This document shows positions 1-64,000 of a stretch of 64,000 bases of DNA, in pieces. Source of the DNA: Bilabrum cf. latius. Taxonomy: Eukaryota. The position numbers were made by a program, and so were the translations under genes. The first letter of the stretch is position 1. The number at the start of each line of letters is the position of its first letter. The notes beneath the pieces were generated by a model that was not told the DNA's origin, did no database searches, and was given only the letters and a program-made list of their open reading frames with translations. The stretch lies in the NCBI GenBank assembly GCA_965178125.1, contig OZ237746.1, forward strand, positions 186,001-250,000. The letters are read 5' to 3'.

Positions 1-3000
1 CGTCGTACACGAGGACCAGGGCAAGCAGCTAAAGGCGCCCGAAATGGGCAAAACAGAGCCTAACCCATCGGTCCAGCCACCCGCCAAGGGCAACCTCCGC
101 AAGTAGGTGTCTATGGGGCGCGGCATCCTCAAGTCGGGGGGCAAGCAGTCGCGGGCGGGGTCGCATCCACCGCTCAGCAGGGGCCGCTCGTCGAACGCAA
201 TCGGGAACGCCGACGATCGCACGCAGTTGCAGCACCAGCAATACATGCCGCCTGCTCTCGACTCCGGGACAGACCTCGATGGCAATGCGTCGATGCACTC
301 GGGCACTGTCAGCTTCAAGGATGGGGCGAACCAAGTGGTCGTTATCGACGCCGCGGGAAAGAGCAGGAGCTTCCACAGCGGCACAGGCTCCACCCGATCC
401 ACCATCGCCAGGATCCACCAGCTGTCCCAGGGGGCGGTGGAGCCAGAGATCCGCTCCATCCGGATCGTTCTCCTGGTGCTGGCAGTTGCTGTCCTTGCCC
501 TTGGAGTTGGCATCGTGCTCTACATCCGCAACGTGGTGTCCCAGATTGGGAACAACTCGGCCTCCGTGTGGATTGCGGGGCAGAGGCGGAGGGCCATGCA
601 GACGGGCATCGATGCCGTGCTCTGGATGAGCTTCCAGACCTTTGACGCAAACGGCACGGTGACGGGAGCGTCGAGCGTGCTCGACTCGATCGAAGACACC
701 GTCCGCAGGCTGCAGGTCGACAGGGTGGCCACCGACATGGAGCTGCACCGCCTGCTAGAGGGCGCTGGAGGGCTGCCAGTGGATGCTACCGCTTCCATGC
801 TGGAGGAAATGCTACCAGAACAGGTTGCTCCGAGTGACCTGCTTGCCGGTCAATCGGAAGCGAAGCCTCGCCGCAAGCTGCAGTACAGCACCAGCGCCGA
901 GACAGCCCTCATGGCCAGCAATGGGAGAGGCGCGCTGGAGCTGCTTCGGCTGATATCGGACGAGATGCAGATCGCGCAGGCAAAGCTGTTCGAGCTGCAG
1001 ACGGATGCAAAGGTGGGAGAGTTCGAGGGCGATTTCCGCACGGCCATGCGGCTGCCGCAGCAGGCGGGCGGCGGCACCATCTACGTGCCGCTCATCCAGC
1101 ACGTGCAGGAGATCGTCGCTGCCATGCGGAGGATCTCCCGGCTGGACCCCCAGAACATCACGGTGTCCCAGCGCGACGTCCTCTTCTTGAGCCTCAACTC
1201 TGAGGTGTGGGACATGGCCATGGGGCACTCTTTGGAGATGAGGTACGTAGTGTTCGCCGCTGTGTTCCCCAGAACCGTGCAGGAGGTGGTGATCTTCGGG
1301 GCGGCGGTGTTTATCGTGTACAATCTCCTGGGGTCCATCGTGTTCGCGAGGCTGTCCACGAGGCTGGGCAGCAAGGTGCGCAACGTGCTGCAGACCTTCT
1401 TGCTGCTGCCCCGCTCCACCGCTCGAAGGCTTGCAAACCGCTCCCAGAGGCAGCTCAACAAGGTGCTGAGGGAGATCAACAGCGAGCTCATGTCCGACTC
1501 TGAGGAGGAGAGCGACGACGATGACGCGGACGACGTGAACTCCGTCAACGGCGCCGGGGGCGAGTCCAGCTCGGTGCAGCTGGTGCAGGCGCGGGCTGCG
1601 CCTGGTCGGCGGCAGGACTCGACCACCCAGCTGCTGCACAACAAGGAGACCAGCTCGGATCGGAGCCTCCTCGCCAAGTCGTTGGGACAGGCGGACGACG
1701 GCAGGAAAATCGTCCAAAGCGGCTCCGAGTCCAACCTTGCCGTTGGCAAAGCAGCCGCCGCGCACGGGAGCTAGCCGGCAGCACCAGGCGCGGGCAAATC
1801 GACCCGTTCCTTCGGGTCTCGCCGCAGCCGCAACTCGAGGTGGTCCTCCCGCCGAGCCAGAGAAGCAGCCCTCGTGAAGGCCATGGCAAACCTCAGGGAA
1901 CACACAGACAGCTCCCAGTTCGTGCTCCGGTCCACCGCCTGGCTGCTGCTGCCCATCCTGCTGGTGCTCGGCTTCATCCTCTTCTTCGTGTTCTGGCAGC
2001 TGTCCTTCACGCAGATCCTCCTGCGCACGTCCCAGAGGATCATCGCCTCTTCTTCGCTTGAGTCGTAGCTGGCCGGCACCACCAACACGATGCTGAGCCT
2101 GAACTCGGCCATCGCCAGGCACACCGGGAGGGACCGAATCATCGAACTCGCGAGACGGGCAGATCTCCAGGGGCAGAAGACCACGGCCGTGTCGGCCGTG
2201 CTGACGTTCGGGGGCAAAGCCGTCCTCACCAAGCTGCTGGTGGCGAATTCCACGCGGTCGGACGAGGTGTTTGGCAGCATCTCCAACGACGAGGTTCTCC
2301 TGACCGCCATTCAGAGCGACAAGGACCCGGGGGGCCCGCAGGCCTACGACGTCATGCACAGCGACTCGTGCACCGCGGTTGTGTGGCCGAACATCACCAC
2401 TGACGTCACCCTGGGACGCATCGAAGCCGCCCAGAGCCGACCATCCGAGAGCGTGCTGACCAGCCAGGAGTACGCCGATGCTCTGCGGATGTGCCTGGAG
2501 ACCGAGGGCGGCGTGCTGGGCGAGGGAGCTCTGTCCGCCATCGCCACTGTGGTGTTCAACCTGAGGCAGGCCGTGTCCGCCGTGTTCCTGGACCTGACGG
2601 GCCTGCCGCCCCCGTCCATGCAGGGCAACTCGGCCGACGACGTCTCTGTGATCCGGAGGTAGCGGAGAGCGCAGCAGGGCGGGCATCTGCGGGCAGGACT
2701 CGGAGGGCTGGATGGTGGCTCCGAAGCGGATGACTGGGACCCTAGGGAGTGGCACGAGGACGGGGGTGCATTGCCGTGGAGTGGCCACGGCGGACTCTAT
2801 GGGGAGGAACAGGGGGGGGGAGAGGGGGGGGGGGGGAGGTCTGGCGGTGCTTCCCCCGGAGCTGGCAAACCTGGACGGCGTGCTGGCTGGCGGTGCAGCG
2901 GCGGACCAATCGGATGGCCGGGGCTGGCGTGGTGCGTCCCCTTCGGATGCGTCGCATGAGAAGGTGGCTGGCAACTCGGAAGGCCTGTGGACCACGCGGT

Positions 3001-3689
3001 GGGCAAACCCGCAATCAGGAGATACTCCGTGGGATTGGAACGGTGAGAGGACCAGCTCGCAAGAGTCCATCCGGCAGCAAGCAAAACGAAACGATGCCGT
3101 GGCATCACGAACCCCTGGGGGGCACACAAGGGGTGGTGCAAGTGGCGATGAATCCTCGCTCGCTGGCGCCACACCGGCGGCTTCGAACCTGGCAGCGGAA
3201 GCAGGCGATCTGCTGGAGAGCAGGGAGCTCCAAACGGGTTCTAACACCACGGATTTGGTTGCAGAGGAAGGTCAGCTTTCGTTCAGCACGGTAGCAACGA
3301 TGCTGGATTTCACCTTCAAGATCAGGGCCATCGTAAACCCCTTCCTGCTTCATTCCGTGTCGGCTATCCGCATCAACTTCTTCTTGGGTCTGAACTCGGA
3401 ACTTAGTAGCGGCTAGAGTCTAGTGGAAGTATCGGCGTGGGTGTTTGTAGGCGTATTCCTGCTAACGACGACGCTGTACTGGCCGGCGGTCGCAAGCCTG
3501 AACGTCCCGCTGACATCTGCGAGGCAGATGCTGCTTCTCCTGCCGGAAGAGACGATCTTGCGGGTGACCGTGTTGCGAACTGCCTTGTATCGCATCGCTA
3601 CCGAGCACGAGCGCAACATGGCTGGCTCCGCAAAGGTTGCGCCGGAGGGAGGTGACGGTGCAGGTGACGGCGCCGTCGCGAGCGCCTGA
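1..3689 (+). CDS. 5'-partial multi-pass membrane protein; C-terminal region resembles TmcB/TmcC-like (PAS-associated) protist membrane proteins
   Basis: The frame is open from window start through TAGs at 104, 1772, 2066 and 2660. It changes frame across the G-runs at 2812-2838, continues through TAG 3414 and ends at TGA 3687-3689. Several hydrophobic helices are present; two are followed by 'FLLLP'/'MLLLLP' motifs. Confidence 0.65.
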
Positions 3690-3863
3690 CCGACCGCAAG
3701 CTTGCAACGAGTTGCCTTGTAGCAGCAACCGCGGTAGCTTGCTACTTGTAAAATTTTGTTTGAACTACAGTACATATCTTGCCTTAGATCGCAACTTGCT
3801 CCGCATTGAAGCCAGATCGAGCGAATGCAACCAGCGAACGCAATAATGCATCGCAGGCTCAAT

Positions 3864-6596
3864 TCAAAAGTCGTCGAACGGATTCGATGAGCCCGTCGCA
3901 GCGGGAGGAGCAGGCGCAGGCGCGCCACCCCCGCCTCCGAACAGGTCATCGTCGTCGTCGTCCTAGAACGGCGCAGCCGAGGCGGAAGGCGCCGGAGCGG
4001 GCACAGGCGCAGGCGCAGGAGCCATGCCACCGAAGCTCCCAAACAGATCATCATCCGCCGCGGCGGGAGCCGCTACTGCTGGCGCCGGCATCCCCATGCC
4101 CATGCCCACGCCCATCCCGCCCCCACCGGACGAGCCCCCCGTCCCTGCCCTGCTCCTTGGCGCGCTCTTGGGCGCCGGTTTGGTCACGTCGATGGCCTTG
4201 TCCAGCGCGTCTCCCATGGCGGCGAACGGATCCGGAGCCGAGGGCTCGATGTCCGGTTCCGCTGCGTGCGCGGCGCCGGCTGCGCCGGCAGGCTTGGCTG
4301 GCGAGGCGAACGGGTTGGTCTGGTGGGAGCCAGCTTGCGGTTGGGGCTGGGGATGGGGCGGGGCTGATGTTCCCTGTGCCGCTCCTGCTACAGCTGCAAG
4401 GTGGTTGTACTGCTGCACGATCTGACCGTACGTTTGCTGCAGCTGAACCATATTCTGCTGCAGCATGCCTGCCTGCTGCTGCTGCTATGGACTCAGGGGC
4501 TGCCCGCTCCGCACCTGCTGGTCCAGCTGGGAGTACGTCTGCTGCACCATCTGCATCTGCTGCTGCACCTGTGCCGCATTCGACTGCAGCACCTGCATCT
4601 GCTGCTGCACATCGGGGCCCGCACCAAGCTGAGGCTGCTGCGGCTGAGGTGCACCCAATCCAGGCCCCGGTCCTTGTCCTGGCCCTGGCCCGGCCATGCC
4701 GAGCTGGGGAGCGTCTGCGGCAGGACCCTCCAAGTCATCAAACGGGTTGCTGCTGCCCCCACCAGCACCTCCGGCCGCGGGCGCACCCACACCCACCCCT
4801 ACCGGAGCAGCAGCCACAGGAGCAGGCACCTGCTGGTATAGCTTCGCGAAGTCCGTCGCCGACAACGCCCTGCCCCTGGCGTCCTTTTTCTCTTCATCCT
4901 CACCATTCCCGTCCGCCTCCTTGCCCCCCTCCCCCTCGTCGAATCCGGCCCAGTCGCCGTCGCCATCGTCTCCACCGCCAGCTGCGTTGCCGCTGCCCTG
5001 CTTGCTGCCTGCAGACGACCCGGCCCCGCCACCAGCGCCACCAAGCATGGCTGCAAAATCATCGTCATCGTCACCGGTCCCATTCGCCCCTGTCCCTGTC
5101 CCTGCCCCTGCCCCAGCCTTTGGCTTGGGAGAGTCAAACGGTTCCCACGATGAACCCCCGTCGCTCTAAGCTCTGGCCGCTACCGGGGCGGCTGCCTCTG
5201 GCTCTGGCTCTGGCTCAAATCCAAAATCGGGCACCGCACCCGCTTGTTCCCTGGCTTGCTTCTTGGGAGCTGCCTCTGTAGAAGGCCCCGGGGAGCCGAA
5301 GTCAACCCAAGACTCGTCCTCGTCCGTTGCTCCCGCTCCCCCAGTGGTTGGGGCCGGGGCAGGGGCCGGGGCAGGGGCAGCTGCTCCGGATCCGCCGAAC
5401 AGGTCATCCTCGTCGTCGTCGTCACCCCCCGAGTCTGCCGCCGCAGCTGACGCACCCACGGCGCTGCCCCCCCTGGACCGGCCCCGGCTCCCCCTCGCGT
5501 GCCGGCTCCTGCGCGGGCCCTCGAGCCCTAGGCCCCCCCCCACGGAGGGGCTGTCTGCGCCCGCACCACCGTTCGATGCACCCAGCGGCGCGATCCGGAT
5601 GGCGCCCAGGCCGCCGCCCCCAGATCCGGATCCAGTTCCGGTTTCTGGGAGCACCTCGCTGAGGGGTGCCTCCCGGGGGGCGGAGCCTGCCCTGCGGCGC
5701 CGATCCGCAGCTCGACTGCTGCCGCCAGCGCCAGAGGAGGAGGAAGCCGAGGCTCCCCCGGATGCCGCAGATGCACCTCCAGCAGGCAGCCCGTCCCCTG
5801 ATTTCCTGCTTCGAGCGCTCCTGTGTTTTTTGCTCGCCTTGCTGTCCGAGATGGCCCAGCGCTTGTCAATGTACTTGAGGCGAATGAAGTCGCGGGCCCT
5901 CTCTGGTTCTTCCGGCGACGGGAGGGCAAATTGCTTTTTGTCCCATGTGGCAAGATATTTCTCGTTTACTCTCTTGTTCCCCCCCTTCTCAATTTCATCC
6001 ACGTCTTCTGACTTGAATGACGTCGCGGACACGCCCATCACGCGCCAGCCATTCTCGCGGCTGCATGGAGGACAAGCCAAGGATCGATATACATTGTGAA
6101 CGTCCATGCATGCATGCATGGATCACCGACGAATATTGACGACACAATGAAGGGGGGCTGGGGTTTGCGATTGATGTGCCGCCAGTGCAGTGGACCGCAC
6201 ATCGGACAACTTCCCGTAAATCTCACTGGATGCCCGAGCACTGCTAGCAAATAAAGGTTTTCCATTGCCATGATACGTAAATCGGCATCTGCGGAGCTGG
6301 GGCTATGACATCAGCAGAGCAAATCATACGCGGCGCGGAGAAAAGAGGCTGCTACTGTGCATCAATGCGCATCAATGCAGCGCGCGAGACAATAACTTTG
6401 CACGGCGGTATCAAACACTCGGTACACTCGACTCCGCTAGACCGTGCCGTCATGCTGAAGGCTGCACCACTGATCCATGCGAGCTTTACAGTTCCTACAT
6501 GCTACACCCTCTCACACGGCTGGTACAATCTGCGCACCGCTTATTGGATTTTTTGTGCATAAACTTCTTCAGCCTAGCATCTACATCTTTTGGCAT
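3864..6596 (-). CDS. ArfGAP-domain protein, AGFG1-like, with NPF motifs (~779 aa, 3 exons)
   Basis: Exons 6596-6516, 6288-6227 and 6060-3864 with GT-AG introns. The spliced Zn finger CADC-x16-C[TAG]QC-SGIHRE has exact ArfGAP spacing; 'GGNKRVNEKYLATW' and 'DFIRLKYIDKRW' follow. TAGs at 6244, 5166, 4485 and 3963. Ends NPFDDF-TGA. Confidence 0.9.
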
Positions 6597-6764
6597 CTCG
6601 AGATTTTTGCTGTTGAACGATTCTTGAATATTCTTGATATTCTGTGATATACCCAGTTTTGTAACGTGCATACTCAACCTTGGGCGAAATCCGATCAATC
6701 CAGCAACAGCAGCACGGGACCACCCGCGATGCAGCGTCCCAGTGGTGATTTCAATCCGCTTATT
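6597..6764. promoter_or_regulatory. Putative bidirectional promoter between the divergent ArfGAP and copine-like genes
   Basis: 168-bp spacer, AT-rich at its left end, between ATG 6596(-) and ATG 6765(+). Inferred from position only. Confidence 0.45.
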
Positions 6765-9700
6765 ATGGCGCAAGCCCGAGATGAAGTTGAGCGAGAGACC
6801 CGCTCCGGTGCGGCTGCAGAGCGACTAGCAGCTGCAAGATCGAGAGGCGACTCTCTTGCGGGGAGGTATGAACGCAGAACGACACTGCGCAAGGAAGATC
6901 TAATGCCCAGACTCATGGTAGGGATCGAAGGCCTGGATGAGGATCCCAACGTGTTCGGGGGCAAGCCTGTAGTAGCGTTGCTTTTCGACAGGAATGGGTA
7001 GTTGCAAGGTGGAGAGGTTGTATTCTGGCCAAGTAATCCAGATGCAATCCGAAGGACACATGCGTGAGTTGTAACCATGCTAGGTTGGAAGACTAATGCT
7101 GTTTGACGCGGTTGCCTGCGCATGACTCTTGCACTGTGGTGGCGCTGCGGAGTTCGCTGTTTCTCTCCACATCGGGCCCGCGGTTGACACCGGTAGGAGC
7201 GTAGCAAACTGAACCATGCGGTACGTATCTAGTACTTTGCTCGCGCACTCATGTACTAGCATGGTACCGCTCTACATTTGTCCCTGCAGGAGCCTCCGGT
7301 TGCCGCACCTGCCTCCAGGTTGCGACCAGCTGGCGGTCGCGTGCTCGTTTCCCTTCGAGGCGCTCGCCAGCGACGCACTGCTCCTCGAAGTCGCCGTGTA
7401 CGACGTGCTCGCACACCGACTGGTCCCCCTGTGCCGCGCTCTGACAACGACCACCACTCTCGCGAGGCAGAGGGGAGACCTCACCCTCCAACCACAGGGG
7501 CTGCACGCGCACACGCACACGCACACGCAGCAGCAGGGGCGTGGAGGCGGCGGGGGCGCGGGGCTGGACCCGCTCCTGGCCTCTACTGCCCCCGCCGTGG
7601 GGGCGGCTGCCAGCACCATTTCCGGCTCCGGATCCGCCACGGTCCGCCGATCCGGTGTGGACCTGAGCGTCGCGTTCCTGGGCCGGGTGGCGGGCCACGA
7701 CGCGCTCAACCCCACTTTGTCCAGGCTGCGCCGCATCGCCAGTCAGTCCGGCAGGCTGCCGCAGCGGGCCGGGAGCAGATCAGGCCCGGGGGTCGGCTCG
7801 GACCCCTTCGTGGGGGTGCCCCCCTCGGTGGGCAGGCCCGACGCAGCCACCCGGGCCATGGCGGCACGCACCCGGATCCGCCTCCGGTGCGTGTTCTCTG
7901 AGGACGTCTCGGACGCGCTCAAAGCCAGGGCGGCTGGGCTCTCTCCCGTGCAGGTGTCGCTGCTGGGGGAAGTGCCAACTGTGGACCAGTATGTCGCGGG
8001 GCTGACTGAGAAGGAGAAGCAAGAAAGGGAGCCGGAGCTGTGGCAGGCCGTGAGGATCGGGAGCGTGCAGGGGCTGGGGCTACCGAACGTTCGTCAGGGG
8101 TTCCTTGGCGGGGAGGCACCCCCGCGGGCGAGGCTCCGCGTGTTTCAGGTGGCGGACGGTGACCTGGCCCGCGCCCGCGCCGCCTCCATGCGCACTCACT
8201 CAGGCGGCGGCGGGGGCGGATTCTCGTCCAGGTTTCTCACAGAGGCATCGCGAAGGGCACGTCTGGCAGAGGCATTGCCCACTGGTGCATCCCACGGGTG
8301 GATGGAGGTGTGTTCCCTGGGACCCACAGGGGCCTCTGCACCTGCTGGGGGGAATGACCCCCAGTTGGGGGCCCTGGAGATACCCCTGTCCAAGCTGGGG
8401 GCAGACGAGTCGGCGCTGTCACTGGACCCTCAGCAGGCCGTGCAGCAGGCCCTCAGCTGCCACCTGGCCCTTGAGCTCTGGCACACGACAGGGTCAGGAG
8501 CGTCCATGCAGGACAAAGTGCTGCTCGGGAGGACCGTCATGACTGCGGCCGAGCTGCTGCAGATGACCGGCAAGCACACGCACATGGAGCAACCCGAGGG
8601 AGGCACTGGGGGGAGCTGGGGCAAATCATCCTCCTCTTCCTTCTCTGCGTCTGCAAGGGGTGTGAGTGCCGGAAGGGCCGCTGATCCGCTCGACGACCCG
8701 GCAGGTGCAACTGCGGGACGTCCGAGGGGAGGCGCTGGCGCTAGCGGTGGCAGTGCCCATGGTGTACCTGGCAGCCTGGACGCGCTGGCCATGGATCCCA
8801 GTTCCCACCTGGCCGGTGGTGCGGCGGAACTGCAGCTAGTGGGCGTAGGGGGCGGCGGCCAGGGCACGGGTCAGGAAGGCAAGGACAGCTGCGGCTTGCT
8901 GCTGGCCGGTGTGCAGCTGCTGCAGCAAGTCACTGGGGCTCTCGTGCCAAAGTCCAAGGAGACGCTGGTGAGGCAGCACGCCATATACGCGGAGCGCAGG
9001 GAACACGCGGCGAGGGCGCTGCTGGAGACGGCCTTGCCTGCGCCCTTGCGCATGCTGCGGCACTAGCTGTTCAACGGCATGCAGCTCGTACCAATCCTAG
9101 CCTTTGATCTCTCCTCCCCAAGAGCCAACAGGGCCAGCGGGGTGGTCAGGGCGGCGGATTCCGAGTAGCACGGCAAGGCCATGGAGGAGGCGAGGCTCAC
9201 TGCCGAGGCACGCAGGCACACGTGGCTGCAGGGCATCAGCAGGATGGGCGGCTCGGGAGGTAGAGGTAGAGACGCTGTTAGGTGCTAGGCATCGGAGGAG
9301 CTGTGCAGGCAACTGCCTGCGGATTTCCTGCCGAGGGGGGAGGCGGTTGAGTTGCTTGGAGGGAGTTCACCGACCTCCAGATCGGGTGGAGGGCCGTCGT
9401 CCTCGTCTGCCGCGGTGGCCAGCCCGGATGGTGACGCTGCCGAGGACTGGGAGGTGGTGCAGCCCGAAGATGGCAGCAAGCCGTACTATTGGAACAGAAA
9501 GACCAACGAGACGCGATGGAAGAAACCGCCGGCACTGCGATCCAAGAAATCAAGGGCAAAGATCGAGAAAGCCAGAATCGAAGCCGAGGAAGCTGCGGCG
9601 GCGGCCGCTGCAGCATCCAAGCGCAAGCGGCACAGCAAGGCCGCCCTCACATTTGCCCTGGCCATGGAGCGCATCGCAGAAGAAGCCATGGATATTCTAG

Positions 9701-11293
9701 GGGCCTTCGCACCGCGGTCCAGGCGGGGTACTGCGGCCTTCTGCTTCGGATTCGGTGCCAGGCTGAGGGGTCTGCCGTACAGCGAGGCAGACGCCGTTCC
9801 CCTGGGCACCACCGCCCTGCTGGATGCAGGGGCCGTGGAGGCGGGCAGGTTGGGCGTCCCCGCGGGGGGACGGCGGGGGACCGTGTCAACGATCGCACTG
9901 GGACCAGGTTCCGCTGGCGTGAGGGCGCCGCGCGCAGCCGCCGCGACCCGCAGCGACGCCTCCTCCATGGCGTGGGCGGCCAAAGGCCCTCCAGCCCCCG
10001 TCTCTGCCGCGCTGAGCACCCCCCACCACACGTACGAGCTGGATCGCCCCGCAGGCGCGCTGACGGACTGTTCCCCGCGGGAAGAGGACGAGGGCTCGCG
10101 TGTCATGCAGGCGGCGAGGGTCAGGGGCGTGGACAGCGTGAGGCAGGCCATCCGGGCGGCGATCTTGGCCACGGAGGCAACATACAGCGAAGGGCCGTCG
10201 TCCGATACCGCGGGTCCAGGCCCGCTGGCTCGAGCTGTGGACGCCGCGGTGGCGCTGGTGCAGCTGGACGCCCCGTCGCCGGGTAGGCAAAGATACGGCG
10301 TGTGCGTGGTGTGCGTGCACCGCCCACCCTCGTACAGCGAGGTAGAGGAGCTGACAGCCAGGTGAGATGCGGGGTCGTGTTCCATACTATTGAGTGTCTT
10401 TTGCCTTGCCTTGTCGTCTTGATGTGTCGTCTTGCATGCGACTTTATCGTCTTTTGGTTCTTCCGCGAGCATCGCAGGCTGGTCCGGTGCACCGTGCTGC
10501 CGCTGTCCTTCGTCTTTGTCGGCACTGGCAGCAGCAACCACCCAGCGCTGGCTCGCGCGCTGGGTGACGGCACGAAGCCGGTGAGATCCGCAGCGGCGGG
10601 GACCGGCAAGCGCCCCAATGCCAGCTACGTGAGCTACAACGACCTGTACGCTGCAGCGGCAGACGCCATCGAGGAGTGGCGTGAGAGCCTCGATCTCGAG
10701 GGCGGCTTCGCGGCAGGGGCCAGCATGGGCGACGCACTGGCTGGGCTGGCGTCGCCTGCAGACGAAGTGCGTAGGGCTCTTCATCTTGGGATGTTTGGGG
10801 CAGTGCCCGGCCAATTCGCGCGTGAGTCCGCTGCGTTTCAGGTGCTTCCTCTCGCTGTCTACTCGCTCGTGCCCCTCTAGCCTCTATTTCTTCCTTCAGT
10901 TCCACTCTCGCCCCTCTCGTTTCAATCGCAGAATTCTGCAACGCGGAGAGCTGGTGCCCTCTGCCGAGCCACCCGGCCTCCTCCATGGCCCTAACCTCCG
11001 AGCGGGAGGCGGACCGAGCCCGGCGCGAGGCCGTGGACGCGGTCGTGTCCGCCACGGAAAGCGCGGTGGCTGAGTTGTGCGGGGAGTCCGATTCGGAGCC
11101 GGAATTTGATGGGGTCGGTGCCAGGCATGGCCCCGCCCTTGGAAGCCGGGCGGGCGCTTCTGGCGCGGGCGCGGGCAAGGGTATGCTTGGTGCGGTAGCA
11201 GAGTCCAGCGAGGCAGAGGAGAGGGCGGCCAGGGAGGCGCAGGCGAAAGCGGCACTGGGCGCGCTGGGTAGATCAATGCTGGGACGGATTTGA
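6765..11293 (+). CDS. Copine-like protein (degenerate C2-like region plus vWA domain) with an inserted WW domain (~1358 aa)
   Basis: Exons 6765-7063, 7290-10361, 10478-10821 and 10932-11293; summed length is divisible by 3. Copine vWA-like motifs: 'GMQLVPILAFDLS', 'FCFGFGARL', 'GVDSVRQA', 'LPLSFVFVGTG', 'AVPGQF'. WW motif: 'WEVVQPEDGSKPYYWNRKTNETRWKKP'. TAGs at ~6999, 9064, 9166 and 9286. TGA stop, then AATAAA at 11299. Confidence 0.75.
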
Positions 11294-11484
11294 AATGTAA
11301 TAAAATCAGGTGTTTGGCCCGCAGATTTGCTGCAACGTGAAGGCATGGAGCTCCAGCTGTGTGGACAGCCCGTGGCTGTTCAGGTTCCTGTTCCTCGGCC
11401 GGCACCCGAAGCAACTCGAACGAAACTCAACGAGGCCTGGGTGTAATAATTAGCATGCGTCTCGAACCATGGTCACTGTGCAAC

Positions 11485-14373
11485 TTAGCTCGAGCAGGAG
11501 TGCCTGGTGACCCCTTTCGTCGTCTTCTGCCCGTACATGCTTCCAGGCGACCTCCACTCCTTCTCTGGGACTACAGACCCGCTTGGGTCATCACCTCCGT
11601 TCTTGCCCGCCCCCACGCCATCACCAGCGGTCTCACTGCCCCGGGGCCACGCCTGCCAGCCGTCCCCCACAGCCCCCACTCCCTGTGCCGCCCTCCCGTC
11701 TGCCCTCGAAGGCAGCGATAGCGCCCCTAGCACTGCACGGCCACCCACCGCACGCAGCACCCCGCCCTCCTCGTCGACATCCCAGCCCACGCCGTTGCAT
11801 TGCTCCATGGCACCAAGCAACTCGCTCTCATCAGAGCCGGTTGTGTCACCACCATCCCCAAGCCCCGTGAAGCTAGCGAAGGCAGCAAACCTATCTCTAG
11901 AAGCAGCGAGGCTATCCTCGGCATCCTCTGGCACCTGCATGCCAGGATCGACGGCCCTAAAGCTGATCCCCTCTCGGCCGAACACCAGTCGGTCCTGAGG
12001 CCCCTGGCCTTGGTGCCGGTCCTGGCCCAATCCGCCGCCCATGCCTGCTCCGTTTGTGCTGGTGTCCTGGTGTCCGCGTCCGTCCCAGAGCGGCTTGGAC
12101 AGGCGCTCCACCAGCGCCCTCAATCGCCCCAGCTTCCCTTCCTCTTCCGCCTCCCGCACTGCGCTCCACATGGAGTGGCCTCGGGGAACAACGGCAGGTG
12201 AGGCAGCGAGGGCCACATCTCTGGCCTCGCTACCGCTCCAGCACCGCTTCGGGAGCGGGGCAAGGAACGGCAGCCCGGCAGTTTCGACGGCCGGTCCGTC
12301 CGAATGGCTGGTGCTACTGGTGCTGGTACTACCTCTGCTGCTTCTCGTGTTTCCTGGCTCATCCAACCGGGTCACGTACCCCGAGTGCCAGCCATGGGTC
12401 ACCAGAGCTCCCGCATCCGCATCGCCGCTGCCCATCGCTCCTTCGAACTCTGACAAAGAATCACCTATGCTGCTCGTGCCAGAGCTGTCCTAGGCCGGCT
12501 GTCCCCGAGCGTGTTCGTGCCGTTCATGCCTCCATCGCTTCACCAGATCCTCGCACAGGTGCCCCCACGCCTTCAGCAGCGGCTCGGGGAGGCCATTCCC
12601 GTTCCCCCCGCTGCATGCCTCCAGCAGATCCTCGCGCAGCCTGTCCCCGCTCGTGTGGTTCGCATCTCCGCAATGCAGTGCAATGCACCTCATGGCGTTC
12701 GTGTAGTCCCACTTGGACGCGCACAGCAGCCGCCACAGCCTCCTGGCCAGCACCCAGTCGCTGCCCTCTCCGCCGAGCAGGCGCACCTCCCCTTCGGGTA
12801 ACTCCCACAAAGCGGAATACCCTCTATCGTCACTGCTGCTGCTGCTGATGCTGATGCCGCTGCCTCCGCCCCTCTCGCCCTTCGTACTACCCCCGTTGAC
12901 TGCCCCCAGCGGGCTGCGGGGGCCGTCCAGGTATCCCCACGGGTGTGCCTGCACGAAGGGCACCTCCTTGTTCCCTGAGTCCTCGCCCCCCCCATTGGAG
13001 GGTGTCTCGCCATCCCGCCAGCTGCCCAGCCCCAGCTTGCGTCTCCACACTTCTCTCGCCCCCTGCCTGTACTCGCCATCCGCGGCTGACACCGCCCCCA
13101 CCAGCATGGGCACAGGCACGATCCCCTGCAGCACCGCAGCCATCCTCGTAAGGTTCCAGTGGAGGATGCCCGGCTGCATGGCAAACGAGTACCTGCTGGA
13201 TCGGTCCGACAGGTTGGGGGTATGGTGCGGATCCGCCTCCTCCATCCATCCGTAAGGCCCGTAGTCGATGGTCAGACCGAGCAAGGAGGTGTTGTCTGTG
13301 TTCAGCACGGCGTGGGTGAAGCCCGCCCCCATCCATCCCGCCCCCAGCCGCATTGTTCTCCTCACCATCGCGGCCAGCAGGAGCGCCCCCCTGTCACCCA
13401 GCGTGCCCCACGGCCCCGGCCCGGATCCATCCCCTCCACCCTCTCCCCCCCCCGCTCCCAGCTCCCTCCCCCTCTCCCCCAGCGCCGCTGCCAACTGCCC
13501 CGCCTGCTCGTCGCTCAGGGCTCCGATCGAGTCACCGTACCCCACCTCAAGGGCGTGCTCCACGAGGGCCCGTAGCAGCTGTTCGTCCGGCATCGCGCCG
13601 TTTGAGTGTCCAGCACCAGGACCGCTCCCACTCCCGCTACTTCCTGCCTGGCCTGCCCTCCAGGCGGGGAGCTCCAGTGATCCGATCCTCAAAAAGCTGG
13701 GTGCTAGCCTGGACACCACGCACCCGGGCTCGCACCTGGGATGCCCGTCGTAGAACTCGTCCCTGGCCACTGGGGCACCGGTTGCAACCAGAGACAGTGC
13801 ACGGGATGTGGGGATGCCCGCCGCGGCCATCCACTCGCTTGCGACCAACTCGCGCACGGAGGATCGGAGCACCGCTTTGCCGTCGGCTCCCCTTGAGTAC
13901 GGGGTCTTTCCTGCTCCCTTCAGCTGGACGTCTGCGGACAGCGGTCCCGGGATAACTCGGTCCCGTGAAGCATCCTCGTGTGTTCCCCATGGCACGGTGC
14001 CAAGGGAGGCCGCCCTCCCGTCTCCTAGCTGCCCTGCCCAGCTACCGAACTGGTGCCCGCCGTACCCATGCGCTACCGCTAGAGTACGTTCCCCTTCGGT
14101 AGTGGTCTAGTGCGGCTGGCCTGCCAATCCGGCAATATCATTACTATTTAATGAATTGCAGGAGTTGCTTGCTGATACGCTGCCGCCGAGCAATCGGGTT
14201 CGAACAGCCACGTCATCGGAACGAGCGAGCAGAACCGCATCATTCGGGGCTTCAGTTTCGACTAGCGCGCCTGCAAATCCAGGAATTTGCTGCACTCCAT
14301 CGCTCTCGTATGGCTTCACCGGAAGATCAGCCTGCAAGAACTGGTGCGAGCTAAGTCTCTCATGCATAGACAT
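11485..14373 (-). CDS. selO: Protein adenylyltransferase SelO/YdiU family (~962 aa)
   Basis: Motifs 'YGGHQFGSWAGQLGDGRA', 'QLKGAGKTPYSRGADGKAVLRSSVRE', 'HAVLNTDN', 'TIDYGPYGW' and C-terminal 'SCSS'. One frame through TAGs at 14107 and 12490; ends TAA at 11485-11487. Confidence 0.93.
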
Positions 14374-14537
14374 GCATCGTGACAGGGATCGCTAAATGCA
14401 GCATCCATGGGTAAATACTCTGGCTCCTATCCATTTAGTATACTTCTTTATCATAGTTTCGAGCTTAATCTACGGCCATAGATCGTGTACACCTGTGAAA
14501 TCCAGCAGTTGCCTTTCGACTTGTTGCGTGTACATTT

Positions 14538-15979
14538 ATGAAAGTAAGGAGTATATTGTAAAAAAACGCATTGCTATTGGCCCTTCGAACGAACCTATTT
14601 GCGGTTGGACGGCGGACATGTATCGATCTGTGAGTATATTTGCGCTTTATGTGGCTCATGATTGTTTGAAAAATAGCTGGAATCGGATCATTGGCTCGAT
14701 TCCGTTTAGTGTGGCGATAAATCGACAGAGCTGAACCCAATGACGCATGACAAGGGCTTATTGGCTGGTTCTTGGGGGCTGCGGTGGATGATCGTGCGAT
14801 GATCACTGCATCAATGCAAATAGAGGCCTATGTGTATCATTTATGGTCGTCGTGCATGATATGTATCCATGGCTCGCCTTGCTGCTGCCAACATGCGAAT
14901 CGCAGGTGCTCCGAGTAGCCGGGCGCATTGCTCTGCCTGCCGTATTGGCAGCAGGGACGGTTGCCACTGGTAGTTTGTCTAGGTGCAATGACGAGGTAGT
15001 TGAGCCCGCTGAGTACCCCTGGAGCCATAAGGGTGTGCTCGGGGCGTACGATACGCCGAGGTGAGGAAGCGTAGACTAGGTCTTGACCGCCCCATTGAGT
15101 ACGTCCACGGTAGCATTGAGCTTGATACCAACCAATCAAGTAGGACAATTGTATCAGTTTGTGCGTGTTACCCCTTTGTGACTGGCATTTTCGCGATTTC
15201 CAGACGCGAATGCTATGTGTCAAGATGAATCCGCATTGCAATGTGGCTTGCCGCGAGCGTTTCTTTACTCAGAAACGAGGTGCTTATCTGAACCAATTCC
15301 TACATATCTACACTTTCCCCTCCGCAGCATCCGGCGAGGATACCAGGTGTACAAGGAGGTGTGCGCCTCGTGCCACAGCATGAAATTCCTGCACTACCGC
15401 AACCTGGTGGGCGTCTGCTACACCGAGGCGGAGGCCAAGGTCCTGGCCGAGGACATCGAGGTCACAGACGGGCCCAACGACGACGGGGAGATGTTCGAGC
15501 GCCCGGGCAAGCTCACGGACCCCTTCCCCTCTCCGTACGAGAACGAGGAGCAGGCGCGGTCCATCAACAACGGGGCGCTGCCCCCGGACTTGTCGCTCAT
15601 CGCCAAGGCCAGGCACGGGGGCGAGGACTACCTCTTCGCCCTCCTCACAGGATACCGCGAGCCGCCGGTCGGCGTGTCTGTGAATGAGTCCGCGGGCCAG
15701 TACTACAACCCGTACTTTCCCGGGTCCAAGATCGGCATGCCCAAGCAGCTCATCGACGGCGGTGTAGAGTACGACGACGGCACCGAGGCCAACGCATCTC
15801 AGATGGCGAAGGACGTGTGCACCTTCCTGACCTGGGCCGCCGAGCCGCACCAGGACGCCAGGAAGAAGGAGGGAGGCAAGCTGCTGGTGGCTCTGTCCAT
15901 CCTGGCCTTCCTGGCTGGGTTCAACAAGAGACTCAGGTGGTCCCCCTACAAGACCCAGAAGTTCACCTACTTCAAGTGA
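14538..15979 (+). CDS. CYC1: Mitochondrial cytochrome c1 (complex III heme protein)
   Basis: Exons 14906-15060 and 15328-15979 encode 'YPWSHKG', '[18 protein letters not shown]', '[10 protein letters not shown]', 'YNPYFPG' and a C-terminal TM helix; TGA stop. The first exon is uncertain: best candidate is ATG AAA|GTAAGG at 14538-14543, alternative is ATG 14843. Confidence 0.95.
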
Positions 15980-16185
15980 GCGAGACAGGCGTTGCCTTGC
16001 CTGCAAGACAGACCGACCAACCGGAATTGCGCTCGCCAGATTGGGTGGGAAGGGGGCTCCAGAGCTGAATCGATTGATGGATTGAGTGGAGAACCGATAG
16101 CACAGATGAACGACTCGAGACTGTATGCAAAGCAGTACAACAGGCAAAACATTTTAAAAAATGTGCCCTCTGTGGCATATGCAGA

Positions 16186-17184
16186 TCACCTCTCCTTGTG
16201 GCTGCACTTGTCCGTGCCCTGAAACCCGCACCGGCTGCACAGCCTCGCCTTGGCCTCCGGGTGCCCCTTGTCGCTGGAGAACACGTGCGTCCCGCACCAC
16301 GCGCAGTGGTCTTCGTGCGCGATACCATGTTGGGTGCACCGGTACGCCACATCCTTGTCGCTTGAAAAGACGTGTCCCCCGCACCGCAGGCACTTGTCCG
16401 ACTTGGAGAACCGGCAGGATGAGCACATGAACATCTGCTGCCGCTCGCTCGATTTCTCGCTGTCGAAAATGTGACGGTCACAGAACCGGGGCGCGGTGGG
16501 GCGGGGCCTATGCTACTGCTGCTACTGGTGGTGGTGGTGGTTTGATGACGGTGTGCTGCTGCTCACACCGCCGGATGATGATGACGACGGCTGCTGCTGC
16601 CCGTGCATCTGCGTTCCCGGCACACTGCCTGTTCCTGGCTAGCCCTACCTCACCTGCGGTGGTGCAAGTCCCGCTGCTGCTGCAAGGACGCCTGCTCCAG
16701 GCTGCTGCTGGCCGGCACCCTGCTGCTACGCGGGAGGAGCGTACCCCGGCGCGGGCTAGGAATAGCCAGCATACGGATTTACTGCCGCGGCGGCTCCCGG
16801 CTGCTGTCCTACCGTAAAGCCTGGAGCATGCGATACTTGTGGATGAGTAACAGCCGGCTGGTAGGGCGATACTGGGACTTGAGCCTCTGCAGATGGCGCG
16901 CTTGGAGCCCCCGGGTAACCAGACCCATTCGCACCGTACGGAGAAGCTGGCACACCGGGGCTTGCGTTGCCTCCTGAATATGATGGCTGATGATTGGGTG
17001 AAGGTGCGGCTCGGGTGGTTGGGTTGTCCATTGAAATCGTCTGCTACGGTGGTTCGCTCGCGGGAACGCCAGCATCTCTGCAACCACACTGCTCCATGAT
17101 TCGGTACCTATAGTGGAATGCGACGTATCCACCGATGAAAAATATCCATATCCAAAAGTACCAGTTCGATGTCACGGAAGACAT
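16186..17184 (-). CDS. Protein with N-terminal hydrophobic anchor, Gln/Pro-rich linker and C-terminal Cys/His-rich PHF5-like zinc-binding domain (~332 aa)
   Basis: ORF fragments 17044-17247, 16756-17031 and 16186-16434 are in one frame, joined by TAGs, several in Gln context (HQ*QQ*H; Q*QTI). C-terminal threefold CxxC/CxxH pattern; TGA stop. Start could be ATG 17247. Confidence 0.6.
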
Positions 17185-17861
17185 TGCTCTGTGCTTCGAG
17201 TGCACGAGGAAAAACCGTGGGTCTGGGAACTCAGTTGGGCTCGTCATCCGCCGCCGGCGCCGGCGGCGGGCGCCGCTGCCACATCGCCGCGAGAGGTAGC
17301 TAGCAACTCGAGCAGGAAAAGAGGCGCACTGAGTACAGCGGTATAAAGTGAAGCCTACCTTACCGCCCTATCGTCAGTCGCGGGATCATGATGCAGTTCG
17401 AGCACTGGCATGGGGCAGCTGCAAAGAGTAGCCGGTCCCCGCCGTGGCCCGTGCAAGGGTGCATGATTGTACCCTCGTGCGATGAGGGTGAGCCCGCACC
17501 CGTGGGGAATACTCGTTCAGCCTCCAAGTCGACCTTGCGCCTCCGAACGCTTGTAGACACGTCTGCTGCTGCCCAGCCCTACCCCATGCCAGCCATGCAG
17601 CTGCTGCTGCTCGTGCATCGACCAAATACTAGCGGTACTGTGCAAAGAGCCGGAATGCGTATGATTCCAGCCGTTGGCTCCACCGTGATTCAAGACGTTC
17701 CCTTCGCTGTGATTCAAGACGTCCGCTGCAGGGCAAAGTGGCGGGCTCTGAGCATTCTGTAAACATAACGTTACAATGAGCTAAATCAGACAGGCCCACC
17801 AGGGGAGCGTGCAATGCTTGCAGCTGCATTTAAGCACTCATTTACAGTACACAGAAGAAAT

Positions 17862-18688
17862 ATGGCTGACTCTGGCGCCTCCAAGACTTACCCCGTGCGT
17901 GCTGGCGAGCTGAAGAAGGGTAAGTTGATCTATTAGAGCTAGTCGACCATGGAGTAATTGAAACAAGTTTTGTACTGACAAGGAACAGGATACAGCTCCT
18001 TGGCGCACCAATCAAACACTGTATTAAGCCCCCCATGTATTTGAATACACATGTCGTGTGTTTTAACTTGGTCGGCGTATCGACCTGGTCTCACCCAGCA
18101 GTGTTTTGCCGCACTGGAGTACCGTTCCCCTTGCCGTTCCGTTGTCGGTATACTATCTCTCGCAGGCAGCCACGTCATCATGAAGGGTGAGCTGAATGCA
18201 TAATACAGTTTGCAAGTGTAGCTGATATATTCTCATGCCCTGTGTTTGATTCTTGGCTCAAATTTGATACTGCAGAGAAGTTCCCGTGCAAGGTGACTGA
18301 GCTCACTACGTCCAAGACCGGCAAGCACGGCCACGCCAAGGCTAACATCACGGCCCTGGACATTTTCACCGGCAAGAAGTACATGGACATCTCCCCCACG
18401 TCGCACAACATGAGCGCCCCCTTCGTGGCTGCCTCTGAGTGGCAGATCCTGACCATCGACGAGGACGAGCAGACCTGCGACCTCATGAACGAGGAGGGCG
18501 AGACCAAGGAGGGCCTGCCCTTCCCCTGCAGCAGCGAGGATTCGGACGCCCCCCTGACCAAGCACGCCAAGAAGCTCCAGGAGCTGTGGGAGGCCGAGAT
18601 GGAGAAGGACGAGCCCGAGCCCGTCAAGGTGCGCCTTGTCGAGGCCATGGACATCCAGGGTGTGTTCTTCATCGGATCCGTGGAGTAA
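17862..18688 (+). CDS. eIF5A: Translation factor eIF5A (163 aa, 3 exons)
   Basis: Exons 17862-17919, 18166-18186 and 18276-18688 give 'TYPVRAGELKKGSHVIMKEKFPCKV' and the hypusine loop 'SKTGKHGHAK'. Ends TAA; AATAAA near 18980. Confidence 0.96.
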
Positions 18689-19087
18689 ATGCAATGCTGT
18701 GGAGCTTGCGGGAGGCGGCTGGAAGAAGAGTGGAGGGCAAAGTGCGTTGGTGCAGAGGGCTTGCTGGCCGGCTTGCTCTAGTGCGGGTGCGCAGTGGTCA
18801 CGGTAGCTATACATGCATGCTTGCTCTTTTGCAGCATCATTGTATGCTACCGTCGCCCACGCAGCGTTACGCTGCGTGGTGCAGCTCTCGTTGTGGGGCT
18901 TGGTGCCCCGTGCGATTGCTCGTCCCGTTGCGCGCGTATTGCCGTGCTGCAAGGCTTGGGTTGCGGATGCGATGTACCGAATAAAAAACGTTTTGCCATC
19001 GAACCCTCTGCCTGGCAGGCCGCGCCTATCAATCACGGCGGGCATCGATCTGCCAGCAGTGAGACATGTTGCATGATGTAGCGCGAA

Positions 19088-21787
19088 TCAGGTACCCATG
19101 ACTTCGGCTGCGCAAGTCACATTAAACAATGATCCTGCATCAATGGCTGATGCTGGATCGCCGCCCTGATCTGCCTCCTATGATTCGCCCAAGCCAGCAG
19201 GGGCAGCGGCAGAGGCAGAGGAAGCTCGCTCCGAATCACCTTTTTCCCCGCTCCCCCCGTGCCGCGCCGCAGCTGCCCAGCCAGTCGGGCGATCTGTTTC
19301 CACGTCGATTTCCGCTCTAGTGCTTGCGTTCTCCTTTGCCCCTGCATCCGCAAACGCGCTCCCCCGCAGGGAGGCAAGGGCCTCGGCCTCATCGGCTCCA
19401 GACACCTTCTGCGGGGCCAGCGTCCGACGGTGCCTCCTATTGGGCTTGTGAGGGCTCCGGGCGCTGCCTCGGCCGTTGCTGCTGTGGCTCTTGCTGCCGG
19501 AAGCATGGTCCCTGTCCCCAGCTGTGGACGGCTCTCTGCTCTCCCCCAGCGAGTCCATGCGGGCTCCGGCCCCCATCTCATGCTCGGATGCCGCGAGCGG
19601 CGCATCGGCACGCGCACTGGCTCGCGTCGCATTCGAGGCCGGGGCAACGTCCCTGCCAGAGCCAGCGCCGGCACCCCATGCACCTGCCGCCTGCGGTGAC
19701 CCCGCGGCGCGATGCCACGCCCCCGACGCACTCGTCACACTCGAATCGAGCGCAGGCATGAGCGAGGGGAAGCCCTCCTCCTCCTCGTCGCCGCCCTTCA
19801 TCTCCCCCTGGGCTCTCGATGGTGATCCATTCGATAGTGACCCGCTCGATGGTGACCGCGCACGTGACTCGGCCTGTGCGCTGCTAGCCCCGCCTCCCAG
19901 CTGCATAGACACCGCTGCATCGTCCTCCTCCTCCTCCTCCTCCTCCTCCTCCTCTGCAGCACCCGACGCAGCGCGCCGAGGCAGTGCCATGGACCCGCCT
20001 GACCATCCCCTGCTCGTGGCCCGGCTGCCGCCGTCCCCTCCCGGCTCTGCCTGACTCATCTTCTTCTCTCTATCCCTGCCTCTGCTCTTGCTCTTGCCCC
20101 TGGCCCCCTTCTTGCCCCTGCCGCGTGACACCAGCCCCCGCGCAGACGCCGGGGCAAGCGCCTTGTGCCTCCAGTGCGAAGGCAGCACTGGCCCGATGAT
20201 CTCGCGCCTGCACTGCTCGTACAGAGCAACCGCGTCTGGCCTTGGAGGCAGCAGCACACGCGGCCTGCCCTTGGAGTCAGGAGGCAGTTCCGCGGGGCCC
20301 ACTAGCGGAGATCTAGCCGGGGAGTCCAAGTCACTGGCACTAGCGACAGCTGTGCCCCTGCCTGTGCGATGCACTCCCAGTTGCGGTGCCCCGCTGGTTT
20401 CTCCATCGCTGGACCAGGACCAGGACCCGGTTGCAACCCTCGCAATGCCAGCTCTAGCCGCTCTCTCCCCGATCGCGTCAGCCTGCAACGCGATGGCCCG
20501 GTCCTGGTCCATCTCTCGGTGGATCTGGGACTGGGACTGGGACAGGGACTATGAGTCACTGGTTGCTCTTGACGGACCGACGATGCCCTGCGTGCCTGCG
20601 GCTGGAACACCGCCTCCCTTCTCATGTTCCCTGTCCTGTCCGTGTTCCTTGCCCGTGCTACTTACCCCTTGTTCCCTGGCCCCCACCCCCACCCCCACCA
20701 GCCCATCATCGCGCCACTCCTCGAGGCAAAGGAGGGCCCTCGCGTGGCCCGGCCCGATCACAGCACCAGGGAACCCGGGAAGGACCGCCACTCCGCGCGG
20801 CGCCGCATCAGCGGAACCTTCCTCGAGTCCGAACCAGAATATGGCCAGGCCGGGCCCGTAGTGCGCCGTGTAGCCCTCGAGCTGAGCCCGGTGGCTCTCC
20901 CCTATGGCCGTCCTGTCCCCCCACATGGCCTTGGAGTCGATCCAGTGGATCACGCGAGGCTTGCCCCCCGGGTCTAGGATGCCCAAGGGCACCTTCAGCA
21001 GGATGTCCGGAGTCTTGGGCAGCCCCGCCAGTCTTCCTTCCTCCTCGGTGGTATACTCCGCCCCGATCGCGTCCAGGCATGCCTCCAGGTGCCTCTCGAA
21101 CCGCCGGCCCGTCTCCAGGCGGTACCTGTCCTCTGCCGGGGTGCAGCAGTAGTCCAGAGCCAGGCACTCGCACAGCTGTTCCCTGAGGGCGGGGTGCGGG
21201 CAGGTGCGCGGGTCGGCCACCCACGCCCTGGTGCTCTCTTCCGTGAAGCTGCGGGCGGGAGGGAAGGCTGGCACGGCGGCGGGATTTTTGTGCCCGGCGC
21301 GTGGCTCGCCGCCCCCGTAGCTTAAACGGTCTAATGCGGCACCGGAAGGGCGTCCATGCCCGGGGCCAGAGGCTCTCTTTTGTCTGGACTCGCGAGCGCT
21401 TGGTGGCGGTTGGCCACGAGGCCCCCGAGCACGACTGCTTTGAGAGCCGGCACGACCAGCAGCTGGCAGCCGAATACCAGCCTGACTTTCTACTTGAGAC
21501 AGGACGATTCGCACGAATCTCCAAGGGGGAAATTCGGCTGCTTTGGCAAGCACGGCAAGGGTGCACTGCTCTGATCCTTGCAAGGGCCTTTTTGATGCCT
21601 ATTGACAGGTCTTCCAAGACCTCTTTGCATCGCTGCGAATCTATTTGTAAGTTTCCTAGACGTGTCTCTGTGATAGCTGCAGGAATGACGCAATCCATCC
21701 CTCAGCTAATCGTTTCGACTTGCATTCGCCTAGTTGTAATGGGTGCGTCTGACCCCAAACGAAATGTTTCTAGCTGATAGGATCCAT
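19088..21787 (-). CDS. CDIN1: CDIN1/C15orf41-like (TPD-motif) nuclease-fold protein with long low-complexity C-terminus
   Basis: Motifs 'KTPDILLKVP', 'IHWIDSKAMWGD' and 'QLEGYTAHYGPGLAIFWFG'. The frame is open from ATG 21787 to TGA 19088 with only TAG interruptions (e.g. 21599, 20549, 19178). Start is approximate. Confidence 0.8.
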
Positions 21788-21972
21788 GTATATGTTATAA
21801 ATCACCGCATCATGAGAAGCTAGTCATTATGCGCACCCGTCGAGATAAATAGGCGCCACAAGTTTGCATTCGAATATTTGGTTCGGCCGAAGGAGTGTGA
21901 CGATGACTCGAGATTGGTTGGTTACAACCGCTTGGTGGAGCTGCGTGGCGCGCTCAGCTCAGCTCTGAACCA

Positions 21973-24900
21973 ATGGGGACCTGTTGCTCTTTGGAAGGCG
22001 GGCTATGCAACGAGGACTTTGATTTTGATGACCCGGACGGGAGCATCAAGAGAGAAGAAGAGGACAAAAAGAGGCAGGCAGCCCTGCAACAGCAAGAAGC
22101 CGCTCGATAGATGCTGAGCACTGCGCCTGCAAAAGAGGTGCAAAAACTAGATGTATCTCCGTTACTTTTTAAACTGACGATTGAAGACAAGGGAACGAGC
22201 CAGCCCCCACCAGGTAAGACATGTACACGTGCGCTCGCAGCGAACGGTTGAGAGTCGGTCGTGCTGCTTCTCGAGTCCACTCGCGTTTACATCTCACATG
22301 CGATGCCGCAGACAGGTAGCTGCAGCTATGCGTCGAGGCGATGTCTGGACTCAAGGCGCAAGTACGTGAAAAGCTCAGGCAAGCACGAGCACAGGCAAGC
22401 AGAGCTGGACGCGGCAAGCCGAAGCAGCAGCAGCAGCAGCAGCAGCAGCAGGCCGTGCTTGTGGGAGCAGACGCAAAGGACCTGCACGAGCTCTTAGTTC
22501 GGGTGGAAGGAGGCCTCAGTCTGGCGGTGGACCCCGTCACGCTCGCCGCTGTGCAAGCGAGGCAGTCCCGCACGGACATCCAGGACAAGCTCCAGGCCAT
22601 GGGATAGTCTGAGAGCGTGGACAGAGAGACAGCCGCCTTCATTCAGGCGCAGTTCTCTAGCGTCCAGCAGGACATTCAGTCGCAGGCTTCAGGATCGCGC
22701 GCCTCGGTGTCCGGCAGCATGGAGGCGGGCAAGAACGGGGGACCAGTGCGGGAGCACCCGCTGTCCATCGCCATCGCCGATGCTCGAGCGGCCAGAGAAC
22801 CTTCACGAACCCAGACGGCCGCTCTTAGGTCGCTGCCCGGAGCTGTGGCTGGTCTCGAACCTGCGCGAATCGCCGATGCCGAGGACGACGACGACATCAT
22901 TGGTGGCGGGGCGGCGGCGATCGTGCAGCTCACCTACGCGAGCAACAGCAGCGAAGACGAGCAAGAAGAGGACGATGAGGACGAAGAAGATGGTATTGAC
23001 GTCGATGTTGCCGGTAATGAAGGGGCTGGCACACAGGGGGGACCAAGCACTGAAGCAGCAGCAAGCCGAAGCTCGCTCAAAAAACCGAGCCGAGCACACA
23101 TGTCAAAAAGCTCAAGCATGAGCTCGGGAAGGAGAACGAAAAGGAAGGAATCGAAGAAGACGAGGGCAAAGCGCAGGATGCGCAGGCAGAGCCAGGCGGT
23201 CGAGGACATGGATCGCCTGGTGAGGGCGGCTTCCTTCATCAACATCGCCATGGCGAGGGATCCTGCCGCCCCCCCGGTCGGCGGAGTTGGCGGGGCGCGG
23301 GGCCACGGAGCCGGGACCGCAATCGGGGGCATAGGAGGCAGCATGTGGACGCCTATCGGAGGACCGAGGAACGTTCCTCTCGGGAGTCCCTCTGTGAGAA
23401 CCGCGGCCCGTTCTGCCTCAACCGGTGCGATGCGAGGAGCTGTCGGAATCGGTGCGTCACAGTATCCTGACGGGGTGGTAGGTGGGGAGGGGGAGGGGGA
23501 TGGAGGCGAGGGGTCGGCCGGGTCACCATCTTCCAGGAGACCCTCGCTCTCTCAAATTCCAATGATCAACAGCGCGAGAGCGCCTGGATCCAGATCGGAC
23601 AGTCCGCCGATGACTCACAAGCTCAGGCCACGCAGCTCCGTGGGTGCTGTGGAGGGTCCGAGTGGCGTGGGGGTGCCTGGAGCAGCCCAGCCGCCCTCGA
23701 GCCTGGCGGTCCGACACCTTTTGGCAGTGGCTAGGAGGAGCCAGCTGGCAATGGTGAACGAGGAGGAGGAAGGAGGCAATGCCTCGGGGAGGGAGGAGGA
23801 GGAAGAAGAAGAAGAAGAATCGAAGTAGGAGCGGGGAGGCAGACCGGTAGCGAGAAAGTCGAGCAGTCTCGGAGCAAACCGACACGCGGGCAGTGGCGGC
23901 AGCACAAGGGCCGGTACCGGTACCAGTGCAACCCCATTGCAGCACCCCAGCTCACAAGCAGACCATGACGAGGGCGCGGAAGACGACGAACATGGTGACA
24001 CTCCGCAGATGCAGCTGGGCGGGAGCGCCATCGCGGATGCACCAGCTCCGGCCCCGGTTCCCGACTCGGCGCGCAAGGCCTCCTCCAGCCAGGACGACGG
24101 CTCCATCCAGAAGAGGACGAGCCTCGACGTCGCGTGGTCGGGCAGGACCAGGTCGAAGAGCGCGGACAAAGACGACGTCTCGCTGGATGCCGGCCTCAAG
24201 CCGGTGCAGCTCACCCGGAGGGGGTCAAAGACCAGCATGACGCTCGGAGGGTACGGAGGCCTGCTGCAGGACCTGCCATCTAGAGTGAGCAGCAAGGGCA
24301 GAAAACGGGCAGGGAAGATCCTGCAGCTGATCGGGTCCTACGATTTCGATCCCATCGGCTTGGACAGGTGGACAAAGGGACACGCAGTCGCGATCGTGGT
24401 TCCCATCGTGCTGCGCGCCGCCGGCTACTTGCGGGCAGGCTCCTCCCAGCCCGACCCGATGCTTTGCGTGCGCGTCGAAGGCATCGGCGGCTCGGGCTCC
24501 AACTCGGGCGAGGGAACAGCCCGGACCAAGCAAAACCTCCTCGCTCCCTCGGATGCACGGGAAGCGCTGGCGCGGTTCCCCCAGATGGACGGCTCCAAGA
24601 TGTCGAGCTTTCTGCAGTCTGTGCTCAAGGGCTACAGGCGCGCCAGCAACCCGTTCCACAATGACGTGCACGCCGTGGACGTGATGCACACGGTGTTTGT
24701 CATGCTGCAGTCCCCGCTGCTCTTCGAGGTGTTCTCCGCCGAGCAGGGACTCGCCATGGTCCTGGGGGCGCTCCTGCACGACCTGGGGCACCCCGGCCTG
24801 ACCAACAACTTCCTCGTCGCGACCGCGCACCCACTGGCCCTGAGGTACAACGACCAGTCGGTGCTGGAGAACATGCACATCGCAGAGGCATTCAGGCTCA

Positions 24901-26639
24901 TGGCCGTCCCGGAGAACAACGTACTGGGCACGGTGGGCCGCGGGGAGTACCAGTCCACCCGCCGCTCGATGATCGAGTGCGTGCTGGCCACCGACATGGC
25001 AGGGCACTTTGGGATGATGGAGGCCTTCGAGACGGAGGTTGTGGCTGCGGCCGAGTCTGCCCTTCGGAACGCAATTCGAGTGGGCAGTTCTCGCACCGGT
25101 AGGGCGGTGGCTTCCATCCACCCCGGCCTGAAGCGGAGGGGCACGGAGCTTGCCTTGCTCGCCAAGACCCAGCTAGGCGGCACGGGACCGATGAATAGCA
25201 GCTCGCGCACGTTGCCCGGCACGAGTGGGGGGCAAGCGGCGATGTCCATGCCACGAGGTGGATCGTTCGTGAACCTGCAGCACACGCGCAAATCTGTGCA
25301 GGAGGCAGGGGCACAGCACACGATCAACGGGAGCCTTGCACCACCAGGTCAGAGGGCGCGCCCCCGAATGTCCATGGCCTCTGCCAGCGTGCGCTCCTTC
25401 GCAACATCCGTGACGGTCGGCATGGGGCCTAGGTCCTTGAGCAGCTTTGCTTCGGGGCAGAGCTCTGCCACGGCGCAGCTCGCCATCGCGGGAAGAAGGC
25501 AGTGGTACGGTGCGGACGAGAAGGCGGTGGCGGCCGCGCTGCAGTCTCACGCGAGGCACCTGTGCAAGGCGCTCGTCCACGCAGCCGACATCAGCAACCC
25601 GACCAAGCCCAGGGATGTCGCGCTGGCGTGGGCCCGTCGGTGCATGGACGAGTTCTACGAGCAAGGCGACATCGAGCGGGAGAGAGGCATGGCCATCTCC
25701 CCCAACTTTGACCGCACGTCCACCCACGAGGCCAGGTGCCAGCTCGGGTTCATTTCCTTCATCATCGAGCCCACCTTCAAGAGCATCCGCAAAGTGCTAC
25801 CCCACGTGTCTGAGGACCTCCAGTTCAGCTTGGAGGGGAACAAGATCATGTATGAGTCCAGGGCGGCCGCGGGGCACTCCACGCTCCCCCGCTTCGGACA
25901 GGCCACTCGCCGCAAGAACTCGACCGACTCCAGTGTGGGCAGCCAGCCCAGCTTCCAGTCGCAGCTCCAGGGGTACGACGGCCTTGATGGCCGAGAGAAG
26001 GCACGCAGCCGAAGATCTGCATCCCCGGGGGGGGCAGGAGGGGCGAGGAGCCAAGCGCTCAGGGGAGGGTACGCCAGCATGGACGATGCTGTCGCGTTCA
26101 CGGTGAAGCAGAGGCGCAGGAGCAGCAGCGGCAGCAGCTCTCCCGATGCTGACGGGGGTGGCATACCCCAGCATAACGGACCCGCATCTCCAGCCGCGGC
26201 ACCGACCCAGCTAGAGGACCTTGGCCGGAAGGGAATCGGCAGGACGAGGGCCGACAGCCCCAAGCTGCGACCGCTATCTGCCAAGGCCTCGCTTGCTGGC
26301 AGCGGCACCGGCAGCGGCAGCGGTAGCGCCAGTGGAAGCCCGAGGCGAGCTTAGGACAAACCCGTGCTGGAACTCGGCGGGATGCCAAACTTGTCGCTGC
26401 CTGGTGCTGTCGATGTTGCACCGCAGTGCGATGCGCCCGCAGAGGGCCCCGCCGCTGGCATGGGCAGAAAGGACTCCAAGTTGTCAAAGGACTCAAAGGA
26501 CACGGATGCGGGGTTTACCCTTGACGGCGAATCGGTGCACTCGTTTAACGACGGGGACGTCATGGCCTAGGGGAACAGGATTAGCACCCCCGTGCGCACT
26601 GGGGCCGCTGGAATCAGCTCGAGGCTGTCGCCGACGTGA
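21973..26639 (+). CDS. Class I 3',5'-cyclic nucleotide phosphodiesterase (~1522 aa) with N-terminal MGTCCS
   Basis: Exon 21973-22213, intron 22214-22311 (GTAAGA..CGCAG), exon 22312-26639. Motifs 'NPFHNDVHAVDV', 'LLHDLGHPGLTNNFL', 'YNDQSVLENMH', 'LATDM', 'HAADISNPTK', 'EFYEQGD', 'QLGFI'. TAGs at 22108, 22317, 22605, 23826, 26352 and 26568; TGA stop. Confidence 0.92.
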
Positions 26640-26708
26640 CGCCTTTCTGTCAGCATGAATCGGACATTGGCACAGAGTTATTGCCTTCTTAACGCTAGCA
26701 TCGTTGTA

Positions 26709-27915
26709 TTACAACAGTCTCAGATCCGCCCTTATTTTGCCGATGCCCTGATAGTCGGCCTCCACGCGCACCTTCAGATCGGTCGGTGTGGGACCAACGT
26801 CAGCGTCTGTCGCCGAGGCGCTGACAGGCACAAGCCCCAGCGTGGTCCCGCTCATCACACCGTGGCCGGACATGAGCCCATCCAGGATACCCCCGTGCAG
26901 CTAGTCGTCCCTTGCTCCGCCGTCGTCATCAGGAAGAGATGGTATGTCTCTCAGGAATGCCCCCACTCGATCCAGTTCGTCCACCAACCACTGGACCGAC
27001 CGGATCGGGTGCCCCATAACCTGCGTGTGGTCCCCCTCTGCCTCCGCCCCGCCTACCTTCATGCGGACGGGGAGAGGCCCGCCTGTTTCTGCCTTGCAGT
27101 CCGCCTGCATCTGGTCGAACAGGCGGGCCTCCACCGCTCCCTGGAATGCGGGCATTGGCACCGTGTGGCCCATGCCGCCCTGCGACACTCAAAGGCGAGG
27201 CAGACATTTTCCCGACCGAATTTAGAGAGAGATGATAGGATCGCATGTGTATGGGCACCATGAATGAGGTATACTGCAAAGGCGCACTCACGTGATCTGC
27301 TATCGCCATGAACGCGGACACCTGCGTTGACGGCAGCCACCGGTATCCCACTATCTCCAGTGCCGGTGTCAGGGAGCGGCTCTCTGCGGATGCGTTTGTA
27401 ATTCGTGGGCCACCAACGCCGCTGCTTTCTACCCGCACAAGAAACTCGGCCTCCACGCCACGTGCCGAGTAGTCTGGGCTGATTGCAGTTGGTGCTTCCA
27501 TGATATCCTGGGCAAAAATCGGGCCAAAAAATGGCCGATCGAGTCCGAGCAATTTTCTAGCTCCCTCACTAGCGGCACCAACTTTCCAGCCGACCAATTC
27601 CTGACCGAAGCGAGTGGTCCCAGCTTGGATCGCCTGAGCTTGTACGACGTAGGCTTCGTCGATTGAGCTGGGGAGGTTCTATTCATTTACTATGCGCTCA
27701 GTTGGGGTAGTCGATGTAGCTAGAAGAGAAGGTACAACATGGTACCGCTTTGCCTTGGCCTCTGCAAGCTGATTGCCTAGCTTTCGCAACTCTGCAACTC
27801 GCGAAGGATCTATTAGCACTGTTGAGCTGCTGTGAACTCCAGCCCTACGTCCACGCCACGCATGCGCTGCACCATTGCGAAAAACACCAAAGCATAACTT
27901 GACCGATTTCATCAT
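26709..27915 (-). CDS. 2-keto-4-pentenoate hydratase (MhpD)-like protein, FAH superfamily (~364 aa)
   Basis: Exons 27915-27292 and 27179-26709 (intron GTGAGT..TCGCAG). Motifs 'DEAYVVQ', 'VGWKVG', 'PFFGPIF', 'VEAEF', 'PALEIV', 'IADH', 'GHPIRSVQWL', 'VMSGT', 'YQGIGKI'. TAGs at 27679 and 26901; ends TAA. Confidence 0.8.
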
Positions 27916-28098
27916 GGTAGCTCTGTGTGTGTGGGGGGCCATTAGTCTGGCAAGTCGTCTGGTTGCAACCGGCTACCGGCCAGGGGCCGCCGGGTGCGGT
28001 ACCGGCTACAGCGGCGAGTATGTAAGGCCCCAAGTATACGAAACAACGTGGCGCCACTACTAGTAGTGAAAAGCGCGCAGCCGATCCAACACCTATTC

Positions 28099-29949
28099 TC
28101 AGTCACTGTCTGCATCCCCGACCAACCCATCCGCCCGATCGAGGTCCTCCTCCTCCTCCTCCTCTTGCTCCGCCTCCCCTTCCCCCACCTCGATGGGCCC
28201 ATCTGCACTGGCATGCAGGCTCCCTCTCCCTTCCAGCTCGCCGCTCTGACCGGCTGCATGACCGGAGCCGCCCGCTGCTTTGCTGCTGCCGCTGGCACCA
28301 TAACTCGCATCAGCATCAGCGTCAGCGTCAGCGTCAGCATCAGCATCAGCGTCAGCGTCAGCGTCAGCGTCAGCATCAGCGTCAGCGTCAGCGTCAGCGT
28401 CAGCGTCAGCATCACTCGAGTCACCAACCAGGTCCAGCACGTCCTCTTCGTCCTCCTCTTCCTCACCACCTTCGTCGTTGCTACTGAGATCCACATCCTT
28501 CTGCTCCTCTTGATCTGCCCGTGCATCGCGCCGCCGCCTCTTTGACCCCACCTTATCATTGCTGCTTGATTTCTGCCGCATGTGCGTGCCTCTGGCTCTG
28601 CCCTTGCCTCTCGCTGCACCCTTGCCCTATCCCTTACCCTTTCTATCGCTCCTGCCCCTGCCTAGGCCCGAGCTGGAGGCACCACTTCTCCTTCTGCCAT
28701 CTGCCTCAAGGCTTGCCAGTACCAGCTCACTCAGAGCGCCACCTGACCCCCCACTCGCACCTGCAGCCCCCATCGACTGCCTAGACAGCTAAGCAGTTAC
28801 CTGCCCGGGGCTGCCCGCGCCCGCCACAGGCAGTCCCGCAGGCCCAGTTGGCTGCAGCCCTAGCCGGCGGCGCCTGACAGGATCAGGGGGTTGACCCGGC
28901 CTCAGTGGCCTGGTGATCGCAGCCATGAGCCTGTCCACCTTTGTTCCCCCGAGGCCGGGGAGCGCCCTGAGTGCCGAGGCGGGGCACCGGAGGAGGTCAG
29001 CGAACGTGCTCGCCTTCCCCCTTTTCTGGGGTGCTGATGATGATGATACCTTTGTAGATTGAGGAGAATGGGAGGGGGCTGGGGATGGCTCCGGTGACAT
29101 GCTCTTGGGCACGCCTCCTGCGATCGTGACCACGTCCGTGGAGTTGACACCCCGCACCGAGGTCATCGCGCTGGCGATGGCCTGCCCCGCAGTCTGGTCG
29201 CGGGGCGGCTGGATGTGCTTGGCCGACTTTTTTTCGTAAGCCTTGTACGTCTCTAGATATCTGGCCGCTTCAGCTGGTGACCATGCGACGATGGCAGTGA
29301 ATCCCTCTTGGCATGCTTCCCTGCATACTTCGGAGAGCGGCCTCGTGGGATCGTCGATGTCGGACAGGACGAGGAGCACACGCAGGGTGTACTGCGACCT
29401 GATGTCCCGCATCCTCACTCGAACATACTTGGGGTACCGCAGGTGGTACCTCAACGATAGATACAGTGCACCCACTCCACGACCCAGTTCGTAGTCTGCT
29501 CTGCATCGCTCTTCGAATCTCCAAGGGACATTTCGGATCAAACCGAGCAGCGGGTTTCCGCGCTGCCTCGGACTAACTAAGATTCGCGTCGGGTCTGCAG
29601 CAGCAGGACCTTTGGCTTGTCTTAACACGTGCGACTCTGGTAGATCCGACAGGCTGCTTGCGTTTGCCTGCGATTGCTGCCCTGGTGGTTGTTGCGTGGA
29701 CTGACCTCTGCCTGATCGACTGCCGACTGTGGCGGCTGCAACAGTGGCCGTACCCGAGTTCCTGGTTGCTGATTGATGCAATATATTACGTGATGACCTT
29801 GATGTATGACTTGACGCGCCACGAGAGCCTACACCCGTGGAATCAGACGCTGAAGCCGCATTTGCAATTCGAGCAGGTGCGCCTCCAGATTCAGCGGCCG
29901 CTTCAGCGGCGGCTTCAGCCACCTCTAGGTCCGGCACCTCAAAATTCAT
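28099..29949 (-). CDS. ERCC1: DNA excision repair protein ERCC1/Rad10 with acidic C-terminal tail (~616 aa)
   Basis: Motifs 'ILVSPRQRGNPLL', 'ALYLSLRYH', 'LRVLLV', 'AWSPAEAARYLETYK' and HhH 'LPGLGGTKV'. TAGs at 28789 and 28627; TGA at 28099. Confidence 0.92.
28307..28414. repeat. Coding hexamer microsatellite (GCRTCA) x18 encoding an (Asp-Ala)n tract in ERCC1
   Basis: Tandem gcgtca/gcatca units are directly visible; the variation is synonymous (GAC/GAT) in the ERCC1 frame. Confidence 0.95.
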
Positions 29950-30749
29950 TGTTTTATGGCATTGCTTACGGCAATAAGTTGCAATCTCTAGGCTAAAATG
30001 CAAGCAAACTGACGACAAGAAGGCTCCAAACTCGGAATCCGGCACGACAAGAGTATCCGAGTTTGCACAAAGTTGGAGCATGTCTGAAGCTAAAGTTGCT
30101 TGTGTTGACGAAACGAAGGCGCTTGCGAAATGCTTGAACAGTACGGAATGTATCAAGGCCGGCTACTCATCGAGAGAGTGCTTGACAGAAGGGAGAGCAA
30201 GTGAATGCGACGTAAGCTAGTCTATGTGGTGCGCCAAAACGGCTTGCATACAGTGTAGATGCTACAACGATCGAAAATGTTTAGCTTGTTACCCTCACAC
30301 TTGTGCAGATGCAAAAAACGGCGTATTTTGAGTGCCGACGTGGGCAGTTGGACATGCGGTCTCGAATCCGTGGCATACGCTATTCATCGCCTGGGAAAGA
30401 TTCCTGACAATAGAGAGGATTGAAATCGAATATATCTGAACAGTTTACTTGTTGTTTTGCAAATCGATCCAAAGCAAGCCAGTCAAATCCCTCCGAATTT
30501 CTCGAAGCATTCACCGACTGCACCCTAAGAAATTGTTAGTGTAATACTAAATGAAATCACTGGGGATGACGTTTTGAATCGTGCATACTCTCTGAGGAAG
30601 TATTGCGACCGGACGTTAGGCCAATCCATCGATCGATAAAAGCGCGGCAGCTCGTGGCGGAACCGGCCTACCTATCCTTCGATATCGAACAGTACTACCA
30701 CAGTTGGGACCTCCACAACCAGACATGTGTCCTTGAATAGTCATATTTA

Positions 30750-33700
30750 ATGCCTGAACGAGGTAGAAGGAAGTTGACCGCGCATAAGCGGCAAGTAGGC
30801 CAAGTAAGATTGATAATTATGGCGCTTGAGCGACAGTCCCCGGCGATTAGCTCAATGCAGTCCCCCGGGTTCAGTGATACACACTCCACATTATTGCTAA
30901 ACGGCATTGTCTGTACGCTCCGTTATTTCACTCGCGTTTCTATTACTCTCTTCTGTGGATCGCAGCCAGGCAAGCCGGCGCACACGAGTTAGTTTGCATC
31001 TAGTAGCGTCCAGGCTGCATTTCGCGCCGATCGCGAGCATAGTGGTGGCTGCAGCACCACGTCTCATGGTGGTAGCTCTCGAGCTGGGCGGGGCGAAACG
31101 CCGCTTGTGGCTGAACCGGGTAGAGCAGAAACTTCCGGAGCAATCGCTGGAAAGCAAACTGCAGGTCATCCCATGCGCAGTAGCACCGATGCATCGCAGA
31201 GAGACGGCTCTGCGCCGCTTGCTAAATCCGGTGAAAGGCATTCAAGCAGGGGCAGGGGCAGGGGCCGAGGTCGTGGGAACCGTCGCGGCGAATCGAACGG
31301 CGGTTCCGGGCAGCCCACGGGTGGCCGTGGCGGCACCAAGATGGTGGAATCCAGGCAAGTAAGCGTTGGAAGCAGCCGTGGCCGCGGCAGAGGCGGAGTA
31401 AGCCGCGGAGCAGGGTCGAGCAGTGGTCAGACGGGCGGGTACGCCCGCAGGATGGCCGCACTCGCCGCAGAGCAGCAGCAGCAGCAGCAGGAATCCGCGG
31501 CGGAATCGGCGCGATTCCGGGTAGTAGACCGGAGCAAAAAAGAGGCATCCAGTGAGGAGTGCGGCCAGCAGGAGGCACCCGCGGATAGCTCCTCCAAGCC
31601 CGCCGGACCGTTCGGACGAGGGCCCCGGGGCTCTTCCACGCCGTTTGGCGCCGCGCGCGCCGGTTCCGCACCGGGTGGTTTTGCTGGCGCTCCACTCGGA
31701 GGTGCCCTTGGTGCTGCCATCGCCAGGCAGAAGGCAGCGCAGCAGGGAGGAGCAGTAGGGGAGGCAGTCAGAGGGTCGGGGGTAGTCCGCGCCAGCAGCA
31801 GGAGTTAGCAGCAGCAGCAGCAGCAGCAGCAGCAGGGCGGCAGCGCCGTGGGGAATGCGAGCTCTAGTGTACCTCAGCCGACTGGTGCCGGGTGGAGCCG
31901 CGGGATTGACAGCTCTTCGAATCCTGCGATTGACAGTACCGTGGATGTTGCTGATGCTGCGAGGCCGCCCGCCAGGCAAACCACTGGGGGTCGTGTCCCC
32001 ACCCCGGGGGGCAGCACCACGGGTGGCATCAAGGCCATGCTGTGCATCCACTGGCTCCAGTCGGGTACTTGTCCGTTCGGCGACTCGTGCAGCATGGCGC
32101 ACGGGGCCTCTGAGCTGGGGAGGAGTGGGGGCGGTACTTCAGCGGATCGGGGTACAGGCACAGCCACCAGCACCAGCCCAGCCCAAGGCACGGGTCGTGA
32201 CGTTGCCCCATAGGATGGTTCCTCAAAGCGCGTGCCCTAGCAAAAGCAAAGTGGTGAAGCGGGGGCTGAAGACCTGCACCAGGAGAAGCAGCATGGCGAC
32301 CTAGCGGCCGGCTCCGAGCACGGCTCTGCAACTGGCTCTGGCTCTGGCTCTGGCTCTGGTTCTGGCTCTGGCTCTGCAACGACCGGAGGCAGAGACAGTG
32401 ACAAAGAGAAAAAGGCCTCCAGTGAGTCCTCGTCACATGCTCGCCACACCACAGCACGGCCGCAAGACCAACCAGAGGCCTAGTCCCAGGGCACGGGGCT
32501 GGGCCAGGGCCAGGGGCAAGGTAAAGAAGGCGAGGCGTAGGGAAGTGGCCAGCATTCTCGCTCTATGCTGCCCGGTCATGGTCTTCAACGCATGGACAGC
32601 GCACGGTCGATCATGTCTGCTGCTTCAGGTCACACGGACTACACGGCTGGCTCGGACGGCACTGACAGCACGTTCAAGAAGAAGAAGAAGAGGATGAGGG
32701 GCAGCAGAGGCGGTCGCAAGCGCAACAAAAAGCGGACCAGCGAGGCGTCGTACGGATCGGCGGACGGGTCCCAAACGGGGAGCCTGATGGACAGTGCTGG
32801 GTAGAGCAGGCGCATCTCGGGGGCAAGCCTGGGCAGGGCAGCTGGTGGTGCGACTGCTGCAAGTGGCAGGTATCAGCCCCCGGGGCAGTTCCCCAGCTCA
32901 ACCAAGTCCTCTACATCCCGAGGAGGGCGTGGAGGCATCGCCATAGGCTTCTCTCCCTCCGTGCACGCGCCCCCTCCCAGCCCATCCTCCAAGTCACTGC
33001 ACCGGGCTGGGTCTGGGTCTGGGTCTGGACCTAGAGCTGCTGAGTCTTCAAGCAACTGGAGGCAGGCGAGGCCTCAGCCCACCACACCGGGAGGATCCAT
33101 CCTCAAGACTACTGGCAGGGAAGATGCAGTGCACGGAGGTGCTCGCGTGGCCAGGGATCGGGAGGGCAGCAGCAGCAGCAGCAGGTTCGACTCAAGGACC
33201 CAGCCGAAGGAGGAGCCACGCGGCACAGATGGTCAGAAGCCATCACTGGGGCCAAAGTAGAATGAACTGTACTCGGCCAGAGCCAGAGCCAGCGAGCAGC
33301 ACGGCGACAGCAGCGGGGCGCTGCCCCTCCCTGCATCGGTGTCAGGGGATGGAGAAGACCTCGAGCAGGGCTCCTTCGTCAGTCTGACAGGGGGTCCAAT
33401 GGCCGGGATGCACGCATCTGTGCAAGGGGAGGGCTCAAGGGAGGTCGACGAGCATCCTCATGACCAGCAGCAGAGGACGGGGGCTCGAGCCAATGGAGAT
33501 GTAGAAGACGACAGGCGGTACAGGTCAGGATCTGAGGACAGTAAAGACAGGAAGAGGGTCTCTCAGGGTAGGGCCGCTGTCAGAGGTGCTCGCTGGGGTG
33601 CGGGTAGCAACGAACGCATGGAGCACCATCAGTCACCGCAAGCCTAGGCAAAGCAAGGGTACGCAGGGCAAGCAGTCCCTGGCCCGAGGCGGCGCTCACT

Positions 33701-36700
33701 TGACGATGCAGTTGGTCTGGAGCACCACCCAGACGACGACGAGCAGGAGCAGAATTAGGGGGGGCGTGAGAGGCATGATGGGTCGGGTGAATCCCGTGAT
33801 CGGGCTGGGAGCAACGTGCCAAGCCAGGGGCAGCGGCATCAGAGACCAGCGCGCGGGCGCATGCAGCACGAGCACCGCGACGTCATCGCTGCCCCTGCAC
33901 CCACCGACCAGTCTCTCAGCGTTTCCATGGCAAGCGGTGACATGCATCACCTGGATGCGCACGGGATCGCACACTTCCAGCTGACTGCCAGCGGGTCTCA
34001 GGAGCTGCCCTTGGGCGCGCATGATGGCTCGCATCAGGACGGGAGGCACCATGCGAGGCAGCCTGAAGCTCAGTCCGGCTCCAGACAAAGGCCTCAGCTG
34101 TCACAGTTGAGGGTGGATAGCAACGCTTCGCCGACGATGCACGGGTCTAGCGGGCTCCTCGCAGTGCCCCCCATCACTCCGACCACGCGATCAGGCGATG
34201 CACGCCGCAAGGAGTCAGCAGATAGCAGGCCACACACCGATGGATAGGAGTCCCGCCTGGATGGGGAGCGTATCTAGCAGTAGAATAACGCTGGTCCTGC
34301 CATCGTGCCACCTGCGAGGCCTACTGCATTCTCGAATGGATCCGGGGCTGCTGCCCAGCTGAGCGCCATGGTTGGCGGCACGGTGCTGGGCGCTTTGGGC
34401 GAAAGAGCAGGACCATACCAGAGACAGTAGAGGCCCATGAGTGCGGGCGAGAGGGGTGAGAGTGGCCTTGGAAGGGGGAGGGGGAGGGGCAGGAGCACCA
34501 CCCGCAGGCCAGTGCAAGGCATGGGCCAGGCCAGCATCCCCCACCGTGGTAGTGGGGCTCCCTAGGGCGTGATGGGTGGTAGGTCGGATTCTGTAGGCAG
34601 CAATAGTCGCTCCCTGAGTGGTGTATCCCACCCACCTCGCGATGGAACCGATGGACCCGGGCAAGGGCTCAGTGACGGCTCCTCTAGCCAGTTGCCTCAA
34701 GCCGGGCGGGGTATGCAGCAACAGGGTCGGGCTGATGAGCATAGCAGCAGCAAGTGGCACCAGGAGTCTTCGGCGCAATCGCGATAGCCTCCACCCCAGC
34801 CCAATGAGGACGGGGGCTACGTCTCCTCGGTGCAGCAGGGTCCTCGTGACGGTGGCACCGGGTCCTCGTCAGGGGCGTCAGGAACTGTGCCAACAGGGCA
34901 GCATTAGTCGGACAGCAGCTAGTCGGCCCATGGTTTGCAGGGATCGATGCCCAGTCTTGGGGCCGGTCTGGCCCGAATGCATGCTGCTACAATGAGCGGG
35001 AGCGTTCTTGGGCAAGTTCCCGTCCCCACACCGACCCTCACACCCGGAGGTGTGGGCTTTGGCACACAGCCGCAGTATGGCCTTGATGGTGGTGGGCCGA
35101 TGGTGGGCACCTCTGGCACGAGCGGAATGATGCTGCAGTCCACTGGCGGTTCCTTGCAGCTGCCCCCGCCGCAGTACCATGTTGGACAGCAACTGCAGTA
35201 GCAGCCTGTACCGCAGCACCAGCTGCAGCTGCAACAGATGCAATTGCAGCAGCAGCAGCAGCAGCAGCAGATGATGCCCCGGTCGTTCAGCAACTGGGAT
35301 CCGGCACTCGCTGACGGGGCCCCACGGTACCCTCACTCGTCACACCATGGCGGCTCCCACCCGGCCTCTACTCGTTCCAAGGGCTCCAAGGGGTCTCGAG
35401 GGTCGAGGGGCTCCCGGGGATGCAGGGGATCGGGCATCACCAAGAAGCTGGTTAAGATGAGACAGAGGCTGTCCGATGAGCTGGCTGCCAAGCATCAGAC
35501 CGAGCATGCTCCAAACACTGTTGGCGAAGTGATCCCGTTGTCCCCTTCCTCGGCTGGCACGGGGCCCGACCATTCGGATTACATGCGGCGCGGTGAAAGC
35601 AGGCGACACTCCAAGGGGTCCATGGATGGCAGCCTGAGCACAAGCAAGGAGAGCAGTCGCACCAGCAGCAAAGACAGTAGAGTCTCAGATGGCATGCAAA
35701 CCGGCGAGGGTAAACGGAAGCGCCTGAGACGGCGCGGAAGCAGGGGCAAGAGGCGAGGGCGGGACAATGATGCGTCAACGGAGGCTCCGTCTCCCGTGTC
35801 CGCTGACGGGAGAGGTCATGAGGGCGGTTCCCATCGTTGGCAGCTGGATGCAGAGCAGACGCACCAGCAGCTGCAATAGCAGCAGCAGCATCTCGGTACC
35901 GGGTCCGTTGCACGAGGCAACTTGAAGAGCGACAGTTCGGACGCAGCCGAGACCGTCCGCAAGGCATCCAGCGAGTCGCCAACCAGCCCAAGTGCCGTGC
36001 AAACCGGGGGCACGCAGCTGCAGCATGAATACTCTACAGCACAGTCCAGGCCGGCAGCTCTCCAGGTGACATCGCACGGCTATGCCGCTCCAGCGATCTA
36101 CAGTCGGCGGTCCCAATCACCCTCCGTGCAGGCTGATGGCGCCGCTAACAAGCAACAGAGAGGTAGAGTGCAGCTGCGGCACGATGTGGCTAGTCCTGGG
36201 GCGGCTTCGCGGTCACCATCCCCCGGTGAAGCGAGCCCAGTCATTGACAAGCAACCGAGTCAGGCTGCCACCCCGCACAAGCCTGGCACAGGCACTCGCG
36301 CGCTGGTGCCGGCGCTTGACCTCAGCTCGGCGGTTTCCAAGCCCCCGCGCCACCCCAAAGAACAGTCGGACGTGGAACACCTCTCAGACAGTTCTGACTC
36401 CGACAGCGACTCATCTAGGGGACTCAGCTCTGGCTCTGATTCCGACCGGCTCGAATCGAGCAGGAGTGGCAGCGGGAGCGGGAGCAGGGAGCAGTCTGCC
36501 AGCAGAAGGCGGGGCTCTGCTAGCTCGACTGGCAAGTCGGACTCGAGGCGGCAGTCGGATCACTCCATACCTGCGCGAGCCAGCAAGAGCGGGAACTCAA
36601 CTGGTATCTCTGCAGCTGCGACGGATGCCTCCGGTGGTGACGGTAACGGCGACAGTGCTGCGCCAGTCTCACAAGGCCAACAAGACGAGGGCGCCGGAGA

Positions 36701-39700
36701 TTCCACTGCACGGTCCGAGGCCTCGTCAAAGAGGCGGAAGCGCAAGAAGAAGAAGAAGAAAAAGAAGAAGAAGAAGAAGAAGAAGAAGAGGAAGGCCCAG
36801 GCTGACGGCGATGGATCGGCCCCGCCCCTTTCAGGACGCAGCGACGAGGGCCCGAACTCGGCCAGGACTGCATCGAGCGACAAGCCCGGCGGGGGCCAGC
36901 ACTCTGCCCGTAGCCTGAGCTCGACGCAGTCACGGCGCCTACGACGGCTTCGTAAGAAGGCAAGGGAGAGAGAAGCAAAGAAGCAGGAGGAAACCCTCCG
37001 GCAGCATCTCCAGGCACGCATGCTGGCGCAGCCCCCGTTCCAGCCCGGCATGCCCGTGCCGCCACCACCTGGGGGGCAGCAGTACGCCGGCTACCCCATG
37101 CCAATGCAGTACGCCTAGATGCAGCACGCGCAGCCCTACCCAGGCTTTCTCATGCAGCACCAGTAGCACCAGCAGCACTAGCAGCACCAGCCGCCCCTTC
37201 CCCTACCCACCAGCATGGGGGTGGTCCCGGTCACTGGGGCTACACCAGGACAGCAGACGTAGCGCCTTGGCTAGCCACCTGTGCCCACGGCCCCCATGCC
37301 ACCGAAACCAGCTCCCAGTCAGGGGCTTCGGAAGGGCGTGGGGCTGCTGTCGCTGCCTTCATCCACCAGCTCAGTGTCAAGCGCGGGCCATAACCTGACC
37401 CCTGCCGTCCGTTCTGCCACAGAGGTGCTGGCCGCTGCCATCTGTGCCACGGCTCACAGGTTTGGTCGCACCATGTGCACGCAGCAAGGAAGCGAGGTGG
37501 TAATCGACCAGGAGAAGGGGCCTTCCCTGATCCAGTTGCCTGGCGGCGCCCTGCTACGCCTTCGGTCGGTGGATCCTTCGAATCCATCCCCGGCCAATGA
37601 TCCTTCGTTCAAGGCAGTCAATATGCCAATCATCCAGGCCATCCAGGACCGCCCATTGTAGCAGCAGCTGGCGATCGTGCGTGCAATTGCGATGCAGAGC
37701 AACCTCAACTAGCAGCAGATGGCCGCCCTGCAATCCTTGTGCGTGCAAGCAGCGGCGCAGAAAGAGAGAGGGGAGGTGCGGACTGGCGCAGACTAGCCCA
37801 CCGCACACGAGGTAATCGATTCGCCCACACAGCAGGAACTGGCTCACAACCTCATGGCAGCCGGTCGGCAGATGCCGGGCACGCGCGTAGAGGACACCGT
37901 GGCTCAGGTGCCACACGCTCTGTTTGCCGACCTTGCCCGCGTGTTCCAGCCAACCGTAGCCCAGGAAGGCCTGCAGCTGTACCAGCGGAACATGCTCGAG
38001 ACCCAGGGAAACGTGCTTGCATCCACCAGCGCCGTCACCTCGTTGTGCCTAAAGCACGCCGACGAGCTCGCTGACAGAGACCTGCTGCAGGCATCGGTGC
38101 ACGCCAAGGACCCTAACAAACCCTCGCCGCGGCTGGGACTTGCGCAGCAAAAGGCAGATCCCGCGGGAGCATCTGGCCTCTCGAGCACTGGCACATCGCG
38201 TGCAGGTGGGGGGTAGCCCGGCCTCATGCCCGGCCAGTTTGAGCCGTTTGTGCCTCATCCGCCCATTAGTGGCGGGAGAGGTGCTGCCGGCGCATGGTTG
38301 CCGGGAGGCGGGAGCAGCGCGTCCGGTGGGTTTAATGCATCCGGGGTGCCCGCTAGTATTACGGGCTAGGTACCCAGCCACGGGGCCGGTGATGGCATGT
38401 CAGCTCCGGGGATGTCAACGCAGGTGCAGGCCGAGCTACTTCGGGCCCGAGAAGTGGCCATGCAGTAGGCTGCAGCTCTGCGGCAGATGCAGGAAATCAT
38501 CCGTGCGCAGCAGGCGCAGCTGGCTGGTGTGGCCAGCGCCGCAGGGATGCAGCTGCCTCCGATGCCGACAATGCCTTCGTTCGACCTTCCCGCCGTCGTG
38601 CCCCCGGCATCTTCGGGCTTATCTGTTAGCGGCGGAGTTCCGATCGGCCAGACGGGCGTGAAGCTGCCCAGCTTCAGCTCCAGCGAGCTAGGCGAGCAAG
38701 TGGCACCAGCTGGTGCTGGCATTCCGGCCGTGTTGAACCCCGTGCCATTTGCAACCACTGCCGCTGGCAGCGGCACAGCTACCGGTGTACCCAGCAGCAG
38801 CGCGCTGGGTGTCGCAGGCGACATGTGGCGCAGCCCGCCCGGCCACGGCCAGTCCAATCTCTAGCCGGACCAGCCGCAAACTTGGTCCATTCCACAAGAG
38901 ATGCCTCATGGGAGCAGTCCCAGTCAGGCTCTGCCCATGGGCGCCGGGGCGCTGGCCAGCGACAGCAAGCTGCGCCCAAAGGCGAGCGCGGCGTGGCGCA
39001 GCCGCAGCTTTTCCAGATACCAGTCCTATTCGATCTCTCAGGAGCCAGACGAGGACGCGAGGTTTCAGGGTGCAGAGGACCTGGGGCCCGAGGACGGCGA
39101 GGTGGAAGGTGCCAATGCATCAGCAAGGGGCACTAGAAGCAGCGTGCTGCAGCACACCGCCGGTATTTAGAGCTCGCAGTCAAGGGAGAAGCAGCGGGTT
39201 GGCCCAAGGGGCATTTTTCCATCTGATGGTGGGGAGGTTGAGCGGCCGGGGCATCGCACTGCAGGGCTGTCATCCAGCAGCACTAGTCGTGAGCAACATC
39301 ACGCGCACAGATCGGGGCAGCCTCAGGGTGGTCAAATGGGCGAGGTGGAGGCCCATCAGATCGCCCAGTCTCTCGTGCGGGACTTGCAGGCCAAGCATGG
39401 GTCACCCACCGAGGGACAGCACAGGTCCAGGGGTCATCTGCTAGGGTTCGGATCTACTGACAGCGGATCGCAGGACTGGGCGGCTGCGCTGGGTGGCGGT
39501 GAGTCGGGGGCGGGCGATGCCGGTGGCGGCATTGCAACCGGGGGAAGCGACGAATCCGAAGGAATGTAGCTGCTTGGACCCATCCTTGAGGCGATGGGTG
39601 CCGGAATGGATGCCAGCGGGAACGTAGTCCCCCTGCAGGGCGGCAGTGGTGGTGGTGCTCCTGCCTCGGGGTCTGCACCCATGGGACACATGCAAGCCGC

Positions 39701-39809
39701 TGAATAGCCTCCGCATTCCTATTCCCATGGAGGGCAAACTGGGTTCAGCTTCCAGTCCCCGTAGCAGCAGATGCAGCAGTCCGTTCGCCAGCAGCAGCAG
39801 CAGCAATAT

Positions 39810-39845
<36 letters not shown>

Positions 39846-42800
39846 TATCACCAGCAGCAGCAGCAGCAACCCCTCTACGCCCCGCCCCCTCCCTCCCTAC
39901 AGGAGGCCACCGACGAGGAGGGATCAGAGGAGGACGGCAACCGCAGCGGGGACGATGAAGATGCGGTGGACGAGGTCAGGCTGATCGTGGGTCCGCAAGG
40001 CGAGCTCAGGCCTTCAAGGGGCAGGGGCAGGCGCAGGCAAGGCAAGGAAGTAGGTGCCATGTCCGGCAGATCGGAGAGGTCTGCAGCCGTGACGAACACG
40101 AGCTCTGCCACATCAGGTCTGGAGTCGGAGCGCAGCGGTGCGGTGGGTGGCACGGGCATGATGCGAGTGGAGTCGATCATGTCTGGCGGTGACAGCCACA
40201 GCATGGCTCGCAGTGGTACAGCTAGCGGCTCGGCCACAGGCACTGGAACCGACCGCTCCGGTGACAGCCCTTTGCGACGGCGGGACAGCCGCCGCCACAG
40301 CGGAACACCTAGAGTCCTACAAGCGAGCGGTCGCAGCGCTGATGATGGCGATCGAGGCGAAGGTTCGTCAGGCTCGGACGCAGACGCCGATGAGGACACA
40401 TCCCCGTTCTAGAAGAACAGTCGGATGTCCAGGACAAGATCTGACCTGGGCATGGCTGCCGGCCGATCCGCCACCACGGCAAGCATGGGAGTGCACAGGA
40501 ATCGAATAGAGCAGGACGGGTTCTTCGAGGAGTCGGGCGATCGCCCGAGGCGGCGGAGGAGAGCGCTGGCCGGACTCGAGGCCGTGGCCGAGGTGTCTGA
40601 AGGTAGGAGCGGGTCGAGGGACGCGCCCGGAGAGGTGCCTGTGGTTTCCATGGGTACTAAGCGTGGTCCAGAAGTAGATGATGATGATGACAGTGGAGAC
40701 GACAAGGAGCAGGAGAACGCCGTCCCCCTGAGGCGCGGTGGTGGTGGAGCTGCTGCAGGCGCGTCGTTGGACTACGAGTCCCAGCTGCGGCGCGCACGGA
40801 CGTTCTCGGGTCGGATTGCGAGCGACGGGGGTCTTCTGGCCTATGTGGACGGGCAGAACGAAGGTCAGGGCCATCCATCCCCCACCAACCCCCCCATGAT
40901 ACTGCACGCGTCTGCAGATGCAGGTGGTGGCGGCGCTCTGGCTTCACCGGGTGAATCTAGCGGCATGATTGATCTGATGGAAGGCGAGGGCAGCGGTCTA
41001 TCCAGTCTAGGCATGCTTGGTGGTCTGGGTGGGATCAACGACGGCGCCATGCACGACAGTACGGGTGGTCTGGGTCTAGCCAACGAGTTTGCAACCTCCA
41101 GCGGAAGCGGCAGCCGCAGCGGCAACAGCGGTAGTGGTAGCAGGGGGGAATCCCAGCGGGAGCGCAGCCTGGCGAGCGCCGGTGCCCCATCTACGTCAGG
41201 TCCTCTGTCTCAGCTGGGGACTGCATCAGGTGGCATTTTCTCCTAGAGGACGCCAAGTGTGAGCACAGGCGACACGACCCAGAATGGGAACCGTGGAGGT
41301 TATGCGAGCCGGCAGCGGCAGCAGCGGCAGACACATGGTGGAGAGGGGAGCCAAGCTCGCGAGCACGAGGGTGACGGCAGCACGGATGATTCAGCCTTCC
41401 CACGCGGCGTGCGCAGCAGCGCCCATGGTATCGACGTCAGCGTTGACCCCAGTGTGGCTCCTTCACAGGGCAGCGGCAAGTCGCCGTCCAGCCGATCCAT
41501 GGCACTCTCACAAATGGGTCGATCGGGGCGCAGCATCGGCCTGCATGATGCCAGTAGGACAGACACTGACTCCACCTCTGGGATGGTTGCGGGCAGAGGA
41601 TCAGACGGTGAGGCGGCACAGGTACGTGGCAGCGGGTCTCGGGGATCAAACAGTGTGCCCAGCCCCCAGATAGCATCGCCTGCTGCCGGCGGCAGGCCCG
41701 GGATCAGGCCTGGGGCCGGCAACCGGGGTGGCGGAGATAGGGATGGCCAACCTACTCAGCAGCAACAGCAGCTGCAACAGCAGCAGGCAACACGTCATAG
41801 TGGTAGGCCATTACCAGGGAGTGCAAGCCACAACGCGACCGTTGGTGCTGTGATGGTGCTGCAGCCTGATTCGAACGTAGGCGCAGCGGGGCTGGCTCAC
41901 CAAGACAGCGACCCCCTTTGTCACCTCTACAGGACAGCTTCATCCGAACCATATGGGCTCGAACTCTCAGATCCGGTGGATTGCAGAACCGACCCGAAAC
42001 CACACGGAACTTTCTCGAAGCCAGCTCTGAAGTTCGGGTAGGCCCAGCCCACTGCCCCAGTGCGCGCGGTGGGGCCGTCAGCAAGACAGTGGCTGAGGCC
42101 TCGATCTGGGCAGAATACAAAGAGATCCGCACGCGAGCGGCATGGAGCGACAAGTAGCAACACCAATCCCCAGTCTGCATGCGGCGAAGCAGCCAGGCCA
42201 TCTTCACAAGACTGTGCGCGTGAGCTAGACGTGCCCCAATGCTTAGGTAGTATGGACGAGTCCTCGGCGACGTCACAATCGCTTGAAGTGGCCATTGCCT
42301 ATGAGTAGTCGGGTGCCTTGCGCCTGATCCATGGCCTTGGTGGAGCCAGGTCACGCGCATTGATAGGCGCAGATCAACCGGGCGATGCACCGGAACCGAC
42401 TTACCGCTGGATTGTGTCGTGCAGTGGCAAGGCCAGCCAGTAGAGCAAGGGCAAGGCCGGTAAGGCCCAGCCAGCTGCAGAGACTCCTGCGCAACAAGCG
42501 GCTTGTTCATCCCGCGGTGTCGCTGGCCGTGCGCCTGGTAGCGCAGGGCGAGACAGCGGCAGCGGCGATGGTGGGGATGGTGGGGACGAAGACGATCAAG
42601 AGAAGAAGGCTAGAGCTGCAAGTCAGTTGAGGGAAACAGAGAAAGGGGGTGCAGATGGTCGCTACGAAACAGAGCGTGCCTCATCTCTAGACGGGGATGG
42701 TGTCAACTCGACTGCAGACCCGGAGGCAGACGAGGAACAGGACCAGGGCCAAGACTCGAAGGCAACTTCCAGACGGCCAAGACTCGCTACACGCCTCGAC

Positions 42801-45500
42801 GCCGATGCTACAGCACCACAGGGTGGCGCGGGCCGCTGGGGCGCACCTGCCAACTTCTCCGGGCCCGACCCGTTTCCCTCTCCGTCCAGTGCCCGCTCAG
42901 GCGCGGGTGCTAGGGACGATGACTGGCAGAGGGCACTGTCTCAGTCCCAGCTGGACGCACCCAGCACCCCACCCTTCTTTGGCGGGGTGCAGCAGGGGTC
43001 ATCCAGGGAACAGAGCGGGCCTGGCCTGTCCCCCGGTCTGCTTGCGGGAATGGCCGACTCACCCTTGGCTCCCGGGGTCTCGGGGCACCATTTGCAGCAC
43101 GATCTCGGCGATGTTGGGCTCTCTGCTGGTGGGGCAGCTGGCGTGCACACTGAGCCTGGGCTGGGTGGCAGGCAAGCAGATCCCGCTTTGGGCCATGGCC
43201 TAGGCGGCTTTGGTCTCCCTCCGGGTGGCGGGGGTGGGTCGGGTGCCCGGCCCCCGGTGTTCTTGGCGCATGCAGCGCAAGCCATGGGGTGCAGCGGCAG
43301 GTCGCTGGGAGGCATATCCGTTGACTCGACGGGTGCTGCGTCAGAGGCGGGGGAGCGGGAAAGACGACTTTTGGCGCGTGCTGGCATGAGCGGTGTCAAT
43401 GCACAACAAACGCAGCAGCAGCAGTAGAAGCAGCAGCAGTAGAAGCAGCAGCGCGGCTCGCCGTCGAAGCGGGGCGACAGGAATGACCCGGAGGTTGGGT
43501 TCTCGTCACCCATGGGGATGGGGCTCTTCCGCATCACTGAGGACGAGGGCTCGCCCATTGCGAGCGAATCCACTGCTGATGGGACTGGGGGTGTTGGAGG
43601 CTTTGGGCCGGGGATGGACGCAGATCAATCCGGTGTGCACGCGGACCAGGCCGCGACGGACCTGCCCTGGGCAGGCGGTGCTCTTGCTGGGTCGGGGGGG
43701 TCGGTGCAGCTGCAGTCGACGGTCAAAGGGAGCGAATCGCAGTCGGCTGCCGGCAGGACCTCTGCCGCCTCACAGGGCCTTGCGACATCCCGTGTTTCGT
43801 TGGTCAGCGAGGCTGCCTCACCATCACCGAGCACTGGTGGTGATACTGACCAACCGGCAGCTGTGGAAGGCACCGGCGCCACTGACCCCAACACACCGTC
43901 AGACGCTGAAAAGAAGAGGAGGAGGAAGAAGAGAAGGAGGGGAGGGACACGCCGCAGAGAGGAGAACAAGCGAAAGAGAGAGGCACTCCTGGCGAAAATC
44001 ACGCTGGCGGCGGGTCTCGCGGATGGCGCGGCTCTCTCGAACCTGTCTGGGCACGGAGCTGATAGCGACGTGCAAGTGCTGACGGGTCGGTCGGCCGAGT
44101 CGGGGACGAGCTGCGGGATGGAAGGGTCTGCGCTATCGTCAGATTCGCGGTCACAGGACGGCAGCAGTCGAGCCCGCAGCCAGAGCAGGGGGCAGACCCT
44201 GCCGGATGGGACCGCGTCTGTGGTATCCCTTGAGGGCGGCATGTCCCTGGTGCTAGGAACCGAGCCAGAGGGGGGTGGCTGGAGGCAGCGCGAGGCTCGG
44301 AAGAAGCAGGAGGAAGCAGAGAGGAAGAGGAGGGAGCGAGAGCTCGGTCTGACTCCGCAGAAATCCCCCCGCAACCAGCGCAAGGGCAAGGGCAGGGGCA
44401 GGGGTGTGCACAGAGGGCCGGTGTGGGGAGGCACCGGGGCTGGTCTTGCAGGGAACAACGTAGGAGGAGTATCCCCCGACCCAGTGGGCAGCAGACATGG
44501 GTCGGTTGCGGGTGCCACCGACTCGCGTGGGTCGGGGTTTGGGCCGCCGCCCACGCGCTAGTCCAGCGGTGGATCGGTGGGGGCTGCTTTGAGTCCGCTC
44601 AAAAGACAGAAACCGCCGCCTCCTCCGCGACAGGGCCGCGCCAGCCGCTCCTCTCATGGCGGTGGGACACACTCGTCACACCACGGCGGCAGCTCCGTCG
44701 TGGACGATGCCGCCTCTGCTGCCAGCAGCGCATCAGACTGGCGACTGGGAGACAACACCGACGGGCAGAGCAGCGTAGGTAGGAGCAGCGCGTACGGCGG
44801 CAAATACAGGCCGCCGTCCGTCCGTAGCGGTGGTGGAGGAAGTGGCAGCGGTGCAGCCAGGCGTCGCCCGGGAGGCAGCCCGCCCATGTCCCCGCACTCT
44901 CCAGCGAGCCCCGGGGCTGGTGGCTGGGGGCACAGCACCGGCGGGAGGGGTGCGGGTGGTGGGGCCGTGTCTCGCGTCCCTTTCCTTGGTGCTATAGGTC
45001 GGTCCAAGACCCATGGTAAGATCATCACGTCACCTACGCGCGATTCATCCTCGCCCGCCTCGGGCGGCAGCTAGACGGCAAGGGCTAGGGCGGGTGCAGG
45101 TGGCAGTGGATCTGGTCCCGGTGGCTAGGGCCCGTCCGGTGCTGGAGGGGTCTCGGGACGGCTTGCTGGCGGGGCTGCCGCACCAGGTAGGAGGCGACGG
45201 TCCAGCGCCGGGATGCGGATGGGTTCGGGGAGCCACGCCCTGCAGCAAGCGGCGATGCGTGTCCGGTAGGAGCAAGCGGGTGGTGGCATTGGCGGTGGTG
45301 ATGGGGCTGCTGGTCTTGCTACTGGGAGGGCTGCAACGGCCGAAGATGTCGCTGGCGGCAGGGGTGGTGCCGTAGCTGCGGCGATCACCGGTGGTCGCAT
45401 GCTAAGCCCATGGGGCCGCGAGGGGTTGGGATCTGGGCCTGGTGCTGGGTTTGAGCCTCTGCCAGGGGTGGCGGAGGGGTCTCGTGAATTCATTGAATAA
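30750..45500 (+). CDS. Giant (~4,860-4,900 aa) low-complexity protein with one CCCH zinc finger
   Basis: More than 20 ORF-track fragments fall in one frame. Reading the gaps by hand shows about 47 TAG and no TAA/TGA until TAA-TGA at 45498-45503. CCCH motif 'KAMLCIHWLQSGTCPFGDSCSMAHG' at ~32031-32105. Probable in-frame intron 30804-30965. Confidence 0.85.
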
Positions 45501-45708
45501 TGAGGTGACTTTAACGGGCGCTCTTTAAGCGAAGACTAGGGCTAGCTGTGTTAGCTAATTTCCTGGATGCCCGGATCCTCTGGGTTGGAAGAGTTTGTAC
45601 GAGAAGTATCCGTGTAAAAGAAAAAAAAGTATCCGATTTAGATCCGATTGCCGAGGTCTCAAAGCGGCATAAGGGCTTACGTCTGCCATTGATTTACATC
45701 TTGCTTGC

Positions 45709-48700
45709 TCAAGACAATCCAGGTTTCCCATCAAACTGCAGCCGAATCGGTTCGCGACTTCCTGAAACATACCTGGCTGGCAGCATCCGGCTGAACAAGA
45801 GGCAATTCAAGAGCTCCTCAACGCTCTCTGGGCACATGCCGTCCGGAACATACGTGCCGAAGCTCCCACCATGTGCGCGGACCTCCGCATTCAAGGCAAA
45901 CTCCGAGCAGTGCATCTCAGCACAGATACCACCAACCCCGAACGTCCTATCCTTCGATCTTCCAGCAGCCATCCGGGCTGCATCCACCAGCGACTGCACA
46001 AACCTGTCGGCTGCATCCGAATTGGACAGAATGCTCGAGTCAGCGACATCCGGGCCACTGCTGGAGACAGCATCGCCCCGGTCACTGCTCGGGTCAGCAG
46101 GCCCCGGGCCACTGCTGGGAACAGCATCGCCCCTGTCACTGCTCGGGTCAGCAGGCCCCGGGCCACTGCTGAAGACAGCATCGCCCCTGTCACTGCTCGG
46201 GTCAGCAGGCCCCGGGCCACTGCTGGAGACAGCATCGCCCCGGTCACTGCTCGGGTCAGCAATACCTGGGACGCTACTCTAGTCAGCGACATATTGCAGC
46301 CGAATCGGTTCGCGACTTCCTGAAACATACCTGGCTGGCAGCATCCGGCTGAACAAGAGGCAATTCAAGAGCTCCTCAACGCTCTCTGGGCACATGCCGT
46401 CCGGAACATACGTGCCGAAGCTCCCACCATGTGCGCGGACCTCCGCATTCAAGGCAAACTCCGAGCAGTGCATCTCAGCACAGATACCACCAACCCCGAA
46501 CGTCCTATCCTTCGATCTTCCAGCAGCCATCCGGGCTGCATCCACCAGCGACTGCACAAACCTGTCGGCTGCATCCGAATTGGACAGAATGCTCGAGTCA
46601 GCGACATCCGGGCCACTGCTGGAGACAGTGATATCCGGGGCAGTGTTTGAGACGGCAGCTTTTAAAGAAGAACCATGGACAGCAGGACTGCAAACTGTAC
46701 CTTGCATCGTGTACGAAATTGCTGCTGCAGTTCCATTTTCCGTCACCGAAGAAGTGCTAAATGTTCCGGACGAGCGCGCAATGTCACCGCTTGCGTGCGT
46801 CCGAACCTCCCCATACCGCTCTAAATCACTCAGAAGGGCCTCACGAGAAATGAACAGATAGCCTTCTGCGTCACCTGATATAGGTTCTAAGGTTTCAGAA
46901 TAACCCATGCCACCTGCCACAGGAGCGCCCTACTCAGCATGACCCATGCCACCGGGCACAGGAGCGCCCTACCCAGCATGACCCATGCCACCGGGCACAG
47001 GAGCGCCCTACCCAGCATGACCCATGCCACCGGGCCAAGGAACGCCCTACCCAGCATGACCCATGCCACCTGGCACAGGAGCGCCCTACCCAGCATGACC
47101 CATGCCACCCGGCCCAGGAGCGCCCTACCCAGCATGACCCATGCCACCGGGCAAAGGAGCGCCCTACCCAGCATGACCCATGCCACCTGGCCAAGGAGCG
47201 CCCTACCCAGCATGACCCATGCCATCTGGCCCAGGAGCGCCCTACCCAGCATGACCCATGCCACCTGGCCCAGGAGCGCCCTACCCAGCATGACCCATGC
47301 CACCGGGCACAGGAGCGCCCTACCCAGCATGACCCATGCCACCCGGCCCAGGAGCGCCCTACCCAGCATGACCCATGCCACCTGGCCAAGGAGCGCCCTA
47401 CCCAGCATGACCCATGCCACCGGGCAAAGGAGCGCCCTACCCAGCATGACCCATGCCACCTGCCACAGGAGCGCCCTACCCAGCATGACCCATGCCACCG
47501 GGCACAGGAGCGCCCTACCCAGCATGACCCATGCCACCGGGCAAAGGAGCGCCCTACCCAGCATGACCCATGCCACCTGGCCAAGGAACGCCCTACCCAG
47601 CATGACCCATGCCACCCGGCCCAGGAGCGCCCTACCCAGCATGACCCATGCCACCTGGCCCAGGAGCGCCCTACCCAGCATGACCCATGCCACCTGGCCC
47701 AGGAGCGCCCTACCCAGCATGACCCATGCCACCCGGCCCAGGAGCGCCCTACCCAGCATGAACCATGCCACCCGGCCCAGGAGCGCCCTACCCAGCATGA
47801 CCCATGCCACCTGGCCAAGGAGCGCCCTACCCAGCATGACCCATGCCACCTGGCCCAGGAGCGCCCTACCCAGCATGACCCATGCCACCTGGCCCAGGAG
47901 CGCCCTACCCAGCATGACCCATGCCACCTGGCCAAGGAGCGCCCTACCCAGCATGACCCATGCCACCTGGCCAAGGAGCGCCCTACCCAGCATGACCCAT
48001 GCCACCTGCCACAGGAGCGCCCTACCCAGCATGAACCATGCCACCTGGCCCAGGAGCGCCCTACCCAGCATGACCCATGCCACCTGGCCAAGGAGCGCCC
48101 TACCCAGCATGAACCATGCCATCTGGCCAAGGAGCGCCCTACCCAGCATGACCCATGCCATCTGGCCCAGGAGCGCCCTATCCAGCATGACCCATGCCAC
48201 CTGGCACAGGAGCGCCCTACCCAGCATGACCCATGCCACCTGCCACAGGAGCGCCCTACCTAGCATGACCCATGCCACCTGGCCCAGGAGCGCCCTACCC
48301 AGCATGACCCATGCCACCCGGCCAAGGAGCGCCCTACCCAGCATGACCCATGCCACCTGGCCAAGGAGCGCCCTACCCAGCATGACCCATGCCACCTGGC
48401 ACAGGAGCGCCCTACCCAGCATGACCCATGCCACCTGGCCAAGGAGCGCCCTACCCAGCATGACCCATGCCACCTGGCCAAGGAGCGCCCTACCCAGCAT
48501 GACCCATGCCACCTGGCCCAGGAGCGCCCTACCCAGCATGACCCATGCCACCTGGCCAAGGAGCGCCCTACCCAGCATGACCCATGCCACCTGGCCCAGG
48601 AGCGCCCTACCCAGCATGACCCATGCCACCTGGAAAGTTAGCATCCTTTGTGACGATTCCGTTCAAAGCGGATTCGTATTCATCTCTCGCGGCTGCCAGC

Positions 48701-51700
48701 TCCGCACGCTTTGCGGCCTCCCTCGCTTTCTTCGCGGCTGCCAGCTCTACACGCTTTGCAGCCTCCCTCGCTTTCTTCGCGGCTGCCGCTGCAGCCTCCT
48801 TCGCTATCTTCGCAGCTGCCAGCTCTGCACGCTTTGCAGCCTCCCTCGCTTTCTTCGCGGCTGCCAGCTCCGCACGCTTTGCAGCCTCCCTCGCATTCTT
48901 CGCGGCTGCCAGCTCCGCACGCTTTGCAGCCTCCCTCGCTTTCTTCGCGGCTACCAGCTCCGCACGCTTTGCAGCCTCCCTCGCTATCTTCGCAGCTGCC
49001 AGCTCCGCACGCTTTGCAGCCTCCCTCGCTTTCTTCGCGGCTGCCAGCTCCGCACGCTTTGCAGCCTTCCTCGCTTTCTTCGCGGCTGCCGCTGCAGCCT
49101 CCTTCGCTTTCTTCGCGGCTGCCAGCTCTACACGCTTTGCAGCCTCCCTCGCTTTCTTCGCGGCTGCCAGCTCCGCACGCTTTGCAGCCTCCCTCGCATT
49201 CTTCGCGGCTGCCAGCTCCGCACGCTTTGCAGCCTCCCTCGCTTTCTTCGCGGCTGCCAGCTCCGCACGCTTTGCAGCCTCCCTCGCTTTCTTCGCGGCT
49301 GCCGCTGCAGCCTCCTTCGCTTTCTTCGCGGCTGCCAGCTCCGCATGCTTTGCAGCCTCCCTCGCTTTCTTCGCGGCACCTTCCGTAATACCTTTTACCA
49401 CTTTCACAGAACGTATTGCGGCACTCGATTCCTCCGGATCCATTTCATCATCCTCCGTGCAGCCGACCGCACTGTCATCAATGTCTTCATTACTAGTACC
49501 CTAGAGTATTCTGCCACAAAGCGCTGCGCCACCATTGACGGTGCTGCTGGGGACTGAACCGCTAGCGATAGTGTCGTGCAAACGGTATCGGGGTACTAAG
49601 CCGTCATCGATGAGCCGGATTGGAAGCTGTCGAGTCCGGACTAATCCTTGCAGGACTTCTGCCAGGGTGGTTGGTTTGCATCCAACAGGAAGGAACCTAC
49701 CGAAGTTGCTGCAGGTCCTTGTGAGAACAGTGTCGGTTTGCTGTGATCTAAACAGTGTAGAGCGGGACAGAACGTCGACCTGGCTGATCTCACGAGAATT
49801 CAAGTCGGCTACCGCGTCGGCAACTGCAAGGCAGAGCCCGCGCACCACTCGTGTAGCTTCAAAGCTTGCACCATGGACTACTGAGAGGCCAAAGAGATGT
49901 TCCTGAGGAGGTCTAGATCTACCTCTTCTCACAGTCTTGCCGGTCAAGACTTTCCGGGCTTGCAGTGCTTCACGGAGACAGTCAGAGCAACTCAAATGCT
50001 CCACTGCTCCATCACCAAGGCCCTTTGCTAGTCTGTAGTAGTTTTCCAACACGATCATCGGCAGGGTGCCGGTGACAGACAGGCAGGCAAGAAGGGTGCC
50101 AACACTCTTAGGCCTGCTCCCGTTTGGCACGTAGCTGCCGAGTCTTGTCGACTGCTGGGCTATCAACCTGTTGAAGTTGATCCCTTCCGAGTCGATCTAA
50201 AGGATCTTAAGGATGCCAATGAGAGAGAAGCACCCGTCTTGTGATATCCTTGCCGCTGCCCACGCAGCACGGCACACTTTGGTCACCATATCAACTACCA
50301 CGGGCGGCACCCCGCGAGCTGGTGCAACAGGGCGCATTCTGCACTTTGGCTAGAGCAAATCAAGCTAAGCTAGCATCGCCCTCAAATTCTTTTGTTTAAT
50401 CTGTTCGCGCGCTAGTTGCTTGGCAGCCCAGCGCGATGGCAATACGTCATCAGCGTCATGCGCCAGTCCAAATGTATTCTACGAGATCACACCGTCACTG
50501 AGAAGACGCACAGGTAGCCCTTCGGCTCTGAATAAGTGCTGACAGAGCTTGTAAAGTAGGAGTCTAGAGCGTCCACGGTCGGGGATAGAGGGAACATACT
50601 GCACAAGCAGGTGCTGCAGCCGCTGCAGCTCCTCTTCAACTGAGCACTCGATATTAAGAACATCTTGAAATTTGGAACGAATCGAAAGAAACGAAAAGCT
50701 GCCCCCACCAGCCGCGTGGGCTGCCTATCGCGCTGACACCAGCAGCTTTTCCATGAACAGCCGTGCGTCTCGAAGCATGGCGAGCGAGTCCGTGGCCTCC
50801 TTGGTGCCACGCACTGCACAAGCCGTAGGGTCGCCAAGAACATTGCTAGCAGCTACCATGTGGCCCCCTTGTTGAGTAGGTGCTAGTACACTTTCCTTGA
50901 TGTCAATTTTCGCTTGATTGCCTTCTTGTCCAGCAGCTGAGCCAGCAAGTGATGCAGTCGGATCGAACACTATTTGCGACCCATCCGGTGATTGGCGTAA
51001 CGGAACACCAGGGAATGTGCAGATATGCTTGAGACACGCAAGCATTGTCGGTGGCTTGGCTGGTTCTGGCATGATGCGCTACAAGCAGCGCTCTGCGCTT
51101 ACATCTCCAATTAGCGCAGCGCATGCATGCATGGTCAAATCGCCATCGAGAGGCAAGCGCGGCGACCGCTCGCTGGCTCTGCGGGCAGCAACCAGCACGT
51201 CCCTTATAGCGCGCCACATCTCATCCGTAAGACCTGGAGGACGAGACAAGCACTGGAAATCTAGGGAAGCTAGTGGCTCGCGCTACATGCTAAGCGAAAT
51301 GCGGTCTGCAAGCGTTTCTCCACTTGACAAATTGACGTCAGAATGCTTCTGATCGCTGCAAGATGAGAAACCAGCATCGGGCTCCACATCGGCTCCAGCA
51401 CCGGATGCTGCACCTGGTCTACTCGCTGCTGCAGCAGGCGTGCTTAGGATTTCCGCGGGCCGGTAGCTAAATAGTGTGGTTGACGCTACCTCACCGCCTT
51501 CACGCACGCACAGGCCATTGGACGGAAGCCGACAGAGCCGCACAAGCAGACGAAACGTTGTCGAAGGAAGCTTCGACTCATCATTCCCGCCTAGGATGGG
51601 ACCCAAGTGGCGCCGCACAATCAGCAACACCTCACCTGGGGGGAGGCCCCAGTCCCTCTGGTATCTCCGCGCGATCGCTCCTGCATTGCACATGCCGTCG

Positions 51701-54522
51701 ACAGACTCTTTGACTGCTGTTGCGGCTGACTATACGAGCGCAGTCACAAAGTGCTCCGCTTGAGAGATTCGTTCCTTCGTTGCAGTCTGCTGAGCGGCTC
51801 GAGCCCTAGATTCGTCGGCTAGAGTCGGCTGCTACACAGTTGGTACTCGACCGTTGTTGGCCCCTCTTTCCTCGTTCCACCGGTACTCATCGAGGTGTCC
51901 GACCGCGGAGAGCTGCGGGATCGCCGCGTTGAGACTCAGAGCTTGGAGGAGCTCTGCAAAATTAGATGGTAATGTGAATCCCGCCGGTGTGTATTCGTCC
52001 AGGTGGTTGCGCAATGCCCTGAGTGCCGCAATCCAGGTTTCGCCAAACCGGCCTGCCATCGGAGGGGGACTCTGGGACAGCTCCTCTTCAAAATGCTTGG
52101 CTTCAAAATCACCGTCGCGCGACAAGGCAACGCGTCGTGCGATTGCTAGAACTCCCTCAACGAGAACCTACACATGCCTTGCAGAGTGCCTTGGGTGGTG
52201 GATCTCAGGCGTCCGTCCGTGTGTGTCAGAGCTTGCATGGAAACGAGTTTTACTGTCATGTGGCGCCTGCCCCGCTTGCTGCACTTCCATGTCGCTTCCT
52301 GACGCAGCACTCCGCTGGCTCTACGCAGCACGAAGCCTGTCATCGATGTCCTTCTCCATCTGCTGGAACTATCGATGATCAGACGCTACCAGAGCGCGCA
52401 CCTTGCACTCGTCGGCCTCTGCTGCTTCCCTGGTTGCAACGTCGATGTTTGCCTGCCAGGACGAGTGTCGGTCCAGCACGATTCGCAATCGATCATGCAG
52501 CTCATTTACCCGGCGCCCGTAGGGGAAGTACATGCCTGGAAACATCTGAACAAGGACTTCTATCAGGCGTTTTGCGATGGCGAATGCCCGGAGCGCCCTG
52601 CGAGCAGGCCAGCCTACCTCGGCGTCAGCGAGCAGGGAAACACCGCTGAGCACGCAGTCGCTGGCCAAAGTGTCGCGCAAGCCTTCGCTCCCTAGCGAAG
52701 TTTCGGTCGTACTGGGGCCATCAGCCCCGGGGCGGCCGATGCTGAGGCTGCTCTCTGTCTCGGCCGCTGAAGCAAGATCGGTGCCGGCCTCCGGTCCGAT
52801 GTCCAAGGAACTTGCAGCCCTGTGGAAAACCTGATTTCGAATGCTTAGAGCCTGCATGCACGCGGATTCAAACGCTAGTATGTCTCGCGGGGGAATCTCC
52901 CGGGCCGTTGGTGCGTCCCGCCAGCTGCCTGTACTACTTGACAAGCCGTCGCTGGCAGCAGGCACACCCGGCTCGATCACAGGTGTTTCTGACTCACAAT
53001 TTCGATCGGCAGTGCCAATACAAATGCCAGAAGTAGTCTTATTTGCACCCGATTGATCTACAGAGTGACCACCGTGGGGTACAGCGTCGTCTGTCCTGTA
53101 CTGAACCGCCTTCGCGATGCCGCCACTGGCTTCACTGGCTCGCATGCAGGCAAGTACGCTACCTGAATGATCCATGCACGTTCGGAGCAAGGCTTGTATG
53201 TCCAAATCATGTCCTTGTATTTGTGATCGGGCTCGTGCTGCCGCAACGTGAGGAGCGAGCGCCTGCTGGAGCACCTGCTCGAGCCTTGTAATGTAGTCGA
53301 AGGGAGCGAGCTCGTAAGGATGCCAGAGTGTCCACGGAACCACGCTATCGTCGGACAATAACACTTCCATCGTCAAATACCCGGTACTGGCCTTCTACGA
53401 GGTGCTCCTGCCGGAAGTTTGGGTTGGGGCTGCAAATTGGGGCGCCTGGCCTGTCGCACCGTCTGACCGTGATCCTCGGACCGCACTTGCATCTGGGCCA
53501 GTGTCACGCATCGAATTATCTGAGGGTATGTACTCCGACCCTGGAACTGATCGTATAGTACCATGGGCTTCACAATGCATGACTGCAGCTAGATCTAGAC
53601 CACACCCAGCCGCTGCACAACTGAGACCGCCGACATCATCGCATTGGGCCTAGTCTTTTGATGCGGTGTACCCGTTCGATACTTGGAATGGCACCACAGA
53701 CGCTTCTGGATCATGTTTGATGCCATGCTGTCTCAGCAGCTACTAATGCAGCCGCTCCACGTTCCTGGCAAATACTCGCCCCGACGGCGCGTGAGCCGCT
53801 AACATCCAAGCAAGGGCCCGGCAATGACACAAAAGTCCTTCTAGAGCACTCATTCTGGGGCACGTCTGCGTCGTATGCCATTCTTCGTGGACGAACTCGT
53901 CCCTCACTGCAAGTGTGGCTTCGCTCGCCTCTGCTAGGATGTTGCAAGCTTCGTTATGAAGGTCCCGCGAAAGCGTCAATTTCGAACACGGGCCATAGCT
54001 CATAATGGCCCTGACAACGGCACTCGGTGTATCCAAGCATGTCTTCAACAGGATGTACAGGTCTTCTCCACCGCACGCAGCACCATATCCCTGACGAGCC
54101 TTTCTCACGAACACAAGTAAAGTGGATCTCAGTGTGTCCTCAATCCTTGCAAAGTAGTCGAACGCCTCAAGTCTGTAGCTTGCTGTGATGACGCCGATTC
54201 TTGCTGCGCATGCCTGGCTACCACCAACTATTTCGTCGCCGCCGTCGCCCGGACTGGCACCTTCGTGGTCGCTACAACACGCACTACTTGTCTCCGGCGG
54301 CTACTTTTCATTGTGCAGATTCTCGGGCGTATGCCATTTTTTGAATGAACTATTCAGCTATTCTTGAATGAGATCAGATGGGACCCACTTGACCTAGAAG
54401 CCGTTCCTAACTTGAGGACCACGATCTCCTTCGCAGGCTGCTTGTACCGAACGCATATAGTCGAAACCACGATTCATGACCGACTGGTTCGACTGTACAG
54501 TAGCTACACTGTAGGGCTGCAT
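45709..54522 (-). CDS. Large (~2,940 aa) repeat-rich protein with two HEPN-like domains, several copies of a possible LOTUS/OST-HTH-like domain, a charged helical repeat and a Gly/Pro-rich repeat
   Basis: One frame is open from 54624 to TGA 45709 with about 65 TAG and no TAA/TGA; first ATG is 54522. R-x4-H motifs: RDEFVH (53887-53904) and RNQVFH (52822-52839). The ORF is well supported; the domain identities are inferred. Confidence 0.75.
45737..46628. repeat. 334-bp apparently identical direct duplication (45737-46070 and 46295-46628)
   Basis: The two copies read the same at an offset of 558 bp (in frame) and duplicate the C-terminal domain 'FGTYVPDGMCPESVEELLNCLL'. Confidence 0.93.
46050..46260. 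repeat. 57-bp tandem repeat, ~3.7 copies (coding, DPSSDRGDAVSSSGPGPA-like)
   Basis: The unit ccgggccactgctggagacagcatcgccccggtcactgctcgggtcagcaggcc recurs at 57-bp period. Confidence 0.9.
46903..48633. repeat. 39-bp minisatellite, ~44 copies; coding on the minus strand as [TAG]GAPxPGGMGHAG
   Basis: Unit cccagcatgacccatgccacctggcccaggagcgcccta. The array is in frame with both flanks of the 45709-54522 ORF and has one TAG per unit. Confidence 0.97.
48687..49377. repeat. 51-bp tandem repeat with shorter variants, encoding AAKKAREAAKRAELA (charged alpha-helix/coiled coil)
   Basis: Repeated ttcgcggctgccagctccgcacgctttgcagcctccctcgctttc; corresponds to ORF 48607-49443(-). Confidence 0.93.
53244..53346. 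repeat. 103-bp dispersed repeat, copy B (copy A at 56857-56959)
   Basis: One mismatch seen against copy A; encodes SVVPWTLWHPYELAPFDYITRLEQVLQQALAPHV. Confidence 0.92.
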
Positions 54523-54655
54523 GCTATTCTTTGAATAACGAAAGCTAGATTCTGTGTGGAGTGAGAAGCGGCAATCCGGAATCCGGATTGGCCCCTGCTG
54601 ATGCCTCACCCCCCCAACAAGCGATCAATCGTAGAACTTTGAATAATTCCTGTAG

Positions 54656-57230
54656 TTAACTCCTACGATCAGATGTACTCCGCTAAATGAGGGTCCGCAA
54701 CCTGGGAGACATGCGAGCACGAGCCAGCCTCCCTCCCAGCTCTCCTGCCCTTCCCAGCAGCCGGAGCGCCGCCCGCACCAGCACCTGCACCCTCAGAGCC
54801 GCCTCTCCCGTGATCATGGGGTCCAGCATCTGCAGCCGCATCAGCTCTTCGGGGCCCACTGCGCCCATCTCTCGCAGCAGCATGGCCAGGTCCAGCGCAC
54901 CTTTCCCCCACAGCTCATCCGGAGACACGGCGGGGAGTGCCAGCATAAGCAGCTCTACCGCATCGAGCCGGAATGCTGCCTAGACGCTGAGACCGCCGGG
55001 AGCCGGCTAGGGCGGAGGCATGGGCCAAACACCGGAGGGTCCCGCACCTGCAGAGCGTACAGGTGTACTTCCACCTTGTGCTTGGGCCGGGTCACCACGC
55101 CTAGCAGCACCCCCTGCCCCGCTGAGGGGTCCACCAGCAGCATTCACCACCCCTTGCGGAGTCCCAGGCACAGCCCAACCGACCGCGTCTTGCTCACTCT
55201 CATCATCATCATCCTCACTCTCATCGTCATCCTCACTCTCATCCTCGGCATCATCCGAGTCTTCCTCCGGTCTCGGATCCAGCAGGAGCCCATGGGCCGG
55301 CAACTGCCCTGGTTCACCCGCCGGTCTCAACCTGAACCGTGCCCCGAACACGCTCGAGTCCCCGTTCCACTGCAGCAGCGGCCTCTCCGCAGCGGCGTGA
55401 TCCATCCCAGGCTCTGTATCGAGCCTAGCTTCAGGACGAGGCGAGCAGAGGCAGGCACGGGCCAGCACTGCCACCCACTGCAGTGGGGTGCCCCCACGGG
55501 GCCCCTGCAGGTCCGATGCGAACCGGCCGAAATCGCCTCCGATCTTTCTCCCAAAGAGCCGCTTGTAGTTGGCACCGATCTGCGCGTGCTGCGCCCAGCC
55601 GTCCTGGCTGACGCGGATGGCCGCCACTGTCGCGTCCTGCATGGCATCCACGAACGCCCCCGAGGTTCTGGGAGCGCGAGCACTACTACTGCCTGTGGAG
55701 GATGCTGCCTGTCTGAGTACCGCCGTTGGTGCGGGGCGGATGTCGGGATTGACCGCGCCCTCGATTCTGAAGATCGCGTCTTGGTTCGTTAAGCCGCCCG
55801 CGTGCGTCAGACCGTGGCCTCCCAGCTGCCCCAGGCAGATTAACAGGTTCAGCACGTTGCTCGGGCGTTCAGTCCCAGGAGGGAGGTATGCACCGAGTCC
55901 AGACTAGGCGCGTGCAAAGGACTCCCTCACTTTGCGGCCCGTTCGGCGCCTGAAGACCTGCCCGATATCCGTGCAGGTGAATTCTGCCTTGCCCTCTGAT
56001 GCAATATCACGCACGCATTGGAGCAGGGTTCGAATGAACTCGGCAGCGGGTTGAAAATCCACAGGTGGCTACCGGAGAGATTCCGTGGGGCCTGCGGCAG
56101 GACCCGACCCAATGGCAGGACCCGACCCAATGGCAGGACCCGACCCAATGGCAGGACCCGACCCAATGGCAGGACCCGACCCAATGGCAGGACCCGACCC
56201 AATGGCAGGACCCGACCCAATGGCAGGACCCGACCCAATGGCAGGACCCGACCCAATGGTTGGATCCTCACCCTCCCAATCCTCTTCCTCCTCCTCCTCC
56301 TCCTCCTCCTCTTCCTCCTCCTCCTCATCGTCATCATCTTCATCATTGTAACCGCTGTCCGTCTGCTCGGCTCGGGCCGCCCTAAACCTCTCCATTGCTG
56401 CGTGCAGCACCACTGCCCTGTCCACCTGAGCCTCCGCCTTCACCTCCTCGCCCATCGCCTCCGTCCGCTTCGTCTTGCTCGCCATGTGGTGCCGCATCTG
56501 CTCGTGCAGCCTCCGGATGGTTCGGGCGTGTATCTCCCCCTCGGGACAGTGAGCCCCAAGAACGGACCCCAGTGCCCTGGCCCGCTGGAACGCGGCGTTC
56601 ACGCGCTCGGGTGGCCACCGCTGGAACCTGCTGACTCGATGCGCCGATCCGTTCCTGACTCGCTGCAGGTATTCGCACGCCTCTTCGATGATGCCGCGTG
56701 CATCGTCGATGATCCGATCCCTCTCGCGATTGCTCCGGCAGAGGCCGTTCAGGACGAGCGCCAGTGTGAAGGCTCTCGGGTTCGAATTAATCGTCTTCAG
56801 GAGGTAGTACAGGTCCATGCCGCTACCCTGAGAGCCGTACACCTGTCTGGCAACATCAACGTGAGGAGCGAGCGCCTGTTGGAGCACCTGCTCGAGCCTT
56901 GTAATGTAGTCGAAGGGAGCGAGCTCGTAAGGATGCCAGAGTGTCCACGGAACCACGCTGCCATCGGACACGAACTCAACCGTGGAATACGCAGGTGGGT
57001 CGTATACACCTCTTCTGAGCTGGGGTTCAGGTCGCGACTCTGACTCGGAGCTCGCACAATCTCGTGCAGGGCCGGCAGCCCCCGCTGGCTCGTGAGCTGG
57101 TGAAGAAGCAAGACGACTTTCGCCGTCCCCCGGAGCCTCTGCTGGTACACCTAAAGAGGGTCTCGAGCTGGTACTTGGGCGTGATACACTTGTGGAAACT
57201 GCTTCGTTGCTTGCTTCGCGGGCAATGTCT
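54656..57230 (-). CDS. Paralogous protein with one HEPN-like domain (RNGSAH), acidic tract, IGSGPA repeat and two possible LOTUS/OST-HTH-like domains; 5' end unresolved
   Basis: One frame runs from ~57229 through TAGs at 56069, 55904, 55007, 54980 and 54683 to TAA 54656. There is no suitable in-frame ATG, so an upstream exon (possibly from ATG 57600) is needed. It might be spliced to the downstream ORF, but I found no phase-compatible junction. Confidence 0.65.
56096..56257. repeat. 18-bp perfect tandem repeat x9 (encodes IGSGPA on the minus strand)
   Basis: ggcaggacccgacccaat repeated nine times. Confidence 0.95.
56857..56959. repeat. 103-bp dispersed repeat, copy A
   Basis: Near-identical to 53244-53346. 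Confidence 0.92.
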
Positions 57231-57681
57231 CAATCGCCCCACGGAATCGTTCTAAGTCAGCAGTTGGTGATTCACTTCGTAGCATACGAATCAAAGCATC
57301 CCTTACATTGCCTACGCTTATGGTTGATGCACCTCTCTCCATGCCCGAGCCGCGCTGGCCAGTGGCGTGAGCTACTCCGTCAAAGTGTGCACGGCCTCGA
57401 GCCTGAATGTTTTCTCCCGGGTCCACCTCGGACAATGCAGCTCTACTCATTATATCTAAGTGTCTTATGGCTATAAATCTCTTCGTGTTGCCTGGTGTGG
57501 CTAGAGTTTGCAGGTGGGAATTCACCGTGGAAATATCATTCTTGGGCGCCGCGCATTTCATGGTTCCGCCGGCGTACTTCAAGTTTGGAATATTGACCAT
57601 TTGACAAAGCAGCGATGGGCGCCGACAGAACTAGGTATTAAGTGCAGGTAATCAACACAGTGCGTATCTAGTATTAGGCAG

Positions 57682-60600
57682 ATGCTTTCATTTGGATAGT
57701 TCAGCTCGAGAGTATCTGCTACGGCCTGGCGCGATGTGCAGCAGATCAAAGTCGACACGCTTCGGCTGTCAGAATCACCAATCTTGGTCCCATGGGTATT
57801 TCAATCAAGACGGGAGTTGGAGTATGCCGGCACCGCTTGCCTTGACCTGCATTATGTGCAAGCACAATCTCGTGATGCGTATTCACTCGACATGCCGGTG
57901 TTGGGCAAGCTGCGCATATTCAACTCCAAAGGGGCGATGCTAGCATCTGACAAGAAGCGAGAACTGGGCAGCTGTGCTACTGGGGTCCTTGCGTCCATTG
58001 CAGGCAGGGAGCCGCTGAATTCCAGCGACCTGTTCCATGTGCGCGTGCTCGCGTACGTCGACCCGAAACACCACAGACATATCCACTGGCTGGCAGCCCC
58101 AGCGATATTTATTAAATTCTTTGGACTAGACATGACAGGTGCCAGGCCGCATCCACAGCCGGCCGGGAGCAAGCTCGGCCCGGTTCGCATGTCTGCGAAG
58201 ATGGCGACCGCAGTGGGCGAGCAGCTGAAGTCGAGCGCAATTACCGAAAGCAGACCACTGGCAGCGGAACACAAGCGCGATGTTGTGCTAGCAAGCTCCA
58301 CGCCGGATGGTGCAGTGGACCCGACCGGCCAAGCATCGCAGCAGCCTGAGGAAGCAATGGCCGCAGGCACCGGGCCGCCCCTTTTTTTCTGGCTCGTGGC
58401 AACCGCCAGTGGGAGCGGCGAAGCGCCTGGCTCTGGCACCCTACCCACTGGTGGCAATAATAGCGCGAGGAATGCCACTAGCACGCTCCGCTGGACCGCC
58501 TACCCGCTTTCGGATGCAGGCAAAGCAGCCAGGCATGCACTGCACGGTACTGCACTGCCCGACTCGGCCGAAGCAGAAGCGGGAGAGTCAGCCGATGCAC
58601 TCGTCAGCGCGGCATGCGCCAGAGGCCCCGGTATGCTCGGTGGAGACTCGGAATCAGATCTATCACTGAAAGCGGCTAGGCCAGGTGCAGCGTGGGCAGC
58701 CAGCGCCAGCACCAGTACCAGCGAGGCAGAGGCAGGGGCAGGGGCAGGGGCAGGGGCAGGGGCAGGGGCAGGGGCAGGGGCAGGGGCAGGGGCAGGGGCA
58801 GGGGCAGAAGCGAAGGTCCCAGGGAACACACGCGCGGGCTGCCTGGTGCTGGGCTGTCTCGACCCCAGCCCAGACCCCTCCGTGCTCGGGTGGCCCATTA
58901 GGAACGCGCTCCTGGCCCTGCAGCTGAGGTGGAGGGTGGCCAGTGCCTGCGTCGCTGCGTGCCGGCTGGATGCGGCCGGTGCACTTAGTGTCGCAGGGGT
59001 ACAGAAGAATGAAGATGAAGATGGAGAAGGGGGAGAGGCGGACGGACATGCTCTCGCTGGTGATGGCAGCGGGAGAGCTTCTGTATCGTTAGGTGTGACG
59101 AGCTCCGATGCGGATGCCGCTGGCCCAGACAGAGGCAGCGCTCGTCACACCAGAAACAGGCGCGCAGCTCGGCTGGTGAGCATGCTGTGGTAGGTGCAGC
59201 TCCCGGCGGTTTCAGAGGAGCAGCTGCTCGACCTCCGACGATGGGCAGATGCCGTGAATGGCGATGCACCGGACCAGGGAACCGGTGCGCATGCTGCTGA
59301 TCCGGCAGCCGCCGCTGCTTGCGTTGGCTCGCCGGCACGTACCGCCCCTGCCGCCGCTACCTCCAAGAGGGACTCGCCGCCGGAGAAGCTGCCCTCGTGG
59401 ATCGGAGCCACCGGCTGGGAGCAGCGGAGGGTCAAGGTGAAGGTCCCGGGGCAGCCGGGGAAGTTCCGCTACCAGTACCGCGCGGCGCCCACGGTCACCG
59501 ACCTGGGCAAAGCCCTGGACCCTGAGGCAGCGGCCGAGCAGGGGGCGCGCCTAAACCTAGAGCTCATGCGCTGGAGGTAGATGCCCGGGCTCGACACCCG
59601 CATGGTGGCAAGCACGCGGTTCCTGCTGCTCGGGGCGGGCACGCTGGGCTGCTTCGTGGCGCGGTCCCTCGTGGCGTGGGGCGCGCGGCGCCTCACATTC
59701 CTCGACAGCGGAACCGTGTCCGCCTCCAACCCCGTGCGGCAGCCCCTTTTCGAAGCCAAGGACGCTGCGGAGGGGGGGAGGCCTAAAGCGCGAGCAGCCG
59801 CCGAGGCCATACGGCGGGTGCTTCCCGCCGTGGACGCGGCCGCGATTCGGCTCCGGATCCCCATGCCGGGGCACTCCGCGGGGCCCAAGGGGGGCAGGGG
59901 CCAGCGAGAGGCGATGGGGGCCCACGGGGAGCTGCTGCGGGCGGTGCGGAACCACGACGTGGTTCTTGTTCTAACGGACACAAGGGAGAGTCGCTGGCTG
60001 CCCACGCTCATGTGCGCCGCACTGGGAAAGCCGTGCCTGAACGTGGCCCTTGGGTTCGACTCGTGCGTGGTGATACGGAGCGGGTGCAGGGGGCCGGGAG
60101 AGACTGTCGAGGTAGGTGGTGTGACGAGTGATTCCGGTGGTGTGACGAGTGGCGCTGCTTCGGCGCCGGAGCACCCTGTCGTCAGCAAACCGCTGCCTTA
60201 GCCTTCATCGTCTTCGTTTTCCTCTTCGTCTTCCTCTTCGTCGCCCCGGCTGGGGTGCTATTTCTGCCAGGACGTGGTTGCCCCCGCAGACTCCACTCAG
60301 GGTAGGACCTTGGACCAGCAGTGCACGGTGACCAGGCCCGGCCTGGCACCCATCGCATCCGCGCTGGCCGCCGAACTAGCCGTTGGGCTTCTGCACCACC
60401 CGGCGGGCTTCCGGGCACCCCATGACGAGGGCGATGGAGGCGGAGGTGGGGGCGGAAGAGGAGGCAGCGGGGGCGCCGCTCGATCGGAGTTCGGTGCGAT
60501 GCCTCACTGCGCCCGGTTCTTCCTCCGTCGGTGGCAGCCGGTGCTGGGCGGCTCCCCGGCGTTTCCCGAGTGCACGGCCTGCGGCGACAGGGTCTGCGAG

Positions 60601-60948
60601 GCGTACGGAAGGGACCCGGAATCGTTTCTTCTCTCTGCCATGGAGGACGACGGAGGCGAGCATGATGGCACTGGAAGCGGGGAGGACGGAAGCGGTGGGG
60701 GGGGAGTGGGAGGCCGCAAGGGGGACCAAGGGAGGCGGGGGGGCGGGGGGTTTTTGGAGGAGGTCAGCGGGCTGGCTGCGATGAAGAGAATAATGGACGA
60801 TGCTGCGGGCGCGGCTGGAACTGGGGCAATGGCAGCGGTAGGCGCAGGAGCAGCTGCGGCAACAAGCTCCGTGGTGCGGGCCGATTTGGCGGAGGCTGTG
60901 CCCACTGGTGGAGATCAAGGCGAGAATGATGAGTGGGAGTTGCTGTGA
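57682..60948 (+). CDS. ATG7: Ubiquitin-like modifier-activating enzyme ATG7 (~1088 aa)
   Basis: Motifs 'LGWPIRNAL', 'LNLELMRWR[TAG]MPGLD', 'LLLGAGTLGC', 'VSASNPVRQPLF', 'IPMPGH', 'DTRESRWLP', 'LGCYFCQDVVAP' and catalytic 'TLDQQCTVTRPG'. TAGs at 57697, 59191, 59578 and 60199; TGA stop. A short upstream exon from ATG 57615 is possible. Confidence 0.95.
58732..58806. repeat. Coding hexamer microsatellite (GCAGGG)n, (Ala-Gly)n insert in ATG7
   Basis: About 12.5 perfect units are visible. Confidence 0.93.
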
Positions 60949-61857
60949 AGATGCCACGGGTAGTAGAGTTTGGGCAAAAAGTTGGTGGTTTGTGGCCACC
61001 TTGCGGTTGCTGCAGCGCAGGGTACCAGCACGCGCCGGTAGGCATGCAGAGAGGAGCCGTGAACTTTTTAAGTATACATAAACGTTCATTTCTGCTACCA
61101 TTCGTGCGTGTCATTGCCGCAACACGTGTGATAGCGCTCAAGATGCGGAAGAGGGTGATGATCGGATCAGCCGCGATTGTTCTCGAGACCTCGGAGGTTC
61201 CGTTGTGTTGTGGGAAAATGGCCCGTGGCAAAATCTGTGACGCAGCCAACGTCCGAACGCGGTAGTGTGCAGGTGCGTGCTTCTTTCTCCTGTGGTAGAG
61301 CGGTGCGGTTGATAAATTAGTGTGAAATACACATATCGGGCCAGCTGAAACTCCCTATTTCTGCTTGGGAGTTGTTCTAACTAAGTCTGGGCGACAGCTT
61401 GGCCGCGGCCGCGGCGGCACGAACTTAACTACTTTGAGAAGCACATCCAGGTAAGTTTGCAAGCAATATTCAACAAGTTATTTGCATGTATCTATGGGAA
61501 GTGCATGCTGGCATTCAATGGCTGGATTCTGGGTCATTTTTAGGGTGCCGCGTGCCGCTTGATGGTCGTCGCGTGCCAACTTGCTCACGTGCTATGGCGA
61601 CGATAACCCCATGTATGAAGATGATGCTCTCACACAGGTGGATTAGTCCAATTTATAGTGCATTCAGTTCAATGGCGGACACGATTGGTCCGTGACTGGA
61701 ATTGACTGGGAGGCGATGGCGGCATGCGAGTGCGGCGATCCATGCCAGCTGCAACTCAATGCACGCCAATTCCGTCTCCCGTACCAAGAGCATTCGTTAT
61801 CTGATCTATTATTCTGTCAACGCAGGTTGGCATTGATAATTAGTATCGATTTCAGCC

Positions 61858-64000
61858 ATGAAGCCAGGGTACGGCCACGAAACGTAGGCCCTCGCTGGTC
61901 TCAGCAATGTGGTGCACCGCAGCACGGGCTTCAACTCGGCAGCACATGCCCAAAGTATGATCCATGGGCTGCGTACTCCTCAAACTATTGGTACAGTGTA
62001 GACGTTTGGAACCCACCGCATTGGGGCTCCGTCAGGCATGCCTGCATCTGGCAGGGCGACGCCAGGTCAGGACAAACAGGTTGCCGCTTCTAACAATGTG
62101 GCGCAGGGCAGCGGGGTTCAGCCGCAGCAGGCTGGGCATGGTGGATCATACGTTGCGAACAGTAAACACCTGGTGGAGCCTTTGCTTGCCGCTGCGGCGG
62201 GCTCCTTCGGAGACGGCCTGAGGATGCATCTCGACGAATCGCACGGATCTAGACGCTTCTCGATTTCTTTCGACAACTCGGTTTTGAAGCCCAGGGTGGG
62301 CAAGCACCTTACCTGCGCGTGGCGGGCAGCCATTCGTTGCGCTACTCAGGAAGAACGGCCACTGAGCGACCACGTAATAAACCGCCGATCTCGCGCCATC
62401 GAATTCTCCGGCGCTGATCTTCTAGATTCGATTGGCGGCGATCAGGATCTATACAGGCAAATTCGGGCGGCATATTTTGGTGCATAGGGCGTGGCTCCAC
62501 CTGAGTCGGCCGCGAAGGGGACCGCGGTTGGAGGGGCAGACATGGTGCGGCGGAGAAATGGCTCAACAGATAGCATGGTCTCGGCTATCGCTCTTCGTTC
62601 GCCGCCAGTGTCCTCGCAGGCCATCTCTACAGCCGCACAGCGTACGGCAATACTTTCTTCAAGTGCATCCGCAGCAATGGCGCCGCCCTCTCCAGCTTCA
62701 TCGTCGCTGTCTCGCGGGCGCCTGGTCATTCCAACAGCGCCTCCACCTGAGCCGCAGTATCTTGTCCCGCAGTATCTCAGTCAGCCATTCATCAACGGAA
62801 AGAATGGCACTTTTGGAGAAGGACTCACCTTGCAATTGGGCCCCACGCCAAGGTCTCCCTGGTCGATTCGGTTCGACAACCGAGTGCTCAATCCCCGCAT
62901 CGGTTTCATCAAGTCGGGAGGGTGGAGAGCCGCCGTGCGCCGCGTGGCCGAATCTGAGGAGGCTATCGTGAAGAACGGAGCATCCGTCCGCGTGGTGGAG
63001 TTTAAAGGAGACGACCTGTACACTGCCCTGCGAGGATGCCGGTCCCTCCTCGCCGACCTGGGATACCAGGGAGTATCGGATCTCAGGGCAGGCTCTGGCA
63101 GGTCGATCCATGCGAGCGGTGAAGTCGAACCACCCAACCCTTCGTCTGCAAACATCGGCAACAAGCGGGGGAGGGCCAGCACCTGGGGTTCGAGCCAATC
63201 GCAGAGCGGTGGAAGCAATGCAAAGCGAGCTCGCACCCAGCCCGCATCAACAGGCACGGAAACCAGCACCAGCGTCGGGCTGAGCGATGGATGCAGTGAC
63301 ATGATTGCCGTGGCAGGCCTGCATGCCCTGGCGTCTGCCTCGGGCGGCAGCAGCCCAGCCAGCACCCCAGGCAGCGCCATCCATGGACCGTGGGCCGCGC
63401 ATGGCGATGGGCCGGGCCAGAGGGGCACGCAAGGCAGCGGGAGCGGGCAGCTGGCTGCGCACTGGCACCACCAGCACCATCAGCACCAGCATCATGGTGT
63501 CCATGCAGGCCAGAGAATGTTCCCTGGCTCATTCCCGCACCCTGGAGGCATGCTTCGTCATGGCCAGCCGTATTCCAGCTACCAGCCGCATCAGCACTTT
63601 CCTTCGTACCAGCAGCACCAGTACCAGCGAATACAGGCGGGGACAGGAATGCACCCGTTCATGAGCCAGGGCTCTGCTGTCCTCGATTTTGAGGGGACCG
63701 CGGGTGCATTGCATGGTGGCGCATCGCTGGACGCGCCAGTCCCCGGCATGAAGGCTGATCACCGGGCTCATGTGCAGGCGCAGCTGCAGATGCAACAGAT
63801 GCAGATATCTGAGAGATTGAGGCAGCTCGAGCATCTGCGAAGGATGGAAGAGTTGCAGAGGATGCAGGCACAGCTGCAGGAGCAGCAGGAGCAGCAGATG
63901 CTGCACAAGCAACGTTTACTGCAGTTTCAGCAGCAGAGCGCGCCTGCTTCTGGTGGTATGCGCAGCAATGTACTCTATGCACCAGCCCTACAATCGCCGT
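61858..64000 (+). CDS. 3'-partial hypothetical protein with two copies of an ~90-aa domain and a Gln/His-rich region
   Basis: The frame is open from ATG 61858 through TAGs at ~61882, 61996 and 62485 to the window end. Candidate 5'-UTR intron 61451-61825 (GTAAGT..ACGCAG). Confidence 0.7.

Follow-up and report, generated by a model that had tools for sequence, protein, structure and literature searches.

Introduction

Nuclear codes in which UAA and UAG both specify glutamine (NCBI table 6) have been described in ciliates, hexamitins, ulvophytes and oxymonads (PMC5304391). Reassignment of UAG alone is a rare kind of code change. In the nuclear code of the fornicate Iotanema spirale, UAG means Gln and UAA and UGA are stops; in the rhizarian exLh, UAG means Leu (PMC5304391). 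UAG is likewise described as Gln in phyllopharyngean ciliates and Protocruzia tuzeti, and as Ser in Scotinosphaera (PMC11687900), of which the last two had been missing from the known cases listed with the original prediction for the DNA studied here. That prediction, made for a stretch of 64 kb (hereafter the window), held that UAG encodes an amino acid, most likely Gln, and that UAA and UGA remain stops. The present analysis makes it probable that the window stems from the nucleus of a bicosoecid-related stramenopile in which UAG has passed from stop to sense, most likely Gln, leaving UAA and UGA as sole stops. The case is real and probably new, though the code variant itself is known, and it is apparently unreported for relatives of the marine flagellate Cafeteria: in a full-text literature search, no nuclear code change turned up for the bicosoecid/Cafeteria group. 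The word "stramenopile" is absent from the main text of PMC11687900.

Results

TAG is a frequent in-frame codon

Gene models were defined as 16 stop-to-stop frames in which only TAA and TGA were counted as stops (Table 1). TAG is not avoided in frame, and TAA and TGA are excluded. Over the 17,440 codons counted, from which the tandem-repeat block 46831-49599 was left out, TAG occurs 118 times in frame against 122 and 141 times in the two off frames. Since the frames are delimited by TAA and TGA, the in-frame counts of 0 TAA (off-frame 35 and 49) and 0 TGA (off-frame 210 and 347), which agree with the prediction, arise by construction; this does not apply to how long the frames are, nor to the conserved termini and Pfam domains that they join.

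Table 1. Gene models in the window (E, E-value of the Pfam or PDB match).
Feature	Position	Strand	In-frame TAG	Stop	Match or remark
Membrane-protein-like ORF	2..2959	+	4	TGA	No Pfam family in Pfam search; runs off window start
ArfGAP-domain gene	3864..6122	-	3	TGA	Pfam ArfGap, E 9.9e-8
ORF with weak WW-domain match	7213..10365	+	3	TGA	WW, 22 bits, under Pfam cut-off of 26.9
SelO (protein adenylyltransferase) gene	11485..14535	-	4	TAA	Pfam SelO, E 4.2e-75
Cytochrome c1 gene, last two exons	14906..15979	+	0	TGA	
Membrane-helix/Cys-rich gene	16186..17373	-	8 (7 past first ATG)	TGA	
eIF5A gene	17862..18688	+	0	TAA	
TPD-motif (PF14811) gene	19088..21823	-	6 (4 near 5' end)	TGA	Pfam TPD, E 2.1e-29
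Cyclic-nucleotide phosphodiesterase (PDE) gene	22218..26639	+	5	TGA	Pfam PDEase_I, E 6.8e-70
2-Oxopent-4-enoate hydratase (MhpD)-like gene	26709..28098	-			PDB 8ih6, E 4.1e-6; no Pfam match in Pfam search
ERCC1/Rad10 gene	28099..30288	-	5	TGA	Pfam Rad10, E 8.1e-36
Giant low-complexity ORF, CCCH zinc finger	30570..45500	+	48	TAA	4,976 codons
Repeat-bearing ORF	45709..54624	-	65	TGA	2,971 codons
Paralogue of ORF 45709..54624	54656..57229	-	5	TAA	
ATG7 gene	57652..60948	+	4	TGA	Pfam ThiF, E 1.3e-30; ATG7_N, E 7.1e-19
ORF with internally duplicated domain	61840..64000	+			Runs off window end

At least one in-frame TAG is present in 14 of the 16 frames, the proportion originally predicted; the exceptions are cytochrome c1 and eIF5A. 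The predicted total of well over 100 holds true with the 118 TAGs just counted but was partly inflated by one repeat: the excluded block adds 45, of which 44 are the same TAG of a 39-nt unit present in 44.6 tandem copies (46896-48633), one TAG in each. Both predicted giant frames broken by TAG alone exist, although the first measures 14.9 kb rather than 14.7; it contains no in-frame TAA or TGA, and its longest run without TAG is 412 codons.

Frames anchored by Pfam domains carry TAG as well, in ATG7, SelO and ArfGAP as had been claimed. ATG7_N and ThiF lie in a single 1,098-codon ATG7 frame with TAG at residues 16, 514, 643 and 850, ending in NDEWELL and a stop, the usual C-terminus; in SelO, TAG occupies residues 22, 48, 143 and 682. 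A single frame of the gene at 16186..17373 joins an N-terminal membrane helix to a Cys-rich C-terminus through a middle rich in P, Q and G. TAG is found mostly in Q-rich, low-complexity, fast-evolving parts, and the Gln-tract contexts reported at 4485 (P-TAG-QQQQ, in the ArfGAP gene), 31806, 35199, 37164/37179 and 43425/43440 are as described. In the MhpD-like frame, TAG 27679 stands one residue ahead of the part aligned to PDB 8ih6. TAGs near 5' ends may lie in untranslated leaders in the TPD frame (residues 18-75) and the ERCC1 frame (9-42), as may those at residues 2-42 of the MhpD-like frame.

Glutamine is the best-supported meaning of UAG

Seven pairwise alignments with paralogues or close relatives are significant; in them the residue opposite TAG is Q four times, S, E and H once each, and never Leu. 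TAG 28789 of ERCC1/Rad10 faces Q in the protein of a relative (P0438, 69% identity), and TAG 62485, in the first copy of the domain duplicated within ORF 61840..64000, faces CAG 63067 in the second (alignment score 142; shuffles 30 ± 6, maximum 55). The paralogue alignments yield E, Q and H. In SelO of the syntenic metagenome relative L001, TAG occurs in the motif ADV-TAG-LKGAG; at this column 147 of 150 homologues carry Q, and the window reads CAG (13924-13926). Residues within four positions of a TAG are Q in 11.1% of cases against a background of 5.2%, and a neighbour-profile likelihood places Q first, with H at -4.9, L at -31.7, Ser at -52.3 and Glu at -79.6.

The alternative that survives best, unlikely as it is, is a sense UAG with a different meaning, either Leu, known from exLh, or one of those known from other lineages (Glu, His, Ser, Tyr). 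At the ATG7 site WR-TAG-MP, the column holds L 56, H 26, I 21 and Q 1 time among 120 homologues, and L in 10 of the 15 most similar ones (the others being V, I, I, H and A), so that this site would fit Leu better than Gln. The paralogue alignments include E, H and S besides Q, and the same proteins hold Q- and L-rich tracts. The likelihood computed from seven filled homologue columns again ranks Q first (Glu -5.3, Ser -6.8, L -7.0), but without the near-invariant Q column, which belongs to L001 and not to the window, it becomes uninformative and does not favour Q (Ala first, Q -2.9). The Q-rich surroundings, moreover, could simply reflect that TAG arises by mutation from CAG. Against another amino acid stand the close alignments, with no Leu and four Q, the SelO column, and the penalties of Leu, Ser and Glu under both likelihoods. 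Glutamine is most likely the meaning of UAG, as predicted, judging from the four matches in seven, the near-invariant column in the relative and the Q-enriched neighbours; it is the best-supported reading, resting on few sites and not proven from 64 kb. No tRNA gene was found in the window, in L001 or in the Cafeteria-like contig L002, and an Rfam search gave no match.

UAA and UGA remain the stops

Somewhat less probable still is an ambiguous UAG, read as Gln within genes and as a context-dependent stop at some ends, as in Condylostoma, karyorelicts and Blastocrithidia. Because frames are delimited by TAA and TGA, a gene truly ending at TAG would appear merely extended, and contigs of sequencing runs cannot reveal transcript ends; TAG does occur near the 3' end of the PDE frame (residues 1379 and 1451 of 1473) and at residue 849 of 857 in frame 54659..57229. 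However, the four genes whose conserved C-termini can be assessed (eIF5A, SelO, cytochrome c1 and ATG7) end at TAA or TGA, as do all 15 frames with a stop (11 TGA, 4 TAA), and with two dedicated stops left there is no need for context-dependent termination. TAA was predicted to close four genes; it does so for eIF5A, SelO (directly after the terminal CSS) and the giant ORF; the readable frame of the MhpD-like gene, which may lack the last exon, ends at TGA.

That UAA and UAG are both reassigned, as in table 6, with in-frame TAA unseen merely through GC-richness, is highly improbable. It is true that no stop triplet is scarcer in the window than TAA, which occurs 185 and 150 times on the two strands (TAG, 421 and 494 times). 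A-ending codons, however, make up 15-37% of comparable pairs, and CAA is 21% of CAA plus CAG (190 against 703). With 118 TAG, or about 12% of the codons presumed to mean Gln (118 of 1,011), some 30 TAA should then occur in frame; none was observed, while TAA appears 35 and 49 times in the two off frames of these genes. TAA, moreover, closes eIF5A and SelO at conserved C-termini. When ORFs were reread with TAA as Gln or TGA as Trp, the two giant frames did not appear, and the former reading lengthened only one ORF of at least 600 residues, by 4 codons.

TAG persists in contigs of runs with spliced joints

Splice joints of the GT..AG type are present at 15058 to 15326 in runs X5, X6 and X7 (the cytochrome c1 intron, 15059-15325) and at 17918 to 18165 and 18185 to 18275 in X5 and X6, the latter two flanking a 20-nt eIF5A micro-exon (18166-18185). 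At least 24 of the 36 TAGs between 11.4 and 31.4 kb lie inside contigs of runs that show such joints, 16 of them in X6 or X7 contigs; run kinds were guessed by a tool, which flagged X5 as "probably DNA". All seven TAGs past the first ATG of the gene at 16186..17373 are covered by X5 and X7 contigs, with no differences. X5, X6 and X7 show not one base difference or indel over 20 kb, and the DNA-like run X1 agrees. The TAGs are unchanged in contigs of runs with splice joints, so they are unlikely to stem from editing, introns or assembly error. UAG thus stands as sense, and UAA and UGA as stops, on homology-anchored frames, in- and off-frame counts and unedited TAGs; genes that are both conserved and transcribed tolerate TAG in frame.

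That the TAGs are untranslated (pseudogenes, unrecognised introns, assembly errors or sites edited to CAG) is scarcely credible, even granting that some 5' TAGs may be in leaders and that X5 may contain DNA, given frames broken by TAG but never by TAA or TGA, base-for-base agreement of four runs from three studies, contigs with spliced junctions that pass unspliced through TAGs, and a syntenic relative that keeps the genes open with different TAGs.

The window is placed near Cafeteria

The placement is based on one 217-residue protein, cytochrome c1, and local synteny. In the cytochrome c1 tree, the window, P0121 and L001 form a group (support 100/98) within a 17-row clade (100/99), where Cafeteria alone among the rows carries the name of its own organism. 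A record labelled "Symbiodinium sp. KB8" also falls in this clade, adjoining Cafeteria. ATG7 and ERCC1 homologue searches returned no Cafeteria protein among their matches. Judged by tree and synteny, the nuclear DNA of the window comes from a heterotrophic stramenopile akin to Cafeteria (Bicosoecida), in line with the prediction of a lineage unlike those known to read UAG as Gln. In the relative L001 (75-85% DNA identity), the corresponding genes remain open too, with TAGs that differ from those of the window: the L001 orthologue of 16186..17373 has nine, and L001 contains PQ-TAG-TAG-TAG-NY. By contrast, TAG never occurs in frame in the 2,069 Pfam-supported codons of L002 (GC 0.71).

Discussion

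The code proposed here would be of the NCBI table-15 type. The decoder of UAG would be a tRNA-Gln whose anticodon, CUA, differs from that of tRNA-Gln(CUG) by a single base; no other anticodon reads UAG without also reading UAA. In addition, eRF1 would have lost or weakened its recognition of UAG. Under such a code, TAG would arise from CAG by a silent C-to-T change, for which a concentration of TAG in fast-evolving, Q-rich, low-complexity parts is expected. Because the Cafeteria-like contig is devoid of in-frame TAG, I suggest that reassignment took place once this lineage had parted from that of Cafeteria.

Among relatives whose records bear the name of their own organism, Cafeteria roenbergensis/burkhardae is the nearest. 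It shares with the window a high GC content (about 70% in Cafeteria), introns and the closeness of eIF5A to cytochrome c1; in the available text of PMC6972860, a non-standard code is mentioned only for its mitochondrion. Table 6 codes share with the window the change from stop to Gln and frequent TAG in Q-rich tracts, but in the window TAA is not sense and ends conserved genes. In exLh and Scotinosphaera, UAG is decoupled from UAA as it is here, whereas Leu and Ser are disfavoured in the window, though one ATG7 site fits Leu. Phyllopharyngeans and Protocruzia tuzeti, in which UAG rather than UAA became Gln, independently several times (PMC11687900), are ciliates and hence alveolates, unlike the stramenopile of the window. 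Iotanema spirale resembles the window in that reassignment affects only UAG, which apparently means Gln, and UAA stays a stop; the predicted mechanism, tRNA-Gln(CUA) and an altered eRF1, is the same too (PMC5304391). Iotanema, however, is an unrelated anaerobic metamonad known from its transcriptome (PMC5304391), whereas the window is genomic DNA of an aerobic (cytochrome c1-bearing), GC-rich stramenopile, in which TGA, not TAA, is the commoner stop.

Conserved genes run through in-frame TAG codons

The window, which has about 62% G+C and zero N, was cut into frames with TAA and TGA as the only stops. This procedure yielded 16 gene-sized frames, seven of which match Pfam families above the families' own cut-offs (see the table below).

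Gene frames identified in the window and the evidence for each
Feature	Position	Strand	Evidence
ArfGAP	3867-6122	-	Pfam
SelO	11488-14535	-	Pfam
Cytochrome c1	exons 14906-15058, 15326-15979		translation and homologue searches
eIF5A, three exons	17862-18688		translation and homologue searches; confirmed by atlas search
TPD-motif protein	19091-21823	-	Pfam
Cyclic-nucleotide phosphodiesterase (PDE)	22218-26636	+	Pfam
ERCC1/Rad10	28102-30288	-	Pfam
CCCH zinc finger, 4,976-codon frame	30570-45497	+	Pfam
ATG7, N-terminal and ThiF domains both present	57652-60945	+	Pfam
MhpD-like gene			PDB sequence match, E 4e-6 (weak); no match in the Pfam search

In-frame TAG is present in 14 of the 16 frames, the same fraction as in the original prediction, and is absent from cytochrome c1 and eIF5A. 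The conserved genes that carry it are ATG7, SelO, PDE, ERCC1, TPD and ArfGAP. Outside one tandem-repeat block the frames hold 118 TAGs in 17,440 codons, 115 of which lie 3' of the first in-frame ATG, a weak criterion. These 118 compare with 122 and 141 TAGs when the genes are read in their two off frames; the corresponding figures are 0 against 35 and 49 for TAA, and 0 against 210 and 347 for TGA, the absence of the last two codons in frame being a consequence of how the frames were delimited. Chance cannot explain that frames reach 4,976 and 2,971 codons and that Pfam domains are joined to conserved termini in single frames. Reading through TAA or TGA did not reproduce the 4,976- and 2,971-codon frames. 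A count of read-through ORFs over 40 metagenome loci was crude and did not discriminate. Since wrong frames of GC-rich DNA also yield long read-through ORFs, whichever stop codon is read as sense, homology-anchored frames alone are used as evidence here.

The 2,971-codon frame at 45709-54624 contains 65 TAGs, 44 of which are the same codon of a 39-nt tandem repeat (46896-48633, 44.6 copies, 95% identity), each unit having one TAG in its minus-strand frame (GGMGHAG*GAP.P). That part of the first count is therefore one event copied: the "well over 100" TAGs originally claimed hold for the 118 outside the repeat, and the 44 others reduce to a single repeat-unit codon. A 45-nt repeat (48687-49377) coding for AAKKAREAAKRAEL-like units comes after the 39-nt repeat; several frames are open on both strands of the two repeats, where nothing but the unbroken run of the 8.9-kb frame indicates which strand is coding. 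The minus-strand ORFs 45709-54624 and 54656-57229 adjoin, have in common a 33-residue stretch without mismatch (VVPWTLWHPYELAPFDYITRLEQVLQQALAPHV) and a 150-residue domain (34% identity), and constitute a lineage-specific paralogous family without a Pfam match.

Spliced-type contigs retain the TAGs

Among the sequencing runs that match the window, one coded organism accounts for four, which look like DNA, and two others account for three, guessed to be RNA; none is on record as RNA. Contigs of the DNA-like run X1 and of the three presumed RNA runs, X5, X6 and X7, were compared with the window over 11400-31399. A GT..AG joint at 15058->15326 is found in X5, X6 and X7 contigs, GT..AG joints at 17918->18165 and 18185->18275 in X5 and X6, and a joint at 14629->14906 in X6, while none of the X5-X7 GT..AG joints occurs among the X1 contig pieces listed for this interval. 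The two X5 and X6 joints delimit an apparent 20-nt micro-exon of eIF5A (18166-18185). Judged by their GT..AG joints only, the X5-X7 contigs look like spliced RNA; according to a remark of the tool, X5 may include DNA too.

X1, X5, X6 and X7 show zero base differences and zero indels relative to the window over this interval. At least 24 of its 36 in-frame TAGs lie, without differences, within the contig pieces listed, and at least 16 of them within listed X6 or X7 pieces. One X5 contig extends from the splice joint of cytochrome c1 through the convergent gene 16186-17373, seven of its TAGs included. Spliced contigs that agree with the genome at the TAGs make editing to CAG, removal as introns or assembly error unlikely; the original prediction had named CAG in mRNA and assembly errors as observations that would refute it, and neither was seen in the contig pieces listed. 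Together, the TAG-bearing Pfam-anchored frames and the unchanged TAGs in spliced-type contigs bear out the claim that UAG is a sense codon: the reassignment is real.

The contigs are silent on transcript ends and levels. Contig depth in X5-X7 is highest at the two TAG-free genes, cytochrome c1 and eIF5A; although depth measures expression poorly, this would fit TAG being a minor codon that heavily used genes avoid. In X1, depth reaches 2391 in the bin 26074-26740, compared with 34-78 elsewhere; this bin, in which odd joints are numerous, spans a low-complexity tract (GCA/CAG type) where the PDE gene reaches its 3' end.

UAA and UGA remain stops

Among the 15 frames that end within the window, 11 end with TGA and four with TAA. 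TAA closes eIF5A at its conserved end, SelO (...CSS), the giant ORF and ORF 54656-57229; TGA closes cytochrome c1 and ATG7 (...NDEWELL). A code in which UAA as well as UAG means Gln (table 6 type) predicts about 30 in-frame TAAs beside the 118 TAGs, given a CAA share of 21%. No TAA was found at a sense position and TAA closes conserved genes, which rules out this type of code for the window. UAA and UGA are thus not sense codons and terminate genes, in agreement with what had been predicted for both. As for a code in which the same codon serves as stop and sense, as in Condylostoma, karyorelicts and Blastocrithidia, the C-termini that could be judged use TAA or TGA, the contigs being blind to ends.

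UAG most likely specifies glutamine

TAGs seldom fall in conserved columns, which is what a young codon would show. Twelve TAG positions could be aligned with homologues of ATG7 (120 sequences) and SelO (150 representatives), seven of them in well-filled columns. The joint likelihood of these seven columns ranks Q first, followed by A (-1.7), T (-2.9), E (-5.3) and L (-7.0), a result that hinges on one SelO column and is uninformative without it. That column comes from L001, a syntenic metagenome contig of a relative, in which the TAG of ADV*LKGAG corresponds to Q in 147 of 150 SelO homologues and to CAG (13924-13926) in the window orthologue. The best match found for SelO was the homologue P0268, at 44% identity.

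The surroundings of TAG also resemble those of glutamine codons. Q makes up 11.1% (103/931) of the residues up to four positions away from a TAG and 5.2% overall, compared with 9.6% near CAA, 16.3% near CAG and 3.7-6.9% near CTG, TTG, GAG, AAG, TAC, TGG and TCG. A likelihood based on neighbour profiles places Q first, ahead of H (-4.9), M (-8.6) and L (-31.7), but this Q-rich context could in part reflect the origin of TAG from CAG and not its meaning.

Close pairwise alignments are the most telling evidence on what UAG means. TAGs of L001 SelO face Q and S in window SelO (59% identity), and the window ERCC1 TAG at 28789 faces Q in P0438, the ERCC1 protein of a relative (69% identity). Within an ORF whose domain is duplicated internally, the TAG at 62485 of one copy is matched by CAG (Q) at 63067 of the other, with an alignment score of 142 where shuffled sequences give 30 +/- 6. 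In the paralogues, TAGs face E and Q when 49600-54624 is aligned with 54659-57229 (34% identity), and a TAG faces H in the alignment with 45712-46830 (32% identity). In sum, four of the seven sites face Q, against a background of 5%, the rest face Q-like residues or Ser, and Leu occurs at none. Blastn searches with the TAG neighbourhoods returned only poly-Q self-matches and the tandem repeat, and in a self-BLAST of all frames low-complexity matches swamped the result.

The rival assignment, UAG = Leu, is the one made in a rhizarian (exLh type). It fits one site: at WR*MP of ATG7 (column 643), the 120 homologues have L 56 times, H 26, I 21 and Q once, and L occurs in 10 of the 15 nearest homologues, which counts against Gln. 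The ATG7 columns are indecisive overall, and Leu is disfavoured by the close alignments (0/7), the columns (-7.0) and the context (-31.7). The prediction that UAG means Gln thus comes out ahead in both likelihoods and in four of seven alignments, at few sites and with column 643 mostly Leu; of the residues that it had named as contrary signs, Glu is faced once and Leu prevails in that one column. If UAG is sense, there is a high probability that it stands for Gln, which is the most likely meaning of the reassigned codon.

The code change would postdate the split from Cafeteria

Homologue searches with ATG7 and ERCC1 found no close named relative; the ERCC1 search returned one close relative and no Cafeteria protein, and therefore supplies no second gene for placement. 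Placement accordingly relies on one protein, cytochrome c1, together with local synteny. The window protein is 99% identical to P0121, a homologue from a public assembly, and 94% to the L001 copy; at 80-81% follow proteins whose 90% cluster includes Cafeteria roenbergensis records. A maximum-likelihood tree of 44 rows joins the window, P0121 and L001 (100/98) within a larger clade of 17 rows (100/99), where Cafeteria is the sole row that bears the name of its own organism and near which oomycetes branch. This single-gene grouping agrees with the original view that the lineage is unlike those known to read UAG as Gln.

The contig L001 (5.8 kb, GC 0.56) is syntenic with the window at 13.2-18.6 kb (SelO, cytochrome c1, eIF5A), with DNA identity of 73-91% in matching blocks, or 75-85% if just the three that exceed 250 bp are counted. 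L001 has in-frame TAGs of its own, five in SelO and nine in the orthologue of 16186-17373, three of the latter following one another after a Gln codon. These orthologues (L001 3614-4408 and window 16186-17373, both minus strand) lack a Pfam match; a membrane helix at the N-terminus is conserved between them (MSSVTSNWYFWIWIFF... / MASVTSSWYFWVWILF...), a P/Q/G/Y-rich middle carries most of the TAGs, and the window gene has four CxxC-type repeats at its C-terminus.

In L002 (12.2 kb, GC 0.71), a Cafeteria-like contig from the same metagenome, eIF5A and cytochrome c1 lie about 3 kb apart; Cafeteria itself has about 70% G+C (PMC6972860). No in-frame TAG occurs in the 2,069 Pfam-supported codons of L002 (TIG, pectate-lyase-like, DNAAF11 and cytochrome c1) or in a further ORF of 399 codons. 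The simplest reading of these comparisons is that the source is a bicosoecid-related stramenopile group with at least two members, whose code would have changed after the split from the Cafeteria line.

The window organism's sequences appear under more than one organism label: three studies contribute runs, under three coded labels, that contain the same sequence without differences. Next to Cafeteria in the tree stands a record named "Symbiodinium sp. KB8", which also lies within the Cafeteria cytochrome c1 cluster (that of the homologue P0122). A record's label may therefore not be its true source. Small flagellates occur as culture contaminants.

Significance of a UAG-only change in a stramenopile

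UAG and UAA are almost always reassigned together, for reasons that are an open question, and nuclear codes that give them different meanings are few. Such codes bear on how one release factor can ignore only one codon. The code described here appears to be of the table 15 type (UAG Gln, UAA and UGA stop), new to a bicosoecid-related lineage. Full-text searches of main articles, few of them from subscription journals, found no paper that describes an altered nuclear code in a bicosoecid or another stramenopile. In a 2024 stramenopile review code reassignment appears only in a cited title on mitochondria, and the Cafeteria genome paper mentions a non-standard code for the mitochondrion only (PMC6972860).

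I lean slightly towards regarding this as the first nuclear code change in stramenopiles, in which a bicosoecid clade comprising two or more lineages of species rank (the source of the window and that of L001) would have switched UAG, and UAG only, to Gln once it had diverged from Cafeteria, which keeps the standard code. If so, the clade would offer a tractable sister pair, its genome and RNA data being already public, for studying how eRF1 and tRNA-Gln(CUA) uncouple UAG from UAA. Four genome assemblies exist for Cafeteria (PMC6972860), so that eRF1, glutaminyl-tRNA synthetase and tRNA-Gln genes can be closely compared with those of a standard-code relative. Another case of independent origin, in a stramenopile that is free-living, aerobic and GC-rich, would supply a data point from outside the ciliates and anaerobes.

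There is also a practical side, as standard-code gene callers truncate the proteins of this organism. The P0438 protein call opens with an internal Met, midway through the Rad10 domain (residue 293 of the window's ERCC1); judging from the protein alone, this is as expected if a standard-code caller was halted by an upstream in-frame TAG. With truncated proteins and several labels, annotation and contamination screening go wrong unless the code is recognised.

A possible mechanism, and comparison with known codes

ARAGORN detected no tRNA genes in the window, L001 or L002, the Rfam search gave no match, and the eRF1 gene does not lie within the 64-kb window. UAG would be read by a tRNA-Gln(CUA), one mutation away from tRNA-Gln(CUG). 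The anticodon is an identity element for glutaminyl-tRNA synthetase, and hence the synthetase may need to adapt to CUA. In addition, the N-domain of eRF1 would have changed so that recognition of UAG is lost.

UAG alone has been reassigned to Leu in a rhizarian and to Gln in Iotanema (PMC5304391), to Ser in Scotinosphaera, and to Gln twice in phyllopharyngean ciliates and in Protocruzia tuzeti (PMC11687900); an oligohymenophorean ciliate is described that reads UAA as Lys and UAG as Glu. For Iotanema it was argued that a sense UAG with UAA kept as stop requires a tRNA with anticodon CUA (PMC5304391). Iotanema eRF1 carries T32G in its GTS motif (PMC5304391), and by analogy a similar N-domain change may be expected in the organism studied here.

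Follow-up and report, generated by a model that had tools for sequence, protein, structure and literature searches.

Two neighbouring genes, here called A and B, lie on the minus strand of the window, i.e., the whole 64,000-nt stretch of DNA that was analysed (C12:186001-250000). The open frame of gene A (54656..57229, minus strand) comprises 857 codons from stop to stop and ends at the TAA at 54658-54656. It encodes, in this order, a linker, a HEPN-like domain (copy A), an acidic tract, a segment specified by an 18-nt repeat, two winged-helix-like repeats and a C-terminal helical region. By eye, the latter (54659-54982, minus strand) has a SAM-like look; Pfam gave no SAM match. The open frame of gene B (45709..54624, minus strand) has 2971 codons, 65 of them TAG, and its first Met codons are at 54522, 54477 and 54456. 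Two HEPN-like domains (copies B and C) are encoded by gene B, together with as many as eight winged-helix-like repeats and two low-complexity tandem arrays. These arrays, at 46740..49502 (minus strand), are in frame; one has a 39-nt unit, repeated about 45 times, and the other a 45-nt unit. The 45-nt array (48642-49502, minus strand) reads as an Ala/Lys/Arg-rich helical repeat. An earlier note on this DNA had proposed a single three-domain locus; the three copies are indeed present, but they are spread over two minus-strand frames, with copy A separate from copies B and C.

Genetic code, gene boundaries and sequencing contigs

The setting of the window is eukaryotic, with ATG7, ERCC1, a phosphodiesterase (PDE), SelO and cytochrome c1 among the neighbouring genes. 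TAG is a sense codon: seven in-frame TAGs occur within one conserved frame of the RPC1 gene, and the long frames of the window end at TAA or TGA. The codon is rare in most genes of the window and common in gene B. Among codons placed beside Gln codons, TAG is the second most frequent (0.134), after CAG (0.195) and before CAA (0.10), the median being 0.045; thus, Gln is the likely meaning of TAG judging from codon context, and the PDE and RPC1 alignments did not fix the amino acid directly. A TAG-only reassignment in a eukaryote is of interest in itself. Read in this way, every Gln of the 39-nt array (46740-48650, minus strand) is encoded by TAG (44 of 44). Convergent with gene B runs a low-complexity frame of 4976 codons (30570-45497, plus strand); it includes 48 TAGs and encodes a single CCCH zinc finger. 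The earlier note had considered the domains to be hidden by the altered code. This holds for gene B as a whole, which splits into 66 pieces under table 11, but domains A and C contain no TAG and domain B contains two.

The likely 5′ coding start of gene A is in another frame (57230..57450, minus strand), where the ATG at 57450 is the candidate start. This is the first ATG below 57492 and is out of frame with A, while the first in-frame ATG of A, at 56818, lies after helix 1. Joining the 57450 start to the frame of A takes either an intron of 3n+2 bases, for which many GT-AG pairs could serve, or a frameshift. In the contigs spanning 56352-57492, no splice joint linking both frames was found; a codon-score scan did not locate the junction, and no likeness was found between the upstream frame and the N-terminus of the paralogue on contig C17. 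An alternative frame inside gene A (54841-55143, minus strand) also reads like protein. The cytochrome c1 gene has an apparent GT-AG intron of about 270 nt (about 15060-15330, plus strand), seen as a frame break with GT/AG edges. ATG7 (57682..60948, plus strand), which we regard as a neighbour only, is arranged head to head with gene A; the first ATGs of the two genes are about 230 nt apart (57450-57682), and they possibly have a common promoter.

Contigs from four sequencing runs match the window, with no differences among those listed; this speaks against assembly errors as the source of the frames of A and B. Runs X1 and X2 come from two studies, and we guessed them to be RNA (X1 is flagged as 'probably DNA'). 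Their contigs break off at 57492 and start again at 57612-57620, where run X4 continues; further stops of these runs are at 54768 and 54743, among the loose ends listed. These stops give a weak hint of transcript ends. Run X1 shows a single joint of doubtful status, 54846-55199, whose ends are CT..CT and one side of which is 21 letters long. The stretch 54268-54767, which run X1 leaves uncovered, was kept out of the evidence. At 53276, a loose contig end in X1 and X3 carries other sequence, by chance or from a further related gene.

The HEPN-like domains and their family

Copy A (56432..56998, minus strand) consists of a beta-hairpin followed by helices and carries R-N-x3-H at 56656-56639. Copy B (53689..54207, minus strand) has R-D-x3-H at 53904-53887, together with E-x3-R in helix 1. 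Copy C (52399..53391, minus strand) has R-N-x3-H at 52839-52822. The three R-x4-H hexamers that had been reported are thus found exactly, on the minus strand under table 15, and the two accompanying motifs, FDY-x-x-R-[LI]-E and D-[LI]-x-x-LL-[KR]-T, each occur three times on that strand and nowhere else there. Copy C had been described as having an insert; inserted sequence is present, but as two inserts of about 65 aa that flank the motif helix. The distances between motifs are conserved: FDY to D spans 33 aa in A, B and C, while D to R spans 53 aa in A and B vs 121 aa in C.

The homology claimed for the copies was confirmed with 300 shuffles for each comparison (A-B, z=36.5; A vs the N-terminal part of C, z=37.9). 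Beyond that part, C resembles A only faintly (z 3.1 for the middle block, 6.6 for the C-terminal block) and B not at all (z 0.2 and 1.0, respectively). A stretch of about 135 nt, covering the hairpin and helix 1, is about 95% identical between A and C (56990-56857 / 53380-53244). Judging from this identity, it is a recent duplication or gene conversion, and part of the A-C likeness is therefore a recent copy. In a background of 13,700 aa from ten neighbouring ORFs, R-x4-H as such occurs often, at 0.30 per 160 aa, whereas R-[NDH]-x3-H was seen just once (0.012 per 160 aa); all three domain copies have it, at corresponding positions.

Searches of the own genome, covering 48.6 Mb in 111 contigs, identified two further paralogues, on contigs C17 and C37, so that the family counts at least four genes and at least five domain copies, both lower bounds. 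The C17 paralogue (copy D) is a 566-codon frame with R-N-x4-H, in which no winged-helix-like repeats were seen. The C37 paralogue is a 1054-codon frame that has the HEPN-like domain and two repeats and is devoid of the R and H of the motif; a weak match on C37 had an E-value of 0.023. The C37 paralogue also has a small helical domain (L006:6031-6267, minus strand), with no Pfam match, which separates its HEPN-like domain from its repeats.

Outside this genome, only six close proteins were found (P0004-P0009), and the family sample amounts to nine sequences, mostly close kin. A homologue search of 1.84 billion representatives returned two matches, close kin only, and three word-indexed searches, with about 8000 candidates scored in each, returned 0, 1 and 2 matches. 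There was no family match in the viral contigs, and plasmids gave nothing beyond four matches at E 2-4. A single metagenome locus was dropped as a chance match in a bacterial contig. In the trees, no grouping other than B/P0004 and D/P0007 was resolved. In relatives, R-[ND]-x3-H persists although the residues between its ends differ (B vs P0004, A vs P0006), and R-N-x4-H is found in both the C17 paralogue and its relative P0007. Overall, R, the following polar residue and H are kept in four of the five genome copies and in three distinct relatives, with varying neighbours. In all five comparisons with relatives, the domains are more conserved than the linkers (82/71, 88/67, 89/65, 96/83 and 51/38% conserved). 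The protein family is genuine, under constraint and specific to its lineage.

The defining feature of HEPN domains is Rx4-6H closing helix 3, in which R is followed by N, D or H; E-x3-[KR], in helix 2, and inserts between helices 2 and 3 are frequent additions (PMC3710099). Rx4-6H with a polar residue after R is present in all three copies of the window, in the C17 paralogue and in P0004, P0006 and P0007, and absent from the C37 paralogue. The upstream Glu-containing helix that had been listed as a hallmark stands in part: E-x3-[KR] is complete in B and P0004, A and C have the E without K/R, and C17 and C37 have no E. Additionally, the acidic residue sits here in the first long helix, vs helix 2 in PMC3710099.

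The structural model, made for copy A only (9-row alignment, pLDDT 78.9, pTM 0.75), shows a hairpin and helices at residues 28-54, 63-72, 74-83 (an extra helix), 90-120, 130-150 and 152-188. R115 and H120 close helix 90-120, next to loop 121-129, which is the position of the motif in HEPN RNases. In the Atlas, a language-model search (recognition 2355), ten of ten family matches fell in one family or clan. All of the named look-alikes were HEPN types (Csm6-HEPN and RNase LS HEPN, 0.85-0.88), and each stayed below 0.9; the two best look-alikes, at 0.92 and 0.89, are unnamed. Using the VIA structure search with the same model, 10 of the best 50 rows were HEPN chains, at Z 6.0-7.2, such as 1wwp (Z 7.2, rmsd 3.7, 99 aligned), 2hsb (Z 7.1, rmsd 3.2, 103 aligned) and Swt1 4pqz (Z 6.3, rmsd 3.9, 123 of 136 aligned). 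Row 5yep is presumably a HEPN chain. The HEPN rows were counted by title or from PMC3710099 or PMC4614863, and one of them, 4rgp, has an rmsd of 10.3. The best row was YicC (Z 7.8), none reached Z 8, and about 15 of the best 50 were acyl-CoA-dehydrogenase-type bundles, level with or above the HEPN rows.

No HEPN match was found in Pfam, PADLOC or NCBIfam, PDB sequence searches with both the HEPN-like and the repeat alignments gave nothing significant, and a Foldseek search of the copy A model against PDB and BFVD gave no match at E<=0.001. With HHalign, for which the reference sets held 12 Swt1-type, 4 RNase LS, 16 HEPN, 12 Csm6 and 20 hemerythrin sequences, Swt1-type HEPN ranked first, with D..LL and RN..AH in register (score 16.6-17.2, E 0.06). 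This score is under the shuffle maximum of 19.5, hemerythrin reached 14.2-15.9, and none of the four HEPN reference sets rose above shuffles. An assignment to the Swt1 family is not supported, since the HHalign result is within the shuffle range and PF18731 had no own-genome match at E<=0.05. The fold check for copy A was likewise mixed: a helical bundle with HEPN chains among the best rows was predicted, but Foldseek was silent and unrelated bundles scored level or higher. In sum, the identity and conservation of the motif, its helix-3 position, the Atlas and the VIA rows point to HEPN, with no line significant alone. Because the scores are mixed, we call the domains HEPN-like and file them under no named family. 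We consider that the copies probably have the HEPN fold, and we lean, with less assurance, towards some of them being active.

Winged-helix-like repeats downstream of the HEPN-like domains

A second domain, of about 85 aa and winged-helix-like, had been overlooked in the earlier note. It occurs twice in gene A, up to eight times in gene B and twice in the C37 paralogue, and it makes up much of both the A and B proteins, downstream of the HEPN-like domains. In gene A, repeats A1 and A2 are located at 55814..56053 and 55430..55666 (minus strand), respectively. In gene B, six repeats span 49597..52182 (minus strand), at 51910-52182, 51499-51765, 50989-51231, 50491-50775, 50041-50304 and 49597-49863; three of these are linked by BLAST, and the other three were placed by eye in the alignment. 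The end of gene B holds two more (45732..46589, minus strand), nearly identical to each other, within a duplication spaced by 558 nt.

Only one of the 12 candidate repeats, A2, matched Pfam OST-HTH/LOTUS (PF12872), at E=0.055, below the cut-off, and a genome-wide profile search with PF12872 gave no match. An HHalign comparison of an 11-repeat alignment with 24 bacterial OST-HTH domains gave E=0.0013, above 30 of 30 shuffles, over 27 columns only. In the Atlas, OST-HTH, Egalitarian and eIF2D winged-helix clusters appeared at 0.76-0.86, behind unnamed matches. The repeat model (pLDDT 87.8) was cut before the wing and thus has no wing strands. In its fold search, winged-helix chains lead, with ORC/Cdc6 at Z 5.0-5.5 and no Z >5.5. 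Four LOTUS/OST-HTH chains are among the best 50 (Z 4.3-5.0); the Tejas LOTUS domain (Z 5.0, rmsd 3.3, 63 aligned) is level with ORC/Cdc6. One of the matched LOTUS/OST-HTH chains we take to be CV_0373. The repeats are probably winged helices, and these individually weak signals together favour a LOTUS-like winged helix, a type assignment that we hold by a narrow preference.

A candidate HEPN-LOTUS RNase and its alternatives

We propose, at roughly even confidence, that A and B belong to a lineage-specific family in which a diverged HEPN-type, metal-independent endoRNase is joined to an array of winged-helix, LOTUS/OST-HTH-like RNA-binding repeats, as suggested by sequence comparison and modelling. 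Targets of the repeats would be RNA, either structured or rich in G, or else an RNA helicase, and the repeats may bring the protein to RNP granules. HEPN domains are described as requiring dimers (bioRxiv 10.64898/2026.09.30.754977). Two of the present domains, from a pair of A proteins or from copies B and C of a single chain, would merge their R-x4-H motifs into one RNA-cutting site; since A is in a separate frame, an intramolecular site is possible only for B and C. The motif-less C37 paralogue could serve as a binder or regulator, i.e., a dead partner. As for MARF1, the likeliest job would be RNA surveillance, aimed at transcripts of transposons or viruses, or else the decay of mRNA.

A HEPN-derived but non-catalytic RNA-binding regulator, comparable to Roquin, Swt1-HEPN or sacsin, would clamp RNA with its repeats and recruit decay or translation factors. 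The C37 paralogue, which kept the domain and two repeats while the R and H are gone, fits such a role, as does the acidic E, which is not kept across the family. The HEPN and winged-helix ROQ domains of Roquin bind RNA (PMC4614863), and chain 4txa is in the VIA best 50. We nevertheless judge this unlikely, given that the R, polar residue and H persist in four of five genome copies and three distinct relatives while their neighbours vary. The domain might also be an unrelated up-down helical bundle, its R..H present by chance or used otherwise, and the winged helices behind it might bind DNA, as in a scaffold of the chromatin or replication type. None of the structural scores exceeds what common arrangements reach; YicC and acyl-CoA dehydrogenase lead for the bundle and ORC/Cdc6 leads for the repeat; against it, the motif type, the motif position, the Atlas features and the HEPN share of the structural matches agree, and the repeats beat shuffles against OST-HTH, so this reading is also unlikely. 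Least probable of all is a decaying duplicated locus with gene A frameshifted at its 5′ end, gene B relaxed and the working member elsewhere (C17): gene A has neither an in-frame ATG upstream of helix 1 nor a splice joint in the contigs across 56352-57492, and gene B has lower GC3 (0.55), many TAGs, expanded arrays and the inserts in C, but an 8.9-kb frame without TAA or TGA, domains better conserved than linkers in relatives, the many GT-AG pairs that could join the frames of gene A and the spliceosomal-type introns of the genome speak against decay.

The proposed HEPN-type RNases resemble known HEPN RNases (Swt1-like/Ava_2192, RnlA (RNase LS), Csm6 and HepT toxins; PMC3710099) in being helical bundles of about 130-160 aa, in the R-[ND]-x3/4-H that ends helix 3, in having inserts between helices 2 and 3, and in the occurrence of active (here predicted) and motif-less paralogues within one eukaryote lineage. 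Unlike them, the A/B family has no significant profile match, has an extra N-terminal hairpin and C-terminal helix, and is without a PIN, CARF, kinase or ATPase partner. Additionally, A and B are fused to winged-helix arrays, whereas the active eukaryotic Swt1-like copies in PMC3710099 are solos.

MARF1/Limkain-b1 has the layout that is predicted for A and B: an RNase domain at the N-terminus and, behind it, numerous LOTUS-type winged helices in tandem (PMC6217404 and PMC2848206). MARF1 cleavage needs both the NYN aspartates and the LOTUS domains (PMC6217404). The MARF1 nuclease is an Asp-based NYN domain, while that of A and B is HEPN-like; the likeness seen is one of layout, and the signals for a LOTUS identity of the repeats are weak. 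Pfam found no NYN domain in gene A, or in gene B outside the tandem arrays. Roquin also combines HEPN and winged-helix domains within one RNA-binding protein, but it has one ROQ inside a split HEPN, with RING and CCCH (PMC4614863), whereas A and B have an intact HEPN-like domain with R..H, followed by 2-8 repeats. LOTUS-fused Tiamat/NOV are likewise eukaryotic nucleases with LOTUS arrays (bioRxiv 10.64898/2026.09.30.754977 and.755639); they have a GHL ATPase and a PD-(D/E)xK DNase, neither of which was found in A or B. No HEPN-LOTUS fusion RNase was found in the literature searched, i.e., the accessible main texts, mostly from outside the subscription journals.

The joining of a HEPN-type RNase to LOTUS-like arrays, which we consider probable here, would be a new pairing of known modules. 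More tentatively, and by analogy, the family may be a MARF1-like RNA-surveillance nuclease, built independently from a bacterial-toxin-type HEPN RNase and LOTUS arrays, with an antiviral or anti-transposon role. Its forms would be a single-HEPN protein (A), a self-dimerising double-HEPN protein (B+C, whose inserts may gate the site), a solo and a catalytically dead one. Lineage-specific HEPN expansions have been tied to defence (PMC3710099), and the five copies here are a modest expansion. Standard-code gene calling fragments gene B, which may explain the near-absence of the family from databases. The candidate would be directly testable, since the domains are small, the R/H mutants are clear-cut and the motif-less paralogue offers a natural dead control. 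The defence of microbial eukaryotes against viral and transposon RNA is poorly known, and, if the proposal is true, the nuclease would have been swapped on a LOTUS scaffold, among NYN, PD-(D/E)xK and HEPN.
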